A DNA stretch of 64,000 bases from a bacterium. Lineage in GTDB: Bacteria; SAR324; JACQKK01. Made by a program: the position numbers and the translations under genes. The DNA lies in NCBI GenBank assembly GCA_965240465.1, contig OZ251219.1:448001-512000 (forward strand). The letters run 5' to 3'. The notes beneath the pieces are model-generated. The model was given only the letters and a program-made list of their open reading frames with translations, did not search any database and was not told the origin of the DNA. Positions 1 through 64,000 of this stretch are shown piece by piece (positions within the stretch are counted from its first letter, which is position 1; each line of letters begins with the position of its first letter).

Positions 1-302
1 AATAAATACACAGCTACGATCAACAAAAAACTAAATACTGATGTTGTTGTTGGAACAGTTAAAAATACAACTTGATTATTAAGAAGTCCATCCTCACTAG
101 CATAGATTTGAAAAGTTGCGATTACAATAATGAAGATAACTCACACTATAACAAGTGTAATAGCAAAATTAACAAGTTTCTTGCGGTCTGCTATAGTTTG
201 CAGAGCTTCTTTTCCACGAAGGCCATAAATCTTTTCTTCTAAGGCTGCTTTCTCAACGGAAGGTTCTCGTTCTTCAGAAATGGGACGGGATTTTTTACCC
301 AT
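1..302 (-). pseudogene. Putative PanT-type transmembrane toxin partner of the Panacea antitoxin, interrupted by an in-frame TGA; runs off the window edge
   Basis: ATG at 302-300 overlaps the antitoxin stop. Manual translation: MGKKSRPISEEREPSVEKAALEEKIYGLRGKEALQTIADRKKLVNFAITLVIV*VIFIIVIATFQIYASEDGLLNNQVVFLTVPTTTSVFSFLLIVAVYL. TGA at 143-141 lies in the middle of a hydrophobic helix and the frame stays open after it. Confidence 0.65.
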
Positions 303-756
303 CTTTTGATCTCTTTTTGAGCAATCCCAAATAATGTTCTTTTATGAGTTTTCTTTCAATCGGTATATACGAAACCCCTTTCTTATATACTTTGTGCCAT
401 GGAGTACCCTCATCGTGTGTAATCATTGACAACTCAATCCCTGAGAAATCTTTATACTCATCATAAACGGTTTTTATAAAATCAGATGTTTCCTCTTCAA
501 TTTTAGTATTTTTTTCTATGACACCACAAGGGATCGGACTGCGTCCATAAAACTTTATCTCATGATAGATGCGAGGGATGACAGGACCGTAGTCCCAGGC
601 TTCTATCTTTTCGTCAAACAAGGATTTATTTTCCAAAGCCAGACTCCATCCCTCCGAAATATAACACAGTTTTACAAGCTCTAATGGAGTAACATCCTTG
701 CCTTGTCTATCTGCAATTCGTAAAATCGTTTCCCCAACCGTCAAAACTGAATCCAT
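295..756 (-). CDS. Panacea-domain (DUF4065/SocA-like) antitoxin
   Basis: TPLELVKLCY, LFDEKIEAWDYGPVIP (GPV motif), LSMITHDEGTPW; AT-rich. Confidence 0.9.
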   Translation of the reverse strand: MDSVLTVGETILRIADRQGKDVTPLELVKLCYISEGWSLALENKSLFDEKIEAWDYGPVIPRIYHEIKFYGRSPIPCGVIEKNTKIEEETSDFIKTVYDEYKDFSGIELSMITHDEGTPWHKVYKKGVSYIPIERKLIKEHYLGLLKKRSKDG

Positions 757-969
757 AATGTACTCCTATTCATTATGTCAACTGCCTAACAAAAACACTG
801 CTAAGCACTACTGCCCTCACGCTACCATCACTCAGCCTAAAAGTAAATTCATCTACAATATCTGTAAATGATTTGTTTTGATTAAGTATTTTCCCCATGG
901 ATTACTTGATTTAGGAGGGCATTCATAGTAAATTATTAGTGAAGGACTGTTAGCTAGGTCGGAAAATAC

Positions 970-2577
970 ATGAAAAAGCTATCCTCCTTATTTATTTTAG
1001 TGGCTTGGGGAACAATTGCGGTAGCCCAAAATCAATCACTGATTGACAGTGCCAAAGAGGGTAATCCTCGGGCACAATTCCAGCTGGCACAGGTCTATGA
1101 AACTAGATATCCCCAGAACATCCAAGAAGCTGCCCGGTGGTACCGAAAAGCTGCCAATCGGGGTTTGGTAGATGCTCAGTACCAGCTGGGTATCTATTAT
1201 AGTGGTAACCATTATTGGGATTTGCCCCAAGCAGCAGAGTGGCTACAAAAAGCCTCTCGTCAGAATCACCCCGAAGCACAATACTTATTGGGGCATCTGT
1301 ATGAGGTCAGCGGCGGGGTAGCTCAAGACTATAGCAGGGCCAGTAAATGGTACCGAAAAGCAGCTCGGCATGGCATTCCTCAAGCACAGGCTAACTTAGG
1401 GTGGTTATACAAAACCGGGCAGGGAGTTAATAAAAATTCCCGAATAGCGAGTAAATTGTGGAAACAAGCTGCAACTAAAGGACATGTGGAATCGCAGTAC
1501 AATCTGGGTTGGTTGTACCAAACTGGTCAAGGAGTGAGGCAAAATTCAGACAAAGCCCGACAATGGTGGCAACAAGCCGCCGCCAAAGATCATCCTAAGG
1601 CACAAATCCTACTGGGACTGATATATCACCAAGGACGTGATGTCCCTAGGGATGAGAACAAGATCATCAAATACTTGGTTAAAGTTTTAGAGCAAAAACC
1701 TTCCCGCAAAGCAGGAAAAAAAGCACATGACTGGGGAATAGAAGTCAAAAACCGGGCAGAATTTCAGCTAGATAAACAGATGGTATCACACTACCAAGCG
1801 TCTGCTCAGGCAGGCGATCCCCAAATGCAATACTATATGGGATGGCTTTATTTCGCTGGGCTGGGGGTACCTCAGGATGATCAAAAAGTAATTAAATGGT
1901 TCCAAAAATCAGCTCGCCAAGAATTTGTTGATGCCAACTACGCTCTGGGGCTGCTATATGCCCATGGGCGTGGTGCACCTAGGGATTATGTAAAAGCTAG
2001 AAGATTGTTTAAAAAAGCTGCCCAAAAAAACCATCCCGAATCGCAGTTTATTTCAGGTCAGTTTTACTATTTTGGGGTGCTATCACCAGTAAAATACTCA
2101 CCAGCCCAGAAATGGTGGAAAAAAGCAGCCGAACAAGGACATGCCGAAGCCCAATATCAGCTGGGACTATTGCATTATCAGGGTCTGGCAAGATCCAAAG
2201 ACTTTGTCCAGGCAAGAAAATGGTGGAAAAAAGCAGCCGAACAAGGACACGCCGATGCCCAATACCAGCTGGGATTATTATACTATCACGGACAGGGAGT
2301 TCCTCAGAACATGATCACGGCTACTGCTTGGTGGCAGCAATCTGCCAAGCTAAATGGTACCAATGCCCAAAAAATCCTAGGCAAGCTATACACTAAAGGT
2401 CAAGGAGTACCCAAAAATTACATCCAAGCTTTGAGCTTCTATTACCTAGCCCAAGAAGCAGGCGATGAAATAGCTCGTGATGGAATAACCGTATTAGAAA
2501 TTCAATTGAGCAGTGATGAAATCTCTACAGCTCAGCAATTAGCACAACACTTTACTGAGAAATATCTTACCAAATAG
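970..2577 (+). CDS. Secreted Sel1-like repeat (SLR) protein
   Basis: N-terminal signal peptide; many 36-aa AQYQLG..Y..G.GV.QD..A..WY.KAA.QG repeats. Confidence 0.93.
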   Translation: MKKLSSLFILVAWGTIAVAQNQSLIDSAKEGNPRAQFQLAQVYETRYPQNIQEAARWYRKAANRGLVDAQYQLGIYYSGNHYWDLPQAAEWLQKASRQNHPEAQYLLGHLYEVSGGVAQDYSRASKWYRKAARHGIPQAQANLGWLYKTGQGVNKNSRIASKLWKQAATKGHVESQYNLGWLYQTGQGVRQNSDKARQWWQQAAAKDHPKAQILLGLIYHQGRDVPRDENKIIKYLVKVLEQKPSRKAGKKAHDWGIEVKNRAEFQLDKQMVSHYQASAQAGDPQMQYYMGWLYFAGLGVPQDDQKVIKWFQKSARQEFVDANYALGLLYAHGRGAPRDYVKARRLFKKAAQKNHPESQFISGQFYYFGVLSPVKYSPAQKWWKKAAEQGHAEAQYQLGLLHYQGLARSKDFVQARKWWKKAAEQGHADAQYQLGLLYYHGQGVPQNMITATAWWQQSAKLNGTNAQKILGKLYTKGQGVPKNYIQALSFYYLAQEAGDEIARDGITVLEIQLSSDEISTAQQLAQHFTEKYLTK

Positions 2578-2738
2578 CATTGGACTACAGAACATTGACA
2601 GAGCAACTAAACCTAGTCCTAAATCTTATTTAATTACTAGTTATTTTTGGGAAATACCGCTTATAAAAAACATCACTATTATGCCTGTTAATTAATAATA
2701 AATAAAATTATCCTTGCCTCAAACATATAATAATAACT

Positions 2739-3374
2739 ATGAAACTATTGACATTTTATATTAGTTTTCTTCTGGTTGGTTGTACCGGAAACATAGATGG
2801 AAAACTCTTTGTCAGAGCTGGAACCGGCCATGCTAAATCCCAGTACAAATTGGGATTACTCTATGAAGAAGGAAAAAGTGTACCCCAAGATTATGCCCAA
2901 GCCAAGAAATGGCTTAAAAAATCGGCTAGAAAAAACTATCCCCAAGCCCAAAACAGCCTAGGAATGATATATCAAAAAGGACTCGGAGTAGAAAAAAACA
3001 GTAAGCTCGCTAAAAAATGGTACCTAAAAGCGGCTGAACAAGGCTTTATGGAGGCTCAATACAATTTGGGATCGCTTTATGAAAAAGGACACGGTGCCCC
3101 AAAAAGCTACTTCAAAGCCCGAGAATGGTACGGAAAAGCCGCCCAACAGGGACATGTCCGAGCTCAGTTCAATTTGGGATTGATCTATCACCGAGGATTA
3201 GGCGTAACCAGAAGCGACTCCAAAGCCCTGAACTTCTTCTATCTAGCCCAAGCAGGAGGCTCTGAAACTGCCAAAAAAATGGTGCTAATCTTAGAAAAAC
3301 GTTTGGACAATATACAAATTTTCCGAGCTCAAAAACTAGCCTCCGTTTTTTACACTCAGTTTCTAGAAAAATAA
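2739..3374 (+). CDS. Sel1-like repeat lipoprotein
   Basis: Lipobox LLVGC after a hydrophobic stretch; about 4 SLR repeats. Confidence 0.9.
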   Translation: MKLLTFYISFLLVGCTGNIDGKLFVRAGTGHAKSQYKLGLLYEEGKSVPQDYAQAKKWLKKSARKNYPQAQNSLGMIYQKGLGVEKNSKLAKKWYLKAAEQGFMEAQYNLGSLYEKGHGAPKSYFKAREWYGKAAQQGHVRAQFNLGLIYHRGLGVTRSDSKALNFFYLAQAGGSETAKKMVLILEKRLDNIQIFRAQKLASVFYTQFLEK

Positions 3375-3408
3375 TAAACCCCCCTCGGATTGACTTGCAC
3401 CAGTAACC

Positions 3409-4206
3409 TTGGCTTATCCCTCTAATATACTGACTAACCCAAAAGAAATGATGAAAACCAAATCTAAAAAGCTTTCTTACTCCCTAAAGAACTCAATAAC
3501 TTCAATGTTGTGCTTGCCTGTTTTTGTACTGGTTGGCTGCACTATTTTACCTGAAGGCTCCTTGCTGGTAAATGCCAAATCTGGCAATCCCCAAGCACAA
3601 TATGAACTGGGATTAATATACCAGCTAGGTCAGTCAGTACCTCAAAACCATGCCATCGCCAAAAAATGGTACCAAAAAGCAGCCCTCGCAGGACAACCCA
3701 AGGCGCAAACCCAGCTGGGAATCCTATATAAACAAGGACTAGGAACCCCACTAGATACTCTCAAAGCCAGAAAATGGCTGGAAAGAGCCGTCATCCAAAA
3801 TGATCCCTTAGCCCAATATCATTTAGGTTTGCTTTATAAATCAGGAAACAGCACTCCTAGAAATTACACTAAAGCCCGAAAACTATACCTAGTGGCAGCC
3901 CAGCAAGGACTCGCTGCCGCACACTATGAACTGGGAATGATGTATAGCACCGGCAAAGGAGTCACCAAATCTAATGTCAGAGCCTTGAGCTTCTTTTATC
4001 TCGCTAAAGCAAACGAAGATCCTAAGGGAGACATTGGGATAGAAATTATTGAACTTCAATTGACAAACCAGCAAATTAATCAAGCCCAACAGATAGCCAC
4101 AAACTTTCATAGAAAATACCTAGCCGCAAAACCATTCCCGATCACCAATAATCCGTCTAACAGAAAATTGTACACCACCAAGACCAACTTAGTACCAAAA
4201 AATTAA
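3409..4206 (+). CDS. Sel1-like repeat lipoprotein (true start probably a downstream ATG)
   Basis: VLVGC lipobox; SLR repeats; shares the ALSFFYLA C-terminal motif with the two upstream paralogs. Confidence 0.88.
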   Translation: MAYPSNILTNPKEMMKTKSKKLSYSLKNSITSMLCLPVFVLVGCTILPEGSLLVNAKSGNPQAQYELGLIYQLGQSVPQNHAIAKKWYQKAALAGQPKAQTQLGILYKQGLGTPLDTLKARKWLERAVIQNDPLAQYHLGLLYKSGNSTPRNYTKARKLYLVAAQQGLAAAHYELGMMYSTGKGVTKSNVRALSFFYLAKANEDPKGDIGIEIIELQLTNQQINQAQQIATNFHRKYLAAKPFPITNNPSNRKLYTTKTNLVPKN

Positions 4207-4231
4207 TGTGGATTCGCAAGTATTTTCAGTT

Positions 4232-4290
4232 CTATTTTCTACGCCTATTTTCTACGCCTATTTTCTACGCCTATTTTCCACGCCTATTCT
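4232..4290. repeat. 13-bp tandem repeat (ctattttctacgc, about 4.5 copies) that includes the mltB stop codon
   Basis: Direct reading. Confidence 0.9.
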
Positions 4291-5200
4291 TTAGTAGTCT
4301 GCTGATCTCTAGGACGGTTTCCACATAATCGGCAGAGTGATTGTACGCCCATACTGCTTTCCATTTCTGCTCAGAGTTGGCATTGGATTTCCAGCCGTGT
4401 TTATTCAAATACCGGGCAACGCTGGAAATGGCGTCTTGGATCTGATCTAAATCAATAACGCCATCTTGATTGCCATCCACTGCCCACTGTAGCTGGCTAG
4501 TAGGTATGAACTGGGGAATACCCAGTGCTCCTGCATAAGAACTGCGAATCCTTCTCACCGCCCCTGGGGTATCCCGATTGAGCTTCAGAAGAGCTACTAG
4601 CTGCTCATATCCGAAACGGGATTTCTTTTTTAATCGTGACCGCAACCATGGTCGTTTAAGCTCGGGATGCTGGCGACGAAAGTCTTGCCAATAGGACGCA
4701 GTATCTATTCGGGGATTAATTACCGCTAGGGAAGCAAATACGCTAAGGGCATAGTAAGGTCGGGGAGTGCGTCCAAAAGCAGTTTCCACCAGCAATATGG
4801 CAGTGGTTGTTTCTGCGGGGACTTGATAAAGTGTGGCAGCTGCCTCCAATTGCCGACGTTGCTTCCGCAAAAATTTGCGTGCCAGACGCAAAGAATAAGC
4901 CTCGGTGAACTGGCTATAATAAGAATCGGGCTGAGGGTGAAGTATGTTAAAACGAACTGCCCTTCTGGTATCACACAACCGAGCCCCTACAAATACTTTT
5001 TGCAACCAACTCTTAGTGAAACCTTCATCCTCCAGACGCTTTTGTAACTTTATCACCCGTGCCACCGGAATTAAATCTGGACATCCCAAAGCCACGGCAT
5101 ACCCAGCTGAACTCAACAGTAGCCCAGTTAAGAAAAGTACTCTGAGCAATATCCTCGTTTTTGAGCATGTACTAGCAGGATAAATGGTGTTTAAGAACAT
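4271..5200 (-). CDS. mltB: Lytic murein transglycosylase B-like (SLT_2 family)
   Basis: AILLVETAFG catalytic Glu, SYAGALGIPQFIPTS, AVDGNQDGVIDL EF-hand-like loop, YNHSADYV. Confidence 0.85.
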   Translation of the reverse strand: MFLNTIYPASTCSKTRILLRVLFLTGLLLSSAGYAVALGCPDLIPVARVIKLQKRLEDEGFTKSWLQKVFVGARLCDTRRAVRFNILHPQPDSYYSQFTEAYSLRLARKFLRKQRRQLEAAATLYQVPAETTTAILLVETAFGRTPRPYYALSVFASLAVINPRIDTASYWQDFRRQHPELKRPWLRSRLKKKSRFGYEQLVALLKLNRDTPGAVRRIRSSYAGALGIPQFIPTSQLQWAVDGNQDGVIDLDQIQDAISSVARYLNKHGWKSNANSEQKWKAVWAYNHSADYVETVLEISRLLKNRRGK

Positions 5201-5279
5201 ATATCAATTAACTATAATTTGTCTGCTATTACTAGAAAAACTGCCGGCAGTCTTATCATAATCTTTGTGAAAATACTCA

Positions 5280-6014
5280 ATGAAGCTGTGGGCACTCTCA
5301 GATTTACACCTCTCCTTTAATGATGCTATCGGTAGCGAAGCCGCCAAACCAATGCACATCTTTGGAGAACATTGGCGGAAACACTGGTTAAAAATTGCCG
5401 CAAACTGGGAAAAAATCATCCAACCCCAAGACGTTGTCCTGCTACCCGGAGACATATCTTGGGCTAACAACATGAACCATGCTTATCACGATCTTTTTTG
5501 GGTCTCCCAATTAACTGGAGCCTTAAAAATAATCGTCCCCGGCAATCATGACCGCTGGTGGCCACCAGAAAATCAATTTAAGCATCAGCCACACTCCTTA
5601 AAATTGCTACGCGGTACGGCTATACTCCATCAAGGGCTGGCTTTCTGCGGTACTTGTGGCTGGCTCGCCCCCCAAGACCCCTATTCCCAAACTGATGATA
5701 AACAAATCTTCCAACAAGAACTAGACCTGCTGAAACAATCACTGCAAGCCGCGGTAAAACTTCAACCCCCTGATGGCATCCATGTGTTGCTTCATTTTCC
5801 TCCTTGGGATTCACAAGGAAAACCCACTCCCCTAGATAACCTCATCCGCCAATACCCAGTCCGTTCCATCACCTACGGGCACTTCCATTTTCTCCCAGAA
5901 TGGGAACGCGCCCCCAAGGGATGGCATCAGGAAATTTTCTACACGCTGGCCTCGGCAGATTTCTTAGACTTTACCCCTGCCCAGCTTCCATTTTCGGTCT
6001 CCGTTCATCAATAG
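5280..6014 (+). CDS. Calcineurin-like metallophosphoesterase
   Basis: SDLHL, PGDISWA, GNHDRWW, HFPP, YGHFH motifs. Confidence 0.9.
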   Translation: MKLWALSDLHLSFNDAIGSEAAKPMHIFGEHWRKHWLKIAANWEKIIQPQDVVLLPGDISWANNMNHAYHDLFWVSQLTGALKIIVPGNHDRWWPPENQFKHQPHSLKLLRGTAILHQGLAFCGTCGWLAPQDPYSQTDDKQIFQQELDLLKQSLQAAVKLQPPDGIHVLLHFPPWDSQGKPTPLDNLIRQYPVRSITYGHFHFLPEWERAPKGWHQEIFYTLASADFLDFTPAQLPFSVSVHQ

Positions 6015-6030
6015 GAAACAGAAAAAGATT

Positions 6031-7017
6031 CTAGCTGAGCGGCTTAATTAAAGATATTTTCTTATATTTCATTAAATACCAAAGGATAATCCCTCCCCCA
6101 GCAATCGTGGTGGTTAACCACTGAACCAACCAGAAGATCACACTGGCAGCAATTGCTTGTTCATTAGAAGTGCCCAACCAGACCAGAGCCACGCTAAAGG
6201 CGATCTGAGTAACCCCGATAAATCCCGGCAAACTAGGGGCACTAGAGAGAAACGCCATGGCACTAAGAGCCAGAATGGCTTGCTGAAAAGGGACTGGTCT
6301 TCCTACTGCGATCAAGGAAAAATAAACCATAAGTCCCCCTGCCAGCCATTTAAGCAGGGAAAGAAACACTATCCAGCTCAATTTTATAGGCGAACGCAGA
6401 GCTTCCATGCCTATAACTAGTTGCTCCAGCAATTTATCTCCTTGGTGGGATATCTTATCAGGGAGCCAGCGGCTAGCTTTATTCCAAATCGCAAAGGATA
6501 ATTGCGGTCGCCAAACAAATAAAAACATGATGATAACCGTTCCTAAGGCTAATAACACCAAAATCTGAGAACCCAAATTTAGGACTTTGGGCAAGGGAGG
6601 TAAAAACGGCAACACTGCTAAGGAAAGCCACACCACCGCCAGTACATCCAACAAGCGATCAGCGATTACCGTCGCGGTCACCCCCGTTAAAGATAATTTA
6701 TGAGAGCGACTCAATACTACCACCCGCAACACTTCGCCCAAACGAAAGGGTAGTAAATTATTGCCCGCAAATCCAGCCATCAAGGCAGGAGCACTATCCC
6801 TCCAACGCAGCTTAAGCTGAGGAGCCAGTAGCACATTCCAACGAACTCCAGTCAACCAAACAAACACCCCCATACTCAAAAATAAGGGCAGTATCCAAAA
6901 CAGATCCATTTGTTTCAAGATCACCCATAGCCCATTCCAATCTAAACCACGCAGTGCTAAATATAAAAATAACCCACTAAATAAAACTGCCAGTACTAAT
7001 CCAAACCAACCCTTCAT
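6031..7017 (-). CDS. Lysylphosphatidylglycerol synthase TM-domain / flippase-like membrane protein (UPF0104)
   Basis: Multi-TM protein; RW..LL, GNNLLPFRLGEVLR, ADRLLD, PSLPGFIG motifs. Confidence 0.85.
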   Translation of the reverse strand: MKGWFGLVLAVLFSGLFLYLALRGLDWNGLWVILKQMDLFWILPLFLSMGVFVWLTGVRWNVLLAPQLKLRWRDSAPALMAGFAGNNLLPFRLGEVLRVVVLSRSHKLSLTGVTATVIADRLLDVLAVVWLSLAVLPFLPPLPKVLNLGSQILVLLALGTVIIMFLFVWRPQLSFAIWNKASRWLPDKISHQGDKLLEQLVIGMEALRSPIKLSWIVFLSLLKWLAGGLMVYFSLIAVGRPVPFQQAILALSAMAFLSSAPSLPGFIGVTQIAFSVALVWLGTSNEQAIAASVIFWLVQWLTTTIAGGGIILWYLMKYKKISLIKPLS

Positions 7018-7263
7018 CTAAGTATATCTTTCCTTGAACAAACTTGACCTTGACTGATTTTTACCCAAATTTCGCTACTAATAACAATAATTCCAACTGA
7101 ATAATAACTCTGTCTTAGGCGGCAATCAAAATAAACTCTCCTCCTATGCTCTTACAAAAACTCCTCCAAAGCGAGAATATATTTTTCGCCAGCTATTAAA
7201 TCATTTGATTGCTCTTTGGATATATCAGCATAGCTAGATTCTCAGGATAAAAACAGAAAAAAC

Positions 7264-7292
7264 TTGACACACTAGCTGAAAAAATATACAAT
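7264..7292 (+). promoter_or_regulatory. Sigma70-type promoter upstream of the cyclase gene
   Basis: TTGACA, 17-bp spacer, TACAAT. Confidence 0.65.
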
Positions 7293-7494
7293 TCCCTACT
7301 CTCGTTTATACCGATTGCCATTAGTAGCCTAGTAATAGATATGGGATATTAAATGAAACCTCAATTAGACTGGTAGTACTACTTTCATTTGCTAGTAGCT
7401 GAATAATTGGTTGTACACAGGTTTTTGATGCCGAAGCTTTGCTTGATATTATTGGGGAATTCTTTAAGCTGCAGATTATAAAAAGGACAAAGCC

Positions 7495-9303
7495 TTGAAC
7501 AAAAAAATACTGGCTATATTTTGGTTAATTTCCATGCTGATGCCTACCTCAGCTTTAGCACGAGATGTGTTTACCGACCGATCATCATTGTTAAGCATCA
7601 TAGAGTTTGGGGTGGTGTTCTTGGCAGCGTATCAGCTGGCATTTTATTTTTTCGTAAAAAATCAACTCCAAGTTCTATTAGAATTACATTTTATCGGTTG
7701 GGGATTGTACTTGTTTGGCATTTTATCACCTCTGTCAAAGAGTGTTAGTGATCTTGCCCTTAACTTTGACAATGAGTACTGGAATTTTGTAATAGGAGCT
7801 TTTGGAGTTGCGTTATTAATGTATGTAGCCAAACAGAACCCTACTCCTATCAACCGTTATGTTAAGCCTTTTCAACTGGGGATGATCGGCTTTTTTGGCT
7901 TTAGTGTAGTCATAGGTTTAGGACGAGCTGATATTGCTCTTACCTTGATTGCCAGCCCTATTCCTCATATTATTTTAGCTTGGCTGATAGCTGCTTCTTG
8001 GCTGAGCAATTCTTATATCCACTATAAATATCAGAAACATGAAAAACACCCCCATAAAATTAATTGGCTACCAGAACTATTCCTAGGATGCGGTTGGGGA
8101 CTTACCCTACTAGCCATCTTGTTGGGGAGCTGGGGAACAAATCGCTGGTTGCCCGTTGGTACGGAATTTTATCTGGTGAACATTATCTTTATGGTCTGCA
8201 GTCCTATCTTAATTATTCAGCTAGGAGGTTTCTTAAGGAATGTTCAACAGCAACGGTCCGAAGCCATGGATGATGTGCTTTTGGAAAAAGACAAGGTACT
8301 TTTAGAAAAAGACAAGGTCCGTCGTATAACAGACACCGCCGATAAATTCATTCCCAAACAGTTTTTGGAACTGCTAAGCAAGAAGGAAGTCACCGAAATA
8401 CACAATGGAGAAGCCGTCGAGCGGAATCTGACTGTACTGTTTTCTGATATTTGTACTTTTACTCGCTTGTCGGCTAACATGAGCCCTGAGGAAAATTTTG
8501 AATTTCTGAACAATTATTTCAATGGGATGGGAAATATCGTCTATCGTCATAGTGGCTTCATAGATAAATTCATTGGCGATGCTATTATGGCTATTTTTGG
8601 CCGCCAGCCAGAAGATGCTATTGAATGTGCCATTTTACTCCAAAGATGGTTACGCTTGTACAACCTTCTTCGTAAAGATAAAAACTCAAATCCCATTATT
8701 ACCGGAATAGGCATTAACTCCGGACCCACCATGATTGGAGTACTAGGCACCAACAATCGCTTAGATAGCACTGTCATCGGCGATACCGTTAATTCAGCTT
8801 TTCATGTGGAAGCCCTCACCCGTTTTTACGATGCTAAGATACTGATTACCGAAAACACCTACCAAGGACTTAAAAACCCTGCTCAATTCCCTGTTAGGAA
8901 TCTGGGTAGCACCCACATAAAGGGACACAATGATACCCTAAATATCTACGAAGTGCTGGCAGGCGACCCCCCTGATATTCGTAATAAAAAAATCTCTCTC
9001 ACTCCCTATTATGAAACTGCCATTGTTCGTATCAAGGAAAACAAATACGAAGACGCCCTCGCCCTTCTTAAAAAATGCCTAGTATGTTACCCACAAGATA
9101 AACCCTCCTGCTTGCAAATTGACCGTTGTATTAAAGGCATTCAAGAACAAAAAACTGCTTCGCATTATAAAATTTCCACCTCTCTACCAATCGAAACCAC
9201 CGCAGAATACCCCCATACAAAAATCACGGGGGTGACCTCCGATGTGAATAAACCAGAATCTCTCTCCGATGAAGAACAAATGAGGACCATCCTCCCTAAC
9301 TGA
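7495..9303 (+). CDS. Membrane-bound class III adenylate/guanylate cyclase
   Basis: About 7 N-terminal TM helices; VLFSDICTFT, DKFIGDAIMA, GIGINSG, VIGDTVN motifs. Confidence 0.9.
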   Translation: MNKKILAIFWLISMLMPTSALARDVFTDRSSLLSIIEFGVVFLAAYQLAFYFFVKNQLQVLLELHFIGWGLYLFGILSPLSKSVSDLALNFDNEYWNFVIGAFGVALLMYVAKQNPTPINRYVKPFQLGMIGFFGFSVVIGLGRADIALTLIASPIPHIILAWLIAASWLSNSYIHYKYQKHEKHPHKINWLPELFLGCGWGLTLLAILLGSWGTNRWLPVGTEFYLVNIIFMVCSPILIIQLGGFLRNVQQQRSEAMDDVLLEKDKVLLEKDKVRRITDTADKFIPKQFLELLSKKEVTEIHNGEAVERNLTVLFSDICTFTRLSANMSPEENFEFLNNYFNGMGNIVYRHSGFIDKFIGDAIMAIFGRQPEDAIECAILLQRWLRLYNLLRKDKNSNPIITGIGINSGPTMIGVLGTNNRLDSTVIGDTVNSAFHVEALTRFYDAKILITENTYQGLKNPAQFPVRNLGSTHIKGHNDTLNIYEVLAGDPPDIRNKKISLTPYYETAIVRIKENKYEDALALLKKCLVCYPQDKPSCLQIDRCIKGIQEQKTASHYKISTSLPIETTAEYPHTKITGVTSDVNKPESLSDEEQMRTILPN

Positions 9304-9430
9304 TAACTAACTACTGGTGAGAATCCTTACCCAAATCATCGCACAAATCCTTGCCAAAACTCCACCGAATAAACTGATACTCCCCACCCCTCCTCTCGCA
9401 CTACTGCAGACACTCTTATCGCAGGCACTC

Positions 9431-10369
9431 TTATCGCAGGCACTTCTCAAAAAAAGCAATCGTAGGCACTAACCCCTCCCGCAAACCAACCTTAGGCTTC
9501 CAACCTAACTGACGCTCTGCTAATCCAATGTCGGGACATCTCTGCCTGGGCTCATCTTCGCGAGCTGGCAGATATTTTATGTCCGAGCGTGAATTGGTCA
9601 ACTCTCTTATTGTATCTGCCAACTCCAACATATTTATCTCGGTCGGATTACCCAAATTCACAGGCCCCACTAATCCCTCCTTGTTCATCATCAAATGCAT
9701 CCCTTCTACCAAATCGGAAACATAACAAAATGAACGCGTCTGAAGTCCAGACCCATAAAGGGTCAAAGGCTTATTTCGCAACGCCTGACAAATAAAATTG
9801 CTCACCACCCGTCCATCGTCTGGTTGCATAAAGGGCCCGTAAGTATTGAAAATACGTACCAAACACACATCCACCCCATATTGCCGATAATAATCCATCA
9901 GCAACGATTCAGAAGCTCGCTTGCCTTCGTCATAGCAAGAGCGTACCCCCAATGGATTAACATTCCCCCAATAATCCTCAGTCTGAGGATGCTGCTGAGG
10001 ATCCCCATACACCTCTGAAGTAGAAGCAAATAACAACCGAGTTCCTTTTCCTCTGTCTCTCAGAGCCTCTAGTACCCGCAACATCCCCAAAACGCATGTA
10101 CGCCAAGTACCTACCGCATCCCGTTGATAATGCACCGGAGACGCAGGACACGCCAAATGATACACCGCTACCATCTCACTCAAATCCACCCCATCACACA
10201 CATTTCCCTCCCGAACCCGAAAATCCTTTCCCAATAAAGAACTCACATTCCCCTTACTGCCAGTATAAAAATTATCCATACAGCACACCCGATGACCCGC
10301 CTCCAACTCCATCCGACATACATGGCTGCCTATAAAACCCGCACCCCCAGTTATCAACACATTCTTCAT
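9431..10369 (-). CDS. UDP-glucuronate decarboxylase (UXS-type) NAD-dependent epimerase/dehydratase
   Basis: TGGAGFIGSH, HLACPASPVHYQ, ASTSEVYGDP, YDEGKR, RIFNTYGP. Confidence 0.93.
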   Translation of the reverse strand: MKNVLITGGAGFIGSHVCRMELEAGHRVCCMDNFYTGSKGNVSSLLGKDFRVREGNVCDGVDLSEMVAVYHLACPASPVHYQRDAVGTWRTCVLGMLRVLEALRDRGKGTRLLFASTSEVYGDPQQHPQTEDYWGNVNPLGVRSCYDEGKRASESLLMDYYRQYGVDVCLVRIFNTYGPFMQPDDGRVVSNFICQALRNKPLTLYGSGLQTRSFCYVSDLVEGMHLMMNKEGLVGPVNLGNPTEINMLELADTIRELTNSRSDIKYLPAREDEPRQRCPDIGLAERQLGWKPKVGLREGLVPTIAFFEKCLR

Positions 10370-10617
10370 CCACTGCTTTCCGTAAAAAATCTACCCAAAT
10401 ACCGATATGCCTAGTACCTCTGCTGGCAATTCATGATCAACCCCTTTAATTCCCCTATTATCCTGTCTGCGATATGGTAGCAAGTTTTATAATAAATTCT
10501 AAATATGTAAGCAGAGTAAAAATAGTACTCATTTACACCAGTAGCCTGCCAAAGTGGTTTGAAATATGAGAGGATAACAAGAGCAATTATTTGGCTTGTT
10601 GTTGATGGAGAAATCAA

Positions 10618-12351
10618 GTGGGAGAGTGTAAAGGATTAGCTCAGCGTTTACGTCCGAAGCTATTTAAGGAGTTACTAGGTCAAGAGTTAACCGCAGAGGC
10701 TTTAAGTACAGCCGTGAGTAGTGGTCGTTTGGCACAGGCATTTTTGTTTAGTGGCCCTAGGGGTGTAGGCAAGACCAGTGCAGCTCGCATTTTGGCTCGG
10801 GCGTTGTTGTGTGAGCATCGTGGTGAGGGAGGAGAGCCGTGCAATAATTGTGATATTTGTGAGTCCATTCTCAGGAATGCCTGTGTGGACGTGCAAGAAA
10901 TGGATGCTGCTTCTAATCGGGGGATAGACAGTATTCGGGAGTTGCGTAAGAACGCCAAGTATGTTCCTTCTCGGGCATCTCGTAAGGTGTACATTATGGA
11001 TGAGGTGCATATGCTGACGATGGAGTCCTTCAATGCCTTATTGAAGATATTGGAAGAACCTCCCCCGCATGTGACCTTTATTTTTGCTACCACAGAATCC
11101 CAGAAAATACCTAGTACGGTGCTTTCCCGATGTCAGCGTTTTCAATTTGCTAGATTATCAGGAGAACAGATAGCCAAGCATTTAGGGGAGGTTGCCCGAC
11201 AAGAGGGAGCTGAGTTATCAGAACGCAGCTTATCAGCCTTATCTCAGCATGCCCATGGTAGCATGCGGGATGCCCTAATGGGCTTAGATCAAATATGGGC
11301 ATTCGCAGGTAAAAAAGCCCAAGCTGGCAAGATCCTGGAAATGCTGGGCTTGCTGGAAGCAAATGCAGTCTGGCAAGTGCTAGAAGCTGTGCTAGAACAA
11401 CAACCAGCTAAGGCTCTGGTAGCCCTAGATGAAGTCTATCAGCAAGGAGGATCCCTAGGCACACTCCTAGGACAATTGATAGAAGAAGTCAGCGGACTGA
11501 GCATGCTACTAGCTTTGCAGTCAAATTCGCCCGAGCTTAAAAATAATTCAGAGATCCTCTCAGCCGCCCGTATCTCGGTAGAAGCCCGAGATTTTCTAGC
11601 CCGAGCAGAGCTCTCAACCGATGTTCTACAGCAGCTGTTTTATGTCTTGCTGGAGGCAGAACAGCACATGCGCCAAAGCAGATTTGAAAAAATGTGCCTA
11701 GAAATGGCGATACTAAAGGGTTGCCAGCTAAAATCACTAGCAGGAATAGGGTTTCTACTAGAAGAAGCCCGCCACGCCGTCCAAAGCGATAAAATAGAAC
11801 GGGATAAAATAGAGCATGGTAAAATAGAGCGGGATGCCACAGAACAGGGTACCGCAGGGCAGAATAATACTCATGATAAGCTACCCTCTGTCTCTAATAC
11901 TGAAAACTCCCCCAAACCCACAAACCAGCCCCCAGCTCAGACCGTAGAACAGGCAGAACCCCAGCAAGCCAGCTCGGCAGAAACAAGCAATCCCGTCCTC
12001 ACCGATCCCGTCCTCACCGATCCCGTCCTCACCGATCCCGTCCTCACCGATCCCGTCCTCACCGATCCCGTCCTCACCGATCCCGTCCTCACCGATCCCG
12101 TCCTCACCGATCCCGTCCTCACCACCCCACCAGTCCAACCCTCCCCTTACACCCCCCACAATACCGCACCAACTAAGGCAAATAATCCCAGCTATACCCC
12201 CGCAGAACTTGAAACCCTCCAACACCCCGCGGTTCAGCAAATTAAAAACTCGTTTCCATCCCATGAAATCCTAAAAGTGAAATTAAAAAAACCTCCCAAC
12301 CTCCCTACCCCCCTCACCCCCCACATCTCCTCCCCTCCTGATCCCGCCTGA
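10618..12351 (+). CDS. dnaX: DNA polymerase III subunits gamma/tau
   Basis: GPRGVGKTS Walker A, Zn-binding Cys, EMDAASNRGID, DEVHML, SRCQRF. Confidence 0.96.
   Translation: MGECKGLAQRLRPKLFKELLGQELTAEALSTAVSSGRLAQAFLFSGPRGVGKTSAARILARALLCEHRGEGGEPCNNCDICESILRNACVDVQEMDAASNRGIDSIRELRKNAKYVPSRASRKVYIMDEVHMLTMESFNALLKILEEPPPHVTFIFATTESQKIPSTVLSRCQRFQFARLSGEQIAKHLGEVARQEGAELSERSLSALSQHAHGSMRDALMGLDQIWAFAGKKAQAGKILEMLGLLEANAVWQVLEAVLEQQPAKALVALDEVYQQGGSLGTLLGQLIEEVSGLSMLLALQSNSPELKNNSEILSAARISVEARDFLARAELSTDVLQQLFYVLLEAEQHMRQSRFEKMCLEMAILKGCQLKSLAGIGFLLEEARHAVQSDKIERDKIEHGKIERDATEQGTAGQNNTHDKLPSVSNTENSPKPTNQPPAQTVEQAEPQQASSAETSNPVLTDPVLTDPVLTDPVLTDPVLTDPVLTDPVLTDPVLTDPVLTTPPVQPSPYTPHNTAPTKANNPSYTPAELETLQHPAVQQIKNSFPSHEILKVKLKKPPNLPTPLTPHISSPPDPA
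11990..12123. repeat. Perfect 15-bp tandem repeat (atcccgtcctcaccg, 9 copies) encoding (PVLTD)n in DnaX
   Basis: Direct reading. Confidence 0.97.
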
Positions 12352-13004
12352 TGAGCGTCCCACTCTCCCTAGAAAAACTGGTGACCGCCCTAGCAAGACT
12401 CCCCGGCGTTGGACAAAAAACCGCCCAACGACTAGCCTTCTCACTACTACGCGATCAATCAGGGCTGTCCGACCAACTCGCTACCGCAATTAGCAACGCC
12501 CGCCGCGAAATCCATTTCTGTGAACGCTGCTTCAGCTACGCCGAAAACCCTCTCTGCCCCATCTGCCAAGACCCTCGCCGCGACCACTCCAGCATCTGCG
12601 TGGTGGAACAACCCGTGGATATCTACGTGATTGAACGCAGCAGAGTCTTTGATGGGGTCTATCATGTGCTGATGGGTAGCATCTCACCCCTAGATGGCAT
12701 CGGCCCCCAACAACTTAAAATAGCAGAGCTCCTACAACGAATAACCCAAGCCAACCAAACCCCTCAACCAATCCAAGAAATCATCATGGCTACCAATCCC
12801 TCCATGAACGGAGAAGCCACTGCCCTGCACCTCGCCAATCTCTTGAAGGAACATGACCTACGCCTAACTCGGCTCGCACGGGGCATCCCCGTAGGAGGTA
12901 GCTTGGAATATGCCGATGACATAACCTTAGACCAAGCCTTCCAAGGACGACAAAACCTCAGCCCTAGCACCGCCAAACCCTCTACCGCAACACCCAGAAA
13001 TTAG
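12351..13004 (+). CDS. recR: Recombination mediator RecR
   Basis: LPGVGQKTAQRLA HhH, C4 zinc finger, Toprim motifs ATNPSMNGEATA and LARGIPVGGSLEYAD. Confidence 0.96.
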   Translation: MSVPLSLEKLVTALARLPGVGQKTAQRLAFSLLRDQSGLSDQLATAISNARREIHFCERCFSYAENPLCPICQDPRRDHSSICVVEQPVDIYVIERSRVFDGVYHVLMGSISPLDGIGPQQLKIAELLQRITQANQTPQPIQEIIMATNPSMNGEATALHLANLLKEHDLRLTRLARGIPVGGSLEYADDITLDQAFQGRQNLSPSTAKPSTATPRN

Positions 13005-13008
13005 ATAA

Positions 13009-16000
13009 ATGCGAAGGATAGAAATATTCACCAAGTCATCCTACCCAGATCCCCTCGGGGAGAAATTAAAGCAACGCATCAATAAAGAAAGCAAATTCAC
13101 TCTAAAAAACCTAAGAACTGCTAATATCTACAAGATGGCTGATGATTTTCTGCCCTCCCAGTCACCTGAAAATCTACGCCAACTAGGTCAGGAATTATTT
13201 GCCGATCCAGTGCTTTCCCAGTGCTGTGTCAATGGCGAGCTGCTAAGAGAACCAGACTTTGACTGGTATGTAGAGGTAGGTTTCAAGCGTGGGGTAACCG
13301 ACAGCCTCGGACGCACCGCTCAAGAAAATCTCTGCTGGCGTTGCAACATCCCCACCCCCCCCATTCAATCGGTGTTCAGTACCCAGGGTTATTTCCTATT
13401 CCTAAGCAATGAATTAGACAAAGATGAAATCCTCTACCTAGCTGAAAACTGGATGGCTAATCCGCTGGTGCATGATGTAGACCCTTTGTCTAAGCAGGAG
13501 ATAGAGTTCATCAATGATTATTTGGCAAAAACAGAATACAAGAACATAACTCATGATAAAATATTCGTTGATCTGCCATCACAATTTTTCTCCTTACCCC
13601 AAGTAGAATTAAGTGCTCCGTCCATTAAATTACACCTACTTGATGTCACCAACCCACAACCGCTGTCTGAGGATATATTGCTATTCTTGTCTAGGGATAG
13701 AACGCTAGCCTTGTCTGAAGAGGAACTCAAAGCCTTGGTGAACCATTTCATTAGCCCAAAAATCCAAGAGCAGCGAAAAAAAATAGGCTCGGAGGAATTC
13801 TTTACTAATGTGAAGCTGGAAGAATGCATTACCGATGTGGAGCTAGAAGTACTGGCACAAACTTGGAGTGAACACTGCCTGCATAAGATATTCAAGGCTC
13901 GCATTCACTATCAAGAGGGATCTGAAAAACCCAGCTGTATTAATTCCCTATTTGATACTTATATTAAAGGAGCGACCCAAGCGATCCGCAAAAAACTAGG
14001 CCAGCGAGACCACTGCTTATCGGTATTTGTGGATAATGCGGGAGTTATGCTTTTGGATGATAATTGGGGCTTGGCAGTTAAGGTGGAAACTCATAATACG
14101 CCTTCGGCACTGGATCCCTATGGGGGAGCTTTAACGGGCATTTTAGGGGTTAATCGGGATGCCTTTGGAACTGGCAGAGGGGGTAAGTTAATATTCAATA
14201 CCGATGTATTTTGCCTAGCTCCGCCTGATGATGATCCACCGATCGGTAGTGATTTATTAGCCCCTAGTCGTATCATGGAGGGGGTCATTCGGGGGGTGGA
14301 GCATGGAGGAAATGTATCTGGCGTACCTACGGTAAATGGCTCCCTGTGTTTTGATGCCCGCTTTATGGCTAAGCCGCTAGTTTTCTGTGGCAGCGGAGCC
14401 TTGATTCCTCGCCAGTTGGGGGGTCGTCCAGGGCATGAGAAATGGGTCGCAGTCGGAGATTTAGTTGTCATGTGCGGGGGACGCATTGGTCGGGATGGCA
14501 TCCATGGGGCAACTATTTCCTCGCAGGAACTCAAGCGGGACATTCCCTTAGGGGTGGTGCAAATTGGGGATCCCATCACCCAAAAGAAGCTGTTTGATTT
14601 CCTCCTCCTAGCCCGCGATCGGGGCTTATTTAATGCCATCACCGATAATGGTGCGGGGGGATTATCTTCTTCGGTAGGAGAAATGGCGATCATGAGCGGA
14701 GGGGCAAAATTGCACTTAGAGCGTGCTCCCTTAAAATACAAGGGCTTGCAGCCTTGGGAGATTTTGCTTTCTGAATCCCAAGAACGCATGACTCTGGCAG
14801 TTCCTCCGGCCCAAGAAAAAGAGCTTTTGCAGCTGGCAGCAGAAATGCAGGTAGAGTGTACCGTACTAGGTGAATTTACTGACTCGGGGCAATTTGTCAT
14901 TTATCATAAGGGAAAAATAGCAGGCTACTTGGATATGGATTTCCTCCATCACGGCACACCCCAGATGGAACTGAAAGCCGAATGGAAGGCCCCAGTTTAT
15001 CATCCTGAGTTTTCATCAAAGCCTGCCCCCGCTGGTGACCTAACCGCTTGGCTACTACGAGTGCTAGGACGCTTAAATGTGTGTAGTAAGGAGAGCATTG
15101 TGCGTCAATACGATCATGAAGTACAAGGATGCTCGGTGATAAAGCCTCTTTGCGGTGAAGGTCAAGATGGTCCCAGTGATGCTGCCGTACTGAGGACAAG
15201 CCCCGATAGCCCTGCTGGCATTGCGATAGCCCATGGCATTTGCCCTCGCTACGCCGATTGGGACACCTACAACATGGCTGCCTGTGCTATGGATGAGGCA
15301 GTACGCTCCTTGGTGGCAGTGGGTGCTGATCCCAGTCACGCGGCGGCTTTGGATAATTTCTGTTGGTGCGACCCTTTACCGTCTGCCAGCAATCCTGATG
15401 CCAGCTATAAAACGGCTCAATTAGTACGGGCCGCCCGAGCTCTTTATGACACCGCTTGTGCCTACCAAATTCCCTTTATCTCGGGCAAGGACAGCATGAA
15501 AAACGACTTTGTGATGGGTAATTTCCGCCTATCCATTCCTCCCACCGTGCTGGTCACTGCCGTTGCCGTTGTCCCCGAGGTACAAAGAGCGATTTCCATG
15601 GACGTCAAAAAACCCGGCGATTTGGTTTATATCATCGGACGCAGCAGGGGAGAAATGGGTGGCTCTGAGTTCCTAGCCGAATTCTTGCCAGCAAAACATA
15701 CCGAAAAGAACCTATCCTCCGCTGATTCCCATCCTCCCAAACTTTACGGACATCCCCCGAAAACTTATCCTGAGGAACATCTGAAAATATATCAAAAGAT
15801 GTATAACGCCATCCAAAAGGGTTGGATTTGCTCTGCTCATGATTGCTCCGATGGCGGTGCTGCCGTTGCTTTGGCAGAGAGTGCCTTCGCGGGAGGCTAT
15901 GGCATGCGGCTCCAGCTAAAAGCTTGGATAAAGAAGGAAAAACTCCCTCTGGCACAACTGCTTTTTTCGGAAAGCCCCGGGCGTTTGATTGTAACCATTA

Positions 16001-16179
16001 GACCACAGCACCAAAAATCCTTTGAAGAAAAATTCGCAGAGACCTCCTATTGCTTGCTAGGCAAGGTTACCGAAGACCAAAATTTCACTGCCTTAAACGA
16101 AAAATCCACCAGCCTGAATACTACTTTAGAAACCCTTAAAAAAACTTGGCAAGAACCCCTTAAGCACTCCCCCCCTTAA
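13009..16179 (+). CDS. purL: Phosphoribosylformylglycinamidine synthase subunit PurL with N-terminal PurS-like extension
   Basis: QTWSEHCLHKIF, KVETHNTPS, DNGAGGLSS, LSESQERM, SGKDSM, HDCSDGG, LFSESPGR. Confidence 0.95.
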   Translation: MRRIEIFTKSSYPDPLGEKLKQRINKESKFTLKNLRTANIYKMADDFLPSQSPENLRQLGQELFADPVLSQCCVNGELLREPDFDWYVEVGFKRGVTDSLGRTAQENLCWRCNIPTPPIQSVFSTQGYFLFLSNELDKDEILYLAENWMANPLVHDVDPLSKQEIEFINDYLAKTEYKNITHDKIFVDLPSQFFSLPQVELSAPSIKLHLLDVTNPQPLSEDILLFLSRDRTLALSEEELKALVNHFISPKIQEQRKKIGSEEFFTNVKLEECITDVELEVLAQTWSEHCLHKIFKARIHYQEGSEKPSCINSLFDTYIKGATQAIRKKLGQRDHCLSVFVDNAGVMLLDDNWGLAVKVETHNTPSALDPYGGALTGILGVNRDAFGTGRGGKLIFNTDVFCLAPPDDDPPIGSDLLAPSRIMEGVIRGVEHGGNVSGVPTVNGSLCFDARFMAKPLVFCGSGALIPRQLGGRPGHEKWVAVGDLVVMCGGRIGRDGIHGATISSQELKRDIPLGVVQIGDPITQKKLFDFLLLARDRGLFNAITDNGAGGLSSSVGEMAIMSGGAKLHLERAPLKYKGLQPWEILLSESQERMTLAVPPAQEKELLQLAAEMQVECTVLGEFTDSGQFVIYHKGKIAGYLDMDFLHHGTPQMELKAEWKAPVYHPEFSSKPAPAGDLTAWLLRVLGRLNVCSKESIVRQYDHEVQGCSVIKPLCGEGQDGPSDAAVLRTSPDSPAGIAIAHGICPRYADWDTYNMAACAMDEAVRSLVAVGADPSHAAALDNFCWCDPLPSASNPDASYKTAQLVRAARALYDTACAYQIPFISGKDSMKNDFVMGNFRLSIPPTVLVTAVAVVPEVQRAISMDVKKPGDLVYIIGRSRGEMGGSEFLAEFLPAKHTEKNLSSADSHPPKLYGHPPKTYPEEHLKIYQKMYNAIQKGWICSAHDCSDGGAAVALAESAFAGGYGMRLQLKAWIKKEKLPLAQLLFSESPGRLIVTIRPQHQKSFEEKFAETSYCLLGKVTEDQNFTALNEKSTSLNTTLETLKKTWQEPLKHSPP

Positions 16180-16207
16180 GCACTCCCGCCCCTTAAGCAC
16201 TCCCCAC
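16159..16207. repeat. About 17-bp tandem repeat (ccttaagcactccc.., 3 copies) spanning the purL stop codon
   Basis: Direct reading. Confidence 0.85.
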
Positions 16208-16240
16208 CCGCAACCACTCATACTCTAAGTACCCCCCACC

Positions 16241-17065
16241 ATGAGCATTGACACCGCCATCATCACCGGATTGGGCATCAACTGTGAAACAGAAACCCAG
16301 CAAGCCTGCTATCAGGCGGGGTTCGGGGTGTCCCTGATTCCCCTGACCAGCCTTTATCGCCACGGCACCAGCCAACTGGAAAAAACCCGACTGATAATCT
16401 TCCCCGGCGGCTTCCTAGATGGTGATGACCTCGGCTGTGCCCAAGCTTGCGTCAATCGTTTCCGATATTGCCCCCTTCCCGATGGAAAAAATTTCCTAGA
16501 ATACCTGCTGAATTTTATCCAAGGGGGGGGCTTAATCTTAGGCATCTGCAATGGCTTTCAGCTACTGGTCAAACTCGGACTACTGCCAGAGCCAAGCTCC
16601 CAAACACTATCAACACCTAGCACCCCTCTACCCAAATTTACGCTCACCCACAATGCCCACGGACGTTTTGAAAATCGCTGGGTGGAGCTTCTTGTTAATC
16701 AGAAATCTCCCTGTATCTTCACCAAAGATCTCACTAGAATCAGCCTCCCCATTCGCCATGGCCAAGGACAACTGCTGTCCGACCGCCCAGACCAGTTAAA
16801 AAATAACCCGACATTCTGCCCTCTCTACTATTGCGACCCCCAAGGGAAACCCACCGAAGAATATCCTCATAATCCTAATCACTCGCCACACGGCATGGCG
16901 GCACTCTGCGACCCCAGTGGACGCATCCTCGGACTAATGCCACATCCCGAAGCTGCTTGCCAAATCACTCAACACCCCTCCTGGACACGCTCCCCATCTA
17001 AACCAGCAGGACTATCCATCTTCCAAAACGCTTATCGTTTTCTAGAACAAAATAAACAGCCTTAA
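16241..17065 (+). CDS. purQ: FGAM synthase glutamine amidotransferase subunit PurQ
   Basis: GINCETET, PGGFLDGD, GICNGFQ catalytic Cys, MPHPE. Confidence 0.94.
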   Translation: MSIDTAIITGLGINCETETQQACYQAGFGVSLIPLTSLYRHGTSQLEKTRLIIFPGGFLDGDDLGCAQACVNRFRYCPLPDGKNFLEYLLNFIQGGGLILGICNGFQLLVKLGLLPEPSSQTLSTPSTPLPKFTLTHNAHGRFENRWVELLVNQKSPCIFTKDLTRISLPIRHGQGQLLSDRPDQLKNNPTFCPLYYCDPQGKPTEEYPHNPNHSPHGMAALCDPSGRILGLMPHPEAACQITQHPSWTRSPSKPAGLSIFQNAYRFLEQNKQP

Positions 17066-17254
17066 ATAAATTAAGGTGACCGTCTTACTTGCACCAGATA
17101 GGAGGTACCGATTATCGGCATTATTTTTCTGCCCAGCTAAAACTATACCCCGACAACTTCCCGATTAAATAGCGTTTGGCTACTCTGTGGTATTTTTAGC
17201 ACAATTTAATTAATTAGCCTAAATGTAAATTCATTCCCTTAAAGGCAGTAATAA

Positions 17255-18634
17255 TTACTTGCCGATGCAAAATCTAGCAAAGATTTTGTCTAGGATATCA
17301 TCGGTGGTGGTGCTACCGACTATGTCGCTGAGGTCTTGGAGTGCTTGGTTGATGTCTTCGGCGAGCCAGGCTTGGTGTTGGGGTTGGGTGATGGTTTGCA
17401 AGGCTTGATTGATATTTTTAAGGGCTTTTTGGGCTGATTGGAGTTGTCGGGCATTGGTGATCAGGGCGTGTTCGTAGTGGGGTTTGGTTTCGCTGAGGGC
17501 TAGTTGTTGGAGTTTTTGTTGGAGTTGTGTAAGTCCGTCGCGGTGGAGAGCAGAGATGTTAATGCAGTTCCAGTTTTCAAGCTGTGTTTGCCAGAGGGGA
17601 TTTGGAGTGAGGTCTTTTTTATTGATGACGATCAGGGTTTGGGCGGGGTTGAGATCTTTGAGCAGTTTTTGGCTGTGGGAGGGGATTTTGGTAGATCCAT
17701 CCAGTACTAGTAGGGTGATGTCCGCCAGTTGGATGGCTTGGTGGGTACGTTTTATGCCTGCTTGTTCAATTTGGTTTTTGGCATTGCGGAGTCCGGCGGT
17801 ATCGGTGAGGGTGAATGCCAGTCCTGCGATTATGATTGTTCCTTCAATGGTATCTCTGGTGGTGCCTGGTTGCTGAGTAACAATGGCACGTTCTTCAGCG
17901 AGGAACAGGTTGAGCAAGCTGGACTTACCCACATTGGTAGCTCCGACAATGGCTACGGTTAAGCCTTGGAGCATCATTCGCCCTTTGGGAGCATCTTTGA
18001 CCATGGTTAGTAAATTTGTTTGGGCTTGCTGCAAACGTTGCTGGATTTCTTTCTTGCTGGAGAAATTGACATCGGACTCATCAGAGAAATCAATGCTGGC
18101 AGCCAGATAAGCAGCCGCTTCTTGCAATAGTTCCTTCAGGGCTTGGATGCTCTGCTGCAGTCGTCCGCGTAGCTGGTTGATAGAGACGTCCAAGGCTTGA
18201 GGAGAGCGAGCCGTGATCAGCTCCCCTACCGCTTCTGCTTGGGTGAGATCCAATATACCATTGACAAAGGCACGTCTAGTGAACTCCCCTGGCTGTGCCA
18301 ATCTGGCACCAGCCTCCAAGAGGGCTTCCAGCACCAATTGCAGCAGTAATGGCCCTCCATGACAATGCAATTCCACCACTTCCTCACCCGTATAAGAGCG
18401 GGGAGCAGGCATCACAACAGCTAGGGCTTGGTCTAGCATCTTTCCCCGATGCCGTAAATATCCCAATCCCAAGTGACGCTCCTTGAAGCTACTCAAGGGT
18501 TTATCATTCTTAGCAATAAACAACTGCTGAGCAATAGCTACCGCTTCATTCCCACTCAGGCGTACGATCCCCACTGCACCCATTCCAGTAGCAGTAGCAA
18601 TGGCTACAATAGTATCCTGGCTGGTGAGTTGCAT
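17255..18634 (-). CDS. mnmE: tRNA modification GTPase MnmE (TrmE)
   Basis: DTIVAIAT, PGEFTRRAF, GATNVGKS, GTTRD, DTAG, NKKD, C-terminal FCIGK. Confidence 0.97.
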   Translation of the reverse strand: MQLTSQDTIVAIATATGMGAVGIVRLSGNEAVAIAQQLFIAKNDKPLSSFKERHLGLGYLRHRGKMLDQALAVVMPAPRSYTGEEVVELHCHGGPLLLQLVLEALLEAGARLAQPGEFTRRAFVNGILDLTQAEAVGELITARSPQALDVSINQLRGRLQQSIQALKELLQEAAAYLAASIDFSDESDVNFSSKKEIQQRLQQAQTNLLTMVKDAPKGRMMLQGLTVAIVGATNVGKSSLLNLFLAEERAIVTQQPGTTRDTIEGTIIIAGLAFTLTDTAGLRNAKNQIEQAGIKRTHQAIQLADITLLVLDGSTKIPSHSQKLLKDLNPAQTLIVINKKDLTPNPLWQTQLENWNCINISALHRDGLTQLQQKLQQLALSETKPHYEHALITNARQLQSAQKALKNINQALQTITQPQHQAWLAEDINQALQDLSDIVGSTTTDDILDKIFARFCIGK

Positions 18635-18897
18635 ACCATCCTACCTTATGAGCAACTTATAGGGTGCTCGGCTTTGACCAGTTCAGGTCAGACTTGCTCT
18701 ATTATTTCCTTTAATGGATTTTTTCACTACCTTTCTTCTTTATGCATTCTTCTTTATGTGTCCTTCTTCGTGTGTTCTTCTTTATGTTGTCTCACTAGTA
18801 CTTTCTTATCTGCACATTCTTCTTTATGTTGTCTCATAGATGATCAATTCAACCAAGTACCTGCCAGAATATCCTAAACCACTCAATAGACATCGCC

Positions 18898-20445
18898 ATG
18901 AACCTCCAAGCAACTAAAAAAGACCCGCCCCAGATCCAAGGATTAACCGTCCTCAACAATATACAACCACATCTGTTGGTAATTTTCGGTGCCTCTGGTG
19001 ATTTAACCAAACGCAAGTTGATTCCAGCTCTTTATAGTTTGCACTGCAAGAAGCTATTGCCCGAGAAGTTTGCTGTGTTAGGGGCCTCTCGCTCACCTTT
19101 ATCTAGGGAAGAATTTATTCAGTCCGTGCGTACAGAGTGTCAAACGTCCCTTGATTCACCTTCTTTTACTGGCGAGGAGTGGAATTCATTTGCCCGCCGG
19201 TTGGAATATCAATGCCTGCAATACGAGGAATTCGCTAGCTATCAAGAATTGGCTACCACCATCAAGCAATTGGACCAGCGTTACGATTTGCAGTGCAATC
19301 GGTTATTTTATCTAGCTACCCCGCCTTCTGTATTTCCCAAAGTGGTGGCACAGCTGGAGCAATCATCTTTGATCAGTCGGGTTGCCGAGCCTTGGTTTCG
19401 CTTAATTGTGGAAAAGCCATTTGGGAGAGACTTAGCTTCGGCACACCAGCTAAACAACATTTTGCTAAGTACTCTGTCTGAGTCGCAGATTTATCGTATT
19501 GATCATTATTTGGGAAAAGAAACAGTCCAGAATTTGCTTAGTTTTAGGTTTGCCAATGGGATATTTGAACCGCTTTGGAATCATCGTTATGTAGATTGCG
19601 TGCAGATTACCTCAGCTGAAACAGTAGGGATGGAAGGACGCGGTCGTTATTTTGAGGAAGCTGGCATTTTGCGTGACATGGTACAGAACCATTTATTTCA
19701 GGTACTATGTTTATTTGGCATGGAGCCTCCTGCCTCACTGGAGGCGGATGCGATTCGGGATGAGAAGGTGAAGTTATTGCGTTGTTTGCGTCCTATTCCA
19801 GAGGAGAAAATGGATGACCATGTCGTGCGGGCTCAGTATTCCAAAGGGAATATCGGGGGAGGGTCTGTCTGCGGCTATTTGGAAGAAGCCGATGTCCGTC
19901 CTGATTCTACCACCGAGACATACATAGCCATGTGCTTGTATGCCGATAATTGGCGTTGGAGTAAGGTTCCCTTTTTGCTAAGAGCTGCCAAACGCATGCC
20001 GTTCAAATTCACCGAGATTAACATTCATTTTCGTCAGGTTCCTCACTGGCTATTTAGTCAGACTAGCTTACCCCCCAACCAGCTTAACATCCATATCCAG
20101 CCTAATGAGGGAATTTCCCTTCAATTCGGCTGTAAGAAACCCGGCTCGCAGCTGCACATTTCACCTGTTAAAATGGAGTTTAATTATGGCTCCTCCTTTG
20201 GCGGAAATACTCCCGAAGCCTATGAAAGACTCATCCAAGACGCCATGCTTGGCGATAGTACCCTCTTCATCCGCAACGATGAAAATGAAGCCGCTTGGTC
20301 TTTCATAAGCCGTATCCATCAGGCTTGGCAGCAGCAGCAATGCCGCCGACTACCCACCTATGCCGCGGGAGATTGGGGACCTAAGGAAGCCGAGCAACTA
20401 GCCGCCCGCCATAAAATTAACTGGGAAAAGTACTCCCGCGGTTGA
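18898..20445 (+). CDS. zwf: Glucose-6-phosphate 1-dehydrogenase
   Basis: GASGDLTKRKL, EKPFG, RIDHYLGKE, RDMVQNH. Confidence 0.97.
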   Translation: MNLQATKKDPPQIQGLTVLNNIQPHLLVIFGASGDLTKRKLIPALYSLHCKKLLPEKFAVLGASRSPLSREEFIQSVRTECQTSLDSPSFTGEEWNSFARRLEYQCLQYEEFASYQELATTIKQLDQRYDLQCNRLFYLATPPSVFPKVVAQLEQSSLISRVAEPWFRLIVEKPFGRDLASAHQLNNILLSTLSESQIYRIDHYLGKETVQNLLSFRFANGIFEPLWNHRYVDCVQITSAETVGMEGRGRYFEEAGILRDMVQNHLFQVLCLFGMEPPASLEADAIRDEKVKLLRCLRPIPEEKMDDHVVRAQYSKGNIGGGSVCGYLEEADVRPDSTTETYIAMCLYADNWRWSKVPFLLRAAKRMPFKFTEINIHFRQVPHWLFSQTSLPPNQLNIHIQPNEGISLQFGCKKPGSQLHISPVKMEFNYGSSFGGNTPEAYERLIQDAMLGDSTLFIRNDENEAAWSFISRIHQAWQQQQCRRLPTYAAGDWGPKEAEQLAARHKINWEKYSRG

Positions 20446-20483
20446 TGGCAGTCTGGCTTAAAGATCTAAGTCTCAGATATTTT

Positions 20484-20706
20484 CCTAACCGAGTTACTGC
20501 CTAACTGATTTGCTACCTACCCGAGTTACTGCCTACCCGAATTACTACCTACCCGAGTTACTGCCTACCCGAATTACTGCCTAACTGATTTGCTACCTAC
20601 CCGAGTTACTGCCTACCCGAATTACTGCCTAACTGATTTGCTACCTACCCGAGTTACCACCTACCCGAGTTACCTACCCGAATTACTACCTACCCGAATT
20701 ACTGCC
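20484..20706. repeat. 16-bp minisatellite (cctacccgarttactg / cctaactgatttgcta variants, about 14 copies)
   Basis: Direct reading; intergenic between zwf and pgl. Confidence 0.95.
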
Positions 20707-20750
20707 CCACCAAGATACCGCCCTGCTGGGCTTAGCAATTATTTATAGGC

Positions 20751-21482
20751 ATGCCCCCCATGGATATTTCGCCTGCTCCCACACTGCATGTTAATTCCCA
20801 AGCTTCCACCCTGATAGCCCAATGTGCGGCTCTGCTGGACCAGATTGCCCAAGAGGCTATTCAGCAACGCGGTCGTTGTACCATTTCTCTTTGCGGTGGG
20901 AGTAGTCCTCAGCCTCTTTTTTCTTATTGGGCGCGTTCTAGTGGTATTTCTTGGTCGCAGGTATGGCTGTTTTGGGGAGATGAACGCTGTGTACCTCCTA
21001 ATGAACCCGAATCCAATTATCGCCTAGTAGCAGAACACTTGCTAGCCAATCTTTCTGGCACCAAAAGACCACAGATTTTCCGCATTCATGGCGAAAGACC
21101 CACTCCCTCAGTCGCAGCTACTTACTACCACAAACTGCTCCTAAAACTGCTCGGTCGCCAAGGACAACTAGACCTTGCCCTACTAGGCATTGGAACTGAT
21201 GGACATACCGCTTCAATTTTTCCTCAGCAAGCATCAATCATCAACGAACAAAAACTTTGGTGTAAAGCCACTCCTCATCCCACTAGCTTCATCCCTCGCA
21301 TTACCCTCACCTACCCTCCCCTGACCCAAGCTAGAAATCGCATCTTCTTTGTTCCCGACCAAAAAAAATCACCCATCCTAAAACAAATGCTCTCCCAGAA
21401 ACTCCAACCCCTTAAATGGCCCGCTCAGACCCTCTTATTGCTTCCCAATACCCACCTATTTGCATATCCACTCGGAAGCTGA
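20751..21482 (+). CDS. pgl: 6-phosphogluconolactonase
   Basis: LCGGSSP, FWGDERCVP, SNYR, LLGIGTDGHTASIFP, RITLT. Confidence 0.93.
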   Translation: MPPMDISPAPTLHVNSQASTLIAQCAALLDQIAQEAIQQRGRCTISLCGGSSPQPLFSYWARSSGISWSQVWLFWGDERCVPPNEPESNYRLVAEHLLANLSGTKRPQIFRIHGERPTPSVAATYYHKLLLKLLGRQGQLDLALLGIGTDGHTASIFPQQASIINEQKLWCKATPHPTSFIPRITLTYPPLTQARNRIFFVPDQKKSPILKQMLSQKLQPLKWPAQTLLLLPNTHLFAYPLGS

Positions 21483-21546
21483 ATAAATATCGCCCGACCG
21501 ACTGTCCTTACAAACCTCCTGTAGCTCCTCTGTTTTCCTCCAGAAA

Positions 21547-21996
21547 TTAAGGACAAAACTTGTTCCAGATGGAATAAATTTGCTGGGTTAGTGTTTTTGG
21601 ATCAAATGGTTTGCTGATCACCGCTTGGACACCCAGTTTTTGCAGTTTTTCTACTTCATCATGCTGAGTTTTGGCAGTGATGAAAACGATTGGCAAATCT
21701 TTGCAAGCTGGTTTTTTGCGTAGCTCTTTAAGGGTGGTTGGGCCATCCATACCGGGCATCATTACATCTAGCAATATCATTTGAGGCTTGAGTTCTTCCA
21801 CCGCTTGCAGGGCTTCTTTTCCGCTGGCATAGGCTTTTATTTGGAAGCCCCCCAATTTTTCCAATACTTGGCAGACTACAAAGCGAATGTCTGGATCATC
21901 TTCTACCAGCATTAATCTTTCTAGGAGTAACACTTCCTTTTTCATGGTCATTTTGCCTCTATTTTGAGCTGTCTTTTTACGGAAATTAGTTTTCAA
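21547..21996 (-). CDS. Single-domain response regulator (receiver)
   Basis: LVEDD, LLDVMMPGMDG, ITAK, ISKPF. Confidence 0.92.
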   Translation of the reverse strand: MKTNFRKKTAQNRGKMTMKKEVLLLERLMLVEDDPDIRFVVCQVLEKLGGFQIKAYASGKEALQAVEELKPQMILLDVMMPGMDGPTTLKELRKKPACKDLPIVFITAKTQHDEVEKLQKLGVQAVISKPFDPKTLTQQIYSIWNKFCP

Positions 21997-23626
21997 TATG
22001 GAGCATATTCACCGTAGGAACGTAATTGGATAAAGATTCCGTGGAGATGACTTGGTGCTTATTTTTCTTGGTGCGATCAGGTGGATCACCTGAAACCAAG
22101 GGTAAGTGGAAGTAAAATTCTGCCCCTCCCCCTTGGCGAGACTTAAAATGTATCCCGCCGCCGCTATGCTCAATAATTTGCTTGGAGATACTTAATCCTA
22201 GCCCGCTACCCCCCTTATGCTGAACATTTTCCATTTGAAAGAAAGGAATAAATACTTGGTTGGAATTTTTCGCTGGAATGCCAGGCCCGCGATCACAAAC
22301 TCGTACGGAGACGTATTCTGTTTCTGTCTTAAGATAGATATCAACGGTTTTTCCGCGGGGTGAAAATTTGGTGGCATTGGATATTAAATTAGTCAGCACC
22401 TGCAAGATACGGTCAGCATCGGCATATATTAAGCAGGGCTGCTTATGGGAGCGGCGAATTTGCAACTTAACTTGGAATTTTTCTCCATAGGCACGCATTT
22501 CTTCTGTGGCTCTATCCAGCAGGGCTACGAGGTCTACATTACTTTTGTGAAATTGCATGTGACCACTTTGTAGCCGTGAAGTATCCAATATATCGTCGGT
22601 GAGGCGAATTAAACGCTCGCAATTTTGGTGGGCGATCCGCAGTAGTTCTTGAGATCCATCATCGAAATTACTACTGGCTGATTCCACCAGCAAGCCTAAG
22701 GATCCCGCGATGGAGGTCAAGGGAGTACGTAGCTCGTGGCTAACCATGGAAACAAAATGACGTACCATTTGCTCCATACGCTTGCGTTCACTGATGTCTC
22801 TGAGAGCCATTACTACTACTGGACGTCCCTCATATTCTTGGAAGCGAGTGAGTACCTCTACTGGGATCAGATCGCCATTTTTACGTTTTAAGCAGCCTTG
22901 ATAGTGTTTATCTTTTAGTTCGGTCAGATCTCCCATTAATTTTGTGCCTGTTTCCCCATAGCCTTCGGGAAATAAGAAAGAACTCAATTTCACGCCCATC
23001 ATTTCTTCCACCGGATAATTCATGAGCTGCCCAAAGGCTTCATTGGCCGCGATTAAGCGTCGGTCGGACAACACCACCAAGCCTTCAAATGTGGCTTCAA
23101 ACAGGTCTCGGTAGCGGGTTTCACTTTCCTGAAGACACTTTTCTGCTTGATGTCGCTTAGTAATATCCTCAGCGTAGGTCAGCAAGCCTTGTAACTGCCC
23201 ACTAGGCTTAAACAGCGGCAATTTGACCAGCTTAAATATTTTTTTGTTATTAGGTTCGCCAAATTCTATTTCATGTTCCAGCTTTTTCCCGCTTTTGAGC
23301 CTTCGCCGTTCATTAGCACTAATGTCGGCGAAATGAATTCCAAACCGCTTTTGGATTTCCCTCAAATTTAGATGTTTAATGTCTTGTCCCGAAGCCCCTA
23401 GTGCTTTCAGAAATTGCATGTTGAGAACTTGAAGTTCGTGTTGAGCATTCTCCAGGTAGATCCAAAATGGTAAATTATCAACCACGGTCTGCAACAATTG
23501 CTGCTGAGCCTGTATTTTTTGCTCAGTCTTTTTGCGATGTATTTTATAATTTTTATCCCACGTAAATTTAATAAATCTTATACCAAACATCAGCTTGCGG
23601 CACTTTATCGGCTTTCTCAGCTTCAC
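21986..23626 (-). CDS. Cytoplasmic PAS-PAS sensor histidine kinase
   Basis: Two PAS domains with DIT/DIS linkers, SHELRTPL H-box, NLISNATKF, DRGPGIP, GSGLGL. Confidence 0.93.
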   Translation of the reverse strand: MKLRKPIKCRKLMFGIRFIKFTWDKNYKIHRKKTEQKIQAQQQLLQTVVDNLPFWIYLENAQHELQVLNMQFLKALGASGQDIKHLNLREIQKRFGIHFADISANERRRLKSGKKLEHEIEFGEPNNKKIFKLVKLPLFKPSGQLQGLLTYAEDITKRHQAEKCLQESETRYRDLFEATFEGLVVLSDRRLIAANEAFGQLMNYPVEEMMGVKLSSFLFPEGYGETGTKLMGDLTELKDKHYQGCLKRKNGDLIPVEVLTRFQEYEGRPVVVMALRDISERKRMEQMVRHFVSMVSHELRTPLTSIAGSLGLLVESASSNFDDGSQELLRIAHQNCERLIRLTDDILDTSRLQSGHMQFHKSNVDLVALLDRATEEMRAYGEKFQVKLQIRRSHKQPCLIYADADRILQVLTNLISNATKFSPRGKTVDIYLKTETEYVSVRVCDRGPGIPAKNSNQVFIPFFQMENVQHKGGSGLGLSISKQIIEHSGGGIHFKSRQGGGAEFYFHLPLVSGDPPDRTKKNKHQVISTESLSNYVPTVNMLHIEN

Positions 23627-23694
23627 AATTTTAGCTAACCAAAACTAGTCAACTTTGGAGCAAGTCACCCCTCAGCACACACTTTAACAAGCAA

Positions 23695-23779
23695 TTGTGA
23701 GATAAATGTGAAGATATTGTGAGAGAAATGTGAAGATATTGTGAGAGAAATGCGAAGATATTGTGAGAGAAATGCGAAG
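23695..23779. repeat. 22-bp tandem repeat (ttgtgagagaaatgygaagata, about 4 copies)
   Basis: Direct reading. Confidence 0.9.
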
Positions 23780-23874
23780 TCACCTAAGCTAAAAAGCGGG
23801 GATCTACCAAAATTTAAGGTGCTTTCCTCTGATGTTGCTCATATCCAGCTAAGCATCCGACCTTTATTGACTGA

Positions 23875-23948
23875 TCGGGACGAGAGGATTTGAACCTCCG
23901 ACCTCACCCACCCCAAGGGTGCGCGCTACCAGGCTGCGCCACGCCCCG
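23875..23948 (-). tRNA. tRNA-Pro (anticodon GGG), CCA not encoded
   Basis: Reverse complement CGGGGCGTGGCGCAGCCTGGTAGCGCGCACCCTTGGGGTGGGTGAGGTCGGAGGTTCAAATCCTCTCGTCCCGA folds as a cloverleaf with anticodon loop TTGGGGT. Confidence 0.95.
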
Positions 23949-24293
23949 CTCAGTACTTCTACTATTTCTTTTTCTTTATTGCACTCTATCTATTTTGTTT
24001 GCATCTATTTTATTTGCCTTTATTTTGTTTGCTCCCTTTTATCTGTTTGACATTTTCTGCTTCCTGTGTTCTCTGGTTAATAAAGTCAGGGCTACTTTGC
24101 AGATTAGTATTTTAGAGTGTCATCAGCAAGCACTCCCGCACAGTAGCCGAACCTAGGGGGCAGTTTTCATCATTTTATCTGGCAGTTTTCCTTTAGTTCC
24201 ATGGCAACCAATTACTTGTCAAGACTTTGTTCACGTCATATATTCAATTTAGACCTGGTGATACTGGCTTAAATATCCCTATTAAGAGTCCCT

Positions 24294-25289
24294 ATGAAGA
24301 ATCTGCGTACCCTTTCTGGTATTAAGCCTAGCGGGACCGTGCACCTGGGTAATTACCTGGGCATGATTAAACCCGCTTTAGCTATGTATGAGGATTATCA
24401 GACTTATTATTTCATTGCCGATTACCATGCCCTTACTACTGTTCGTGATGCTAAGGCACTTAAAAATGACTCCCTGCAGATAGCCGCCATATTTGCAGCT
24501 TCGGGCATGGATTTTGAGCGGGATGTATTTTTTCGTCAATCTGATGTTCCCGAGGTCACCGAGCTAGCGTGGTTGCTTAGTTGCATCACTCCCCAAGGAT
24601 TGCTGGAAAGGGCTCATGCTTACAAGGATGCCATTGCCAAAGGAGGTAGGGATTTTCTAGTCAGCGGAGTATTTTTTTATCCTGTTCTGATGGCAGCAGA
24701 TATTTTAATTTATGATGCCCATAAAGTTCCAGTGGGCAAAGATCAACAGCAGCACCTAGAGATGGCCAGAGACATTGCCCGGGGTTTTAATCATAACTTT
24801 GGAGAAACTTTTATCATTCCCCAAGCACACATTATCTCTGAGGTAGCCACCATTTTGGGCATTGATGGTCAGAAAATGAGCAAGTCCCATAATAATGAAC
24901 TGCCTTTATTCTCTTCTGAGGAAGAATTAAAAAAGCGGGTGTTCCAAATTAAGACCGACTCAGCTGCTTTGGAAGATAAGAAAGATCCGGATACCTGTCT
25001 AGTGTTCCAAATTTTCAAACACTTCGCTTCCCCCGAAGAACAAACCCACTGGAAAGCTCGCTATCGTGAAGGAAACATGGGCTATGGCGAGATCAAACAA
25101 GCTACCTTTGAAGCCATTAACAACTCCCTAAGCCAAAAGCGTAAAAAGTACTTCGCCTTATTGGAAGATCCTCAGCAATTAGAAACCATCTTAGCTAAAG
25201 GAGCTACCAAAGCACGTGCCACCGCCCAGCAAGTCATTGCTCGGGCCCGAAAAGCAATGGGACTCCCTCCCAAACCTGCTTCCTCTTAG
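24294..25289 (+). CDS. trpS: Tryptophan--tRNA ligase
   Basis: SGIKPSG..HLGNY, YPVLMAADIL, VPVGKDQ..HLE, KMSKS. Confidence 0.97.
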   Translation: MKNLRTLSGIKPSGTVHLGNYLGMIKPALAMYEDYQTYYFIADYHALTTVRDAKALKNDSLQIAAIFAASGMDFERDVFFRQSDVPEVTELAWLLSCITPQGLLERAHAYKDAIAKGGRDFLVSGVFFYPVLMAADILIYDAHKVPVGKDQQQHLEMARDIARGFNHNFGETFIIPQAHIISEVATILGIDGQKMSKSHNNELPLFSSEEELKKRVFQIKTDSAALEDKKDPDTCLVFQIFKHFASPEEQTHWKARYREGNMGYGEIKQATFEAINNSLSQKRKKYFALLEDPQQLETILAKGATKARATAQQVIARARKAMGLPPKPASS

Positions 25290-25292
25290 CCT

Positions 25293-26246
25293 ATGAGTCG
25301 CTATCCACCCCTGGACCTGAGCGATGTCAAACGCTTCCCTTTTGAGGAGCTACCCACCAAAGTAGATACCAGCATGTTGGGTAAATGCACCCTAGGTGAA
25401 AGCAGCTTTGCTGCTTTTTTCCACGGATTGCCAAACATACTCGCTGCCAGCCAACTGAAAACCGCCGTCCATCTAACTGCCGAAGCCATCTCTAAGAAAC
25501 GCTTGGTACTGGTAATGATGGGTGCCCATCTGGTGAAAACGGGACTTTCACCCCTGTTCTCAGAATTGCTCCGTCATAAGGCAATCGGTTGCCTCAGCAT
25601 GAACGGAGCAGGTGTTATCCACGATTTTGAACTAGCAATGTTCGGACGTACCTCAGAAAATGTGTCTGACAATCTAGACCAAGGACGCTTCGGATACGTG
25701 CAAGAAACCAGTGCCTGGATACACGAAGCGATTAAGCTCGGAGCTCAAAAAGGCTGGGGTTATGGAGAATCAGTCGCTCGCAAAATAGAAAGCCTAAAAC
25801 CTTCCCACCCCGAACTAAGCCTGGTCCTGAACGCTTGGCAAAACGGCATCCCCCTGACAGTTCATCCTGCCATCGGCACCGAAACCCCCCACCAACACCC
25901 CGAAACAGATGGAGCTGCCATTGGTCAAACCAGTTATCTGGACTTTCGTATTCTCTGCCAGCAACTCACTAAGCTGGAAGGAGGAGTATCTCTGCTATTT
26001 GGCTCTGCGGTTATTATGCCTGAGATCTTCTTAAAAGCTCTCACGGTAGTGCGAAACCTCGGACATCGGTCTCACCGCTTTCTAGCCGTAAATTTTGATA
26101 TGCTCAAGCATTATCGCTCACAAGAAAACGTGGTCCTAAGACCTACCCAAGCTGGCGGACAAGGCTACACCATCCTAGGTCACCACGAAATAATGATACC
26201 CTTGTTCTGGCAAGCGGTATTTCTGCTCCTCAAAGAAAAGGCTTAA
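25293..26246 (+). CDS. Deoxyhypusine-synthase-like hypothetical protein
   Basis: MGAHLVKTGLSP, MNGAGVIHDFE, TVHPAIGT, GSAVIMPEIFLKAL, GHHEIMIP resemble a conserved DHS-like family. Confidence 0.65.
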   Translation: MSRYPPLDLSDVKRFPFEELPTKVDTSMLGKCTLGESSFAAFFHGLPNILAASQLKTAVHLTAEAISKKRLVLVMMGAHLVKTGLSPLFSELLRHKAIGCLSMNGAGVIHDFELAMFGRTSENVSDNLDQGRFGYVQETSAWIHEAIKLGAQKGWGYGESVARKIESLKPSHPELSLVLNAWQNGIPLTVHPAIGTETPHQHPETDGAAIGQTSYLDFRILCQQLTKLEGGVSLLFGSAVIMPEIFLKALTVVRNLGHRSHRFLAVNFDMLKHYRSQENVVLRPTQAGGQGYTILGHHEIMIPLFWQAVFLLLKEKA

Positions 26247-26422
26247 AAACTCACGGCTGAATTAAAAAATTTGCCCTTTCATTTTATTCCTTAATTTCAT
26301 GTTATTGCATTGTTATCATTATAATAGTATATAGGGGGTGAAGAGTTATTTTCGCTTATCTTGTACCTGAAATTATCTGATGTGATTTTTATGCAATTAT
26401 TTCTTATGCAAAGGGATTAACC

Positions 26423-26716
26423 GTGAACAAATCTCAGCTTACGGCACAGTTGTCACGCAAGCACAATCGGAAGATCATCAGTCAGTCAGTCAATTTGTTT
26501 TTTGAGAACATCAAGTCGGCTCTAAAGAACGGAGAGAGAGTAGAGATACGGGGATTTGGGGTGTTCTATTTGAAGTCCTATGGTTCTTACCTAGGACGCA
26601 ACCCTAAGACTGGTGAATCTGTGATGGTGGCCCCTAAGAGATTGCCTATCTTTAAGCCGGGAAAAGACATGCGTTCCCGAGCAGATGGCTCTAACGGTCT
26701 TCAAAAGAATTCTTAA
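26423..26716 (+). CDS. ihfB: Integration host factor beta / HU-family DNA-binding protein
   Basis: MNKSQL, GERVEIRGFGVF, GRNPKTGESV, FKPGKDMR. Confidence 0.85.
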   Translation: MNKSQLTAQLSRKHNRKIISQSVNLFFENIKSALKNGERVEIRGFGVFYLKSYGSYLGRNPKTGESVMVAPKRLPIFKPGKDMRSRADGSNGLQKNS

Positions 26717-26734
26717 TGCCGTCCCTGCTACGTT

Positions 26735-26803
26735 CCGATTGCTGGGGGTTGCCGATTGCTGGGGATTGTCAATTATTGGGACTTGCTAATTGCTGGGGAT
26801 TGC
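26735..26803. repeat. Degenerate 17-bp tandem repeat (ttgccgattgctgggga-like, about 4 copies)
   Basis: Direct reading. Confidence 0.7.
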
Positions 26804-26857
26804 AATCCCTACCTAAAAGATAGACTGATAAAATAAATCATTCATTCAAGTTCACAG

Positions 26858-27679
26858 TTGGTATTTTTTGCTATGTTTTCTCCTCACACGGTTCAGACCG
26901 CCCGAGATTGGTACAATAGGGGAGTTACTTGGGTTTATAAGCAAAGTACTCACAGCGGGATAACCTATCTGGACAAAGCCCTAGCAGTGTTTGAGGAAAA
27001 TGGCGACCTGCGTATGAGTGCACTTACTCGCCATCACAAATTATTTGCCTTTTGCTTAGACCAAATGCCTGAAGAGGTGGAAAACCTGTTTCCTCAGGTG
27101 ATGCAAGAATACGTCCTCCTAGACGAAAAGTACGGGCAAGCCTTGTTGTTATGTCATTTGGCAGACAGTCTAAGGAATGAATTCCAGTGGCCGAGAGCGA
27201 TAGGTCATTATCACAGTGCGGTTGATTTAGCTACTCAGAATAAGTTTCGGATGCTGCAAGCTTATGTAACCTTGCGTCAAGCTAGTCTATTCAGGGAAAG
27301 AGATAATCTCTCTAGCGCCATTGACCTCTTGCAACAAACAAGACAATTGATCATTGATAACCCTCACAGTGCCATTTATTCCAACTCCCTGCTCATGTTA
27401 GCCCAATGCTTGATCAAGCTGGGAGAATCTTCTGAGGCTGTTCCTCTGCTGGAAGAATTACAAAATTCGCTTTCTAAGCAGGATCGCCTCCAAGAAGCTC
27501 TGGAGCCACTAGGGATGCTCTCCCGTTTATATGAGCAATCCAGCATGCAACAGGACAAACTTCGGGTGTCTGAGAAACTCCATTTATGCGGTCAGCGAGT
27601 ACTCAACACTACCCAAAAACACCTTGCCGATTCGCTGGGACCCTTCATTGATAGAAGTTTCTATCCGCCAGCTAATTAA
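26858..27679 (+). CDS. TPR-like all-helical hypothetical protein
   Basis: TPR-like A/L/Y helical periodicity; stop lies 2 bp before nadK. Confidence 0.7.
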   Translation: MVFFAMFSPHTVQTARDWYNRGVTWVYKQSTHSGITYLDKALAVFEENGDLRMSALTRHHKLFAFCLDQMPEEVENLFPQVMQEYVLLDEKYGQALLLCHLADSLRNEFQWPRAIGHYHSAVDLATQNKFRMLQAYVTLRQASLFRERDNLSSAIDLLQQTRQLIIDNPHSAIYSNSLLMLAQCLIKLGESSEAVPLLEELQNSLSKQDRLQEALEPLGMLSRLYEQSSMQQDKLRVSEKLHLCGQRVLNTTQKHLADSLGPFIDRSFYPPAN

Positions 27680-27681
27680 AC

Positions 27682-28518
27682 ATGGCTCGTTCCAAGCTGA
27701 AATTTAATCGGGTCGGGATCATATCTCGTACTCCCAGTACCTCCCAGAAAACTAACTTCCGTCAAGAAAAGCTGCTGGCATCCTTGCGATATGTAAAACA
27801 ACGTTTGGAACAGGAAAACATCTCCACCTTCTTATTGGAGAATTCCTCAGTAATCCCAGACTTGGATTTAATGATCGTGCTGGGCGGGGACGGTAGCGTC
27901 TTAAATGCTTTGGCTCAACGACCATATTGTCCGCTGCTGGCAATTAATTATGGAGAAGTAGGGTTTTTAACCGCCGCAGAAAGTGCCGATCTAGAATCTT
28001 CCCTAGAAAAGCTTTTACGAGGAGATTATGTGATCAGTGAGCGTTTGCTATTGCAGTGCGAATATGGATCGAGCCAGGCCTTGGTGGTTAACGAGGTTGC
28101 CTTGCGTAGTTCTGGTAAAATGCTGGGTTTGGAAGTGTTTGTGAATCAAGCTCGTATCCGTAACATTCGCGGGGATGGAGTAATTGTAGGTACTCCCACT
28201 GGTAGCACTGCTTATTTGCTCTCCTGCGGTAGCCCAATTGTAATGCCCAATGCCCAATGCATGGTGCTGTGTGGAATCAATGAGTACAATTTTAGCTCGC
28301 GACCGCTGATACTGCCTGCCTCAGCTGTCGTTAATATAAAGATAAACCGCTTGCTGGAAAACCAAGACGCTTGCTTGTCCGTTAATGGCCGACACCAAAC
28401 TAACCTGCGAGAAGGAGATACTATCACCCTGAAAGCCGCTCTTAGACCAGCTACCCTTATCTTTTTTGATCCTGATTTCTTCTTTAATAATTTATCCACC
28501 CGTTTATCTTGGCATTAA
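27682..28518 (+). CDS. nadK: NAD(+) kinase
   Basis: LGGDGS, GFLT, VNE, GDGVIVGTPTGSTAY. Confidence 0.92.
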   Translation: MARSKLKFNRVGIISRTPSTSQKTNFRQEKLLASLRYVKQRLEQENISTFLLENSSVIPDLDLMIVLGGDGSVLNALAQRPYCPLLAINYGEVGFLTAAESADLESSLEKLLRGDYVISERLLLQCEYGSSQALVVNEVALRSSGKMLGLEVFVNQARIRNIRGDGVIVGTPTGSTAYLLSCGSPIVMPNAQCMVLCGINEYNFSSRPLILPASAVVNIKINRLLENQDACLSVNGRHQTNLREGDTITLKAALRPATLIFFDPDFFFNNLSTRLSWH

Positions 28519-28541
28519 ATTGTTTCCGAATCGTTTCTGAT

Positions 28542-28570
28542 TTGACAATTGCCATTAATTTGACTACCCT
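28542..28570 (+). promoter_or_regulatory. Candidate sigma70 promoter upstream of recA
   Basis: TTGACA, 17-bp spacer, TACCCT. Confidence 0.45.
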
Positions 28571-28690
28571 TTGTCCACCTGAGTTCAAACTTGATCCTTA
28601 GAGTTTGACCAAGGATGGTCGGCTATTTCCATTGCTTTGGGAATATTTTTGCGGGATGTTTTTGCGGGATGCTGTAAGCGACTCATCGGT

Positions 28691-28760
28691 GGGATTCGGA
28701 TACACACTGCGGGATTCGGATATGCTGTGAGATTCGGATATGCTGTGAGATTCGGATACA
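28691..28760. repeat. 18-20-bp tandem repeat (gattcggatatgctgtga-like, 4 copies) upstream of recA
   Basis: Direct reading. Confidence 0.88.
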
Positions 28761-28842
28761 AAAAGAGCCTCCCCCCGCGTACCCGCATAGGTTTTTCACA
28801 CCGCCTGGATGCCGCAAGTTCAACCTCAAATAGGATATTAAG

Positions 28843-29946
28843 ATGGCTAGTACCAAGAAGGAAACAGAACAAAAACAACAATCTATTAGCATAGCTATGT
28901 CCCAGATAGAACGCCTTTATGGCAAGGGAGCTATCATGCACATGGGAACTGACAAGGTGGTAGATGTAGACGTGATCTCCAGCGGCAACATTGGTTTGGA
29001 CATTGCCTTAGGGGTAGGAGGATTTCCCAGGGGACGCATTATTGAGATTTATGGTCCTGAGGCTTCTGGCAAAACCACCTTAGCCTTGCATGCGGTAGCC
29101 GAGGTACAAAAGAACGGTGGAATAGCTGCCTACATAGATGCCGAACACGCACTAGATATGCGTTATGCTCGTTTGATTGGAGTGCAAAGCAAGGAGTTGT
29201 TATTGTCTCAGCCTGATTATGGAGAGCAAGCTTTAGAGATAGTGGAAATATTGGTGAGGAGCGGTGCCGTTGATATAGTAGTGGTGGACTCGGTAGCTGC
29301 CTTAGTACCTAAGAATGAATTAGAGGGAAATATGGGTGACGCCCATATGGCTCAGCAAGCCCGTTTGATGTCTCAGGCTTTGCGTAAGTTAACCGCGGTG
29401 ATCTCCAAATCTAAGACCATGGTGGTTTTCATCAACCAGTTGAGAATGAAGGTGGGAGTAGTATTTGGTAATCCAGAAACTACTACTGGAGGAAATGCCT
29501 TGAAATTTTATTCCACCATGCGTTTGGATGTGCGTAAGATCAGTGCCATCAAGGAGGGCGATTTAATAGTCGGGGCCCGTATTAGAATTAAGGTGGTAAA
29601 GAATAAGGTAGCCCCACCGTTCCGCCAAGTAGAATGCGACATCATGCACACTGAGGGCATCTCTTATAGCGGTTCCTTGCTGGATATGTCTCTGGAGGCA
29701 GAAGTTATCCAAAAATCGGGTACTTGGTTTTCATTTGACGGCCAGAGGATCGGTCAAGGACGAGAGAATGCCAAGCAATTTTTGGTGGCTCAGCCTGCCA
29801 TCCGTGAGAAGCTGGAAAAATTAGTGCGTGAGAAATACAAACTCAACAAAAATGCCCCCCTTAATGACCCTCCAGCTGAACAGGCAGTTGAGGTCAAGGC
29901 TTCAGAGCCAGATGTCAAAGACGACCGCAAGGTGGTGGGAGGCTGA
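28843..29946 (+). CDS. recA: Recombinase RecA
   Basis: [42 protein letters not shown]. Confidence 0.99.
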
Positions 29947-29980
29947 AAGTGGGCAAGCAAAAAAGACGTGAGACAGGTTA

Positions 29981-30099
29981 AAAACGGGCAAAGACAGGCA
30001 GATACGGGCAAAGACAGGCAGATACGGGCAAAGACAGGCAAAGACTGGCAGATACGGGCAAAGACTGGCAGATACGGGCAAAGACAGGCAGATACGGGT
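29981..30099. repeat. 10-bp module array (aagacaggca / gatacgggca / aagactggca, about 12 modules)
   Basis: Direct reading; between recA and mnmH. Confidence 0.93.
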
Positions 30100-30122
30100 A
30101 ATTAGGGCGTAGGAGGCGAACG

Positions 30123-31184
30123 GTGAAAACGGTCTCTGCCTCTAATATCGTTGCCCATTTGCAGCACAGTGCAGTGGTAGACGTACGCACTGATGCCGAA
30201 TTTCAGCGAGGTCATATTCCTTTAGCGGTCAATCGCCCCTTGCTTTCCAACTCAGAAAGAGCTTCTGTGGGCTGGCTCTACAAACATGCGGGTAGACCAG
30301 CGGCTCTTAACCGAGGCTGGGCGATGGTAATGCCTAAGTTGGAAGCGTTTTTACAGTCATTTGAGGCTTGGCGTCCGCAATCGGTGTTGGTCTACTGTGC
30401 CAGAGGAGGAATGCGTTCTGAGTCGGTCTGTAAGGTACTCCAGCAAAGGGGGTTCTTTGCTATCCAGCTCCAGGGAGGATACAAGGCATTTCGGCAATGG
30501 ATCCTACAACGAATCCCCCAACTAATCCCCAACCAAGTGCTCGTCCTGCAAGGACTTACTGGAGTAGGCAAAACTCGCCTCCTACAAAGGCTTAACAACC
30601 ATCTTGACTTAGAAGCTTGTGCTCAGCATCGGGGTTCCCTGTTCGGTGCAGTAGGTCTGCAACCCCACACCCAACAGCAATTTGAGGCCCGCTTATGGCT
30701 CGCCCTAGAAAAACTAGACCTCACCCAACTGATGTGGATAGAAGCCGAAAGCTCAAAAATCGGCTCAGTCCTGCTACCGAACACCTTGCACCTAACCATC
30801 CGCAACAACCCCAAAATATTGATTACTGCCCCTCTGAAATCCCGCCTTGAACGCATCATTGCCGATTACGGCTTGTTAACCAACCAAGGAAAACAACAAT
30901 TAGAAAAAGCCATCCAAAGCCTAAAATCCTTACTCGGTAAAAAATGTACCCAACAATTATCCCAATGGTTGCACCAAAACCAACTGGAAAATATCGTCCG
31001 CTTGCTACTGAAAAATTACTACGACCCCCGCTATCGTCGCTCCATGGGACCACCCAACTGGGCTACCATAATTGATAATCAAAACCTACCCCAAGCAACT
31101 CAACAACTAGCAGATTTCGGCAAGCTAAAAACCAAGCCCGATGTATCGTCTATTAGCAGGCAGGAAGCACATCTGCCTTTATAA
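30123..31184 (+). CDS. mnmH: tRNA 2-selenouridine synthase (MnmH/SelU)
   Basis: Rhodanese domain DVR..EF..GHIP and YCARGGMRS, GGYKAFR; P-loop GLTGVGKT; HRGSLFG; YYDPRY. Confidence 0.93.
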   Translation: MKTVSASNIVAHLQHSAVVDVRTDAEFQRGHIPLAVNRPLLSNSERASVGWLYKHAGRPAALNRGWAMVMPKLEAFLQSFEAWRPQSVLVYCARGGMRSESVCKVLQQRGFFAIQLQGGYKAFRQWILQRIPQLIPNQVLVLQGLTGVGKTRLLQRLNNHLDLEACAQHRGSLFGAVGLQPHTQQQFEARLWLALEKLDLTQLMWIEAESSKIGSVLLPNTLHLTIRNNPKILITAPLKSRLERIIADYGLLTNQGKQQLEKAIQSLKSLLGKKCTQQLSQWLHQNQLENIVRLLLKNYYDPRYRRSMGPPNWATIIDNQNLPQATQQLADFGKLKTKPDVSSISRQEAHLPL

Positions 31185-31312
31185 AAAATGGGACTAAGCA
31201 AAATATTGTGGCATATTACGCCATGGTTCATACTTACGCCATGGTTCATCGGGAAACATTCTATGACAATCTTATTAAAGTTTATAAAATTTTACCTGCA
31301 TGGATGTGATAA

Positions 31313-32188
31313 ATGCTAGAAGCAAAATTAAAAAGCACCGTACCAACCAGTTCTCCCTTTGGTAATTTGATAGCTGGATTAGCTGGTTCTAACCAAGGAA
31401 TATCTATACTAGATACGGCAAGGTTTCAGTATCAAAAATCACCTTTAAGATATCCTGGTGGTAAAAGTAGGGCTGTAAAGGGTATTCTGTCCGTTTTTCC
31501 TGAAAATATAGAAAGAATGTGTTCTCCCTTTTTAGGAGGCGGCTCAATAGAGCTAGCTTGTTCTTCTTTAGGTATAAAGGTTTATGGTTATGATATATTC
31601 TCGCCACTTATTGATTTTTGGCAGGAGGTACTAAGTAATCCCGAAGAAATAGCAGAAAGAGCTCGGGAGTACTTACCATTATCTAGGTCCGAGTTTTACA
31701 ATTTACAAAAAGCCTATACTAGTTTTAAGGATAAAAAAGAAAGAGCCACTGTATTTTTTGTATTAAATCGTAGCTCTTTTTCAGGCACTACTTTATCAGG
31801 AGGCATGTCTCCTGGTCATAAGAGGTTTAATAATTCTGCCATTGAAAGGCTAGAAAAATTTAGGGATGATAATCTTAATGTGAGCTGTGAATCTTTCCGA
31901 GAAAGCTTATCCAGGCATGAAAATGATTTTTTATATCTTGATCCTCCTTATGCAAATGGGCAAGCTATTTACGGCGATAGAGGGGATACACATAAAGACT
32001 TTGACCATAATGGACTTGCCAATATCTTAAACAAAAGAGACCGATGGATACTATCCTACAATGATTGTAGTACGATCAGGGATTTGTATAAAGATTTCAA
32101 ATTTATCCAATTAGATTGGACCTATGGAATGAATAATAGCAAAAAATCTAATGAGGTATTAATCCTCAGCAAGGACTTAGCTATATGA
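31313..32188 (+). CDS. Dam/D12-class amino-methyltransferase of a type II R-M system
   Basis: KSPLRYPGGKS, PFLGGGS, YLDPPY, LSYND; AT-rich; overlaps the REase start (ATGA). Confidence 0.92.
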   Translation: MLEAKLKSTVPTSSPFGNLIAGLAGSNQGISILDTARFQYQKSPLRYPGGKSRAVKGILSVFPENIERMCSPFLGGGSIELACSSLGIKVYGYDIFSPLIDFWQEVLSNPEEIAERAREYLPLSRSEFYNLQKAYTSFKDKKERATVFFVLNRSSFSGTTLSGGMSPGHKRFNNSAIERLEKFRDDNLNVSCESFRESLSRHENDFLYLDPPYANGQAIYGDRGDTHKDFDHNGLANILNKRDRWILSYNDCSTIRDLYKDFKFIQLDWTYGMNNSKKSNEVLILSKDLAI

Positions 32189-33090
32189 GTCAGGTAAAAT
32201 CAGGCAAGGCTTTTGAATATGGAATGATATGGCAACTGGAAAATATTATTAAATGTAACATAGAAGAAAATAAATCGTTAAATGTTGCCAGATCTTGTTA
32301 TTTAGATTGCACAGAAGAAGAACAAAATAATATACTAAAAGCCTCGGACGAAATTCTAATGTTTTTACTTGCACACGATAGTAGGCTAAGTGGTGGAAGA
32401 TATAAGGCTTTATTGCAATCTGATATGAAAGGTAAATATGGGGATGTTCGGGATGTCATAATATATGATACCCAGAGAGGACATGAAATAGGATTATCTT
32501 TGAAAAATAGGCATACAGCGGTGAAACACTCAAGGTTATCTGAAAATATAGACTTTGGTAAAAAATGGTTGAATATTCCAAATACACAGGAATATAAAAA
32601 TAAAATTTCTCCTATCTTTAGAGATCTAAGGATAAGAAAAGATAAAAAGGAATTCTGGAGAAATATAAACGACAAGGAAGAACTGTTTTATCTACCTATA
32701 CTTTATGAATTTGTGGATGAAGTAAAAAGGCTTTACCAAATAAATAATAAGGCGGTATCTGAGGATTTGTTGAGATACTTACTTGGAAAATATGATTTCT
32801 ACAAGATAGTAAAAGAAAATGGATGTGTGTCTATACAGTCATTTAGCATTTTTGGATCATTAAAATGGGGTAAGAAAATCCCCCTACCAGAAAAGATAAT
32901 AGAAATTGCCTTAAAGGAAAAATCTCGCACTACTGTTGTTATAGTATTTGACAAAGGTTGGCAAATATCTTTTAGAATACATAATGCAAAAAGTAGGGTA
33001 GAACCTTCATTAAAATTTGATATACAGATAGTAGGATCTCCTTCTATTTCCAGACATGAAATAGAATATAAAATGGCTAAAACCGTGTAA
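32185..33090 (+). CDS. HaeIII-family type II restriction endonuclease
   Basis: GKAFEY, LQSD..G..GDVRD, IGLSLKNRHTAVKHSRLS, FRIHNA..RVEPSLKFDIQ. Confidence 0.85.
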   Translation: MSQVKSGKAFEYGMIWQLENIIKCNIEENKSLNVARSCYLDCTEEEQNNILKASDEILMFLLAHDSRLSGGRYKALLQSDMKGKYGDVRDVIIYDTQRGHEIGLSLKNRHTAVKHSRLSENIDFGKKWLNIPNTQEYKNKISPIFRDLRIRKDKKEFWRNINDKEELFYLPILYEFVDEVKRLYQINNKAVSEDLLRYLLGKYDFYKIVKENGCVSIQSFSIFGSLKWGKKIPLPEKIIEIALKEKSRTTVVIVFDKGWQISFRIHNAKSRVEPSLKFDIQIVGSPSISRHEIEYKMAKTV

Positions 33091-33109
33091 TTCCCTATTC
33101 ATTGCCTAT

Positions 33110-34915
33110 TCATTGCCTTACAGAAGGAGGCGAAACTCCCAAAATAGGTAGAGATTCTATGGCAATACGTTGGAAGACGGGAGCGGCCACGGTACCGCCA
33201 TATCTGCCCTTTAGGGGTTGTTCAATAATAACCACGATGGTGAGTTGTGGCTGGTTAGCTGGTAGGAATCCTGCGAAGCTGGCGAGATGTAAGGTCTTGG
33301 AGTAGCCTTGGGCTTGGATGTCATAGATTTCGGTGGTTCCTGTTTTGCCTGCTACTCGGATATATGGTATCGCCGCCCGGTTGCCGGTGCCATTGGGTTC
33401 TGTTACTGCCTCCATCCAGCTGCGTACTTGGGAGGTAGTAGCTGGGGAGAACACTTGTCGGACATTTTGTGGTCGTGAGAGGTTGAGAGGTTTTCCTTTT
33501 GGATTGAGTAGGTCTTCTATGATGTAGGGTTGAATGTAGACTCCGTCATTGGCAAAGATATTGATGGCAGCTGCCAGTTGCAGTGGCGAGACCAGCAAGC
33601 CGTGTCCAAATGAGAGAGCGGCGTGATCAACGGCGGTCCATTGTTGATGATTAGGCAGACGTCCAGTAGCTTCGCTGGCTAGTCGTTTGCCATTGCGGTC
33701 GGTGAATATGCCGAGGTTGCTACCGAATCCCAAGCGTTTCATATAGCTGTGAAAAATTGCAGGCGAGATTCGTAGTCCGATTTTAGCAGCACAGATATTG
33801 GAAGAAAATTGAATTACTTGTCGTGGACTCAGATATTCATGGGGGCGAGAATCGTGGATAACACTGTCGTGATGTTGCCAGCTGCCTTGTTCGCAAAAAA
33901 TTTCTTCCCGAGGATTGAGCTGTTGTTCTTCCATAGCAGCCGCTACGGTGAAGGTTTTCATGATAGAACCGGGCTCATAACCACTGGTAATGGCATGATT
34001 GGTAAAGCGTTGACTAGAGTAGGTTTGATAGGCATTAGGATTAAATTGCGGATATTGAGCCAGAGCCATGATGGCTCCCGTAGGACTATGCAGGACTACC
34101 GCTATTCCCAGTTGAGCTTGGCTTTCAACGACCGCTTGGGCAAGAGCCCGTTCGGTAACAAATTGAATTGCCGAATCAAGGCTTAAACGCAGATTGCCTC
34201 CCGCTTGGGGAAAGGTAGAATTTTCATCGGACCGCTGACGTCCTAGGGCATCCAGCTTGAGCACCCGAAAATGTTCCTCCCCCCGCAGATGAGAATTATA
34301 AGCGTATTCTAATCCTGCTAGTCCTTGACTATCCACACCCGCAAAACCCAGCATGGTAGAGGCTAACTCCCGAGCAGGATAAACACGCTTGTACTCTGGC
34401 ACAAAACCCACTCCCTCAACCGATAACTGACGAACCTCGGCTGCCATTGTGGGACTAAGCTGCCGCATCAACCACACAAATGGAGCCGATGATTGCAATC
34501 TCTCCCGCAACAAAGGCAATGGCTGCTTGATGACCGAAGCTAGCTCGGGCAACAATGGCTCATCATTTTTCACTAAGCTAGGATGAGCATAAACTGACTC
34601 GGTCTTTAAAGAAAAAGCCAGCAGCTCCCCATGGCGATCTAAGATGCTCCCTCGCCGTCCCTGCACCTTAAGCACTCGTTCCCCTTGCCTGCGGGCTAAC
34701 CCAGAAAATCTTTCATGACGAACTACCTGCAACTGCCAAGCTCGCAGTGCTACCACCACTCCCCCCAATGCAAACAAAAACATCACCAACCGTACCCGAG
34801 CCTTAAACGCACGCATCGCTCTCTCCCCAGTACCCGAAAAACTACCTATCATGGAAATCCCCTGTCTTCTCCTTCTCAATCCTATCCTTCTCAATCTTGT
34901 CCCCAATAAATTCAT
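33110..34915 (-). CDS. ftsI: Peptidoglycan transpeptidase FtsI/PBP3 (start probably ATG at 34852)
   Basis: RRGSILDR, YEPGSIMK (SxxK), SSN, GKTGT; follows rsmH-ftsL. Confidence 0.93.
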   Translation of the reverse strand: MNLLGTRLRRIGLRRRRQGISMIGSFSGTGERAMRAFKARVRLVMFLFALGGVVVALRAWQLQVVRHERFSGLARRQGERVLKVQGRRGSILDRHGELLAFSLKTESVYAHPSLVKNDEPLLPELASVIKQPLPLLRERLQSSAPFVWLMRQLSPTMAAEVRQLSVEGVGFVPEYKRVYPARELASTMLGFAGVDSQGLAGLEYAYNSHLRGEEHFRVLKLDALGRQRSDENSTFPQAGGNLRLSLDSAIQFVTERALAQAVVESQAQLGIAVVLHSPTGAIMALAQYPQFNPNAYQTYSSQRFTNHAITSGYEPGSIMKTFTVAAAMEEQQLNPREEIFCEQGSWQHHDSVIHDSRPHEYLSPRQVIQFSSNICAAKIGLRISPAIFHSYMKRLGFGSNLGIFTDRNGKRLASEATGRLPNHQQWTAVDHAALSFGHGLLVSPLQLAAAINIFANDGVYIQPYIIEDLLNPKGKPLNLSRPQNVRQVFSPATTSQVRSWMEAVTEPNGTGNRAAIPYIRVAGKTGTTEIYDIQAQGYSKTLHLASFAGFLPANQPQLTIVVIIEQPLKGRYGGTVAAPVFQRIAIESLPILGVSPPSVRQ

Positions 34916-35210
34916 ATTGAGATACCAGCGGTAGTTTTAAGCCCATTTTCTTAGCCAGATCCGCTACTCGTTGTGGACGAGATAGATAACCAACTTCGGC
35001 ATCCAAGGGGTGTAATTCCTCCTCCAGCTGGGCTTGAATAGTTCTCAGCTGCTCCAGCCGAAAAGCCAATTGCGTCCACTGCTGACGCTGCCATAAATAC
35101 AACAAAGCTCCCGCCGTCAAGCAAAAGGCAAACAACAACAACACAAAGGCATATCCCAGCCAAGGTACCGAGCGATCTACAGAAATCCTTTTAGATCCAA
35201 ACACCGCCAT
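34842..35210 (-). CDS. ftsL: Cell division protein FtsL-like
   Basis: Single TM helix, coiled coil and LSRPQRV..LAKKMGL; lies between rsmH and ftsI. Confidence 0.75.
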   Translation of the reverse strand: MAVFGSKRISVDRSVPWLGYAFVLLLFAFCLTAGALLYLWQRQQWTQLAFRLEQLRTIQAQLEEELHPLDAEVGYLSRPQRVADLAKKMGLKLPLVSQYEFIGDKIEKDRIEKEKTGDFHDR

Positions 35211-35248
35211 CCTAGCTGAATAATTAACGACATTACTGATTAGCTAAC

Positions 35249-36235
35249 TTAGTCTACCTCAAAAACACGCAATCTTGCACTGCGAGAACGCGGATTTTTA
35301 CCGACCTCCTCAGTAGTAGCAAAAACAGCCCGCTTAGTCAGTATCTTACCCCGTGACTGCCGATCGCAAACGCAGACCGGCAAATAAGATGGGCAAGTAC
35401 AAGGATGTGCCCATTGCTGCATCGCCTGCTTTACCTGACGATCCTCCAGCGAATGAAAGGATATCACCGCCAACCGACCCCGAACCGCCAACAACCCTAG
35501 GGCTTGTTTTAGCAAGCATTTCAACTCATCCATTTCTTGGTTGACGTAAATCCTTAAAGCTTGAAATACCCGTGTCCCCACATGACGACTAGGATGATGA
35601 GTCCGTTTAGGAACAACTTGCTCTATCAAACGTACCAATTGCCCAGTAGTGAGCAGAGGAGATTTTTGTCGCTGTTGCCAGACGGCACTAGCTAAGCGTT
35701 TAGAAAATCGTTCTTCCCCAAATTCAGAAAATACCCGCCGCAATTCATTCTCAGACGCAGTAGCTAAAAAATCAGCCGCCCGCAGGCTCTGCTCTTGGTC
35801 CATACGCATATCCAAGGGACCCTCACGCTGAAAAGAAAATCCCCTCTCCCCAGCTGCCAACTGAGCCGAAGATACCCCTAAATCCGCCACTAAATAAGCT
35901 ACCGAACCAGCTACCAAATATCGGGACAACTTAGAAAATCGCAACTTTTTTAATTGAATTCGCTCCCTGAAATCACCCAAAACCTTTGCCGATGCCTCCA
36001 GAGCCTGAGCATCACAATCACAGCCCCATAATTTAGCGTGAGGGAATTTTTGTAGCAGTGCCTTAGCATGACCCCCTCCCCCCAAGGTGGCATCTACCAT
36101 AAATCTTGGGTTATCAGGGGCGTAGGCACAAACCTGCTCTAGCAATACTGGCTGATGCTGATAATCCCCACCATCCTTATAATCACTCTTGCTCTTCATA
36201 GCTGATATACACATGGTAAGAGAGTATTTTTCCAT
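35249..36235 (-). CDS. rsmH: 16S rRNA m4C1402 methyltransferase RsmH (MraW)
   Basis: HQPVLL, DATLGGGGH, DLGVSS, GPLDMRMD, FQALRIYVN, SFHSLEDR, NPRSRSARLR. Confidence 0.97.
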   Translation of the reverse strand: MEKYSLTMCISAMKSKSDYKDGGDYQHQPVLLEQVCAYAPDNPRFMVDATLGGGGHAKALLQKFPHAKLWGCDCDAQALEASAKVLGDFRERIQLKKLRFSKLSRYLVAGSVAYLVADLGVSSAQLAAGERGFSFQREGPLDMRMDQEQSLRAADFLATASENELRRVFSEFGEERFSKRLASAVWQQRQKSPLLTTGQLVRLIEQVVPKRTHHPSRHVGTRVFQALRIYVNQEMDELKCLLKQALGLLAVRGRLAVISFHSLEDRQVKQAMQQWAHPCTCPSYLPVCVCDRQSRGKILTKRAVFATTEEVGKNPRSRSARLRVFEVD

Positions 36236-36287
36236 TGTTTTTTTGTGAACTAAACAATTTTTTTATTCTGCTAATTATAAGCATGCC

Positions 36288-37811
36288 ATGTCTTCTGCCA
36301 GAGTAACACCTAGGGTAGCAGTAGCATCCTTAGGATGCCGTTTGAATCATGCCGAAGCTGATCTAATGCGTCAGCAGTTACATCAGGCTGGCTTAAAAGT
36401 GGTTGATTGGGACACCAAAGCTGATATCAGAGTACTGAATTCGTGCTGTATTACGGCTCAGGCAGAGGCTAAAACTCGTAAAAAGCTACGCCAAGCTCGT
36501 CATCAGCCAGCTGGGGGGGCCTCGCAGACCCAGCCAGACAAAAGGGCTATGGTGGTGGTCACTGGTTGTCATGCTCAGCTTAAGGGGGTTTCTTTGTGGC
36601 AGGATGGTTTGGCAGATTTAGTGGTAGGGAATGGGGATAAATCTCTCTTAGCCCAAAAATTAACCGAGTGGCTGGCAGCTGGAAAACCAAATTCTCAGCC
36701 CCAAAAAGCACCACCCATCAAGAGGCAGGCTTTCTCGGTGGGAGGTTTTGATCCCAGTACCCTTAATATCAGCGATGAACTCACTCGGGCACATCTTAAG
36801 ATTCAGGATGGTTGCCATTTTGGTTGTTCTTTCTGCATTATCCCCCAAACCCGCGGCGGAGGCAGACCACGCCAATGGCCCGACATCCTCCAAGAAGCCG
36901 AGTTAAGAGCTACTAGCGGTACTCAAGAATTGGTGCTGAGTGGGGTTAATTTGGGTTCTTATCAGTGCGGCCCCAAGGGCTTGGTACAGCTGGTAGATGC
37001 CCTAGATAAATTGTCTGGCATTACGCGAATCCGTATCAGCTCCATTGAGCCGACTACCGTTAACTGGGGCTTGCTGGAACGCATGGCTGACCCTCAGCAT
37101 AAACTAACTCCCTTTTTGCACTTGCCCTTGCAATCGGGCAGTGGACGTATTCTAAAGCTAATGCGTAGACGCTACACTCCCCTAGCTTATTATCGTTTTG
37201 CCGACCGAGCTTGCCAATATGTTCCCGACTTGTGCTTAGGCACCGATGTGATGGTCGGCTTTCCCTCTGAAAGCTCCTTAGACTTTCAAGAGACGATTTC
37301 CTTTATACATTCCCTGCCCTTTGCCTATTTGCATATTTTCCCATTTTCGCCTCGTCCTCGCACCTTAGCAGCTCGTATGTCGCCAGTACCAGCTGCTGAA
37401 AAGCGTCATCGGGTTTCCCTGATGCATCAGCTAGGACTAGCCTGTCAGCAGAAATTTTTGCAGCAACACCAAGGACGAACCATGAAAGTACTCTTTGAAC
37501 GCCCCTCCAAACCACAACAAATCCAAGGCTATACTGCCAATTATGTACGAGTAGCTATCTCGCACCCAGAACCTCAGCAACTGCATAACTGCACCAGACC
37601 AGTTAAGCTACTTACTCTCACCCGACATCACCTCATCGGACAACTCATAAAACAGCAAAATTCAACGGAGGGCTCCCCCTCCCTCCCGCCAGCACATTCC
37701 GAACTTATCCACCCCCACCCTTTAAGACCAACCCCGCCCTTTAAGGTACCCACCCCTCGCCTAAGGTACAAGGCACTAAAAAACCCTGCCCTTCATCCTA
37801 CCGTCCCCTAG
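36288..37811 (+). CDS. mtaB: tRNA t6A37 methylthiotransferase (radical SAM)
   Basis: LGCRLNHAE, KIQDGCHFGCSFCIIP, RISSIEP, HLPLQSGS, HIFPFSPR. Confidence 0.9.
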   Translation: MSSARVTPRVAVASLGCRLNHAEADLMRQQLHQAGLKVVDWDTKADIRVLNSCCITAQAEAKTRKKLRQARHQPAGGASQTQPDKRAMVVVTGCHAQLKGVSLWQDGLADLVVGNGDKSLLAQKLTEWLAAGKPNSQPQKAPPIKRQAFSVGGFDPSTLNISDELTRAHLKIQDGCHFGCSFCIIPQTRGGGRPRQWPDILQEAELRATSGTQELVLSGVNLGSYQCGPKGLVQLVDALDKLSGITRIRISSIEPTTVNWGLLERMADPQHKLTPFLHLPLQSGSGRILKLMRRRYTPLAYYRFADRACQYVPDLCLGTDVMVGFPSESSLDFQETISFIHSLPFAYLHIFPFSPRPRTLAARMSPVPAAEKRHRVSLMHQLGLACQQKFLQQHQGRTMKVLFERPSKPQQIQGYTANYVRVAISHPEPQQLHNCTRPVKLLTLTRHHLIGQLIKQQNSTEGSPSLPPAHSELIHPHPLRPTPPFKVPTPRLRYKALKNPALHPTVP

Positions 37812-39013
37812 CTAGCTTTCAGGGTTGCCTTCTTAAGTTGAGCAAATCCTTTTTCCAGATCGGCAATTAAATCATCTGGATCTTCCAGACCTACATGATA
37901 GCGTACCAGTAGAGAGCCTTTTTTGCTTTTGACAGCTACGTAATCTTCTCGACAGTAGGCAGGATAAGACAAGCTTTCAAAGCCTCCCCAGCTCATTCCA
38001 ATCTTAAATAGTTCATAGCCTTGCAGCATTTTGTCCACTGCCTTGGAGTCCTCGGTATCCAGCCAGACCCCAAACAAGCTACTTGCTCCCAGAAAATCAC
38101 GTTTCCAAATCTCATATCCTGGATCATCTGGCAGGGCAGGATAAAGCACTTGTTGAACTTCTGAACGCTGTTGCATCCATTTGGCTACCTTCAGGGCAGA
38201 TTTTTCTTGATGACGCAAACGTAATTCCAGGGTACGAATTCCTCGCAGGGTTAAGTAGCAGTCATCGGCTCCAGGGACATCGCCAAACTCCGTGGTACAT
38301 TTTTTCAGCTGACGAAACAGCTCGGCTGAATTCACTGTCACGCTTCCCATGACCAAATCTGAATGCCCAGCTATATATTTCGTCAATGCCATAATGGAAA
38401 CATCTACTCCATGCTCAAAGGGCGGAAAAAACAAGGGCGTAGCCCAGGTGTTGTCCAACATGGCTATGGCTCCATGTTCATGAGCTACTTTGGAAATCGC
38501 TGGTACGTCTTGAATCTCAAAGGTCAGTGAAGAAGGCGACTCCATGAACACAATCCGCGTATTAGGACGCATAAATTTGGCAATCCCGCTCCCAATCAAG
38601 GGGTCATAAGTACTCACCTCCACTCCAAATCGCTTCAAGACCGAAAAGCAAAAATTATGACTAGGACCATATATCCCCTCAGTCAGTAGCACATGATCAC
38701 CTGCTTTTAACCAGGTCATTAGTGCCAAGGTAACCGCTGCCAAACCAGTAGAAAAAAGCACCGTCCCATAGCCACCCTCTAAGGCTGCAATAGCATCACT
38801 AAGAGGCACCGTGGAGCCACCTCCATAAGCACCATAATAAATCTGATTCTGCTCATATTGAAGCTCCTGCATGCGTAAAAGCGTCGGTACATCAGGCACG
38901 ATAATGGTGGAAGCCCTATATACCGGGGCATTAACCGCCCCCAGCTGCTTCTCAGGATGACTACCTAGGTGACACAATAATGTTGAAAGATTACGCCCCT
39001 GTTTCTTAGACAT
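37808..39013 (-). CDS. metC: Cystathionine beta-lyase
   Basis: VNAPVYRAST, ESPSSLTFE, DNTWATP, TKYIAGHSD (PLP Lys), SWGGFES, GLEDPDDLIADL. Confidence 0.92.
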   Translation of the reverse strand: MSKKQGRNLSTLLCHLGSHPEKQLGAVNAPVYRASTIIVPDVPTLLRMQELQYEQNQIYYGAYGGGSTVPLSDAIAALEGGYGTVLFSTGLAAVTLALMTWLKAGDHVLLTEGIYGPSHNFCFSVLKRFGVEVSTYDPLIGSGIAKFMRPNTRIVFMESPSSLTFEIQDVPAISKVAHEHGAIAMLDNTWATPLFFPPFEHGVDVSIMALTKYIAGHSDLVMGSVTVNSAELFRQLKKCTTEFGDVPGADDCYLTLRGIRTLELRLRHQEKSALKVAKWMQQRSEVQQVLYPALPDDPGYEIWKRDFLGASSLFGVWLDTEDSKAVDKMLQGYELFKIGMSWGGFESLSYPAYCREDYVAVKSKKGSLLVRYHVGLEDPDDLIADLEKGFAQLKKATLKAS

Positions 39014-39236
39014 CTATACTACTCCTTTATTGACAATAACGTTAATCACTAACTCTTCACCGATAATGCACCCCCTCCCACCTACCACGCCCTTCCCCCC
39101 TTATTAAACTCCGTCTCCCTCAGCCCTAACACCCCTTAGCCCCAACACCCCCTAGATCTCTTAGCATCCTTTTAGACTCCGTTTTTAGTCTAATGTTGTT
39201 TATATCACATCCACTGAGAATATGTAATAGCTATCC

Positions 39237-39287
39237 ATGTTAATCCTGCAATGTTAATCCTGCAATGTTAACCCGCAATGCTGATCG
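39237..39287. repeat. 14-bp tandem repeat (atgttaatcctgca, about 3.5 copies)
   Basis: Direct reading. Confidence 0.8.
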
Positions 39288-39398
39288 TGGATGCTAATAC
39301 ATACCAAAAACTAGTTGGCTAGATAAAATCATTGCTGAGTTGATTATTTCGGGTTTTCAGAGTATCTGAGTACCTAGGCCTTTTTTCCTTCAATTCCC

Positions 39399-40073
39399 TT
39401 GCCCCTTAGCCCCTCAGCCCTTCAACCACGACATCATATGAGCATCCAAATAGGAGATATTGCCCCAAATTTTACTCAAGCTTCCAATCAGGGATCCCTC
39501 AATTTTCATCAAGCAATTGAGGGTCAGTGGGCGATTTTATTATCTCACCCCAGGGCTTTTACGCCCGTTTGCACCACCGAATTAGGTAGGCTCGCCCAGC
39601 TAAAGCCCGAATTTGACCGCCGCGGCGTCAAGATTTTTGCCCTCAGCACCGATACCGTCGCGGATCATAAAAAATGGGAGCTGGACATCCTAGAAACCCA
39701 AGGTACCGAACCCAATTATCCCTTCATTGCCGATACAGACCGAAAAGTCTCCCTTCTTTACGGCATGATACACCCCAACGCCAGCGACACCTACACGGTG
39801 CGTTCAGTGTATATCATTGACGAACAGAAAAAAGTGCGTCTCATCCTGACTTATCCTGCCAGCACTGGGCGTAATTTTGACGAAATCCTGCGGGTAATTG
39901 ATTCCATACAGCTATCCGATAATCACCAAGTGTCCACTCCCGTAGATTGGAAAGACGGCGAGGATGTCATCATAGCACCTAGCCTACAGGATAGACGTAT
40001 TATGAAAAAACTATTTCCCAAGGGTTGGTCTACCCAAAAACCCTATCTAAGAACGACCCCATCACCCAAGTAG
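39399..40073 (+). CDS. 1-Cys peroxiredoxin (Prx6 type); start probably ATG at 39438
   Basis: FTPVCTTELG, YPASTGRNFDEILR. Confidence 0.95.
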   Translation: MPLSPSALQPRHHMSIQIGDIAPNFTQASNQGSLNFHQAIEGQWAILLSHPRAFTPVCTTELGRLAQLKPEFDRRGVKIFALSTDTVADHKKWELDILETQGTEPNYPFIADTDRKVSLLYGMIHPNASDTYTVRSVYIIDEQKKVRLILTYPASTGRNFDEILRVIDSIQLSDNHQVSTPVDWKDGEDVIIAPSLQDRRIMKKLFPKGWSTQKPYLRTTPSPK

Positions 40074-40080
40074 TGTTGGA

Positions 40081-40638
40081 GTGAAAAATCTTGGAACACT
40101 AAGAACAGCTAAAGACATCAACCCCATGGATTGGTCTTACCAAGAACACCGCCAAGCAGCCCCCCAGAGCATCTGTTGTGCTGTGTTGACCATCAGCGAT
40201 ACTCGTCGCAAACCCGCCGATGACCAAAGTGGTCAATTGCTAAAAACCCTGCTAAAACAGAACGCTCATCACACCCAAAGCTACGCCATTGTAGCCGATG
40301 ATGCCCAAGACATCCGCCACCAGCTGAAAGACATGCTCAGAGAACCCAAGGTACAAGCAGTGCTTATCAATGGTGGTACTGGAATTGCCGAACGTGATGT
40401 TACCATTCAAGTTGTTTCCAGTCTGATCACCAAATCGTTGCCTGGCTTTGGTGAAATTTTTCGTATGCTGAGCTATCAACAAGTGGGAGCAGCTGCCATG
40501 CTAAGCCGAGCCATAGCAGGAGCAGTTGATGAGAAACTGCTTTTTGCCCTGCCCGGCTCATCAGCCGCGGTGCGTCTGGCTATGGAAAAACTAATCCTAC
40601 CCGAACTCGCTCACGCAGTGTACGAACTAGGCAAATAA
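40081..40638 (+). CDS. moaB: Molybdenum cofactor biosynthesis protein MoaB/MogA family
   Basis: VLTISDTR, DQSG, GGTGIAERDVT, PGFGEIFR, LSRA, LPGS. Confidence 0.9.
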   Translation: MKNLGTLRTAKDINPMDWSYQEHRQAAPQSICCAVLTISDTRRKPADDQSGQLLKTLLKQNAHHTQSYAIVADDAQDIRHQLKDMLREPKVQAVLINGGTGIAERDVTIQVVSSLITKSLPGFGEIFRMLSYQQVGAAAMLSRAIAGAVDEKLLFALPGSSAAVRLAMEKLILPELAHAVYELGK

Positions 40639-40661
40639 TCCCCCCCAACCCTGATAAATCC

Positions 40662-41543
40662 ATGAGCACCAAAACCCCCTCCCGCTCCCGAATAAACACC
40701 TCTCGGGAAACTCAGACAACTCGGACAACTCCGCCTACTCCGCCTATAAAAAATCCTTCCAAAAAAAGCGGGGAAGGATTGATGCTAAAAGACGAAGCCG
40801 ATACCATAATTGACAACCTCAAACGCCAGCTGGACGCCCTACAGCATCAGCTAACCACCCGATCACAAACAGACAGCACGACTACCAGCACTCAACAACA
40901 ACAATGGCGTCAGGAATTAACCCCTCAGGTAGCTGGCAGACTAGGTGAAAATGCTGCCGTTTTGGCTTCCCGACTAGCTTCAGTCGCTAAAAATCTGAAC
41001 CCCGCCCTCCGTGAAGAAATAGTCAGCTGCCAAACTCAAGCCGTCCAATTGCAGCAATCCCTCAGTGGTATAGCCTCCCGACACCAAGTACTCACTGATA
41101 ACCTCAGCAGCAAAGAAAGCCTAGTTTCCGTCTCTGCCATCACCGAAAAATTGTCCGTAGTCGTTAAAGCTAGTTGTTCTCGTAGCATCCCCGTGCGTAC
41201 CGCTAATCTCCCCGATGTCCTCCGCATTTCACCCGCCTGCCTGCTTACCATCACCTCAGCCCTGTCCGTCTTTGCATCCCAAATCTTTACCGAACTCACT
41301 GAAATCCTCCTTCAACCAGCCGCCTCCAATAAACCACCCGCCCTGGAAATTATCCTCCAAGGACTAAAAACTACCCCCCAAAAAAATACCTCCGATGTCG
41401 TCTCTGCTGCCCTTGACCAATCACCACCATCCACCAACCTGCTGGATATACTCTATGTGGACAAAATCCTCGCCATGCGCGGCGGTAGCATGGGCTTTGC
41501 TTCCCCTGCCAATAAAATCTGGGCGAAATTGCCGCTGGCTTAA
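40662..41543 (+). CDS. Hypothetical protein: coiled coil plus possible degenerate HATPase-like C-terminus
   Basis: 293-aa ORF directly after moaB; C-terminal LDILYVDKILAMRGGSMGF weakly resembles the histidine-kinase segment after the G2 box. Confidence 0.55.
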   Translation: MSTKTPSRSRINTSRETQTTRTTPPTPPIKNPSKKSGEGLMLKDEADTIIDNLKRQLDALQHQLTTRSQTDSTTTSTQQQQWRQELTPQVAGRLGENAAVLASRLASVAKNLNPALREEIVSCQTQAVQLQQSLSGIASRHQVLTDNLSSKESLVSVSAITEKLSVVVKASCSRSIPVRTANLPDVLRISPACLLTITSALSVFASQIFTELTEILLQPAASNKPPALEIILQGLKTTPQKNTSDVVSAALDQSPPSTNLLDILYVDKILAMRGGSMGFASPANKIWAKLPLA

Positions 41544-41563
41544 TATAGGCATCATACACCCTG

Positions 41564-42487
41564 TTAATTTACTGCCAGCCTATCATAAGTAGGAGTCATT
41601 AAATTATTTATAAGGTTATGTTTCCTTTGTTTTGGTGAATTTTCAATCCTGTTCTTTGATAACTCTAAGTATTCTAATTCTGTATCATAACCTATACACT
41701 TTCGGTTATTTTGCACCGATACCAAAGCAGTCTGCCCACTACCTAAAAATGGATCCAGTATGGTATCTCCTTCTTGTGAGTATAACAATAATACCCGACG
41801 TACCAGTTCTTCTGGATATGGGCAAGGATGATTAATTGTTCGCGGCGGTACAGGAGCGATATGCCATATATTATTGGCAATATCTTTGGTGAATAATTCA
41901 TCAACTGCTATGGCTTCTTTTTTGCCTCTACGCATGGCTCCTTCTTTTCTAAATAGTAAAATGTACTCGGTCATTATGTTGGGATAGTAATACCCCATCC
42001 GTGGATTTTGTATGTAGCTGCCCGCTCTACGCACCCCGCCTGTCACCTTATTCCAGATGATATCTTGATGAAATTTCCAACCCGTCTTTACCATACGTTC
42101 TGTGATTGCCATAGGCGTTGCATAGTGTTTGCCTTTATAAAGTATGGTACCGACTACAATGGCACAAAATCCGCCTTCCATTGTCGTCCGTAGTACTTCT
42201 TGGAATGCTTTTTCAATCTTATCAAGATATTCCTCATAGCTATTTCCAAAGGAAGAGTATTTTCTTTCTCTATGCCATGCTTTGGTATCCTTGGCATGAA
42301 TGTCATAATCAATGGAATTCCAGTATGGCGGTGAGGTAATAGTTAGGGCTATTGACTGATCATGGCATTGATTCATTTCCAAACAAGACTGATTAAAAAA
42401 GGAATAGTTATCTCCTTTTACGCTGTTATTGTTTGCACTGTGGTTTGCACTGTTGTTTATACTGTTGTTTATACTGTTGTTGCTCAT
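41564..42487 (-). CDS. Orphan beta-class N4-C/N6-A DNA methyltransferase
   Basis: ITSPPYW precedes HPCPYP and DPFLGSG; N-terminal Asn/Ser stretch derived from a 12-bp repeat. Confidence 0.92.
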   Translation of the reverse strand: MSNNSINNSINNSANHSANNNSVKGDNYSFFNQSCLEMNQCHDQSIALTITSPPYWNSIDYDIHAKDTKAWHRERKYSSFGNSYEEYLDKIEKAFQEVLRTTMEGGFCAIVVGTILYKGKHYATPMAITERMVKTGWKFHQDIIWNKVTGGVRRAGSYIQNPRMGYYYPNIMTEYILLFRKEGAMRRGKKEAIAVDELFTKDIANNIWHIAPVPPRTINHPCPYPEELVRRVLLLYSQEGDTILDPFLGSGQTALVSVQNNRKCIGYDTELEYLELSKNRIENSPKQRKHNLINNLMTPTYDRLAVN

Positions 42488-42599
42488 ATTTTGCCTGCTT
42501 ACAGGTTAATGGCTTGCAGATAGCTTTTAAGCAAGCTGATTGGGTGGTGAGTTTGATGGCGGTTGGGTATTTTTGCAGTAGATTATAACCGAGCTCAGA

Positions 42600-44492
42600 C
42601 TAGCCATCTTTCAGGTGTATTTCTGGTGGGTTGGAGGCGGGAAACATTTTGGTCATCAGCCATTGTCCCCAGTTATTGGCAGATTGGGGGAGTATTTTTT
42701 TGTTTTGGAATTGAGTTTGGTGTAAGCGGCTGAGGAGTCCTCCTTGGTTGATCAATTCCTGATATTTACCGGATTCCATCACGGTTCCATTGTTGATAAC
42801 GTAGATTTGGTCGACTTGTTGGATGGTGGAGAGGCGGTGAGCGATGACGATGGTGGTGCGATTTTTGATGAGGTTACTGATGGCGAGTTGTATTTCTTGT
42901 TCGGATTCTGTATCTAGGGCGGAGGTAGCTTCATCTAGGATAAGGATGGGGGCATCTTTAACTAGGGCTCGGGCGATGCATAGGCGTTGTCTTTGTCCTC
43001 CTGAGAGTTGCATGCCGCTTTCTCCGATGCTGGTTTCATAGCCTTGTGGGAGTGCGGTGATGAAGTCGTGAGCGTAGGCGGCTTTAGCAGCTGTGATGAT
43101 TGATTTTTGGGTGCAGTTAATTTTGCCGTAGGCGATGTTGTTGCCGACGGTGTCATTAAAGAGGAAGATTTCCTGATTGACCATGGCGATTTGGTTACGC
43201 AAGGAATCGTATGAGCATTTTCGGACATCAATATCATCAATAGTGATGGCTCCTTCTTGGGGTTCAAAGAAGCGTGGGATCATATTGGCTATGGTAGTTT
43301 TGCCAGCTCCGCTGGGTCCTACCAGAGCGATTACCTTACCGCGTGGGATTTTAATATTGATATTGTATAGTTGAATTTTTTTACTGTTATTGTGTTGGAA
43401 TTTTTTAATTTTAAGTTGGATTCCTTTTTTAATGGGGGGCAAAGTTTTAGCGTTGGGATGGTCTTGTTCGCATTCTGCATTAGAAAGGGTAGCAAATACA
43501 TTCTGGCAGGCAGCTAATCCCTCTTGGATGTTAATGTTAAAGCCGCTAAGTCGCTTAAGAGGACTATTCATCATAAATATGGCTAGTACAAACGAAACAA
43601 AATCACCTGGGGTAATCGCCTGCTGGATGATTAAGTGTCCCCCCACTATGATAACCACCGAGCATACTAAGCATCCGATCACCTCTATTATAGGAGTAGA
43701 ATAAGCATTAACCTTAACCGTACACATTTCTTTTTTGGTTATCTCATTGTTAATGACTCTAAAACGTTTGCGTTCATAATCTTGCATGCCGAAAGCTCTC
43801 ACTACCCGAACTCCCCCCATTGTTTCTGATAATAAGGAGCTCATTTTGCCTAGTTTATCCAGTTTTTGTCCGGTCGCTAATTTATTAGCTTGACCAAATA
43901 CATAGATAAACACCATGGCTATCGGAATCGCCAAGATGAAAACTAACAATAGCTGCCAACTACGATATCCCAAGATTCCCAGTAGGATAACAATCATCGG
44001 TAAGTCCCTGAACGGTCCTACTAAGCTGACACGTAGGGCCTGCTGCAGAGTTATTATATCGGAAGTAAAGTGAGATATTAAAGTTCCCACCCGAGTTTTC
44101 ACAAAAAAACCAAAGTTCATCTCCAGCAAGTGATCATAGAGTTGCTGACGCAGTCTGTAGACGGTCTTCTGACCAATCAAGCCCAGTAGATAGTTATGAA
44201 TAAAAAAGAAAAACCCCTTGGCAGAAAAAACAATAACAACTGCCAACCCCATAAAAATAAAACGATCTAAATCCGGAATATCCCCCTTACTCAAATGATC
44301 AACCACATCCTTGGCATACCAAGCAGGCAAAGCATTAAAAAAATTGTAACAAACCATCCCCAGCAAAGCCCCAATGAATAACTTCCTATGCTGAAATACC
44401 AATCCCAGCAAACTCCTCAAGCTAACGTAGTCATTCTTATTCGTCCCCACTTGCACCAATGCAAACCCAATTTTGGAAAAGATGTTTTTCAA
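42600..44492 (-). CDS. msbA: MsbA-like ABC exporter (fused TMD and NBD)
   Basis: 6-TM domain, GPSGAGKT, LSGGQRQR, ILDEATSALD, AHRLST. Confidence 0.8.
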   Translation of the reverse strand: MKNIFSKIGFALVQVGTNKNDYVSLRSLLGLVFQHRKLFIGALLGMVCYNFFNALPAWYAKDVVDHLSKGDIPDLDRFIFMGLAVVIVFSAKGFFFFIHNYLLGLIGQKTVYRLRQQLYDHLLEMNFGFFVKTRVGTLISHFTSDIITLQQALRVSLVGPFRDLPMIVILLGILGYRSWQLLLVFILAIPIAMVFIYVFGQANKLATGQKLDKLGKMSSLLSETMGGVRVVRAFGMQDYERKRFRVINNEITKKEMCTVKVNAYSTPIIEVIGCLVCSVVIIVGGHLIIQQAITPGDFVSFVLAIFMMNSPLKRLSGFNINIQEGLAACQNVFATLSNAECEQDHPNAKTLPPIKKGIQLKIKKFQHNNSKKIQLYNINIKIPRGKVIALVGPSGAGKTTIANMIPRFFEPQEGAITIDDIDVRKCSYDSLRNQIAMVNQEIFLFNDTVGNNIAYGKINCTQKSIITAAKAAYAHDFITALPQGYETSIGESGMQLSGGQRQRLCIARALVKDAPILILDEATSALDTESEQEIQLAISNLIKNRTTIVIAHRLSTIQQVDQIYVINNGTVMESGKYQELINQGGLLSRLHQTQFQNKKILPQSANNWGQWLMTKMFPASNPPEIHLKDG

Positions 44493-44790
44493 AAAAATTA
44501 CTCCTAAGTAAATATAATCCCCCTTCCAAACCCCCCAGTCACCAGCACTCCAAAATACGCCGACCGAAAATACTCACCCCGCTATTCTCTCAAAGAAGTA
44601 CCAAAAAATCAAATGCAACCCCCTCTGTAATCAATTAATAGGAGCTGGACCTGCCCACCATCCATCACCATCAGTAATAATAAAATAATCCTTGAAATAA
44701 TAAAAAAATAAGGAATTCGTGCTAAAATGCTAAAGTCAACTGACTACTCGCATCGTACCTCACCCCTTTCTCTTACCCAAATACCCCAAC

Positions 44791-45444
44791 TTGCCAATCC
44801 CACCCACCCAATCGCGACACCTACTCTTCGCCAGACACGGAGAAAGTGAACATAACCTGAATAAAAAGGTGTTCATGGGGCGTTCCCCTAATTCAGCCCT
44901 GACACCCACCGGAACCCAACAAGTAAAATCCCTAGCCCAACACCTCGCCGATGAAAAAATCGCAAATATCCGCCCTGATGCCATAATAAGCTCTTCCCTA
45001 CTGCGATGTAAGCAAACCGCAACCCTTATCGCTACCAAACTTGAAATCCCCCTCCACCTAGAAGATGCCTTCTGGGAACTCAGCAAGGGGCAGTGGGAAG
45101 GTACTATGCCCCGAATACCACTACCCGAACCATGGCTCTCTCAACTAAACCAAGATCCATTCCATTTCCGCTACCCCAAAGGAGAATCCCATCACGACCT
45201 CCAAAAGCGTATCGCCCCCGCTTTCCAAAACTGGATTAAAAAATTCCCCACCGAAAACCTCCTCTTCGTCCTCCACGGCGATGTCCTTCTTAATCTCCTC
45301 CAACAATTAATAGAATTCCCACCCCGACGCATCAATGACTTTAACCTCCAACTCTGCTCCCTGACCCACTTCGTCCAAACACCAACCAATTGGATACTCA
45401 ATTTCTTCAACCATTCTTCCTTCCTACCACCGCAATCCCGCTAG
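44791..45444 (+). CDS. Histidine phosphatase (phosphoglycerate mutase family)
   Basis: RHGES, SSLLRCKQTA, E..KGQWEG, GES, LHG. Confidence 0.9.
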   Translation: MPIPPTQSRHLLFARHGESEHNLNKKVFMGRSPNSALTPTGTQQVKSLAQHLADEKIANIRPDAIISSSLLRCKQTATLIATKLEIPLHLEDAFWELSKGQWEGTMPRIPLPEPWLSQLNQDPFHFRYPKGESHHDLQKRIAPAFQNWIKKFPTENLLFVLHGDVLLNLLQQLIEFPPRRINDFNLQLCSLTHFVQTPTNWILNFFNHSSFLPPQSR

Positions 45445-45543
45445 ATATCCCCCCCAACAGCTAAGACTTATCCTAACCATCGGATCATAATCACAGCTAT
45501 CAAGGTCTTAGCGGGGATGAAGTATTTCCGTGGCGATTTTTTA

Positions 45544-46257
45544 TTAAGAGCTGGGCTTCCAGCGTAATCCTAGGGAGTAGAAATTCAGTTTTTTGCTTTG
45601 GAACATTAATTGGAATTCGGTGGGGGTTGGGCTAGCGGGAAAGCCATCGCGGGAGACATTATTGCTAAAGAAGTCCAGTTGCCAGTTTTGCCAATCTTGG
45701 GTGCGTTGCAGAGCGTGAAGGAAGCAGCTGGAGCTATCGGTTCTAAGTGCCAGCAGGGCATTGGGTTTACAAACCCATTCTAGGGATTTTTGTAGTTGTT
45801 GATTATCCAGCAGTCGTCGCGGGCGATGTTTGGCTTTAGGCCAGGGGTCGGGGAATTGTATAAGTACTAGGTCTACACTGCGAGGAGGAAGAAATTCTGC
45901 CAAGCGTAAGCCATCTGCATATAGCACCTGAACATTTTGCAGTTGGACACGGTGAAATTTGGTTTGGCTACGCAATAATCGCTTGAGACGCACTTCAAAA
46001 CCAACCAAGAGATCGTTTTGGTGAGCAGATGCTTCTGCTAACAAAAAACCTCCCGAGCCACTACCCAAGTCCACCACCAGACGCCCACACTCCTCCTGAT
46101 GTGCTACCTTCTTCGCTAGCTTTTCGCTCGCTAGCTTTTCGCTCGCTAGCTTTTCGCTCGCTAGCTTTTCGCTCGCTAGCCACTGACGAAACAGGGCTGG
46201 CGAGAAACGCAAATTTGCTACCTCAGCTAGCTTAAGGTTATTTTTACCATTTTTCAT
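45544..46257 (-). CDS. trmB: tRNA (guanine-N7)-methyltransferase TrmB
   Basis: DLGSGSG, GFEVR, FPDPWPKAKH..RRL, LRTD, TEF. Confidence 0.9.
   Translation of the reverse strand: MKNGKNNLKLAEVANLRFSPALFRQWLASEKLASEKLASEKLASEKLAKKVAHQEECGRLVVDLGSGSGGFLLAEASAHQNDLLVGFEVRLKRLLRSQTKFHRVQLQNVQVLYADGLRLAEFLPPRSVDLVLIQFPDPWPKAKHRPRRLLDNQQLQKSLEWVCKPNALLALRTDSSSCFLHALQRTQDWQNWQLDFFSNNVSRDGFPASPTPTEFQLMFQSKKLNFYSLGLRWKPSS
46113..46180. repeat. Perfect 15-bp repeat (tcgctagcttttcgc, 4.5 copies) encoding (LASEK)n in TrmB
   Basis: Direct reading. Confidence 0.95.
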
Positions 46258-46319
46258 GCCAGTGCTGGGAGATTTTGCAGGGGGGCGGAGGGCGGAGGGG
46301 GTTAGCTGGATATTCGCCC

Positions 46320-47345
46320 TTAACCCAGCTTCTTTTTAGAACGCTTACTAGGCTTAGATTTAGTCAAAGCTTTAGCAATGGAGTCTACCATCGGTCGCTT
46401 AAACAAGGCGGGTTTCTTGCGATAGCCTTCATTTTCCCAAGTGACCGAGGGACTAACATGCCCTCCTACCGCTTCACTCATAACATAGACAGCCAAGAAC
46501 GCCTGCGGGTCGCATTCAAACAGTAGTTCTTTAATTTGTCCCAGCTGATGTAGATGAATAATGCAGTAAATCACCTTTAACTTTTTGTTTGAGAAAGCTC
46601 CTACTGCATCAAAGAAGGTAACTCCACGATGCATGTGCCTCATAATGGCTTGGGCTACCTCTTCGGGCTGATCAGTGATGATCTGTACTGCTCGCTTTTG
46701 TGAAAAACTAGTCAGCAATTTTTCAAACACGATCCCAAATACCCACATGTACAAGGCAGAGTACAGCAATATATCTAAATTGGCATAAAACAGGGCCCCC
46801 AATAGATTGAGCCCATTAACCACATTAAAAGTGGTGCTGGTAGGCATCGCAAATTTTTTCTTCATGTACATGGCCAGTATTCTTTGCCCCCCGCCTGAGC
46901 CTCCTGCTCGCACTACCACCCCGATTCCCACTCCTAAAATCACCCCTGCCATAATGCATTTGAGTACGTCATTTTCTGGCAATTCCAACGATATCCCCTT
47001 GGTAGCTTCTAGTAAGAAGCTCAGCATCAACATACCAATGAACGAAATAACTGTGTGACGCAGGTGATGCTCACGCCAACCCAATATAAAAACGGGAATG
47101 TTTATCACAAGATAAATCACCCCCAAGGGTACCCGATGATCAAAAACGTAATAAAGCAGAATGCTAGTCCCTGCTAATCCCGAAGGAACTAACCCAAACA
47201 CCAGCACCACTGCATTTACTCCGATGCTCATCAAGCTAAGCCCTATGAGGGTTATAAGCAACAGAATGTAAAAACGCTTAGTGCATAAATAAACCCGTAC
47301 TTCACTTAGCTCAAGGCGTATGCGTCCAACGAATTCGCTATTCAC
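46320..47345 (-). CDS. YitT family membrane protein (DUF2179 C-terminus)
   Basis: SGLAG, INIPVF, AGGSGGG, RGVT...GAFS, DPQAF. Confidence 0.88.
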   Translation of the reverse strand: MNSEFVGRIRLELSEVRVYLCTKRFYILLLITLIGLSLMSIGVNAVVLVFGLVPSGLAGTSILLYYVFDHRVPLGVIYLVINIPVFILGWREHHLRHTVISFIGMLMLSFLLEATKGISLELPENDVLKCIMAGVILGVGIGVVVRAGGSGGGQRILAMYMKKKFAMPTSTTFNVVNGLNLLGALFYANLDILLYSALYMWVFGIVFEKLLTSFSQKRAVQIITDQPEEVAQAIMRHMHRGVTFFDAVGAFSNKKLKVIYCIIHLHQLGQIKELLFECDPQAFLAVYVMSEAVGGHVSPSVTWENEGYRKKPALFKRPMVDSIAKALTKSKPSKRSKKKLG

Positions 47346-47653
47346 AATGTCTTCTCACGATGCCTTTTCACGATGCCCTCTCACAATGCCTTTTCACGAT
47401 GCCTTCTCACAATGCCTTTTCACGATGCCCTCTCACAATGCCCTTTCACAATGCCTTCTTACAATGCCTTTTCACGATGCCTTCTCACAATGCCTTTTCA
47501 CGATGCCTTCTCACAATGCCCTTTCACAATGCCTTTTCACGATGCCTTTTCACGATGCCTTTTCACGATGCCCTTTCACAATGCCTTTTCACGATGCCCT
47601 TTCACAATGCCTATTCACAATGCCCTCTCACAATGCCTTTTCACGATGCTTTT
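47342..47653. repeat. 13-bp minisatellite (tcacratgccYtY, about 24 copies) beginning at the yitT start codon
   Basis: Direct reading. Confidence 0.96.
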
Positions 47654-47786
47654 TCTTAATGTCCCGCTATGGAAATTAATTTAGAACGAGGTGTGATCCT
47701 ATTCACAACATTACTAACTTTCTTGCTAAAAAATGGCATAATAAAAGTCATTGGTGAATACAATCTTTTGGTGGTTATAACTTGCA

Positions 47787-48719
47787 ATGAGATTATCCAA
47801 GCGTCTTAGTTACTACAACATTTTGCAGGTATCTTCTACTGCCTCGCAAGAGGTAATCAGGGGAGCCCATCGGGCTTTGCTCAAGGATGGTGCCAAGCAC
47901 CCCGATCTGGGCGGCGATGACCTGGATGCCAGCTTGATCAATGAAGCCTACCAAGTACTCAGTGATCCTAAAGCTCGCCAAGAGTACGACTATCTATTAT
48001 TTTCCCGCTCGCAACAGGATGCCCCTAGGAAATCAATTGTCTTGCTGATCTGCACGAATTGCCGTACTCCCAATAGGCTATCCGATGATAACCCTCTCCA
48101 ACAGGCACGCTGTGAGAAGTGCGGTCGCAATTTGCTATCCCCCGAGGGCCATAAACCACATGAAAGTGTTTCCAAGAAGGCTTATCGCTTGGGTATTTTT
48201 CTATTTGAAAAAGGACTATTCATTCGTGCTCAACACGAATTTGAAACCACCCTTAAGTATGAACCAAATAAACCGCAACTCCACTACTGGATCGGAAGAT
48301 GCCAATATCAGCGAAGACTTTTCACCCAATCCAGACGCAGCTTTCAAATTGCTATCTCGCACGATGAAAATCAATTCCACTACCACTTCTGGGACGGACA
48401 AAGCCTATATGCCCTGAAATCGCACCACGAAGCCGCCCAATCTTTTATAAATGCTCTCCAACTCAGACCCCGACACTGGCCAACCATGATGCGTTTGGCT
48501 TCATCTCAGGTTCGCAGCGGAGATGCCAACCTAGCCCTGGAAACCCTAGAGAAAGTCATTGACACTGAACCTACTAGGAGCGAATTTTACACCTTAAAGG
48601 GAATGGTTTATTTGTCCTTAGAGCATAAAAAATTGGCCCTCAAAGCGTTTCGGCAAGCTCAAAATCTCAGCCCTGATGACCGTCTTACTGATAAATACAT
48701 CCAGATTCTTTCCCGTTAG
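47787..48719 (+). CDS. DnaJ-domain, C4 zinc ribbon and TPR protein
   Basis: YYNILQV..HPD..INEAYQVLSDP..R..YD; CTNC..CEKC; C-terminal TPRs. Confidence 0.9.
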   Translation: MRLSKRLSYYNILQVSSTASQEVIRGAHRALLKDGAKHPDLGGDDLDASLINEAYQVLSDPKARQEYDYLLFSRSQQDAPRKSIVLLICTNCRTPNRLSDDNPLQQARCEKCGRNLLSPEGHKPHESVSKKAYRLGIFLFEKGLFIRAQHEFETTLKYEPNKPQLHYWIGRCQYQRRLFTQSRRSFQIAISHDENQFHYHFWDGQSLYALKSHHEAAQSFINALQLRPRHWPTMMRLASSQVRSGDANLALETLEKVIDTEPTRSEFYTLKGMVYLSLEHKKLALKAFRQAQNLSPDDRLTDKYIQILSR

Positions 48720-48978
48720 TTTTCTCATAAAAAGAAGCGTTGCAGATCGTCCATAATTAACCTATGCTGAGCGGGTGGGTAATAGAGGGCAGCTGGGGGA
48801 GTGGTTGCGAGGGGCAGTCGGGGGGGGGGGTAGTTTTGGGGGAGTAGTTTTGGGGGGAGGCGTTATTTTGGGGAGTTATTTAGGGAAGGCATTCTTTTAT
48901 GGAGATTGAATGGCAAGAACTAAAAGGAATAGCTTAAACAGGCAAATTACAACGAATAGATTGGAGGACCGAAATTGA

Positions 48979-49818
48979 ATGGCAAAATCATTAGATAGCA
49001 AGGGTACAGAGCAGTTATTAGCCTTAGCAAAGCTCAGCGAACATGATGGGCATGTATTTCACTTAATGGAGCAGTTGTCGCGTTTGAATATGGAGTTGGA
49101 TTCCAAACGCCGTCCCTTAGATGAAGCTACTCGTTTGTTGGAAGAAGTGGAACTTCCATACCAAGAAATGGAAAAGGAAATAAATAGTTGTCAGCAGACA
49201 GCTAAGGTAGCACAAGAGACCTCAGCTCGTTTTGAATCTCATTTGAATCGCCTAAAAGAAGAAGAAGAACGCAATCAAGCTAAAAAGCAGATCACCGAAG
49301 CCAAGCGGGCTTACGATTTACTGCAAGAGCAAATTCGTCAGCGACACCAAAAACAATTGGAAATCCGCGGCGAACTGGAAGTACTGCGGCAACAATATCA
49401 AGAAGCTAACCAAAATTTTGAACGCCACACCCAAGGACTAGAAACCACCCGCTTAGAACTTAAAAAATCTATCGGCAGTGCCGAAAAAGTCCTAAAAACC
49501 GAGATCGTAAAACTAGACCACGACCTACGTTCCTGCTATGAAAAACTGGTGAAAACAGGTAAACGCCCCGCTACCGCGGCGGTTATCAAAAATTGCTGTG
49601 GCGGTTGCCACATGGAACTACCTCCCCGAGAATATAATCTTCTCTTGGCCAGCAATGGAAAACTAAATCAGTGTAGCCATTGCTATCGTATTACCTTTAT
49701 TCCAGCCGCATATCTAAACGAAGAACCTCCCGCAGAAGAAACTCCCACCAAAAAAACTCCCACCAAAAAAACTACTGGAAAATCTACCCCGAAAACTACC
49801 GAAAAAACAAAGATTTAG
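48979..49818 (+). CDS. Coiled-coil, C4 zinc-ribbon protein (DUF164 / CT398 / HP0958-like)
   Basis: Long coiled coil, then CGGCHMELP...CSHCYRI; TPTKK repeat tail. Confidence 0.85.
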   Translation: MAKSLDSKGTEQLLALAKLSEHDGHVFHLMEQLSRLNMELDSKRRPLDEATRLLEEVELPYQEMEKEINSCQQTAKVAQETSARFESHLNRLKEEEERNQAKKQITEAKRAYDLLQEQIRQRHQKQLEIRGELEVLRQQYQEANQNFERHTQGLETTRLELKKSIGSAEKVLKTEIVKLDHDLRSCYEKLVKTGKRPATAAVIKNCCGGCHMELPPREYNLLLASNGKLNQCSHCYRITFIPAAYLNEEPPAEETPTKKTPTKKTTGKSTPKTTEKTKI

Positions 49819-49819
49819 A

Positions 49820-50296
49820 CTATCCTTTGAAAAAATCATCAACAAACTCTCTGTCCTTGCATTTCTCCAACAATATCCAATTGTTTTTTGCTTTTGGTAT
49901 TTTATTCACCGATAGACTTCCCTGTCCTAGTTGCACAATATAGAGGGTGGGAATGAAATAAAAATTGATCCTTCTTTCCCCATTGTCACGTTCCGACTGC
50001 ACCCCGACAACTACGTCCGAAGTTTCAGTAGTTTGAGTATATTCCTTTACCCCAGATTTATACTCCCGATCTACACCGCCCCTCACCCCGCCCACAAACG
50101 ACACCGAACTGCCACTGACGGTTTTTACCTGAACTCTGATGATACAAGAATCTAATTCCACCACGATGTCATAAGTTGAATGAGGTAAATCAACCCGAGA
50201 AGCATTATAACCTCTTTCCAGTAGAGCAGCTAGCATTCTGCTTTCATTGGCGAATCCTTTTGCTGATGCTAGTTTGCCCTTATTTGTCTCTACCAT
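49820..50296 (-). CDS. Small PD-(D/E)xK endonuclease, probable restriction enzyme
   Basis: E..., YDIVVE...IRVQVKT; start overlaps the MTase stop. Confidence 0.8.
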   Translation of the reverse strand: MVETNKGKLASAKGFANESRMLAALLERGYNASRVDLPHSTYDIVVELDSCIIRVQVKTVSGSSVSFVGGVRGGVDREYKSGVKEYTQTTETSDVVVGVQSERDNGERRINFYFIPTLYIVQLGQGSLSVNKIPKAKNNWILLEKCKDREFVDDFFKG

Positions 50297-51579
50297 TTTT
50301 TAAGTACCAGTACATGATCTTCTTCTATGCGTTCCCTACGGGGAATTTTAATAAAGTGATTGATGATGCCCGACTCAAAACGGCACTCCACTTGATAACC
50401 AAGCTGAGGAGCAACATCTTTAAGATATCGCCAAGTTTCAAAAGGATGTCCCCTGATAATGTTACTGCCGATCACCATTACGTACCTTCCTCCTTTTTTT
50501 AAGACCCGATACACTTCCTGCATATTCAGCACCATGTCTTGAATAAATTTATAGGCAATATATCCTCGGCGAGGATCTGTTTGATAAATTGATTTAATAA
50601 CCGCATCGGCTGTTTTTATTCCAGTCTGGTGTAGGTGAACATAATCTTGGGCACTTACAATTTCTGTACCCACATGATTTACTTTTAAGTCCCTCAAAGA
50701 CCCATTAGCAAAACCCAGCCAATACATTTCAAGCTGGTGCGTTCTGGGATAATCAACTGCGTTCATGTAGGGCGGCGAAGTTAAGGCTAGTTCAAATGTT
50801 TCGTTTCCATAGATGTGCAGATCCGTGGCACTAGCATTGTTTGGTATTTCAACTGCGGCTAGTTTTGCGTTGCTAAATTCAAGCATGCCTTGAGTACTAC
50901 TTTTCAAACGCTTTTGGAAAAGGCTGATGGCATATCCAGCTTTAATCACTTTATTAAGCTTTTTGCGTACCACCGTGCGCGTACAGTTGTTATCGGCCTG
51001 AGAAGTTTGGCGGATAATGGAAGAAAAACAAATAAACAAAAAATTTCGCAGGGATGACGAACATTTCAATTTCACAATACCAGCCTTAATAAAGGCTAGT
51101 TCCCTTAAAACATGTGGCTTGAACCATCCATCCCGGTAAGGAAAATATGGCACCCCATTAATCAAACAGGATGAAGAAAAAGTATCCAAATAGGACCTTA
51201 TCCGTTCATTTGCCCTAAGGAGTTCATCCATATTTAGGGGGGTAGTTTTAACTAGGGACAGAAAGCGGGAAAACGGGTCTATATCCACTCCCACACTCCG
51301 ACGCCCCAACAGCATGGCTTCAAGGTTGGCGGTACCGCTCCCCATAAAGGGATCCAGCACTAAATCACCAGCCTTACTGTATCGCCTGATAATCCAACGC
51401 GGCAATTCAGGAAAAAATTTGGCGGGATATTTGTGAATCCCATGGGTATAAGCCCTTTGGTCATTGCTGATGAATAAAAATCGCTGCCCATCTCCAATGT
51501 TAAGGTCAATCGGGATATCCCCCTTAATACAGATTGGCACTGCCTTGCTGGTTTGAATGTGGTGAGATCTTGCTAACAT
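50290..51579 (-). CDS. Alpha-class amino (likely N4-cytosine) DNA methyltransferase
   Basis: THGIHKYPAKF, DPFMGSGT precedes LTSPPY. Confidence 0.92.
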   Translation of the reverse strand: MLARSHHIQTSKAVPICIKGDIPIDLNIGDGQRFLFISNDQRAYTHGIHKYPAKFFPELPRWIIRRYSKAGDLVLDPFMGSGTANLEAMLLGRRSVGVDIDPFSRFLSLVKTTPLNMDELLRANERIRSYLDTFSSSCLINGVPYFPYRDGWFKPHVLRELAFIKAGIVKLKCSSSLRNFLFICFSSIIRQTSQADNNCTRTVVRKKLNKVIKAGYAISLFQKRLKSSTQGMLEFSNAKLAAVEIPNNASATDLHIYGNETFELALTSPPYMNAVDYPRTHQLEMYWLGFANGSLRDLKVNHVGTEIVSAQDYVHLHQTGIKTADAVIKSIYQTDPRRGYIAYKFIQDMVLNMQEVYRVLKKGGRYVMVIGSNIIRGHPFETWRYLKDVAPQLGYQVECRFESGIINHFIKIPRRERIEEDHVLVLKKW

Positions 51580-51781
51580 TTACAATGTACTTTTATCATC
51601 CAATGGTAAGAATGTACCTAATTTTGGGTAAGTTTGCCATATGAATGCGTTGTTATAGGATAGCTAATAATAATCTTGTGTGTAGCTAGAAAGATCAGCC
51701 AGAGGAGGTAATATTGTGTCAAGGTTTAGGTTGCGGAGTTAGTGTGGAGGTGAAGTATTAGTATTTTGCGTGTGATTTATT

Positions 51782-52753
51782 GTGAGTATTGGTCGTAGGG
51801 AGTTATTGCGTTTATTGGGGGCGGGGGTTTCTGGAGCGGCTCTGTGGGGTGTGAATGCGAGGTTGGTAGAGGCGGTGATTGGTGGTGTTCGGCAGCCGAA
51901 GTTGGTGTGGTTGAGGGGTTTGGGTACGGATATATCGTTATTGAGTCAGTTGGGGATGCAGCATCCTAATTTTTTGGATTTGGTACGTTTGGAATGGGTT
52001 TTGGATGGAGGTGATGTTTTTTCGGGGGTTTCGGGGTCTTGGAGTTTTGATCGTCTTGGTGAGAGATTAATTTTGGTATTGGAGGGGGTTCCGAGTGAGT
52101 TGGATTTCAGGAGTGAGTTATGGAGCAATTTACTGTCGCGAGGTCAAGCGGCGATATTGTTAGGGACGGATGTTTGCTATGGTGGGGTTGGGGAGTCTTT
52201 AGGTAGTTTGCGTCTTTTGGAGAAGCAATTGGGGGATGCGGGGGTAGCGGTAGTGAAGTTACCTGGGGTACCTCCTCCGCCGCAGCATTTAACGGGTATT
52301 TTGGCATATATGCAGGAGGTTGGTTTTCCTCGTTTGGATGGTCATCAGCGTCCTTTGCTGTATTATGGTCGGACGGTGTGTGAGGATTGCGAACGCCAGG
52401 GGGATTTACAGCGGGGGCGATTTGCGAGTTATGGGGGAGATGAAGGTTGTTTATTGCGTTTGGGTTGTAAGGGTTTGGTTACTCATAATAGTTGTGCTCG
52501 TCAGCGTTGGAATGGTGGGGAGCAGTGGTGTGTGGGGGTTGGAGGAGCTTGTACGGGTTGTTCTGAGCCGAGTTTTCCTAATCATGGAGGTTTGGGTTTA
52601 AGCGGTGCGATTACTGCGGGTTTGGGAGGATCTCGGTGGTGGCGTAGTTTGGGTTGGAGTGGTTGGGGGTTGACGGGTTTGGCAGGTTTGGCTTGGGGGT
52701 TAGAGGGATTGCGGGGCTGGTTATTTTCCACCAAGGAAAAGGGATTGGATTAA
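51782..52753 (+). CDS. [NiFe]-hydrogenase small-subunit homolog (Tat-exported, C-terminal TM anchor) lacking proximal-cluster ligands
   Basis: GRRELL Tat-like motif; CEDC..GCLLRLGCKG..NSC..RWNGG..WC..GGACTGCSEPSFP; N-terminal CxxC absent; PGCPP replaced by PGVPP. Confidence 0.88.
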   Translation: MSIGRRELLRLLGAGVSGAALWGVNARLVEAVIGGVRQPKLVWLRGLGTDISLLSQLGMQHPNFLDLVRLEWVLDGGDVFSGVSGSWSFDRLGERLILVLEGVPSELDFRSELWSNLLSRGQAAILLGTDVCYGGVGESLGSLRLLEKQLGDAGVAVVKLPGVPPPPQHLTGILAYMQEVGFPRLDGHQRPLLYYGRTVCEDCERQGDLQRGRFASYGGDEGCLLRLGCKGLVTHNSCARQRWNGGEQWCVGVGGACTGCSEPSFPNHGGLGLSGAITAGLGGSRWWRSLGWSGWGLTGLAGLAWGLEGLRGWLFSTKEKGLD

Positions 52754-52763
52754 GGTTGGGCTG

Positions 52764-54224
52764 ATGGGATTTTCGGTAAAAAGTTGGTCTGAGAGAGTAC
52801 GAGTAGAGGGGGGGCTGAGCCTTCTTGAAGATGAGCGAGGGCTAATACGCTTAGGGGGGGGACGCTGGCGGAAGATAGAGCACCTATTACGCGGTCGTCC
52901 CCCATTGGAGGCCGTGCAGCTAACTCAGCAAATCAGCGGTGATAGCGGAGTATCCCATGCTTTGGCAGCCCTGCGTGCCTGCGAACAGGCAATGGAGATC
53001 AAGCCCTTAGAGCAAGGCTTGCTACTACGCGAGCTACTTTATGGATTGTCTCAGTTACATGGTCATGTGCGTCATTTTTACTTTCAGGTGTTGCCAGATT
53101 ACTTGCCTGCCCGAGCCCTAAAAAGCTACCGCGGCAAAAACATCGCCCTGCTTAAGGCAGCTAAACTATATACTTCGGCTGCGGGGCAAGATAAAAAATT
53201 CACCTCTGGTTTTAGCTACCTAGAACATCAAAAATTATTAGAGCATCAGTACGATTCTCTCAACGGACTTGCCAATCTGCAACGCATGCTAGCCGTGCTA
53301 GGAGGCAAATTCCCCATGGTGATGTCCCTAGCCCCAGGCGGTCTTACTACTAAAATTGATGACCATAGCTTGTTAAGAATCAAGCGGCTGTTCAACAACC
53401 TCCCCCCGCTGGTGGAAACTCAACTGACCCCAGATATTGCCCTCTTGCTAAATAAACATCCCCTCTTAAAAATCCAAGGACAAAGCCCAATCGCATTTCT
53501 TAGCCTCGGATCCGAAAACGCCACCGTAGAACTCAATGCCGATCCATTTGCAGCCGGGATCCTCACTAATTCCAAGCTCCAACCCCTACCACTAAACTTT
53601 ATAGAAGATATCTCCCACAGCTTCTATCGCCTCTCCCGACCAAAACATATCCTGAAACCCGATCCCCAAAAAACTACCGCCTATAGCTGGATCAAAGCAC
53701 CCCGAAATCAAAATCAACCCCTCCAAGTAGGACCCCTTGCCAGACTAGCCGTCTCTAATCTCACCAGCCACAACCTCCCGAGAGGTACTCTGCTTAACGA
53801 ATTTCAAACCCTCTTTCAAAAACCACCTCACCAAATCAATAATGTCGCCGCTAGGCTGCTCGCTTGCTCCATTGAATCCCGTATACTCCTTCAGCATATC
53901 CAAAATCTGATACTCCAAATTAAACCCAACCAAAAAACCTCCGTCTCCTATCTCCCCTCGCTTAAACATCAACAAGCCTGGGGACATGCCGAAGCCCCCG
54001 CAGGTAGCATCAGCCACCACCTAGTACTTAAAAATGGACGCATCCATCACTACAACATCATCGCCCCAAGCACTTGGAACGGCTCCCCCCTTGACGATAA
54101 AAAACTCGCTGGACCCCTAGAATCAGCCCTCAATCACCGCAATACCAGACCTGACCTCACTCCCCTCACCGCCAACCGCATTATCAATAGCTTCGGCTTC
54201 AGCTCCAGCGATGCCATCCACTAA
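52764..54224 (+). CDS. [NiFe]-hydrogenase large-subunit homolog lacking all four Ni-Fe cysteines
   Basis: RVEGG, IEHLLRGRPP, HVRHFYF, LGGKFP..PGG, YSWIKAPR, VGPLARL, EAPAGSISHH, YNIIAPSTWN; L1 reads QQISGDS and L2 reads SFGFSSSDAIH*. Confidence 0.88.
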   Translation: MGFSVKSWSERVRVEGGLSLLEDERGLIRLGGGRWRKIEHLLRGRPPLEAVQLTQQISGDSGVSHALAALRACEQAMEIKPLEQGLLLRELLYGLSQLHGHVRHFYFQVLPDYLPARALKSYRGKNIALLKAAKLYTSAAGQDKKFTSGFSYLEHQKLLEHQYDSLNGLANLQRMLAVLGGKFPMVMSLAPGGLTTKIDDHSLLRIKRLFNNLPPLVETQLTPDIALLLNKHPLLKIQGQSPIAFLSLGSENATVELNADPFAAGILTNSKLQPLPLNFIEDISHSFYRLSRPKHILKPDPQKTTAYSWIKAPRNQNQPLQVGPLARLAVSNLTSHNLPRGTLLNEFQTLFQKPPHQINNVAARLLACSIESRILLQHIQNLILQIKPNQKTSVSYLPSLKHQQAWGHAEAPAGSISHHLVLKNGRIHHYNIIAPSTWNGSPLDDKKLAGPLESALNHRNTRPDLTPLTANRIINSFGFSSSDAIH

Positions 54225-54248
54225 CACCACTGCTACCCAAACCCGCTG

Positions 54249-54731
54249 ATGAACCTCATCAACCGACAACTGCTCCTCCAAATAGCTCCCCTGCGTTGGA
54301 TACTAGGACGCAAAAATACCCTCGCCCGACCATATCCCCTATACCTAGCCCTAACTGCCACCATATTCTCAGCCGAAATCATCCGTCTGGCTCGCCATAC
54401 CCTAAACTACCATACGTACCAACTCACCCTCGCCTTCCACATCCTCAGCGGTTCTCTGTTGACCATCTTCTTCATCAAGCGTATGATCCAAACGGCATAT
54501 TCCATGTCTCACCAACTCCAAAAACCAAAACCCCTCCCCCTGACCTTTAACTTAGTACTCACTCTCCTGATCCTCACTGGACTCCTGCGTACCTTCCAAC
54601 TACGAACCAACCTCAGCTTACCCAGCTGGGTCGCTCCGCTCCACGGAGCTCTAGCACCTTATATCTGGCTTCTGGTGCTTCTATTATTCAAGCAATTTTG
54701 GAGCAAATCTAAGAAATCCCATCTAAAGTGA
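54249..54731 (+). CDS. Four-TM membrane protein, probable reduced cytochrome b (HyaC/FdnI-like) subunit
   Basis: Four hydrophobic helices; AFHILSG in TM2, LILTG in TM3, PLHGAL in TM4; third gene of the operon. Confidence 0.6.
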   Translation: MNLINRQLLLQIAPLRWILGRKNTLARPYPLYLALTATIFSAEIIRLARHTLNYHTYQLTLAFHILSGSLLTIFFIKRMIQTAYSMSHQLQKPKPLPLTFNLVLTLLILTGLLRTFQLRTNLSLPSWVAPLHGALAPYIWLLVLLLFKQFWSKSKKSHLK

Positions 54732-54822
54732 ATTACCGTTTCCTTTAGAAGATAAGCTTGTTAGAGAGAGGTTTTTACTACATAGGGTAAGAGAAGGTTG
54801 TAAGCAAAGGGCATCCCTACTA

Positions 54823-54976
54823 TTCAGTACAAAGCACTTACAACTTCACGTGAATGAGTTTGCTTTTAGGCTTAATGATGGCAATGTGAAAAGACACACA
54901 ATGGAGCTGGATCAACAGCTTACTTGACGATGTTCCAGGTAGACAGTTAACCTATGAACAACTTGTGCGAGGGTAG
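54823..54976 (+). mobile_element. IS1595-family transposase 3' remnant (frameshifted)
   Basis: Manual translation FSTKHLQLHVNEFAFRLNDGNVKRHTME, +1 shift, WINSLLDDVPGRQLTYEQLVRG*; matches the IS1595 C-terminal pattern KHL.RY..EF.FR.N...RLTY..L. Confidence 0.8.
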
Positions 54977-55023
54977 TTCTTGCATTAAATATTAAATTAA
55001 CATAAGAAACAGGAATTTAATTA

Positions 55024-56826
55024 ATGGCTAATGAACGCAAGACTGAAAATATAGTTAGAAAACATTTCTATCAATTTTCAGATTCCATATCAATAGAAGA
55101 ACAAAGTTCTGATAACCCTAAAATTGATAAATTGCTTAGAAATGCGTCTAAAAAGGGGTTGGGTAAAGGTTATCCTGAATTTATTATTACTCATAATACT
55201 AATTCTGATTTACTAATTGTTATTGAATGTAAGGCAAATATTTTAAAGCATGAAAGTAATGATAAAGATAAATATTCTGAGTTTGCAGTTGATGGAGTTT
55301 TACTTTACGCTTCTTATTTGTCAAAAAGCTATGATGTGTTAGCTGTTGCAGTAAGTGGAGAAGAAGAATCATCATTAAGGATTTCTCATTTCCTACATCT
55401 AAAAAATGATAAAAAATCCACTAAAATTTTTGGAGGCAAACTGCTATCTGTTGATAATTATTTAAATGGATATTTGGAAAAACCAGAAAAAATAAATCAA
55501 GATTATAATACGCTTTTATACTTTACAAAAAAATTAAACAAAAAGTTACATGGTTATAAAATTCCTGAAGACAAAAGAAGCTTATTAATTAGTTCAATTT
55601 TAATCGCACTAGAAGCCAATAGTTTTAAAGAATCTTATTCTTCAGATAAGAGACCTAAAGATTTAGCTGGTAGACTTGTTCAAACTGCTACTAATGAATT
55701 AGAAAATGCTAATATCACAGGGAGGAAACTTCAATACATAAATACTGCATTTGGTTTTATAAAAGAAGATACTTCTTTATCTGAAACAGAAAATGTCTTA
55801 AAAGAAATTATTTATGACATTGATGAAAATATAAATAATTTTACCAAAAATAACAAATATACTGATGTTTTAGGACAATTCTATATTGAATTTTTAAGAT
55901 ACTCAAACAGTGATAAGGGTCTCGGGATCGTTTTAACCCCTCCACATATTACAGAATTTTTTGCAGATTTAGCACAAGTCGATAAAGATTCAATTGCTTA
56001 TGATAACTGTACAGGAACAGGCGGATTTTTAATTAGTGCTATGAAAAAAATGATTGAAGATGCAAAAGATGATGAAGAAAAAATCAAAGAAATAAAATTA
56101 AAACAACTTATTGGAACAGAATATCAACCACATATTTTTGCTTTGGCAGTTTCAAATATGTGTATCCACCAAGACGGAAAAACAAATATTACAAAGGGTA
56201 GTTGTTTTGATAAAAAAGTTATTGATGCAATAAAAAGTGAAAAGCCCACAGTCGGATTTTTAAATCCTCCTTATAAATCAAATAAAAAAGACGATACAGA
56301 CGAATTAAAATTTATTTTAAATAATTTAGATTGTTTAGTTCATGATGGAACCTGTGTTGCTATTGTGCCAATGCAAAGTGCCTTAGCGACCAGCGGTAAA
56401 GTTTTAGGATTTAAAAAGATGCTTCTTGAAAAACACACATTAGAAGCGGTTTTATCGATGCCTAATGAATTGTTTCATAATTCAAAGGTAAACGTTGTTT
56501 CTTGTGTTATGGTTTTTAGGGCCCATAAACCACATTTAGAAAACAAAAAAACATTTTTTGGTTATTTTAAAGATGATGGATTTGTTAAAACAAAAAATAG
56601 AGGTAGAGTAGATGCTGACAATAAATGGAAAGTAATAAGAGACAGATGGTTATCTGCTTACAGCAATAAAGAAAACATTACAGGTTTTAGCGTTATGCAA
56701 AAAGTAACATCACATGATGAATGGTGTGCTGAGGCTTATATGGAAACTGATTATTCAAATTTAACAGAAAAAGATTTCATTAATACAGTTAAAGAATATA
56801 TTGCTTTTAGGGTAAAGTATGGATAA
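55024..56826 (+). CDS. BcgI-like (type IIB/IIG) restriction-modification alpha subunit: endonuclease plus N6-A MTase
   Basis: GYPEFII...VIECKA nuclease; LGIVLTP, DNCTGTGGFL, FLNPPY; very AT-rich. Confidence 0.88.
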   Translation: MANERKTENIVRKHFYQFSDSISIEEQSSDNPKIDKLLRNASKKGLGKGYPEFIITHNTNSDLLIVIECKANILKHESNDKDKYSEFAVDGVLLYASYLSKSYDVLAVAVSGEEESSLRISHFLHLKNDKKSTKIFGGKLLSVDNYLNGYLEKPEKINQDYNTLLYFTKKLNKKLHGYKIPEDKRSLLISSILIALEANSFKESYSSDKRPKDLAGRLVQTATNELENANITGRKLQYINTAFGFIKEDTSLSETENVLKEIIYDIDENINNFTKNNKYTDVLGQFYIEFLRYSNSDKGLGIVLTPPHITEFFADLAQVDKDSIAYDNCTGTGGFLISAMKKMIEDAKDDEEKIKEIKLKQLIGTEYQPHIFALAVSNMCIHQDGKTNITKGSCFDKKVIDAIKSEKPTVGFLNPPYKSNKKDDTDELKFILNNLDCLVHDGTCVAIVPMQSALATSGKVLGFKKMLLEKHTLEAVLSMPNELFHNSKVNVVSCVMVFRAHKPHLENKKTFFGYFKDDGFVKTKNRGRVDADNKWKVIRDRWLSAYSNKENITGFSVMQKVTSHDEWCAEAYMETDYSNLTEKDFINTVKEYIAFRVKYG

Positions 56827-57799
56827 AAACATACCTATTAGAGAAATTTTTAGTATTCAATATGGTAATCAATTAGATTTAAACAAGCAAGTTGAGTGTA
56901 AATCTGGAATTAATTTTGTCAATCGTTCTAATAAAAATTTAGGCATATCTACCAAGATTAAAAAGATTGAGGGTATTGAGCCTTTTGAAAAAGGCTTGAT
57001 TACTGTTGCACTAGGTGGGAGCATATTGTCTGCTTTTGTGCAACCATGTCAGTTTTATACAGGACAAAATGTAAAAATTTTAAAACCAAGAGAACCAATA
57101 GATGAAAGTATTAAAATATTTTACTGTATGTGTATATCTCAAAATGCCTATAGATATAGTGCTTTCGGCAGAGAAGCAAATAAAACATTTGATAATTTAT
57201 TAGTCCCACATTCTGATGAATGTAAAAAAATAATTGCTAATTATTCAACACCTAAACAACCATCAGAAAAACCATGTTTAGAAAATAAAGGTCTTAGTCT
57301 ATGGGATAGAGAATGGAGATATTTTAATTTATGTGAATTATTTAATATAAGTGGGTCAAGGAGTTTTACAAAAAAAGAAATTCAAGAATATGGAATAGGG
57401 AATTACCCTTATGTAGTCACTTCGTCAGAAAATAATGGGACAGAAGGCTTTTATAATAAATGTACTGAAAAAGGGAATGTTCTTACTATAGATAGTGCTA
57501 CTGTAGGTAGTTGTTTTTACCAACCTATAGATTTCTCAGCTTCAGATCATGTAGAAAAATTGATACCTAAATTTAGTATGAATGTATTTATTGCACTATT
57601 TTTGCGAACGACTATAAATCTAGAAAGAATCAGATATGGATATGGGAGGAAATTTGCACAAATGAGGATAAAAAATACAAGGATCAAACTTCCAGTCAAA
57701 GAAAGAAAAAAAGAAGCTTACGACCCCGATTGGCAATTTATGGAAGATTATATAAAAGCATTACCTTACAGTAGCAATCTGCAAATTGATGAGTTTTGA
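56819..57799 (+). CDS. HsdS-like specificity (beta) subunit with two TRDs
   Basis: Two repeated halves (FYTGQNV..YSAFGREAN / FSASDHV..YGYGRK), IKLPV...PDWQFMEDYIK; overlaps the alpha-subunit stop. Confidence 0.85.
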   Translation: MDKNIPIREIFSIQYGNQLDLNKQVECKSGINFVNRSNKNLGISTKIKKIEGIEPFEKGLITVALGGSILSAFVQPCQFYTGQNVKILKPREPIDESIKIFYCMCISQNAYRYSAFGREANKTFDNLLVPHSDECKKIIANYSTPKQPSEKPCLENKGLSLWDREWRYFNLCELFNISGSRSFTKKEIQEYGIGNYPYVVTSSENNGTEGFYNKCTEKGNVLTIDSATVGSCFYQPIDFSASDHVEKLIPKFSMNVFIALFLRTTINLERIRYGYGRKFAQMRIKNTRIKLPVKERKKEAYDPDWQFMEDYIKALPYSSNLQIDEF

Positions 57800-57903
57800 G
57801 GCGTTAGTTCAAGAAAATATTTTTGGAATAAGCGACTGATATCTATGATATTTGTCTTTGTTTTGTATATTTATTTTGGTGTCAAGTATATAGTTCCCTT
57901 TTT

Positions 57904-58788
57904 TTATTGTTGCCAGATTCGTTTCCAGAAGGCGGAGATGGCTGGGCGGTGTTGTGTGGCTTGTTTGGGGTATTGCTGGTGGATATTATGGGCGATTTGT
58001 TGAATATGCAGGCTAGCGGCTGAATGAGGGAATAGTTTAAGTAGGGGTTGTCTATTACGTACTGCGGTAGGGATGGCGGTATCTTGGGGGATATGCCCTA
58101 GCAGGGGGAGAGGTATGTTGAGGAATTGGAAGCAGGCTTGTTGCATTTTTTGGTGTACGTGTTTAGTTTCTTGAGGAGAGCGGGATTGGTTGATGATGAG
58201 TGAGAATTGGGTTTTGTGATGTTGGAGTCGGAGGAGTTTAATAAGGGCATAGGCATCTGTAAAAGAAGTTGGTTCTGGTGTAGTCACCACGATGATTTGG
58301 TCGGCGGCGGCGTTGAATTGGAGTACCTGAGGAGAGATACCGGCGGCGGTATCTAGTATCCAGTCATCGGTGTTCCAGGGTATTTGGGCGAGGTTTTGGA
58401 GCAAGCGAGTTTGTCCTTCAGTTTCTAGTTGTACGAGTTGATTAATTCCTGAGGCTGAGGGCAGGATTTTAATACCACTGGGTCCATTGAGGGCAATATC
58501 TGCGAGGGACAATTTACCATTGAAGGTATCTTCTAGGGTATATTTTGGTTGTATTCCGAGCAGGATGGGTATATTGGCGAGTCCGATATCAAGATCTATC
58601 AGGGTGATTTGTCTTTTAAGTTTAGCTAGTGCGATTGCTAGATTAAGGGCGAGGTTGCTTTTACCGACTCCTCCTTTGCCGCTGGCGATGGAAATAACTC
58701 TTCCTTTTATGGCTGGGCTGGGTGCTAGCGATGCGTGAATACGCCTAAGACTGGTGGCTTGGTCTGCAGACATCAGGGATTGGTGCAT
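57904..58788 (-). CDS. flhG: Flagellar number regulator FlhG/FleN (MinD family)
   Basis: DQATSLR N-terminus, SGKGGVGKS, DLDIGLAN, DTAAGIS, TPEPTSFTDAYALIK; downstream of flhF. Confidence 0.92.
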   Translation of the reverse strand: MHQSLMSADQATSLRRIHASLAPSPAIKGRVISIASGKGGVGKSNLALNLAIALAKLKRQITLIDLDIGLANIPILLGIQPKYTLEDTFNGKLSLADIALNGPSGIKILPSASGINQLVQLETEGQTRLLQNLAQIPWNTDDWILDTAAGISPQVLQFNAAADQIIVVTTPEPTSFTDAYALIKLLRLQHHKTQFSLIINQSRSPQETKHVHQKMQQACFQFLNIPLPLLGHIPQDTAIPTAVRNRQPLLKLFPHSAASLHIQQIAHNIHQQYPKQATQHRPAISAFWKRIWQQ

Positions 58789-58873
58789 TTGATCAGAGGT
58801 GACGACAAGTTTTATGGATGATATTTATGCTTAGCATCCTCTAGTCCGCGTGGGGGTATTTTAGCGGTGTTTT

Positions 58874-59124
58874 TTGGCAGTGTCCTCTTGGCAGCGTTCT
58901 TTTGATGGTGTTCTCTCGGCAGTGTTCCCTCGGCAGTGTCCTCTTGGCAGTGTTTTTTTGATGGTGTTCTCTCAGCAGTGTTCTTTTGGCAGTGTTCTTT
59001 TGGCAGTGTTCTTTTGGCAGTGTCCTCTTGACAGCGTTATCTCGGCAGCGTTCTCTCAGCAGTGTCCTCTCGGCAGCGTTCTCTTGACAGCGTTCGCAGT
59101 GTCCTCTTGGCAGCGTTTTCTCGG
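58874..59124. repeat. 14-bp minisatellite (tggcagtgttcttt-like, about 18 copies) between flhF and flhG
   Basis: Direct reading. Confidence 0.93.
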
Positions 59125-59166
59125 ATAGGGCGTGGTCGGAAACTCAGAGTAGTAGCTTTATCAATT

Positions 59167-60660
59167 TCAAGCTTCGCTGGAGATTTGAAGTAGTAAGTCA
59201 ATCAATCTTTCTGGGGTAGCTATTTCCATATCTTCGGGTACTCGCTGACCGGTGGTCAGGTAGTTAATGGGCAGTTTGAAACGAATAAAGTGATTAAACA
59301 GTGAGCCGCAATGCATACATTCATCCAATTTGGTGAACAAGACCGATTTTAGAGGCAGGCAACCAAATTTGCGGGTAGTATCAATGAGTTCGGCATCTTT
59401 GGTGGTAGCACTGAGTACCAGACAGATGTCCAGCTGGGGATTATTTTGGAACATTCCCTTTAGTTCTTTCATCTGGGGGAGATCACTTTGCGAGCGACCT
59501 GCGGTATCAACCAGTACCACATCGTAGCTTTGGAACTCTTCCAGAGCTCGGTGTAAATCAGTGCGATCTCTCACCACCGATAATGGCAGATTCATTATCT
59601 TGGCATAGGCTTTTAACTGCTCTAAGGCTCCTATCCTGAAGGTGTCCACCGTTATCAAAGCCGTCTTACGCTTATAGCGTAGCACTTGCTCGCTCGCTAG
59701 CTTAGCCACCGTGGTCGTTTTTCCCACCCCCGTACAACCCACCAACACCAACACCTTCTCACCCGATAAACCACCAGTGGTCTTCACTAAACTAGTTAAC
59801 ATCCGTGCCAAAAAAATCTTTACATAAGTGAAATCTTCTCGCTTTTCAGGCGGTAATCGTTTGGCAGCCTGCTCTACCAAACGCTTAGCAAATTTCTCCT
59901 CCAAACCATGAACCACCAAATGCTGCTGCAAACCCATTAAGGTCTCTGGTAAATCCAAACCCACCTTCAAACCCCCTCCCTGCAACGCTTGCACTGCCTG
60001 CCGCATATCTGTTAACTCATGGTGCAACTGACGCATTGCATGACCTCCCAGTCCCTCCTCCTCCTTCACCACTTTTAGCAACTGCTTCAACTGATGAACT
60101 TCACTACATAAACCTCGCAAAACCGAATCCCGCTCCGCCATGCCTGACCGAACAACTTGATCACTAACTTCTACCACCCTCGCTGACCCCCCTCCATCTC
60201 CCCTTCCTCCAAACGAAGTACCCCCACTTGACCCCTCCTGACCTGCCCCCTCCTGACCTGCCCCCTCCTGACCTGCCCCCTCCTGACCTGCCCCCTCCTG
60301 ACCTGACCCCTCGCCAGACGCTCCCCCACCTGCTCTCCCATTTGCTCCCTCGCCAGATGCTCCCCCACCTGCTCTCCCATTTGCCCCCTCAACCACTCCC
60401 TCCTTTTCCTTCGCCGCACTCCCCTCTGCCAATCCTACTGCCTCCCTCTCCATATCAAAACGACCAACCCCCCTCGACTCACCAACACCCCCTTCTTCAG
60501 GCCTCACCGCAGCTACCTCCCATAACTGACGCCTCAAAAACGGAATCCCCACTCTCCGCAACTGACGAGTAGATAAAATCAGGGCATCCCCACCCAAATC
60601 CTGACGGGTTTTTTGCAGGGCTTCCCGCATGTCAGCCCCTCGATAGTGCTTCACACCCAT
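59167..60660 (-). CDS. flhF: Flagellar SRP-family GTPase FlhF
   Basis: DLGGDALILST, GCTGVGKTTTVAKLA, DTFRIGA, DTAGRS, TKLDE, GQRVPED. Confidence 0.95.
   Translation of the reverse strand: MGVKHYRGADMREALQKTRQDLGGDALILSTRQLRRVGIPFLRRQLWEVAAVRPEEGGVGESRGVGRFDMEREAVGLAEGSAAKEKEGVVEGANGRAGGGASGEGANGRAGGGASGEGSGQEGAGQEGAGQEGAGQEGAGQEGSSGGTSFGGRGDGGGSARVVEVSDQVVRSGMAERDSVLRGLCSEVHQLKQLLKVVKEEEGLGGHAMRQLHHELTDMRQAVQALQGGGLKVGLDLPETLMGLQQHLVVHGLEEKFAKRLVEQAAKRLPPEKREDFTYVKIFLARMLTSLVKTTGGLSGEKVLVLVGCTGVGKTTTVAKLASEQVLRYKRKTALITVDTFRIGALEQLKAYAKIMNLPLSVVRDRTDLHRALEEFQSYDVVLVDTAGRSQSDLPQMKELKGMFQNNPQLDICLVLSATTKDAELIDTTRKFGCLPLKSVLFTKLDECMHCGSLFNHFIRFKLPINYLTTGQRVPEDMEIATPERLIDLLLQISSEA
60232..60390. 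repeat. 15-bp repeat (QEGAG, 5 copies) and 39-bp duplication (EGANGRAGGGASG, 2 copies) in the FlhF linker
   Basis: Direct reading. Confidence 0.92.
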
Positions 60661-60790
60661 ATCTCATACCTTCCTTAGCATTGACACATCCACACACCTA
60701 GTAATGACTACCAATGCCTCCTTGACATTGTCTGGATACCAGATCGTCATCGTATAACATAAGTGCCTGCTATCACAAATTAATCCTTCC

Positions 60791-61639
60791 TTAATTCCAT
60801 CGGGAAAAGATCGGTGGCTGGTCGTTGGATATCTTGCCGATTTGTTGTTCTTCCAGCCAAGGGGGAGCTAAATGGAGGGTGCTATGCTGGTGGTGGAAGG
60901 TCTTCGCCCGATGGAAGTGTCCGATGACGAAATGGGAGATATGAGCAGGTATCCACTCGGTGAAGGTTTGGATTTCTGACTGGGGAAAATTAGACTCGGA
61001 GGAAAAATTAGGGGAAACAATATATTTTTTCATTCTGTCGGTGATTGCCTTGGCCATCCATGCTGGAGTGCGATTAAAAATTGCTTGGACTAAGCGGGAA
61101 TTGCTCAGGTAACGGGTGATGAGATGAGGATGATCATGGTGCCTGATGAGGTCTCCATGGGTAAATCCGTAGGTAGTATTCTGCCAGCGGATGATCATCA
61201 TGCCAGTGGTGAGGGCTTCAAAGGGAAGCCAGAGAGTAGGCTGATTAGGCATGAGGTGGTCTCTATTACCACTTACACACCAGATTCGGACTCCCTGCCT
61301 TTTAAGTTGCCAAAGAGCCTTGATTACTTGGTGATTTTCTGGAGTCCAAAAGCGTGGATTGGCGATCCAAAGATGGAATAGATCTCCCAGTAGTAAAAGG
61401 GCATCGGGTTGTTTAAGTTGAGAGAGCATGCGGATGAAGGGCTGGATTGGTGCTTTGGGGCAGCCTAAGTGAGAGTCGGTGACTAAATATAAATTGCCCC
61501 GACCTTCTAGGAACAAGGCTTTATTGAGCATTTCTTGCCAGTTAGGTTGCCAAGGTAACCAGTTTGATAAAGGTCTGATGTTTATCAAGGGTGTTTTATC
61601 AGGAATGAATGGGAGATTAGGGTTGATATTGGTTATCAC
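60791..61639 (-). CDS. lpxH: UDP-2,3-diacylglucosamine diphosphatase (LpxH-like)
   Basis: TDSHL, LGDLFHLW, GNRD, HGD, GHFH. Confidence 0.8.
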   Translation of the reverse strand: MITNINPNLPFIPDKTPLINIRPLSNWLPWQPNWQEMLNKALFLEGRGNLYLVTDSHLGCPKAPIQPFIRMLSQLKQPDALLLLGDLFHLWIANPRFWTPENHQVIKALWQLKRQGVRIWCVSGNRDHLMPNQPTLWLPFEALTTGMMIIRWQNTTYGFTHGDLIRHHDHPHLITRYLSNSRLVQAIFNRTPAWMAKAITDRMKKYIVSPNFSSESNFPQSEIQTFTEWIPAHISHFVIGHFHRAKTFHHQHSTLHLAPPWLEEQQIGKISNDQPPIFSRWN

Positions 61640-61665
61640 AAATTAATGATAGACAGAAAGATTAT

Positions 61666-61922
61666 AAATGGCATTGCTTACGACACTGCTTATGCGACAA
61701 ATGGCATTGCTTACGACACTGCTTATGCGACAAATGACATTGCTTACGACACTGCTTATGCGACAAATGGCACTGCTTACGACACTGCCTATGCGACAAA
61801 TGACATTGCTTACGACACTGCCTATGCGACAAATGACATTGCTTACGACACTGCCTATGCGACAAATGGCATTGCTTACGACACTGCCTATGCGATGACA
61901 TTGCTTATGGCACTGCTTATGC
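61666..61922. repeat. 33-bp tandem repeat (atggcattgcttacgacactgcytatgcgacaa, about 7 copies) built from 12+12+9 subunits
   Basis: Direct reading. Confidence 0.96.
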
Positions 61923-62055
61923 ATAAAAGATTGACAGAGTTTCTCATAACGTCCTTAGTTTTGGATTGATTAGATGCTCTTCTTTTATCAGCGGGAGGTT
62001 GTTTGTCTTCCGTCGCATGCAGCGAACATGTGGCACGAAGCCATAAGGAGATAAC

Positions 62056-62286
62056 ATGATTGAAGCAACGGTTCGAAAGATATGTCATCAGTTAGAACAG
62101 CAGGTCGGTCAAAACATGACTTTTGCCCAGGTATTTAGCTCTTTGGAGAAGCAAGTTGTATCTCCGAGGGAAATGGTGGTGTTGGAGGTCGTGCGGGAAG
62201 CCTGTAAGGAACTCGCAGAGGAACGAGCACAGAATGAATTGTCCCTCCAGCGGCAGACTACCCCTCTCACTGCGGTGGGCATGTAA
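62056..62286 (+). CDS. Small hypothetical protein (76 aa)
   Basis: Strong RBS AAGGAG just upstream of ATG; does not overlap other genes; helical composition. Confidence 0.7.
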   Translation: MIEATVRKICHQLEQQVGQNMTFAQVFSSLEKQVVSPREMVVLEVVREACKELAEERAQNELSLQRQTTPLTAVGM

Positions 62287-62324
62287 TTCTGCGGGCATGT
62301 TCCGGGTACTTAACGATGGGCTGC

Positions 62325-63431
62325 TCAAGAATAACTTCGCTGGAGGACTTGCTTTTGTTGATGATGTTCCTTGGCTAGCTGAATGAGGATATGGAGGATT
62401 TTTGAGTACGAGATTCCTCCTGCTTGGAGCAATTTGGGATACATGCTGATGGGAGTAAAGCCGGGGATGGTATTAACTTCATTGATCAACCATTGATTGC
62501 TGGGGGTAAGAAAGAAATCAACCCGAGCCATGGCCCGAATGTCCAGGGTTTGACAAACTTGCAGGGCCAATTCTTGGGCTTGTTTTTGTAGTGTAGCTGG
62601 TAGTTGAACAGGGATTTCCAATATAGCTGCTTTGGGGTTTATGTATTTGGCATGGTAGGAATAAAAATCTTGTTGAGGTTTAATTTCTCCTAGCACCGAA
62701 GCCATGGGTTTTTGTATGGAACTGCCTGGGCTACCGAGTACGGAGCATTCTAGTTCTCGTGCGGGGATGGTTTTTTCAATGAGAATTTTGTGGTCGTATT
62801 TAAGGGCGTCTTGGAGGGCTTGTTGATAGTCTTGGTTGTTTTGGGTTCTTTGTACTGCCACTGATGAGCCTAATCGGGCTGGTTTGATGAACACATCTGC
62901 CCCTAGTTGCCGTGAAACGACATCCCAGCTGGGTGGTGGCTGGGGATGCTCAAAGACCATCCAAGGAGCACAGGGCAAGTTTGCTTGAGTAAGGAGCTTT
63001 TTGGTAAGATCCTTATCTATGCAGATAGCTGATGAGGCAACTTCTGTCCCTACAAAGGGGACATTAGCCATATTGAGCCAGCCTTGCAATGTGCCGTCCT
63101 CGCCATCTGTGCCGTGGATAAGGGGGAAGAAGGTGGTAATATCGGCTAGGGGGGCGAGACTTTGAGGATCTACCCAGCGGATGCAATTTGTCTGGTTCAC
63201 TGGAATACAGGGCTTGGCTCGGGGCGAAATGTGAATGGTTTTGGTTTCTTGTACTTCGCTGAGGAGAGCCAAGGAATTTCCCAGTTGCCATTGTCCTTGT
63301 TGATTGATAGCTAGTAGCAATGGTTCATAAAGTTGAGGATCCAGAGCCTGACTGACTACCAGGGCCGACATGAGGGAAACCCTATGTTCACCACTACGTC
63401 CTCCACAGATGATGCCTATTTTTTCGGTCAT
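62325..63431 (-). CDS. ddl: D-alanine--D-alanine ligase
   Basis: GGRSGEHRVS, HGTDGEDG, KPARLGSS, FYSYHAKY, NEVNTIPGFT. Confidence 0.96.
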   Translation of the reverse strand: MTEKIGIICGGRSGEHRVSLMSALVVSQALDPQLYEPLLLAINQQGQWQLGNSLALLSEVQETKTIHISPRAKPCIPVNQTNCIRWVDPQSLAPLADITTFFPLIHGTDGEDGTLQGWLNMANVPFVGTEVASSAICIDKDLTKKLLTQANLPCAPWMVFEHPQPPPSWDVVSRQLGADVFIKPARLGSSVAVQRTQNNQDYQQALQDALKYDHKILIEKTIPARELECSVLGSPGSSIQKPMASVLGEIKPQQDFYSYHAKYINPKAAILEIPVQLPATLQKQAQELALQVCQTLDIRAMARVDFFLTPSNQWLINEVNTIPGFTPISMYPKLLQAGGISYSKILHILIQLAKEHHQQKQVLQRSYS

Positions 63432-63459
63432 GCTTAGCTACTTAAAGGTGGAAAACGCA

Positions 63460-63568
63460 CGGGGGGCTAAAAAGCAGGTGACCAAAAGTCAGGGGCTAAA
63501 AAGCGGGTGACCAAAAAGCAGGTGACCAAAAAGCAGGGGACTAAAAAGCAGGGGGCTAAAAAGCAGGT
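63460..63568. repeat. 15-bp tandem repeat (ggkgrcyaaaaagca-like, about 7 copies)
   Basis: Direct reading; between the PBP gene and ddl. Confidence 0.9.
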
Positions 63569-63569
63569 C

Positions 63570-64000
63570 TTACTTGGATAAAGAATCTGGCAGTGGGTCT
63601 GAAGGTCTAAAGTAGTAGACATTGCTAGCGGGGCAATTGGAATAGATTTTTTTGGTATCTAGGTCGCAGAGTATTTTGGAGTGAAAGGCTTGGTTAGGGG
63701 ATGAGAAGGCTTTTGGTGGTTCTCTGTTAACGACTGCTTGCATGAATTCCTTCCAGATGATGGCTGGATCTTGGCCGCCGGATTTGTATATTAAGGGGTA
63801 GTTGTTATCATTACCCATCCAGATGCCGGCGGCTATTTGGGAAGTGAAGCCGATGAACCATACATCTCGGGCGTTGTCGCTGGTGCCAGTTTTGCCGGCG
63901 GCGGGGGTGCCTTTGAGACGAGCTCTCCAGCCGGTGCCGTGGGTAAGAACTCCTTGGAGGATGTGCCTAATTTGAAAGGCAGTCCAAGTGGAGATTACTC
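63570..64000 (-). CDS. Class A penicillin-binding protein (PBP1A-like), 3' end only
   Basis: Manual extension: GTGWRA..AGKTGTSDNARDVWFIGFTSQIAAGIWMGND; ORF continues beyond the window. Confidence 0.88.
   Translation of the reverse strand, partial: VISTWTAFQIRHILQGVLTHGTGWRARLKGTPAAGKTGTSDNARDVWFIGFTSQIAAGIWMGNDNNYPLIYKSGGQDPAIIWKEFMQAVVNREPPKAFSSPNQAFHSKILCDLDTKKIYSNCPASNVYYFRPSDPLPDSLSK

What the first reader, a model, noticed from the sequence alone, without database searches (positions are those of the whole stretch)
9300..64000. Kilobase-scale sawtooth strand skew resetting at transcription-unit boundaries
Seen by eye: the + strand repeatedly drifts from strongly G/T-rich to strongly C/A-rich, then flips back abruptly. 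Approximate flips: 10.5k (divergent), 17.2k (convergent), 33.1k, 42.5k, 45.5k, 48.75k, 51.7k, 57.85k, 58.85k, 60.8k. In coding-strand terms, units start G/T-rich and end C/A-rich whatever their orientation (51782-52750 versus 53500-54700; dnaX 5' versus 3'; flhF and uxs 5' ends; mnmE and msbA 3' ends). The effect shifts amino-acid composition (G/V/W/R/E early, P/T/N/Q/H late). Established: bacteria normally show one skew switch per replichore, and Rho loads on C-rich/G-poor RNA. Inference: either selection for Rho-dependent termination at 3' ends and Rho avoidance at 5' ends (I saw few intrinsic terminators), or strand-asymmetric deamination spreading from intergenic sites (dispersed replication initiation or bidirectional transcription). 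The AT-rich R-M genes appear to lack the pattern.
Basis: partly seen in the sequence, partly recalled or inferred. Interest (0 to 1): 0.78.

Follow-up and report, generated by a model that had tools for sequence, protein, structure and literature searches.

The report
Gene-by-gene G-to-C skew sawtooth
In this small-genome bacterium and its one sister species, most genes start rich in G and end rich in C on their own sense strand, even at silent codon positions; the pattern is real, strong and so far without an established cause.

Summary
GC skew in 1-kb windows has SD 0.178, against 0.07-0.08 in two larger relatives. At fourfold-degenerate sites, sense-strand GC skew falls 0.237 per kb from each gene start (95% CI 0.207-0.267; 689 genes). 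The sister genome G001 gives 0.252; relatives G008 and G009 give 0.010 and 0.002.

Of 84 abrupt upward jumps, 71 lie at gene boundaries (27% expected). Of 45 abrupt downward jumps, 32 lie inside genes.

The unit is the gene, not the operon. Genes that abut their upstream neighbour reset just as fully, and position within the operon explains almost nothing.

At silent sites the change is mainly G for C, with A and T flat. This does not fit simple cytosine deamination. The profile, including switch points inside genes, is conserved between the two species.

A single dnaA-linked origin argues against dispersed replication. rho, ung-type UDG, mutS, mutL, mfd, rnhA and topA are all present.

The cause is unresolved. 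I favour a strand-asymmetric substitution bias tied to transcription-translation over Rho-linked selection. The closest precedent is in fungi, with opposite polarity.

The parts
10463..10463 (.). Abrupt upward skew jump (+0.51) in the divergent gap between the epimerase/dehydratase gene (9431-10369, -) and dnaX (10618-12351, +)
   Evidence: Pfam names
10618..12351 (+). dnaX: sense-strand GC skew falls from +0.30 to -0.62 along the gene
13009..17065 (+). purL (1056 aa) and purQ: slow rise inside purL (jumps at 13124 and 14021), then decline to -0.39. The same internal profile is seen in the G001 orthologue
17283..17283 (.). Strongest upward jump in the window (+0.63), at a convergent boundary (purQ end / mnmE end)
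17255..18634 (-). mnmE: + strand skew runs from +0.55 at its 3' end to -0.25 at its 5' end, so the sense strand is G-rich early and C-rich late
33110..36235 (-). mraW and the PBP (ftsI-like) gene: one decline that runs across two same-strand genes
42600..45444 (.). ABC exporter (msbA-like, -) and histidine phosphatase (+): the decline continues across a divergent gap with no reset (skew -0.50 within the gap)
45503..45503 (.). Upward jump (+0.54) at a convergent boundary
51703..51703 (.). Upward jump (+0.52) ahead of the hydrogenase-like operon
51782..54731 (+). Most extreme unit. The NiFe-hydrogenase-like small subunit has skew +0.4 to +0.63. The switch falls at 52827-53439. The rest of the large subunit and the third gene have skew -0.45 to -0.56
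55024..57799 (+). AT-rich (27-32% GC) type I restriction-modification M and S genes, with flat mildly positive skew and no gradient
57839..57839 (.). Upward jump (+0.46) at a convergent boundary (R-M S gene end / ParA-MinD-like gene end)
57904..60660 (-). SRP54-type GTPase (flhF-like) and ParA/MinD-like gene: + strand skew runs from +0.57 to -0.63, with the downward switch at 59722 inside the flhF-like gene
60783..60783 (.). Upward jump (+0.48) between two same-strand genes

Best explanation
Shown. This is a gene-anchored gradient in strand composition, specific to one lineage. On the sense strand of most resident genes, G is high and C is low at the 5' end. The balance reverses over about 1-1.5 kb, often as a fairly sharp switch at a gene-specific place, and it resets at the next gene start. 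Seen on one DNA strand, this gives a sawtooth whatever the gene orientation. It adds to an ordinary replication skew from a single origin. It arose in the common ancestor of this reduced-genome genus, whose relatives are labelled SAR324 / Lambdaproteobacteria in record titles, and it has been maintained in both species.

Inferred. I think the most likely cause is a strand-asymmetric substitution bias coupled to transcription of translated genes. Near each gene start, the nascent sense RNA is not yet covered by ribosomes. The non-template strand is then the one exposed or damaged and loses C. Further into the gene, the balance tips to the other strand, for example through untranslated antisense RNA. 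Because G-rich, C-poor RNA forms stable hybrids and escapes Rho, such a bias could reinforce itself. That would account for the two-state look and the conserved switch points.

The chemistry that exchanges G for C is not explained by this account.
For: Silent sites and all codon positions are affected.
- The fourfold-site slope is -0.237 per kb, seen within all 8 fourfold codon families.
- At twofold sites, G/(A+G) falls from 0.487 to 0.324 and C/(C+T) rises from 0.340 to 0.404.
- Positions 1 and 2 shift the same way.

The pressure acts on the DNA region, not through the protein. G000's local third-position skew tracks its own position-1/2 skew (r = 0.24-0.44). It does not track the position-1/2 skew of the orthologue in G008 or G009 (r = 0.05 and -0.05).

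The amplitudes are large. Third-position skew runs from +0.9 to -0.6 within mutS. Gene-level GC3-skew SD is 0.31, against 0.13-0.14 in relatives.

The pattern is lineage-specific and accompanies genome reduction and a fall in GC.
- It is present in G000 and G001.
- It is absent from G008 and G009.
- In three further family loci, 0 of 45 1-kb windows exceed |0.08|.
- Low-GC, presumably foreign, genes lack it.

The reset is gene-level whatever the gap to the upstream gene.

Among the 8 most G-rich genes looked up, 5 are integral-membrane families. All 6 of the short C/A-rich genes looked up are soluble enzymes. Membrane-like genes carry +0.062 G and -0.059 C at fourfold sites after correcting for codon family.

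A step model beats a linear model in 151 of 220 genes with a significant trend. When the simulated truth is linear, the step model wins in 50 of 150.

Switch points are conserved between species. Of 143 orthologue pairs, 29 have a strong step in both genomes, and all 29 are downward. The median position difference is 0.071 of gene length, against 0.185 under permutation. After removing each gene's linear trend, 60-codon windows still correlate at r = 0.45. Silent sites are meanwhile close to saturation: identity is 0.365 against 0.254 expected at random.

The C-rich maximum lies inside reading frames, not in 3' untranslated DNA.
Against: - At fourfold sites along genes, A and T are flat (A 0.244 to 0.235; T 0.306 to 0.320) while G falls from 0.228 to 0.139 and C rises from 0.222 to 0.305. 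Deamination of an exposed strand should move T and A.
- Direct G<>C differences are the rarest class between the two species, at 0.57 of expectation. They account for only 2 of 103 changes derived in the G000 23S rRNA. No simple mutational route to a G-for-C swap is therefore evident.
- The 23S rRNA gene, which is presumably heavily transcribed but is not translated, shows no asymmetry (C>T 25 against G>A 23) and no change in skew profile relative to G008.
- No repair or transcription gene that I searched for is missing only in this genus. UDG, Rho, Mfd, RNase HI, MutS, MutL, TopA and DnaA are all present. Y-family polymerase is not found in G000 and G001, but it is not found in G009 either.
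- About 30% of genes show no decline, and 32 of 671 show a significant rise.
- There are no expression, R-loop or polymorphism data, so the exposure and feedback steps are pure inference.
Confidence: 0.4

Rival explanations
1. Selection on the G/C content of transcripts for Rho. RNA near each gene start is ribosome-free and must avoid Rho loading, so it is G-rich and C-poor. Later parts are C-rich and G-poor, so that untranslated or read-through RNA is terminated. This would matter more in a genome with few intrinsic terminators.
For: - rho is present.
- At fourfold sites the exchange is G for C with A and T flat, which matches a preference defined on G and C alone. That Rho prefers C-rich, G-poor RNA is recalled knowledge.
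- The reset occurs at every reading frame, including genes that abut their upstream neighbour.
- Intrinsic-terminator-like 3' flanks are found in 14% (G000) and 18% (G001), against 38% (G008) and 23% (G009). The window shows no excess over shuffles.
- Direct G<>C mutation appears rare, so a fixation bias is attractive.
- rRNA is exempt from the pattern.
Against: - The C-rich maximum is 50-150 nt before the stop codon. In tandem pairs the sense-strand skew is already +0.08 to +0.10 from 50 nt after the stop.
- The relatives also have rho but show no gradient.
- Holding third-position skew at +0.9 or -0.8 over about 1 kb, and shifting amino acids as well, needs strong selection on very many sites in a reduced genome.
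- The C-rich halves make the antisense RNA G-rich, and therefore Rho-resistant.
Confidence: 0.22
2. Promoter- or site-centred bidirectional process. Transcription fires both ways from intergenic regions, and the non-template strand is deaminated with an effect that decays with distance.
For: - Upward jumps occur at divergent, tandem and convergent gaps alike.
- In long gaps, the skew turns positive 150-250 nt upstream of the start codon.
- GC and TA skew correlate at r = 0.41 in 1-kb windows.
- In the most extreme genes, both C-to-T-like and A-to-G-like codon choices are visible.
Against: - Full resets occur where the upstream gene is less than 15 bp away or overlaps.
- Some divergent gaps show no reset, for example 44.5-44.8k.
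- A and T are flat at fourfold sites.
- Consensus promoter-like sites are not enriched: 38 against 38.6 +/- 6.4.
Confidence: 0.1
3. Adaptive tuning of RNA polymerase speed or nucleotide supply. This is the CTP-limitation idea proposed for fungi, applied here with the opposite polarity.
For: - C is the base that varies most between the two regimes (0.167 against 0.428 at fourfold sites).
- The idea is set out in the Discussion of PMC3315797.
Against: - It does not explain why 3' halves become richer in C than in relatives.
- No nucleotide-pool data exist.
- I did not test the nucleotide-synthesis gene set.
Confidence: 0.05
4. Dispersed replication initiation: each upward jump is a small origin.
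For: The polarity of the jumps (the strand leaving the site 5' to 3' is G-rich on both sides) is the same as at a replication origin.
Against: - There is one global skew minimum, next to dnaA, and one maximum.
- The replication skew is additive to the gradient, which is the same in leading- and lagging-strand genes.
- There are 84 strong jumps, anchored to reading-frame boundaries, some with no gap at all.
Confidence: 0.02
5. Assembly or base-calling artefact.
For: None found.
Against: - Reading frames are intact.
- Contigs from public runs match the window with 0 other letters over 1.2-11.4 kb pieces. These may be from the source sample, so they are not independent support.
- A separately assembled sister genome shows the same pattern at orthologous positions.
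Confidence: 0.01

Closest known systems
[quoted passage not shown]
   Same: The gradient is gene-anchored and present at fourfold sites. It alters amino-acid usage at the two ends of genes. AT skew is comparatively uniform. The authors also argue against simple C-to-T deamination. The extreme lies near the stop codon rather than beyond it. The cause is not established.
   Different: The polarity is reversed: fungi run from C-rich to G-rich. Fungal genes are nuclear, transcribed by Pol II and not coupled to translation. The bacterial amplitude seen here is large (slope 0.24 per kb, swings up to +0.9 and -0.8), many genes show a sharp two-state switch, and the pattern is confined to one genus among its relatives.
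Replication-associated GC skew in bacteria; sawtooth 'N-domains' between origins in mammalian genomes (both recalled)
   Same: The upward jumps have the same polarity as an origin, with a roughly linear decline between jumps.
   Different: The scale is 1-3 kb instead of a replichore or about a megabase. The jumps sit at reading-frame boundaries. The true replication skew is present separately and is additive.
G-rich non-template strand downstream of mammalian transcription starts, with R-loop-prone GC skew (recalled; PMC2817419 and PMC4617957 seen only as titles and abstract openings in search listings)
   Same: The sense strand is G-rich in the first kilobase or so of the unit. A link to transcription-associated strand asymmetry has been proposed.
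   Different: No reversal to C-rich at the 3' end is described there. Here the reset is per reading frame, even inside operon-like arrays.
C-rich, G-poor Rho-utilisation regions of bacterial transcripts (recalled)
   Same: The same compositional axis applies (C over G, indifferent to A and U), and the effect is toward the 3' part of units.
   Different: Known rut regions are about 80-100 nt, untranslated and local. Here the C-rich state covers hundreds of translated codons and ends at the stop codon.
Strand-asymmetry gradient of vertebrate mitochondrial DNA (recalled)
   Same: The skews at silent sites are of comparable size. In the most extreme genes here the contrast is keto-rich against amino-rich, and it alters protein composition.
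   Different: Mitochondria have one gradient per genome, set by replication. Here there are hundreds of gene-sized gradients, and on average only G and C move.

Membership tests
Intragenic opposite-end GC skew (fungal type) | Sense-strand GC skew changes sign or level monotonically from 5' to 3' within genes, at fourfold-degenerate sites | tested here: met
   Slope -0.237 per kb [-0.267, -0.207] over 689 genes. All 8 fourfold codon families show it.
Intragenic opposite-end GC skew (fungal type) | Polarity: C-biased at the 5' end and G-biased at the 3' end | tested here: not met
   The polarity is reversed here, G-rich at 5' and C-rich at 3'.
Intragenic opposite-end GC skew (fungal type) | AT skew roughly uniform along genes | tested here: met
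   Fourfold A and T fractions are flat. Fourfold TA skew changes little.
Replication-origin skew switch | One upward switch per chromosome at oriC/dnaA and one downward switch at the terminus | tested here: not met
   That pattern exists separately: minimum at 607,845 beside dnaA, maximum at 1,562,156. The finding consists of 84 further strong jumps at gene boundaries.
Cytosine-deamination strand asymmetry (transcription- or replication-linked) | On the exposed strand C is exchanged for T (and, seen from the other strand, G for A), so GC and TA skews move together at silent sites | tested here: inconclusive
   Along genes, fourfold A and T do not move. Twofold-site ratios do shift: G/(A+G) from 0.487 to 0.324 and C/(C+T) from 0.340 to 0.404. 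Between regimes, T covaries with G but A does not covary with C. 1-kb skews correlate at r = 0.41.
Rho-dependent terminator / rut region | rho gene present | tested here: met
   Rho_RNA_bind match over the curated cut-off at G000:1303649-1303867.
Rho-dependent terminator / rut region | C-rich, G-poor stretch in untranslated RNA just upstream of the termination point | tested here: not met
   The most C-rich bins are 50-150 nt before the stop codon. The skew is near zero or positive after the stop.
Rho-dependent terminator / rut region | Rho-dependent 3' ends mapped at the site | not testable with these tools
   No RNA run was listed for this organism.
   Whole-gene GC3 skew against distance from unit start gives Spearman -0.06 to -0.07 under four gap definitions. 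Genes less than 15 bp behind a same-strand gene reset fully.

The most novel reading that the evidence does not exclude
The genome carries a heritable two-state strand-composition system. Each stretch of a gene sits in a G-rich or a C-rich sense-strand state, and each state maintains itself. Whichever transcript of the stretch (sense or antisense) is G-rich and C-poor escapes Rho and forms stable RNA-DNA hybrids. The displaced strand then loses still more C.

The boundaries between states would then persist as inherited features at gene-specific places, even though the silent sites themselves have turned over. This would amount to a form of sequence-composition memory. It would explain the conserved switch points and the step-like profiles.

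It would also suggest that similar sawteeth noted by this scan in unrelated genomes are outcomes of the same feedback with different set-points.
Probability: 0.12. Interest if true: 0.9.

Novelty: new variant of a known kind. Interest (0 to 1): 0.68.

Why it matters
Bacterial strand asymmetry is usually taught as one switch per replichore plus a constant offset for gene orientation. Here a second layer, anchored to genes, is several times stronger than the replication skew. It reverses sign within single genes and reshapes both silent sites and protein composition. It appeared in one reduced-genome lineage and has held its fine structure across two species.

This gives a natural system for two questions: whether position-dependent, transcription-linked mutation exists in bacteria, or whether Rho-related selection can act on thousands of silent sites.

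There are practical consequences too. Such skews can mislead origin prediction, codon-usage measures, tests of selection on synonymous sites and phylogenetic models that assume stationarity.

I found no description of this pattern in bacteria in four full-text searches. This scan's own earlier notes report comparable sawteeth in a Planctomycetota genome (opposite polarity) and in a giant-virus-like genome (same polarity). The phenomenon may therefore be wider than the literature shows.

Tried and rejected
1. Population variants. One search for public runs listed two holders from one sample, one low-share holder, and no RNA holder. Laying contigs of X1 and X3 on window 42001-62000 gave pieces identical to the window and 151-nt low-depth pieces with 0-2 differences. 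The other differences listed came from foreign high-depth contigs over the R-M genes. No usable polymorphism spectrum came out of this, and nothing can be said about expression.

2. A missing repair or transcription gene. UDG, Rho, Mfd, RNase HI, MutS, TopA, DnaA and MutL are all present in G000 and G001, as they are in G008, G009 and G004. Y-family polymerase was not found in G000 and G001, but it was not found in G009 either, so it does not track the trait. I did not search nusG, endonuclease V, AP endonucleases, mutY or pyrG.

3. Codon-family composition as an artefact. Rejected: the decline is present within each fourfold family.

4. Ancestral protein composition as the driver. Rejected: r = 0.05 and -0.05 against the orthologues' position-1/2 skew.

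5. G or C runs, as R-loop seeds or through slippage. No excess over local composition: G4 1.10 and C4 1.09 of block-shuffled expectation, lower than in the relatives.

6. Context of the following base. It has ordinary effects, similar to those in the relatives.

7. Rearrangement legacy (segments keeping an old orientation). Rejected: falls are gradual and intragenic while rises are abrupt and at boundaries.

8. Double-strand-break resection tracts. As I reason it, the expected polarity is the reverse of what is seen (an abrupt fall at the site). This was not tested further.

9. 23S rRNA as an untranslated test gene. It shows no regime pattern. Structural constraint makes this weak evidence.

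10. purL's internal restart as a relic of a gene fusion. The roughly 1040-aa architecture is family-wide, so it predates the skew. My G009 extract had 3 stops in frame and should not be relied on.

11. One script picked the wrong reading frames. It was redone.

Full report
**What the window is.** The window is bases 448,001-512,000 of a single-contig genome of 1,599,138 bp with 45.4% GC. Marker completeness is 83.6%. Its one same-genus relative, G001, is also a single contig, of 1.72 Mb. Other members of the family have genomes of 2.3-5.2 Mb. Record titles of related loci read SAR324 cluster or Candidatus Lambdaproteobacteria. Three family loci that I profiled have 58-76% GC. G008 has 52% and G009 has 58% GC. 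This genus has therefore both shrunk and lost GC. Genes were called with a simple caller of my own (longest reading frames scored by codon usage), which gave 1243 genes covering 88.5% of the genome. Every gene-based figure below depends on those calls.

- In the window, 1-kb GC skew swings between -0.49 and +0.49. A 300-bp map shows slow declines and abrupt rises.
- With a two-arm 400-bp contrast I find 22 rises of at least 0.25, of which 18 lie within 100 bp of a gene end or in a gap. I find 20 falls, of which 18 lie inside genes.
The one at 58.85k is not.
- Genome-wide, the SD of 1-kb GC skew is 0.178. GC and TA skews correlate at r = 0.41.
- Without using any annotation, abrupt rises outnumber abrupt falls about 2.2- to 2.8-fold at 200-400 bp.
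- Of 84 rises of at least 0.4, 71 are at gene boundaries, against 27% for random positions. Eleven of these are in convergent gaps, which make up 1.4% of the genome. Of 45 falls, 32 are intragenic, about the random share.

At fourfold-degenerate sites, sense-strand GC skew starts at 0.008 and falls by 0.237 per kb (bootstrap 95% interval 0.207-0.267; 689 genes of 800-2500 nt). The fall appears within each of the eight fourfold codon families, by 0.2-0.5 over 1.6 kb. It is therefore not a by-product of amino-acid content. Neither refuting outcome was obtained.

**The unit is the gene.**
- The intercept and slope are the same for four classes of upstream neighbour:
  - a same-strand gene less than 15 bp away: 0.012 and -0.236 (83 genes);
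  - a same-strand gene 15-100 bp away: -0.009 and -0.201;
  - a same-strand gene 100 bp or more away: -0.031 and -0.221;
  - a divergent gene: 0.051 and -0.274.
- Strong jumps occur even at overlapping genes, for example at genome position 668,085.
- Whole-gene skew is almost independent of distance from the start of the transcription unit (Spearman about -0.07 under four definitions).
- The pattern looks independent of orientation on one DNA strand simply because a sense-strand decline reads the same after reverse complementing.
- There are exceptions in the window. The decline runs on across a convergent pair (7.3-10.4k) and across a divergent gap (44.5-44.8k). Three consecutive genes (39.4-41.5k) stay C-rich without a reset.
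- About 30% of genes show no decline. Of 671 testable genes, 188 have a significant negative trend and 32 a significant positive one.

**Which bases move.**
- Along genes, fourfold-site A and T fractions are flat. G falls from 0.228 to 0.139 and C rises from 0.222 to about 0.31.
- At twofold sites, G/(A+G) falls from 0.487 to 0.324 and C/(C+T) rises from 0.340 to 0.404.
- Comparing G-rich with C-rich stretches, C changes most (0.167 against 0.428). It trades with G (0.285 against 0.114) and with T (0.326 against 0.210), while A barely moves.
- Only in the extreme genes is the full G/T against C/A contrast obvious to the eye.
- The signature is therefore mainly a G-for-C exchange with a secondary C-for-T component. 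It is not the plain footprint of cytosine deamination.
- Direct G<>C differences are the rarest class between the two species, at 0.57 of expectation. They make up 2 of 103 changes derived in the G000 23S rRNA, where transitions dominate and are strand-symmetric (C>T 25, G>A 23).

**Shape.** Among the 220 genes with a significant trend, a two-level step fits better than a straight line in 151, worse in 13 and equally well in 56. When the simulated truth is linear, the step model wins in only 50 of 150. For declining genes, mean third-position skew is +0.35 before the switch and -0.33 after it. The switch lies anywhere from a quarter to three-quarters of the way along.

**Phylogenetic spread and conservation.**
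- G001 (400 kb sampled) shows the same features. 1-kb SD is 0.178, the slope is -0.252 per kb, 27 of 30 strong rises are at boundaries and 10 of 13 falls are intragenic.
- G008 (200 kb) and G009 (180 kb) show none of it. SDs are 0.080 and 0.072, slopes are -0.010 and -0.002, and there are two strong rises each.
- In three further family loci, no 1-kb window out of 45 exceeds |0.08|.
- Orthologues in G000 and G001 (median 63% amino-acid identity) have correlated third-position skew: r = 0.70 over 179 pairs, and still 0.64 for the 47 pairs in which neither neighbour is conserved.
- Against G008 and G009 the correlation is 0.06 and 0.05, and the same genes have no gradient there.
- Within genes, 60-codon windows correlate at r = 0.59 between the two species, and at 0.45 after removing each gene's linear trend.
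- Of 143 orthologue pairs, 29 have a strong step in both genomes. All 29 are downward, and switch positions differ by a median of 0.071 of gene length, against 0.185 under permutation.
- Fourfold sites are near saturation (identity 0.365 against 0.254 at random). The pattern has therefore been actively maintained in both lineages rather than merely inherited.

**What goes with it.**
- G000's local third-position skew follows its own first and second positions (r = 0.24-0.44). It does not follow those of the free-living orthologues. The region-wide pressure therefore shapes the proteins, not the reverse.
- Averaged over the genome, the amino-acid shift is modest.
- Low-GC genes (n = 22), such as the restriction-modification genes of the window, lack the gradient.
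- Of eight very G-rich genes looked up, five are integral-membrane families. Six short C/A-rich genes are all soluble enzymes. After correcting for codon family, membrane-like genes carry an excess of G (+0.062) and a deficit of C (-0.059) at fourfold sites.
- A separate class of long GLUG-motif genes is uniformly rich in pyrimidines at third positions and is not part of the gradient.
- Replication contributes an additive term: fourfold intercepts are +0.161 for leading-strand genes and -0.142 for lagging-strand genes, with similar slopes.

**Mechanism.**
- Dispersed replication is very unlikely. There is one skew minimum, beside dnaA.
- A missing repair function is not supported.
- The Rho-selection reading fits the G/C-only axis, the per-gene reset and the scarcity of intrinsic-terminator-like sites. 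Three things count against it. The C-rich peak lies inside reading frames and flips within 50 nt of the stop. The relatives have rho without the pattern. The amplitudes are very large.
- A strand-asymmetric substitution bias tied to transcription of translated genes fits several results: the size of the effect, the involvement of all codon positions, its absence from recently acquired genes, its appearance together with genome reduction and GC loss, and the membrane-protein link. It does not explain the flat A and T or the rarity of direct G<>C change.
- I therefore commit to the mutational, translation-coupled reading at about 0.4, with Rho-linked selection at about 0.2. Which one is right cannot be settled from composition alone, because at equilibrium both predict the same substitution fluxes.
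- The step-like, conserved switch points suggest a self-reinforcing two-state process. I give this as the boldest reading not excluded by the evidence.

**Comparison with what is known.** The nearest described phenomenon is the opposite-end GC skew of fungal genes (PMC3315797; abstract and Discussion read). It shares the gene anchoring, the effect at fourfold sites, the uniform AT skew and the lack of an accepted cause. It has the reverse polarity.

A 2025 paper shows that mutation rate varies with position near bacterial gene starts (PMC12725619; abstract only), but it does not describe a skew gradient.

Four full-text searches found no report of such a gradient in bacteria. This scan's earlier notes describe similar sawteeth in two unrelated genomes. 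I did not check those notes.

Noticed in passing
window 51782-54731: A NiFe-hydrogenase-like operon (small subunit, large subunit and a 160-aa hydrophobic protein). By my reading, the large subunit lacks cysteines at both ends, where nickel-binding motifs are expected (that expectation is recalled). The C-terminus reads ...SSSDAIH. Homologues at 36-42% identity occur in all 18 family genomes searched.
   Followed up: partly
G000:889726-908249, 1344057-1355118, 318631-345810, 704800-713964: A family of long (0.8-1.4 thousand aa) GLUG-motif proteins. All 6 that I looked up carry the motif. Third-position GC skew is -0.6 to -0.86 and TA skew is +0.3 to +0.5, uniform along the gene. This codon-usage class differs from the rest of the genome.
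   Followed up: partly
G000:256160-271494: Four partial copies of the 3' end of rnhA (RNase H profile positions 97-139, each with a stop inside the match) repeat about every 3.1-3.5 kb downstream of the intact rnhA at 255,696-256,100. Each lies beside one of four large (2.7-5.0 kb) minus-strand genes. It looks like a tandemly duplicated block.
   Followed up: no
L086 (G000:1075001-1084500), L087 (G001), L088 (G008): The 23S rRNA gene stands alone in G000 and G001, with no 16S or 5S found within the 9.5 kb fetched. G008 has the usual 16S-tRNA-tRNA-23S-5S operon.
   Followed up: partly
window 31313-33090, 41564-42487, 49820-51579, 55024-57799: A dense set of restriction-modification genes: a D12-class adenine methylase with a HaeIII-like endonuclease, two N6/N4 methylases (one beside a PD-(D/E)XK nuclease), and type I M and S subunits. 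Those at 31-33k and 55-58k are markedly AT-rich.
   Followed up: no
G000:1333144-1340197: An array of about ten consecutive same-strand genes of 410-450 nt each, all mildly G-rich at third positions. This may be a tandem paralogue family.
   Followed up: no
G000 and G001, whole genomes: A single MutS_V match each, against 2-3 in G008, G009 and G004 (a second MutS paralogue is not found). No Y-family polymerase (IMS) match in G000, G001 or G009.
   Followed up: partly
G000:1188005-1190773 (topA): topA has a strong upward restart inside the gene at about 1,189,640. Third-position skew goes from -0.4 to +0.9 over the last third, which roughly coincides with the part beyond the Topoisom_bac core.
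   Followed up: no

Follow-up and report, generated by a model that had tools for sequence, protein, structure and literature searches.

The three-gene operon at positions 51,782 to 54,731 of the window (the whole 64,000-nucleotide stretch of DNA that was analyzed) encodes relatives of a group 1 hydrogenase that lack every thiolate ligand of the Ni-Fe site, and it most likely does a different electron-transfer job than H2 splitting. Throughout a clade of class rank, purifying selection acts on all three genes. The account that we favor, at slightly better than even confidence, is that the operon specifies an H2-independent, Tat-exported, membrane-anchored electron-transfer module descended from a [NiFeSe]-type group 1 hydrogenase, with a large subunit that has become a cofactor-less scaffold.

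The operon consists of three intact open reading frames, all on the + strand, in the order small subunit, large subunit and membrane protein, with intergenic gaps of 10 and 24 nt. The small-subunit homologue (51,782–52,753; 323 aa) begins with GTG, the large-subunit homologue without Ni-Fe ligands follows (52,764–54,224; 486 aa), and the third frame, ORF3 (54,249–54,731; 160 aa), is a membrane protein and, on family-level evidence, a putative single-haem cytochrome b. A first, sequence-only reading of this DNA had described three uninterrupted frames in canonical order, and the open reading frame list returned exactly the same boundaries. The same reading had named sequencing errors at the ligand codons as a possible source of the pattern; all 2,950 operon bases were found with 0 differences in two deep Logan assemblies (k-mer depth 192 and 79), both of which come from one sample, possibly the window's own source. 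R-M genes flank the operon, and a scan for promoters and terminators gave sites no more frequent than in shuffled sequences.

The large subunit retains the hydrogenase fold. It matches PF00374 (NiFeSe_Hases) with 207 bits against a Pfam gathering threshold of 25.8 (E 7.9e-61) and NF033181 with 227 bits, under the cutoff of 600 for that model; in NCBIfam, the window's scores are below every curated hydrogenase cutoff. Its AlphaFold2 model (pLDDT 89.4, pTM 0.92) aligns with [NiFeSe]/[NiFe] large subunits at TM 0.83–0.87 in Foldseek, which assigned a probability of 1.00 to hydrogenase subunits for both the large- and small-subunit models. The loss of all four Ni-Fe thiolate ligands, first read as QISGDS and GFSSSDAIH-stop, was borne out. 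In the former L1 motif (residues 55–65, QQISGDSGVSH, 52,926–52,958, + strand), alignment to relatives places Gln56 at the position of Arg and Ser58 (codon 52,935–52,937) and Ser61 (codon 52,944–52,946) at the positions of the two Ni-ligating cysteines of RxCGxCxxxH. In the former L2 motif with its stop codon (SFGFSSSDAIH-stop, 54,189–54,224, + strand), direct reading gives Phe479 for Pro and Ser480 and Asp483 for the two Ni/Fe-ligating cysteines of DPCxxCxxH. EAPAG (residues 410–414, 53,991–54,005, + strand) has Ala where canonical EAPRG has Arg, again as first read, and all of the scaffold motifs named at that time were found in the translation. The C-terminal extension is indeed absent, but its absence does not mark the Ni-less state, since most of 69 canonical relatives also end at the L2 motif or within a few residues of it.

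Comparison of 48 Cys-less with 33 canonical large-subunit sequences showed that the losses are concentrated around the active site. While 32 scaffold columns are conserved in both sets, 12 positions that are near-invariant in the canonical set have been lost, and nine of these are first- or second-shell active-site positions (H17, R56, C58, C61, R413, D478, P479, C480 and C483). The replacement residues are themselves conserved. Residue 413, which is Arg in 0.94 of the canonical sequences, is Ala in 43 of the 48 Cys-less sequences (0.90 of those aligned there); F479 and S480 reach 0.85 and 0.88, and D483 reaches 0.94 with Glu as the remainder, so that Asp or Glu occupies position 483 in 48/48 of this set and in all 37 copies from the phylum. 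Position 60 is Asp in most sequences of the f1 type and K, H, V, N or S in those of the f7 type, f1 and f7 being families of the phylum.

The small subunit has also lost part of its metal-binding apparatus, a change that was missing from the earlier reading. The protein matches PF14720 (NiFe_hyd_SSU_C) with 75.3 bits against a gathering threshold of 27 (E 5e-21) and TIGR00391 with 103.6 bits, below its cutoff of 179.5, and the Pfam search found no match to PF01058, the N-terminal small-subunit domain. The best solved match, 3myr_A (1.8e-29), covers residues 119–271 only, and the top Foldseek matches of the model are hydrogenase small subunits. When the four proximal-cluster ligand columns are defined as those that hold Cys in the canonical sequence P0218, none of 36 family members has Cys at any of them; relative to 3myr_A and 1frv_A, GTC has become GTD and GCPP has become GVPP. 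Thus, the proximal Fe-S ligands of a functional group 1 hydrogenase are absent. The four columns now hold mostly D/N/T, N/S/H, D/E and V/I, and two extra cysteines lie near the former proximal site in 30 of the 36 members; the window's copy has T, S, D and V at these positions and lacks one of the two extra cysteines.

The remaining cysteines have been retained without exception. The segment at 52,379–52,561 (+ strand) contains C200, C203, C223, C229, C238, C250, C257 and C260, and Cys occupies all eight columns in 36/36 family members. These residues probably hold two [4Fe-4S] clusters, the former distal and medial ones. In alignment to solved small subunits, the distal His has become Cys200 and a Pro at the medial cluster has become Cys250. 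The latter is the fourth Cys at that cluster, a position that in NiFeSe enzymes makes the medial cluster one of the [4Fe-4S] type. In the small-subunit model, the N-terminal domain folds confidently, and the Fe-S domain has a pLDDT of 28–48, a low value that is expected because the model lacks cofactors. A complex prediction that combined the C-terminal part of the small subunit, two 4Fe-4S clusters and a haem with ORF3 as the partner scored 0.02 against a mark of 0.32, which speaks neither for nor against binding.

Both ends of the small subunit point to export and anchoring. The N-terminus carries a twin-arginine signal region (51,782–51,874, + strand; translation MSIGRRELLRLLGAG...), in which R5-R6 is followed by a hydrophobic stretch with a predicted cleavage site. 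A regular-expression search found the RR motif in 34 of 35 family small subunits, the 35th reading RRQA, and the window's genome encodes TatC (220.5 bits). At the C-terminus, the AlphaFold2 model and the hydrophobic sequence predict a transmembrane anchor helix (residues 286–314, 52,637–52,723, + strand).

The assignment of the third gene as a cytochrome b, proposed in the sequence-only reading, is weak for the family as a whole, and the window's own copy matches no Pfam or NCBIfam family. Among 10 aligned orthologues from both families, H64, G68, G111 and H132 are invariant (in the window, His64 is encoded at 54,438–54,440 and His132 at 54,642–54,644). Three of the 10 match PF01292 (Ni_hydr_CYTB, prokaryotic cytochrome b561) at E ≤0.1, the best at 4.9e-8, and one orthologue (L023) reaches 27.1 bits against the cutoff of 30.1. 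A family profile searched against solved structures found FdnI (1kqf_C) at 1.2e-5 and HyaC (4gd3_A) at 0.31. By tblastn, ORF3 directly follows the large-subunit gene in 26 of the 37 loci; reading combined with alignment places it there in two more (L017 and L018).

The pattern is shared by a whole lineage. The search for orthologous operons yielded 37 copies from 37 genomes of the phylum (MAGs labelled SAR324/Lambdaproteobacteria), and the four Ni-Fe cysteines are absent from every fetched copy. The Cys-less family forms a single clade (24 rows) with support of 100 in a FastTree phylogeny, for which the supports are SH-like only. The operon is present in every genome examined of two SAR324/Lambdaproteobacteria families and has been kept in two reduced genomes of 1.6–1.7 Mb. 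Selection was gauged in four congeneric pairs with dS short of saturation; the window paired with its own congener was left out, because dS there is saturated or undefined. The dN/dS ratio was 0.05–0.21 for the small subunit, 0.05–0.42 for the large subunit and 0.08–0.38 for ORF3. These values are well below 1 and in a range like that of the neighboring genes (0.03–0.28). Second copies in larger relatives were canonical in 4/4 cases checked, with 573–575 aa, both CxxC motifs and a 15–16-aa extension. Collectively, the orthologues, the dN/dS values, the confirmed sequence and the lack in the genome of the Hyp components searched for support the original proposal that active-site residues were lost selectively from an intact frame, by repurposing and not by decay. 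Scattered ligand losses were also seen by alignment and tree in other group 1 lineages, which suggests that such loss is recurrent among group 1 hydrogenase relatives.

The genome itself, a single contig of 1.6 Mb with a marker-gene completeness of 83.6%, offers little to mature a hydrogenase. No hyp or endopeptidase gene had been noticed beside the operon, and profile annotation of the window agreed. A search of the whole genome for HypC, HypD, HypF and HycI found no match to HypC, HypD or the endopeptidase HycI and no full-length HypF; the one trace was a partial HypF match of 39.7 bits against a cutoff of 466, confined to model positions 1–82. The maturation machinery of a functional group 1 hydrogenase is therefore lacking as far as these four components are concerned.

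In the electron-transfer module that we favor, the small and large subunits would fold in the cytoplasm and cross the membrane together by the Tat route. The small subunit would carry two all-Cys [4Fe-4S] clusters, the former distal and medial ones, and ORF3 would carry one bis-His haem b in contact with the quinone pool. Electrons could then pass in either direction between the quinone pool, haem b, the distal cluster, the medial cluster and a small substrate or a partner in the periplasm. In this scheme, the large subunit would no longer be an H2 catalytic center; it would act as a scaffold without cofactors, or as a surface for docking. Several observations weigh against this module. First, the predicted wire ends at the medial cluster, as the proximal cluster is absent. 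Second, no conserved partner gene common to both families, which could act as electron acceptor or donor, was found. Third, the respiratory chain has no obvious gap that calls for it, because the window's genome also encodes NuoD and a haem-copper oxidase, as well as what is taken to be an Alternative Complex III: a degenerate molybdopterin-like ORF of 1,067 aa next to an NrfD-like gene.

Two narrower ideas about the role of the operon were dropped. A bc1-type cytochrome b is absent from 4/5 genomes tested, and the operon was considered as a stand-in for the missing bc1 complex; the apparent Alternative Complex III in the window's genome makes this less likely. In f7, a metallophosphoesterase with an N-terminal membrane anchor precedes the small subunit; it was rejected as a part of the system, being unlinked to the operon in the window's genome and absent from the f1 loci.

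Compared to known systems, the family combines familiar parts in an unusual way. The closest solved relatives are the periplasmic [NiFeSe]/[NiFe] group 1 hydrogenases of Desulfovibrio vulgaris Hildenborough and Desulfomicrobium baculatum (6z8m, 2wpn and 1cc1; family profile 5.9e-71, TM 0.83–0.87), which share with the operon the pair of small and large genes and the Tat signal on the small subunit. Unlike these enzymes, the operon family lacks the Ni-Fe ligands, the EAPRG Arg, the L1 Arg, the His of RxEGH and the proximal ligands, its distal His is Cys, and the window's genome is without HypC, HypD and the endopeptidase. E. coli Hyd-1 HyaABC (4gd3) and FdnI, the cytochrome b556 of formate dehydrogenase-N (1kqf), resemble it in gene order and in a membrane protein with about four hydrophobic segments, and the small subunit here, as modeled, has a C-terminal anchor helix as in HyaABC. 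Cytochromes b of the Hya/Fdn type bind two haems through four His, whereas ORF3 is short (160–200 aa) and has two invariant His only.

The group 4-derived modules NuoD/NuoB, MbsL/MbxL and Ehr follow the same principle, in that the large subunit was kept under selection after loss of the Ni-Fe cysteines. In contrast to them, the operon family finds its best matches in NCBIfam and the PDB among group 1 and NiFeSe enzymes, uses Tat export and lacks antiporter-like membrane subunits in the operon, and so it is not of the Ehr, Mbs or complex I type. Complex I keeps only a proximal-type cluster (N2) beside its remodeled pocket; the operon family does the opposite, dropping the proximal cluster and keeping the distal and medial ones. 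The sequence-only reading had likened the repurposing to a new redox substrate site, as in NuoD/MbsL. While repurposing itself stands, this likeness is weakened because the proximal cluster is lost as well. The functional analogy that we prefer is with Qrc and Alternative Complex III, which may offer a parallel for a quinone-linked, periplasm-facing Fe-S wire with a formerly catalytic subunit as scaffold. QrcB and ActB are molybdenum-free scaffold subunits of these two complexes, which descend from molybdopterin oxidoreductases and have NrfD-type membrane subunits and c-type cytochromes. There is no homology between them and the operon.

An alternative that is possible, though we think it unlikely, is that the emptied Ni-Fe and proximal cavity now binds, or acts on, a non-thiolate metal ion or a small molecule, as a new site in an enzyme or in a ligand or redox sensor. 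The conserved replacement residues A413, F479, S480 and D483 would fit such a site, as would the mostly polar residues in the former proximal columns, the extra cysteines nearby, a large subunit as constrained as the small one by dN/dS, and an N-terminal small-subunit domain that, in the model, still folds confidently. However, only one acidic residue is invariant, position 60 is variable in f7-type sequences, and the window's own small subunit falls one extra Cys short. Furthermore, neighboring Fe-S clusters in hydrogenases are separated by about 12 Å. Loss of the proximal cluster should thus leave the former active-site pocket at too great a distance from the medial one for electrons to move quickly, and has probably cut it off from the clusters that remain. 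A bolder proposal, to which we give only minority weight, is that the operon represents the founding member of a class of periplasmic oxidoreductases that derive from hydrogenases but act independently of H2. In these, the emptied cavity would be an active or sensing site for a non-H2 substrate or metal, and haem b and two [4Fe-4S] clusters would link it to the quinone pool. On this view, the complex may also have a tie to polar FlhF/FlhG or the flagellar apparatus, whose genes the operon has adjoined across the clade.

There is a slim chance that the complex has a purely structural role in the periplasm or membrane, with clusters that are structural or absent. The missing partner, substrate and catalytic site, and a wire without an obvious end point, are what such a protein would show. 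Against it stand the eight invariant Cys, the fixed His-to-Cys and Pro-to-Cys ligand upgrades and the two invariant His of ORF3, a pattern expected of a working redox chain.

A role in the flagellar or the polar apparatus, such as redox sensing in the periplasm or an accessory function for the motor or the FlhF/FlhG landmark system, is very improbable. The operon adjoins flagellar genes in two different arrangements: in f1 it is divergent from S24-fliR-flhB-flhA-flhF-flhG in 10/19 loci, and in f7/f6 it directly follows fliF/fliH/fliI, in the same orientation, in 12/18 loci, although these counts come from related genomes and are not independent samples. In the window and its congener (g1), flhF and flhG have been kept 3–5 kb from the operon despite the loss of FlhA, FlhB, FliR, FliH, FliF, FliE and FlgC. 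However, these two g1 genomes thereby keep the operon without a flagellar export apparatus. Family f2 mostly shows the reverse, with FlhA in 41/45 genomes, large-subunit matches in 7/45, all of them weak, and no operon genes near five flhA loci. These phyletic patterns speak against an obligate flagellar link, which was rejected. In f7, the operon belongs to a dense run of genes on one strand, among them coaE, vanY, dus and hemE, so that adjacency there says little about function. No flagellar gene was found in one f7 locus and three f1 loci that had sufficient flanking sequence.

We give almost no credence to decay of the operon, to sequencing error or to a persisting hydrogenase with unconventional ligands, which the scores below every curated NCBIfam cutoff might suggest, in view of the intact frames identical in two assemblies, the same pattern in 37/37 orthologues of one old clade at low dN/dS, and the absence of any ligand Cys and of HypC, HypD and an endopeptidase in the genome.

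Ni-less relatives of hydrogenases are textbook material for the group 4 lineage (complex I, Mbs/Mbx and Ehr), where they have shaped ideas on the evolution of respiratory complexes. For Cys-less group 1 homologues, no description was found in full-text literature that included PMC8364033, PMC5317091, PMC4853749 and PMC10305171, although supplementary tables might list such genes as hydrogenases. Within the Tat-exported group 1 lineage, the operon family is a Ni-less counterpart that took the opposite route: as judged from its genes, it appears to have dropped the catalytic site together with the proximal cluster while keeping the other two clusters, distal and medial, and the link to cytochrome b. 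In databases, the name "nickel-dependent hydrogenase" is given to the large subunit and "hypothetical protein" to the small one; because of these annotations, metagenomic hydrogenase counts that rely on homology only could over-call H2 metabolism in the SAR324/Lambdaproteobacteria lineage. The family is also a natural scaffold for asking what the hydrogenase fold does without metals.

The operon consists of three genes on the + strand: the small-subunit ORF (51782-52753; 323 aa, GTG start), the large-subunit ORF (52764-54224; 486 aa) and ORF3, a putative cytochrome b (54249-54731; 160 aa). The gaps are 10 nt between small and large subunits and 24 nt between large subunit and ORF3. The sequence-only reading had placed three uninterrupted genes here, in exact agreement with the ORF list. 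In Pfam, the small subunit matched NiFe_hyd_SSU_C (5e-21), the large subunit matched NiFeSe_Hases (7.9e-61) and ORF3 of the window had no match. Both subunits scored well under every curated NCBIfam cutoff (227 bits for the large subunit, compared to a cutoff of 600 for NF033181). Alignment to relatives confirmed the residue changes of the large subunit noted earlier: the L1 position (RxCGxC) reads QQISGDSGVSH, the L2 position (DPCxxCxxH) reads SFGFSSSDAIH followed by a stop, and the EAPRG position reads EAPAG. No sequencing error was detected, as all 2,950 operon bases were matched with 0 differences by two Logan assemblies (depth 192 and 79), both from one sample that is possibly the window's own source.

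In a word-indexed search, 42 of 5.8 billion proteins matched; none of the best 35 (37-100% identity) had the four Ni-Fe ligand Cys of L1 and L2, and the other 7 kept the L1 Cys pair. Within the phylum, 88 species genomes were surveyed for the large subunit. Strong matches were found in all 18 other genomes of f1, the window's GTDB family, in 17 of the 19 genomes of family f7 and in the single f6 genome. The two remaining f7 genomes (79% and 68% completeness) gave weak matches only, family f2 gave 7 matches among 45 genomes, all weak, and the 4 genomes of families f3-f5 gave no large-subunit match. All 37 strong loci of the phylum were fetched: none has a Cys at any of the four ligand positions, and the last L2 Cys is replaced by Asp (35 loci) or Glu (2 loci). 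The Cys-less pattern first read from one operon was recovered in all 37.

A profile search against 1.84 billion representatives clustered at 50% identity yielded 4,367 matches at E <= 0.001. Among the best 150 of these, the Cys-less family, i.e., large subunits without the four Cys, accounted for the 19 full-length top scorers (at least 396 bits) and 13 shorter or lower-scoring sequences. When species-representative genomes were scanned, 11 of the best 80 loci were Cys-less, all from MAGs labelled SAR324, Lambdaproteobacteria, Deltaproteobacteria or unclassified, and the other 69 were canonical and spread over many phyla. In a FastTree phylogeny of 134 full-length large-subunit sequences, the Cys-less family formed a single clade (24 rows, SH-like support 100) that divides into two subclades (support 99 each) with f1-type and f7-type motifs, respectively. 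Full-text literature searches gave no description of Cys-less group 1 homologues. Collectively, the family is real, conserved and, as far as searched, undescribed.

Separately, a handful of other ligand-loss sequences lie scattered outside the Cys-less clade. The homologous proteins P0059, P0071, P0074, P0084, P0101, P0103, P0121, P0126, P0127, P0149, P0166 and P0185 are group-1-like large subunits outside the clade from which some or all of the Ni-Fe ligands are missing. Because such sequences are scattered in the tree, ligand loss in group-1-like large subunits seems to have been repeated and independent.

The losses are concentrated around the former active site. Comparison of 48 Cys-less with 33 fully canonical large subunits identified 32 columns conserved in both groups and 12 that canonical enzymes conserve at 85% or more but the Cys-less group has lost. 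Nine of the 12 (H17, R56, C58, C61, R413, D478, P479, C480 and C483) lie in or beside L1, L2, the RxEGH His and the EAPRG Arg; two N-terminal positions and Tyr162 make up the rest. The substitutes are conserved too (A413 0.90, F479 0.85, S480 0.88, D483 0.94). The dN/dS ratios, calculated by NG86 for four same-genus pairs with unsaturated dS, were 0.05-0.21 (small subunit), 0.05-0.42 (large subunit) and 0.08-0.38 (ORF3), compared to 0.03-0.28 for neighbouring genes (flhA, flhB, fliI, fliF, acyl-CoA dehydrogenase, S24 peptidase, vanY and coaE); between the window and its congener, dS was saturated. At the level of coding sequence, these ratios indicate that the operon is under purifying selection, and they argue against decay, in line with the sequence-only reading.

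Compared to a working hydrogenase, the operon, although homologous to the group 1 [NiFeSe]/[NiFe] enzymes, fails in four defining features: L1, L2, the proximal cluster and the maturation genes. The window's genome (one contig, 1.6 Mb, 83.6% complete by marker genes) has the operon as its sole PF00374 locus and encodes TatC. The earlier remark that maturation genes were missing nearby extends, for the genes searched, to this genome, in which HypD, HypC and the maturation endopeptidase had no match and HypF had a partial match only (39.7 bits). Second copies in larger relatives were canonical in the four inspected (573-575 aa), each with RxCGxC, EAPRG and DPCxxCxxH and a 15-16-aa extension. The C-terminal extension is indeed absent from the window's protein, but its absence does not hold as a Ni-less trait: most of the 69 canonical relatives (loci L063-L133) end at L2 or within a few residues of it, with no extension for an endopeptidase, and the missing extension therefore need not belong to the loss. 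The Ni-less group 4 derivatives NuoD, MbsL and Ehr are alike in principle, whereas the Cys-less family is of another lineage and retains the opposite end of the Fe-S chain.

That end resides in the small subunit. The first Cys of the window's protein is at residue 132, and alignment to solved small subunits shows the proximal-cluster motifs GTC and GCPP as GTD and GVPP. At each of the four proximal-ligand columns, all occupied by Cys in a canonical homologue, Cys occurs in none of 36 family members, the residues now being D/N/T, N/S/H, D/E and V/I. The C-terminal domain has eight Cys in all 36 members; compared to solved small subunits, one replaces the distal-cluster His, and another replaces Pro, the canonical residue at a medial-cluster position. 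A Cys there gives NiFeSe enzymes a [4Fe-4S] medial cluster. Since these eight Cys are invariant and the proximal-ligand Cys are absent, we infer that the small subunit would carry two all-Cys [4Fe-4S] clusters and no proximal one. Two extra N-terminal-domain Cys near the former proximal site are present in 30 of 36 family small subunits and may make up a disulfide or a remnant metal site. Of the two, the window's protein has only C132, with L150 at the second position. In the AlphaFold2 model of the small subunit, confidence is high for the N-terminal alpha/beta domain and helix 286-314 and poor for the cofactor-dependent Fe-S domain; hydrogenase small subunits are the structures that match the model best. 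The large-subunit model (pLDDT 89.4, pTM 0.92) superposes on [NiFeSe] and [NiFe] large subunits with TM 0.83-0.87.

By tblastn, 26 of the 37 loci have a gene of 160-200 codons downstream of the large subunit; reading and alignment added two further loci. Ten ORF3 orthologues from both families have about four hydrophobic segments, with H64, G68, G111 and H132 (window numbering) invariant; three of the ten matched PF01292 (best 4.9e-8). The ORF3 family profile matched the cytochrome b556 subunit FdnI (1.2e-5) and, weakly, HyaC (0.31). The two invariant His would fit one bis-His haem b.

Flagellar genes adjoin the operon in relatives in two arrangements. Of the 19 f1 loci, 10 have the operon diverging from S24-fliR-flhB-flhA-flhF-flhG; the window and its congener retain only flhG and flhF, three loci with enough flank have no flagellar gene, and the remaining four are on contigs that stop too close to the operon. 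Of the 18 f7/f6 loci, 12 have it on the same strand as fliF/fliH/fliI and downstream of them, with a metallophosphoesterase also upstream in most loci; one locus with sufficient flank has no flagellar gene, and in five the contig is too short on that side. A flagellar or polar role, which this proximity might suggest, is nevertheless very improbable. The two genomes of the window's genus keep the operon with FlhA, FlhB, FliR, FliH, FliF, FliE and FlgC undetected, f2 has FlhA in 41 of 45 genomes and lacks the operon, and the f7 array also includes coaE, vanY, dus and hemE with tiny gaps.

The window's flhG and flhF homologues (57904-60660, - strand) are polar-landmark genes retained without a flagellum, which suggests another role for them; its FlhF is about 50% identical to a relative's and has a Gly/Ala/Glu-rich low-complexity insert. 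In f7 loci L020-L023, L037, L038, L042 and L045, a membrane-anchored metallophosphoesterase gene directly precedes that of the small subunit, with a 1-nt overlap in L021; the homologue in the window's genome is unlinked to the operon (C1:910076-911113).

In the window, an N4/N6 methylase and a PD-(D/E)XK nuclease lie upstream of the operon, and type I M and S subunits, then flhG and flhF, lie downstream. R-M genes are unusually dense (31313-33090, 41564-42487, 49820-51579 and 55024-57799), comprising a D12 methylase with a HaeIII-type endonuclease, two N4/N6 methylases, the PD-(D/E)XK nuclease and type I M/S. The two sets flanking the operon have a G+C of 0.31-0.37, compared to 0.50, and interrupt the congener's synteny. 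In the ORF list, several reading frames stay open across each of two intergenic tandem arrays: 47341-47655 (13-nt unit, 24 copies), between a YitT-family gene and a DnaJ-TPR gene, and 58867-59117 (14-nt unit, about 16 copies; periods 28 and 56 also scored), between flhG and flhF. At 970-4206, three consecutive Sel1-repeat proteins (535, 211 and 265 aa) adjoin a SocA/Panacea antitoxin-like gene.

The window's genome encodes NuoD and a haem-copper oxidase, with neither cytochrome bd nor a bc1-type cytochrome b found in it. An NrfD-like gene beside a 1,067-aa degenerate-molybdopterin-domain ORF (G000:C1:1359939-1364002, outside the window), a pair also present in the congener, is probably an Alternative Complex III, in genomes that lack both of those cytochromes. 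Because these components are present, the main respiratory chain has no obvious gap for the operon to fill. The operon's proteins combine a Tat signal and an anchor helix with eight invariant cluster Cys and two invariant His, and have neither Ni-Fe nor proximal-cluster ligands. The small and large subunits would be co-exported by Tat as a heterodimer, with two [4Fe-4S] clusters and one haem b as cofactors, and electrons would pass, in either direction, between the quinone pool, haem b, the distal cluster and the medial cluster. Clusters in hydrogenases are spaced by about 12 Å; as the proximal cluster is gone, the old active-site pocket should be beyond electron-transfer range of the medial cluster. 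For this reason we favour a large subunit that would serve as a scaffold or docking part, by analogy with the Mo-free subunits QrcB and ActB, over one that houses a new redox-active site.

Follow-up and report, generated by a model that had tools for sequence, protein, structure and literature searches.

A [NiFe]-hydrogenase-like operon without Ni-Fe and proximal-cluster ligands in SAR324: most likely a repurposed periplasmic electron-transfer module

A stretch of 64,000 nucleotides from a SAR324 contig (the window) was analysed. An operon of three genes is present on its forward strand in the order small subunit, large subunit and cytochrome b, of which the ORF at 51782-52753 is the first. 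The features of the operon and of its surroundings are as follows.

49820..51579, minus strand: PD-(D/E)XK nuclease-like gene and DNA methylase of the upstream flank, outside the system (Pfam)
51782..52753, plus strand: small-subunit homologue, the gene of the finding (ORF of 323 aa, GTG start)
51782..51874, plus strand: Tat signal-like N-terminus, residues 1-31, MSIGRRELLRLLG... (from the sequence)
51890..52351, plus strand: N-terminal flavodoxin-like domain, about residues 37-190 (alignments)
52379..52468, plus strand: distal-cluster ligand set C200 (canonically His), C203, C223 and C229 (HMMER alignments)
52493..52561, plus strand: medial-cluster ligand set C238, C250 (Pro in D. gigas-type enzymes), C257 and C260 (alignments)
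52637..52723, plus strand: C-terminal hydrophobic helix, residues 286-314 (helix in the model; conserved Gly/Leu/Trp-rich segment)
52764..54224, plus strand: large-subunit homologue of 486 aa without Ni-Fe ligands (PF00374; alignment)
54249..54731, plus strand: four-helix membrane protein of 160 aa, probably a divergent hydrogenase-type cytochrome b (comparison of loci; fold search)
54438-54440 and 54642-54644, plus strand: H64 and H132, invariant His of the third protein (15 loci)
55024..57799, plus strand: N6 DNA methylase and specificity subunit of the downstream flank, outside the system (Pfam)
57904-58788, minus strand: flhG/MinD-like gene (ParA/MinD families)
59167-60660, minus strand: flhF (TIGR03499 FlhF, 205.2 bits against a cut-off of 174.15)
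60791-61639: LpxH-like gene

The first ORF encodes a homologue of the [NiFe]-hydrogenase small subunit that bears a Tat signal. In Pfam searches the C-terminal Fe-S domain PF14720 was detected at 75.3 bits (cut-off 27), and the N-terminal domain PF01058 gave no match at E <= 0.01. The score with the full-length family TIGR00391 (hydA) was 103.6 bits, under its cut-off of 179.5. Among solved small subunits compared with HMMER, 3myr_A was the best match (E 1.8e-29), and 1frv_A matched at 1e-24. The top Foldseek match of the predicted structure was 1cc1_S (E 3.1e-9), and the modelled fold is still of the small-subunit type. The N-terminal domain was modelled with a pLDDT of 80-93 across residues 90-160. 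For the Fe-S domain (residues 197-288) the AlphaFold pLDDT was under 50 when the small subunit was predicted alone, too low to read cluster geometry from the model. The N-terminus, IGRRELLRLLGAGVSGAAL, carries a twin-arginine motif followed by a hydrophobic stretch. TatC is encoded in the genome (220.5 bits), as are ferrochelatase and COX1 (haem-copper oxidase). The small subunit is a predicted Tat substrate; the RR motif was found in 27 of the 32 family proteins, and the five proteins without it look like N-terminally shortened gene calls. In the model, the helix at residues 286-314 is a likely membrane anchor.

Nine cysteines are present in the small subunit, at residues 132, 200, 203, 223, 229, 238, 250, 257 and 260. 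C132 is thus the sole Cys before residue 200, as stated in the original prediction, and every string quoted there (WLRGLGTDIS, GTDVCYGG, PGVPP, TVCEDC, EGC..LGC, NSC, QWC and GACTGC) was located in the translation of the ORF. When the proximal-cluster ligands of a genuine small subunit, P0033 (in ECTGC, GSCASWGG and PGCP), were aligned to the protein, they fell on T49, S52, D130 and V163 (alignment A1). None of the four proximal-cluster Cys is present, and the proposed loss of the proximal site holds. C132 (52175-52177) is shifted two residues past the canonical position of a proximal Cys.

The eight C-terminal cysteines correspond one-for-one to the ligand positions of the medial and distal clusters. 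In HMMER alignments to solved small subunits, C203, C223 and C229 lie under the three distal Cys and C200 lies under the His of the distal HxxC, in place of the usual His-Cys3 ligation. C238, C257 and C260 lie under the three medial Cys, with C250 under the Pro of 'nwP', a medial set of three Cys in which the fourth ligand is also Cys. All eight are invariant in 32/32 family proteins, and both the distal position and position 250 are Cys in 19 of the 19 related genome loci; at one related locus (L008) Ser is present at the C238 position. Such invariance indicates that the eight cysteines are not a chance occurrence. The original prediction was to be given up if these cysteines lay off the ligand positions or were not conserved in orthologues; neither was found in the HMMER and family alignments. 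From the ligand pattern, two all-Cys [4Fe-4S] clusters are predicted in the small subunit.

It had also been proposed that both sites were converted to all-Cys ligation, and here the distal and the medial sites part ways. Position 200 is Cys in all 19 active-site-less loci and His in all 55 genuine loci (Cys in 0 of 55), so that the conversion stands for the distal site. At position 250, in contrast, Cys is found in 54 of the 55 nearest genuine hydrogenases, whose Ni-Fe and proximal ligands are intact. All-Cys ligation at the medial site is thus ancestral and not a conversion, and the [NiFeSe] type of the best structural and sequence matches also points to a pre-existing state. The distal His-to-Cys change alone tracks the loss of the active site and, in these alignments, is specific to the active-site-less clade. 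The separation is complete: wherever the large subunit is Cys-less, in the window and in 19 of 19 related loci, the small subunit is without proximal ligands and has Cys at the distal His position, whereas proximal Cys and distal His are present in all 55 genuine loci for which a small subunit was found. The pattern of the genuine loci recurs in seven additional genuine hydrogenases of this phylum.

Homology of the second gene product to hydrogenase large subunits was evident from PF00374 (NiFeSe_Hases), with 207 bits against a cut-off of 25.8; the equivalog NF033181 scored 227 bits, under its cut-off of 600. The best sequence match was the [NiFeSe] large subunit 4kl8_L (8.1e-39). When aligned to 4kl8_L, the four Ni-Fe Cys are replaced by S58 and S61 (52926-52958 region) and by S480 and D483 (54192-54221 region). 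The CxxC motifs of L1 (RxCGxCxxxH) and L5 (DPCxxCxxH) are absent here and from 35/35 family proteins. A413 replaces the active-site Arg of PRG. The protein terminates at H486, the His where maturation proteases normally cut, and the C-terminal extension is absent. The old site is nevertheless conserved in its new form: all 35 clade A proteins (alignment A4, 35 members) share F479, S480, D483 and A484 at the former active-site motif, and position 483 is acidic in all 19 active-site-less loci of both clades. E15 (the Glu of the N-terminal RxEG motif) and E39 are invariant in the large-subunit family, in which a C-terminal His or Gln is also conserved. The spacing of E39 from the L1 motif is that of the Glu which we take to belong to the structural metal site of standard enzymes.

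The genome has one PF00374 locus only and no other hydrogenase. Of the maturation proteins, HypD, HypC and the endopeptidase HycI were searched for and were not found in the single-contig genome of 1.6 Mb; since this genome is 83.6% complete by marker genes, the absences are not absolute. HypD was present in only 5 of 19 genomes of the organism's own family (f1). A protein that is still a hydrogenase, or another metal enzyme with Ser, Asp and His as ligands of a different metal centre at the old site, would account for the invariant E15 and E39, the C-terminal His or Gln and the acidic residue 483 kept in both clades. However, there is no Cys at the site, the conserved Arg is Ala, no Hyp machinery was found in the search above and the proximal cluster for carrying electrons away is missing. 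We regard such an enzyme as highly improbable.

The third protein, whose model had a pLDDT of 83.4, was placed by its relatives and its fold. It had no PF01292 match of its own in Pfam, a word-based homologue search returned only the protein itself, and a Foldseek search of its model against the PDB gave nothing at E <= 0.001. In a fold search of 48,161 PDB chains the top match of the model was 4gd3_A, the cytochrome b of E. coli Hyd-1, with a Z of 12.1, which is under the level that the fold tool treats as safe for helical bundles. Chains of the PF01292 family (HyaC, CybB 5oc0 and FdnI 1kqg_C) were at ranks 1, 2 and 9 of the 48,161. PF01292 was detected at E <= 1 in 19 of 30 scanned relatives, three of them over 30.1 bits, and the weak matches of a profile of the third-protein family were bona fide PF01292 proteins (73-91 bits). 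H64, G111 and H132 do not vary among the positional homologues of 15 loci. H64 aligns to the TM2 His and H132 to the first TM4 His of PF01292 proteins, and this pair is invariant in 26/26 sequences of an alignment extended by genuine PF01292 proteins. None of the 15 loci has the TM1 His or the second TM4 His of those genuine proteins; the set of four His is thus incomplete, and one haem site would be left instead of two. The retained pair is carried by helices 2 and 4, in their periplasmic half. A complex prediction with residues 190-323 of the small subunit and the third protein gave a score of 0.01, which counts neither way. The earlier proposal that the membrane-facing end of the wire had been kept agrees with a probable divergent hydrogenase-type cytochrome b that has a His pair on the periplasmic side.

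The distribution of the operon was then compared among relatives. All 19 sampled genomes of family f1 have it, and a sister clade of it occurs in 16/19 genomes of a second family (f7); the ORFs were intact, with no stops, across all survey matches. Family alignments contained 51 invariant columns for the small subunit and 41 for the large subunit. Between the window and a related locus (L003), the small subunit gave a dN/dS of 0.13 and the cytochrome b one of 0.21, with dS near saturation; for the large subunit no value could be computed because dS was saturated. In two trees, 20 active-site-less large subunits lay on one side of a branch with an SH-aLRT of 100, and on these trees the active-site-less clade has a single origin. 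Descent from the genuine hydrogenases of the phylum itself was considered and rejected, as those are not sister to the clade in the tree. No genome among the ten tested carries both clade A and clade B; the two clades thus behave as orthologues in two lineages and not as paralogues. The small subunit carries D/E130 and H169, and C132 is restricted to clade A. A decaying relic, a hydrogenase operon without function and on its way to loss, would be in keeping with the disappearance of all catalytic ligands and maturation genes from a host genome reduced to 1.6 Mb. Such decay is hardly credible in view of the intact ORFs, the occurrence throughout f1 and in most of f7, the invariant columns, the dN/dS values of 0.13-0.21 and the retention of the operon in two reduced genomes whose flagellar genes were lost. 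A retained function, as originally proposed, is supported by the presence of the operon in every sampled genome of the family, including the two reduced ones of 1.6-1.7 Mb.

The genes around the operon were also examined. The GC content is 0.286 for 55024-56826 compared to 0.50 for the operon, and 55024..57799 is probably a foreign insertion. Beyond it, the flhG/MinD-like gene and flhF (57904..60660) are remnants of the flagellar neighbourhood of the relatives. A genome profile search found no FlhA, FliF or flagellin. A scan for promoters and terminators gave nothing exceeding the shuffled expectation. The sequencing runs with the operon were two DNA runs of one study, and no RNA run was listed. 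Two candidate neighbours were rejected. An apparent conserved fourth gene, ORF cluster 'c11' upstream of the clade A operons, matches no Pfam family and probably represents a spurious ORF of GC-rich DNA; the metallophosphoesterase found ahead of the operon at 4 of 5 clade B loci is unrelated to the LpxH-like gene at 60791-61639.

This neighbourhood raises the question whether the complex regulates the flagellar apparatus or is an accessory component of it, with its genes placed inside flagellar gene clusters. Core flagellar genes (fliR-flhB-flhA-flhF) lie within flanks of <=8 kb at 8 of 14 clade A loci, and core flagellar genes are found within the same distance at 4 of 5 clade B loci, compared to none of 61 genuine hydrogenase loci. 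At one clade B locus (L017) the operon is co-directional with and follows flgC-fliE-fliF-fliH-fliI with gaps of a few bases, and in the window flhF and flhG still adjoin the operon. However, the window genome and its genus-mate (genus g1) keep the operon and have no FlhA, the former having no FliF or flagellin either. Conversely, in a further family (f2) FlhA is present in 40 of 45 genomes and the active-site-less operon in none, the three f2 matches being genuine hydrogenases. This double dissociation, of the complex without FlhA in g1 and of FlhA without the complex in f2, weakens the flagellar reading. The neighbourhood may also be gene order inherited within one phylum, whose genomes are kin and not independent samples. 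A flagellar role is thus considered improbable.

These results suggest a repurposed periplasmic electron-transfer module, not a hydrogenase, as the most likely identity of the system. With the Ni-Fe centre and proximal cluster lost and the outer clusters and haem partner kept, a former hydrogenase seems to have acquired a new redox role. We assign a probability of about 0.6 to a three-subunit complex that derives from a membrane-bound group 1 [NiFe]-hydrogenase ([NiFeSe]-like), no longer handles H2 and retains the cluster and haem wire. Tat would export the heterodimer, the large subunit being carried along by the signal of the small subunit, and the heterodimer would be anchored through the C-terminal helix of the small subunit and seated on a mono-haem cytochrome b. 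Judging from the ligand patterns, the complex would bind two all-Cys [4Fe-4S] clusters and one haem b. Electrons could then pass along a short chain from the medial cluster to the distal cluster and the periplasmic haem, and the chain may exchange them with the quinone pool or with a periplasmic partner. The Ser/Asp pocket at the former Ni-Fe site and the Asp, Cys and His at the former proximal site are candidate new sites. Because the proximal cluster is gone, the medial cluster has no obvious redox neighbour; the chain therefore resembles a dead end, and no substrate can be named.

A non-redox scaffold or sensor has to be weighed at this point, with a periplasmic ligand-binding or structural role, for example through the Ser/Asp pocket, and with clusters kept only for the folding of the C-terminal domain. 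A chain without ends is consistent with it, as the Ni-Fe site, the proximal cluster and the cytoplasmic-side haem ligands have all been lost, and so are the four invariant residues of the former active-site motif in clade A and the acidic residue 483. But the two His of the cytochrome b do not vary among the 15 loci or across the extended set of 26 sequences, all eight Cys of the small subunit are invariant, and the distal ligand change is fixed and not drifting. Taken together these features indicate selection on cofactor chemistry and not merely on the fold, and a scaffold or sensor appears unlikely.

The electron-transfer module may be part of a larger picture, which is offered tentatively. 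The complex could represent a second, independent conversion of a hydrogenase to a respiratory module, of periplasmic group 1 origin and built on the end of the wire opposite to that used by complex I. The medial cluster, the all-Cys distal cluster and the periplasmic haem might then serve as a quinone-linked hub, with a new reaction or docking site at D/E130, H169, C132 (clade A only), S58, S480 and D483. The complex itself would then be core to the energy metabolism of two SAR324 families and would define these lineages. The loss has a clean boundary, with the Ni-Fe site, proximal cluster and inner haem on the lost side and the two other clusters, medial and distal, plus the outer haem on the retained side. 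The distal His became Cys exactly when catalysis was lost. The operon is thus a natural experiment on what the outer hydrogenase wire does alone and on why the distal His matters. Public records name such genes 'nickel-dependent hydrogenase', an annotation that could lead to overestimates of the H2-oxidising potential of SAR324 and Lambdaproteobacteria genomes.

Among known systems, the group 1 uptake hydrogenases with a cytochrome b (E. coli Hyd-1 HyaABC, 4gd3; A. vinosum, 3myr; R. eutropha MBH, 3rgw) likewise have the order small subunit, large subunit, cytochrome b. They share the Tat RR signal, the C-terminal anchor helix, all three folds and the spacing of distal and medial ligands. Unlike them, the operon described here is without the Ni-Fe Cys, the active-site Arg, the C-terminal extension and the proximal ligands; Cys stands in for the distal His, only one of the two His pairs is left in the cytochrome b, and no Hyp genes were found among those searched. 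[NiFeSe] hydrogenases (Desulfomicrobium baculatum, 1cc1/4kl8; D. vulgaris Hildenborough, 2wpn) are the best matches for large-subunit sequence and small-subunit fold and have Cys at the fourth medial position, which gives them a medial [4Fe-4S] cluster. They differ in having retained an active site (Sec/Cys) as well as both the distal His and the proximal cluster, and most are soluble periplasmic enzymes. With PF01292 cytochromes such as HyaC, CybB (5oc0) and FdnI (1kqg_C), the third protein has in common the four-helix fold, the TM2 His and the first TM4 His, but it is short (160 aa), below Pfam detection and has one haem site rather than two.

A [NiFe]-hydrogenase core that has no CxxC motifs and is kept for another job has its precedent in Ehr, Mbx and complex I (NuoD/NuoB). 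Complex I keeps the proximal-equivalent cluster N2 beside the former Ni-Fe site, which is now the quinone site. To our knowledge, hydrogenase-derived complexes without a Ni-Fe site have so far been known from group 4, namely complex I, Mbx and Ehr. A full-text search of the main text of open-access articles found no paper on group 1-type hydrogenase homologues without Ni-Fe ligands. Ehr complexes are described as being without typical CxxC motifs and of unknown function (PMC10284858). These three systems derive from cytoplasm-facing group 4, whereas the present complex is of group 1 type, periplasmic and predicted to be Tat-exported, and keeps the opposite end of the wire. The three-gene operon has no antiporter-like genes, and its best matches are to group 1/[NiFeSe] enzymes and not to a NuoD/NuoB-type module.

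The ligand changes themselves have been made in the laboratory. The distal His184Cys variant of the D. fructosovorans enzyme and medial Pro-to-Cys variants, e.g. R. eutropha MBH-P242C (7odg/7odh), carry the same substitutions as the natural protein. The all-Cys distal mutant retains an [Fe4S4](Cys)4 cluster with slower outward electron transfer, and in uptake hydrogenases the distal His promotes the transfer of electrons between molecules (PMC5297734). Those variants are mutants of active enzymes, whereas the changes in the SAR324 operon are natural, fixed in the clade and joined to the loss of catalysis.

The operon consists of three closely spaced ORFs.

51782-52753, plus strand, small-subunit homologue of 323 aa
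52764-54224, plus strand, large-subunit homologue of 486 aa, 10 bases after the small-subunit ORF
54249-54731, plus strand, third ORF of 160 aa, 24 bases after the large-subunit ORF

In Pfam, the large-subunit ORF matched PF00374 (Ni-dependent hydrogenase family) at 207 bits, and the only family in the small-subunit ORF was PF14720 (C-terminal Fe-S domain of hydrogenase small subunits, 75.3 bits). Both scored far below the cut-offs of the full-length NCBIfam models (large subunit 227 bits with NF033181, cut-off 600; small subunit 103.6 bits with TIGR00391, cut-off 179.5). They are hydrogenase homologues rather than ordinary family members. The large subunit aligns from end to end with its counterparts in [NiFeSe] and [NiFe] enzymes (4kl8_L, 8.1e-39). 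Where these enzymes have QRICGVCPTAH, DPCLGCAVH and EAPRG, it has QQISGDSGVSH, FSSSDAIH and EAPAG respectively. Thus, none of the four Ni-Fe Cys remains, and the conserved Arg is also absent. The last residue is the very His after which maturation proteases normally cut.

The small subunit contains nine Cys (132, 200, 203, 223, 229, 238, 250, 257, 260). In HMMER alignments to solved small subunits (3myr_A, 1.8e-29; 1frv_A, 1e-24), C238, C257 and C260 align with the medial Cys, and the 'nwP' Pro aligns with C250; the medial ligands, with Pro as the 'fourth position', are those known from D. gigas and D. fructosovorans. C200 aligns with the His of the distal 'HxxC', and C203, C223 and C229 with the remaining distal Cys, the standard ligands being His184, Cys187, Cys212 and Cys218 (D. 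fructosovorans numbering; PMC5297734). In alignment A1 the canonical proximal ligand positions of P0033, a genuine small subunit, correspond to T49, S52, D130 and V163, and C132 lies two residues past the canonical proximal Cys position. The original prediction, that the proximal site is lost and that the eight C-terminal Cys occupy medial and distal ligand positions, was thus borne out, and the ligand pattern is real.

Across 32 small-subunit proteins (42-69% identical) the eight Cys are invariant, with no CxxC and no PGCP Cys; 35 large-subunit proteins lack every Ni-Fe Cys and have F479, S480, D483 and A484 invariant. Co-variation was followed in the best 80 genome loci (contigs from one genome per species), comprising 19 with a Cys-less, 'dead' large subunit (14 in the window's clade A, 5 in the more distant clade B) and 61 with genuine hydrogenases. 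In all 19 dead loci the small subunit lacks the proximal ligands and carries Cys in place of the distal His. Proximal Cys and distal His are present in 55/55 genuine loci with a small subunit, the other 6 of 61 having no small-subunit ORF on the locus. A Cys stands at position 250 in 54/55 genuine and 19/19 dead loci. The medial all-Cys state is therefore inherited, its source being a [NiFeSe]-like ancestor; the exchange of the distal His for Cys is tied to loss of catalysis. The earlier interpretation, in which both sites were converted and the wire was kept as a sign of function, is partly right: it holds for the distal change but not for the medial state. Seven further genuine hydrogenases of the phylum match the genuine pattern, 3/7 with Pro at position 250. 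In a single dead locus, L008, Ser takes the place of C238. The N domain holds a second Cys ('LCK/LCR') in 30/32 small subunits, the two exceptions being the window's protein and the relative closest to it. In clade A this Cys falls in the column of window residue 150 (alignments A1 and A3), besides the GTDACYGG Cys, and a thiol pair near the former proximal site is possible in most of the clade. Clade B small subunits are devoid of both.

No Pfam family was found in the third ORF, an orphan in a word-based homologue search. Positional homologues lie 3' of the large-subunit gene in 15 loci, with only four invariant columns (M1, H64, G111, H132). Its AlphaFold model is a four-helix bundle (pLDDT 83.4). 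The best of 48,161 chains was 4gd3_A, E. coli hydrogenase-1 cytochrome b (Z 12.1, rmsd 3.4, 135 residues), and CybB 5oc0_A (rank 2, Z 11.4) and FdnI 1kqg_C (rank 9) also matched, helical bundles under about Z 13 being possibly generic; Foldseek by itself gave no significant match for the model. A profile from the 15 sequences retrieved 116 representatives, all about 160-220 aa, its weakest matches being bona fide PF01292 (Ni_hydr_CYTB) proteins at 73-91 bits. PF01292 itself was detected at E <= 1 in 19/30 scanned family members and above its cut-off in 3/30. The two invariant His correspond to the TM2 His and first TM4 His of PF01292 proteins (26/26 sequences aligned), and the TM1 His and second TM4 His are missing from the family. 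The model has a positive-inside topology, which places the retained His pair in the periplasmic half of the membrane, at the predicted haem site beside the small subunit.

In both maximum-likelihood trees (79 rows, truncated L032 and L050 left out; 53 rows, chosen by the analyst) a branch supported at SH-aLRT 100 separates the 20 dead large subunits from the other rows. This is consistent with a single origin, unproven because long branches were flagged. Among 88 genomes of the phylum, clade A was found in 19/19 genomes of the window's family f1, its own genome counted (profile score 511-763 bits), and clade B in 16/19 of family f7 (280-337 bits); family f2 has no dead clade, and its matches in 3/45 genomes (242-255 bits) are all genuine hydrogenases. 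Clades A and B were not found together in any of ten genomes tested. In genuine hydrogenases of f2 and one f7 genome (L102-L104, L088), the large-subunit gene lies 5' of the small-subunit gene, reversing the usual order. Between the window and its genus-mate L003, the small subunit has a dN/dS of 0.13 and the cytochrome b of the third ORF one of 0.21, at dS values near saturation; the large-subunit ratio was not computable. In the window's genome, a single contig of 1,599,138 bases with a marker-gene completeness of 83.6%, HypD, HypC, a HycI-type protease and a second PF00374 locus were not found; the genome does encode TatC, ferrochelatase and a haem-copper oxidase. HypD occurs in only 5/19 f1 genomes, and in the one checked (G013, identical to G008) it shares a contig with a genuine hydrogenase.

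The genes fliR-flhB-flhA-flhF lie beside the operon at 8/14 clade A loci, and core flagellar genes (fliF, fliH, fliI) at 4/5 clade B loci, against 0/61 genuine loci. In L017, the sole locus examined gene by gene, flgC-fliE-fliF-fliH-fliI and a metallophosphoesterase gene directly precede the operon. The window also retains, near the operon:

57904-60660, minus strand, flhF (TIGR03499, 205 bits, above cut-off) and a flhG/MinD-like ATPase gene

This arrangement would favour a flagellar association. Such a role is nevertheless very unlikely, as the operon is kept in the window's genome, where FlhA, FliF and flagellin were not found, and in its genus-mate, where FlhA was not found, and 40/45 f2 genomes have FlhA and no dead operon. 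With each occurring in the other's absence, the adjacency is read as gene order that was inherited, or at most as a regulatory link.

A calcineurin-like metallophosphoesterase gene stands directly 5' of the dead small subunit at 4/5 clade B loci (L017 6089-7024; L045 5983-6924; L020 4677-5648; L057 5969-6946), and coaE and a VanY-type carboxypeptidase gene follow the L017 operon. In the window, restriction-modification genes lie on both sides of the operon, and the 64 kb hold four restriction-modification or DNA methylase loci:

31313-33090, Dam-like methylase and HaeIII-type endonuclease
41564-42487, N4/N6 methylase
49820-51579, nuclease and methylase
55024-57799, N6 methylase and specificity subunit

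GC content is 28.6% in the last, downstream pair and 50% in the operon, so this pair is probably foreign. Dense short tandem repeats occur in and between window genes (47341-47655, 58867-59117, 61666-61922, 63462-63568, 46113-46180), including a 13-base unit x24 yielding overlapping repeat ORFs (47320-47684), a 33-base unit x7.9 and, at 58867-59117, a 14/28-base array. The operon itself contains none of them. Gly-rich tandem repeats of 15- and 39-base units are present in the FlhF N-terminal region (60232-60390). Three successive Sel1-repeat proteins (970-4206, plus strand) adjoin a SocA/Panacea antitoxin-like gene (295-756). Sel1 repeats are frequent in host-associated bacteria, in keeping with the reduced 1.6 Mb genome.

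The best reading of the operon, with a probability of roughly 60%, is a redox module that has been repurposed rather than a hydrogenase; any specific substrate would carry much lower confidence. The small subunit has an N-terminal Tat motif and, in its AlphaFold model, a C-terminal helix (residues 286-314). The small-large heterodimer would be exported by Tat, anchored by this helix and docked on a mono-haem cytochrome b, giving a putative three-centre chain of medial [4Fe-4S], all-Cys distal [4Fe-4S] and haem b. In PMC5297734 the exposed distal His is reported to speed the outward transfer of electrons, which is slower in an all-Cys mutant. Replacement of this His suggests that selection no longer favours rapid exchange with a soluble acceptor, while the fixed partner haem remains. 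Candidate sites through which the medial end may be fed or drained are the conserved D/E130 and H169 in the former proximal site, with C132 in clade A only, and a Ser/Asp pocket in the large subunit.

The complex derives from group 1 uptake hydrogenases of the membrane-bound type with cytochrome b and works in a similar way, but departs from them in their defining features: Ni-Fe ligands, proximal cluster, distal His and Hyp maturation. Known Ni-Fe-less hydrogenase cores, complex I among them, are group 4 derivatives; the complex described here is a group 1 form. The group 4 derivatives keep the proximal-type cluster; here the opposite end is kept. Ehr complexes are described, in PMC10284858, as lacking the CxxC motifs and having no known function. 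Public records name the family proteins 'nickel-dependent hydrogenase' or 'hypothetical protein', and full-text searches of openly accessible main papers found no account of a group 1 form of this kind.
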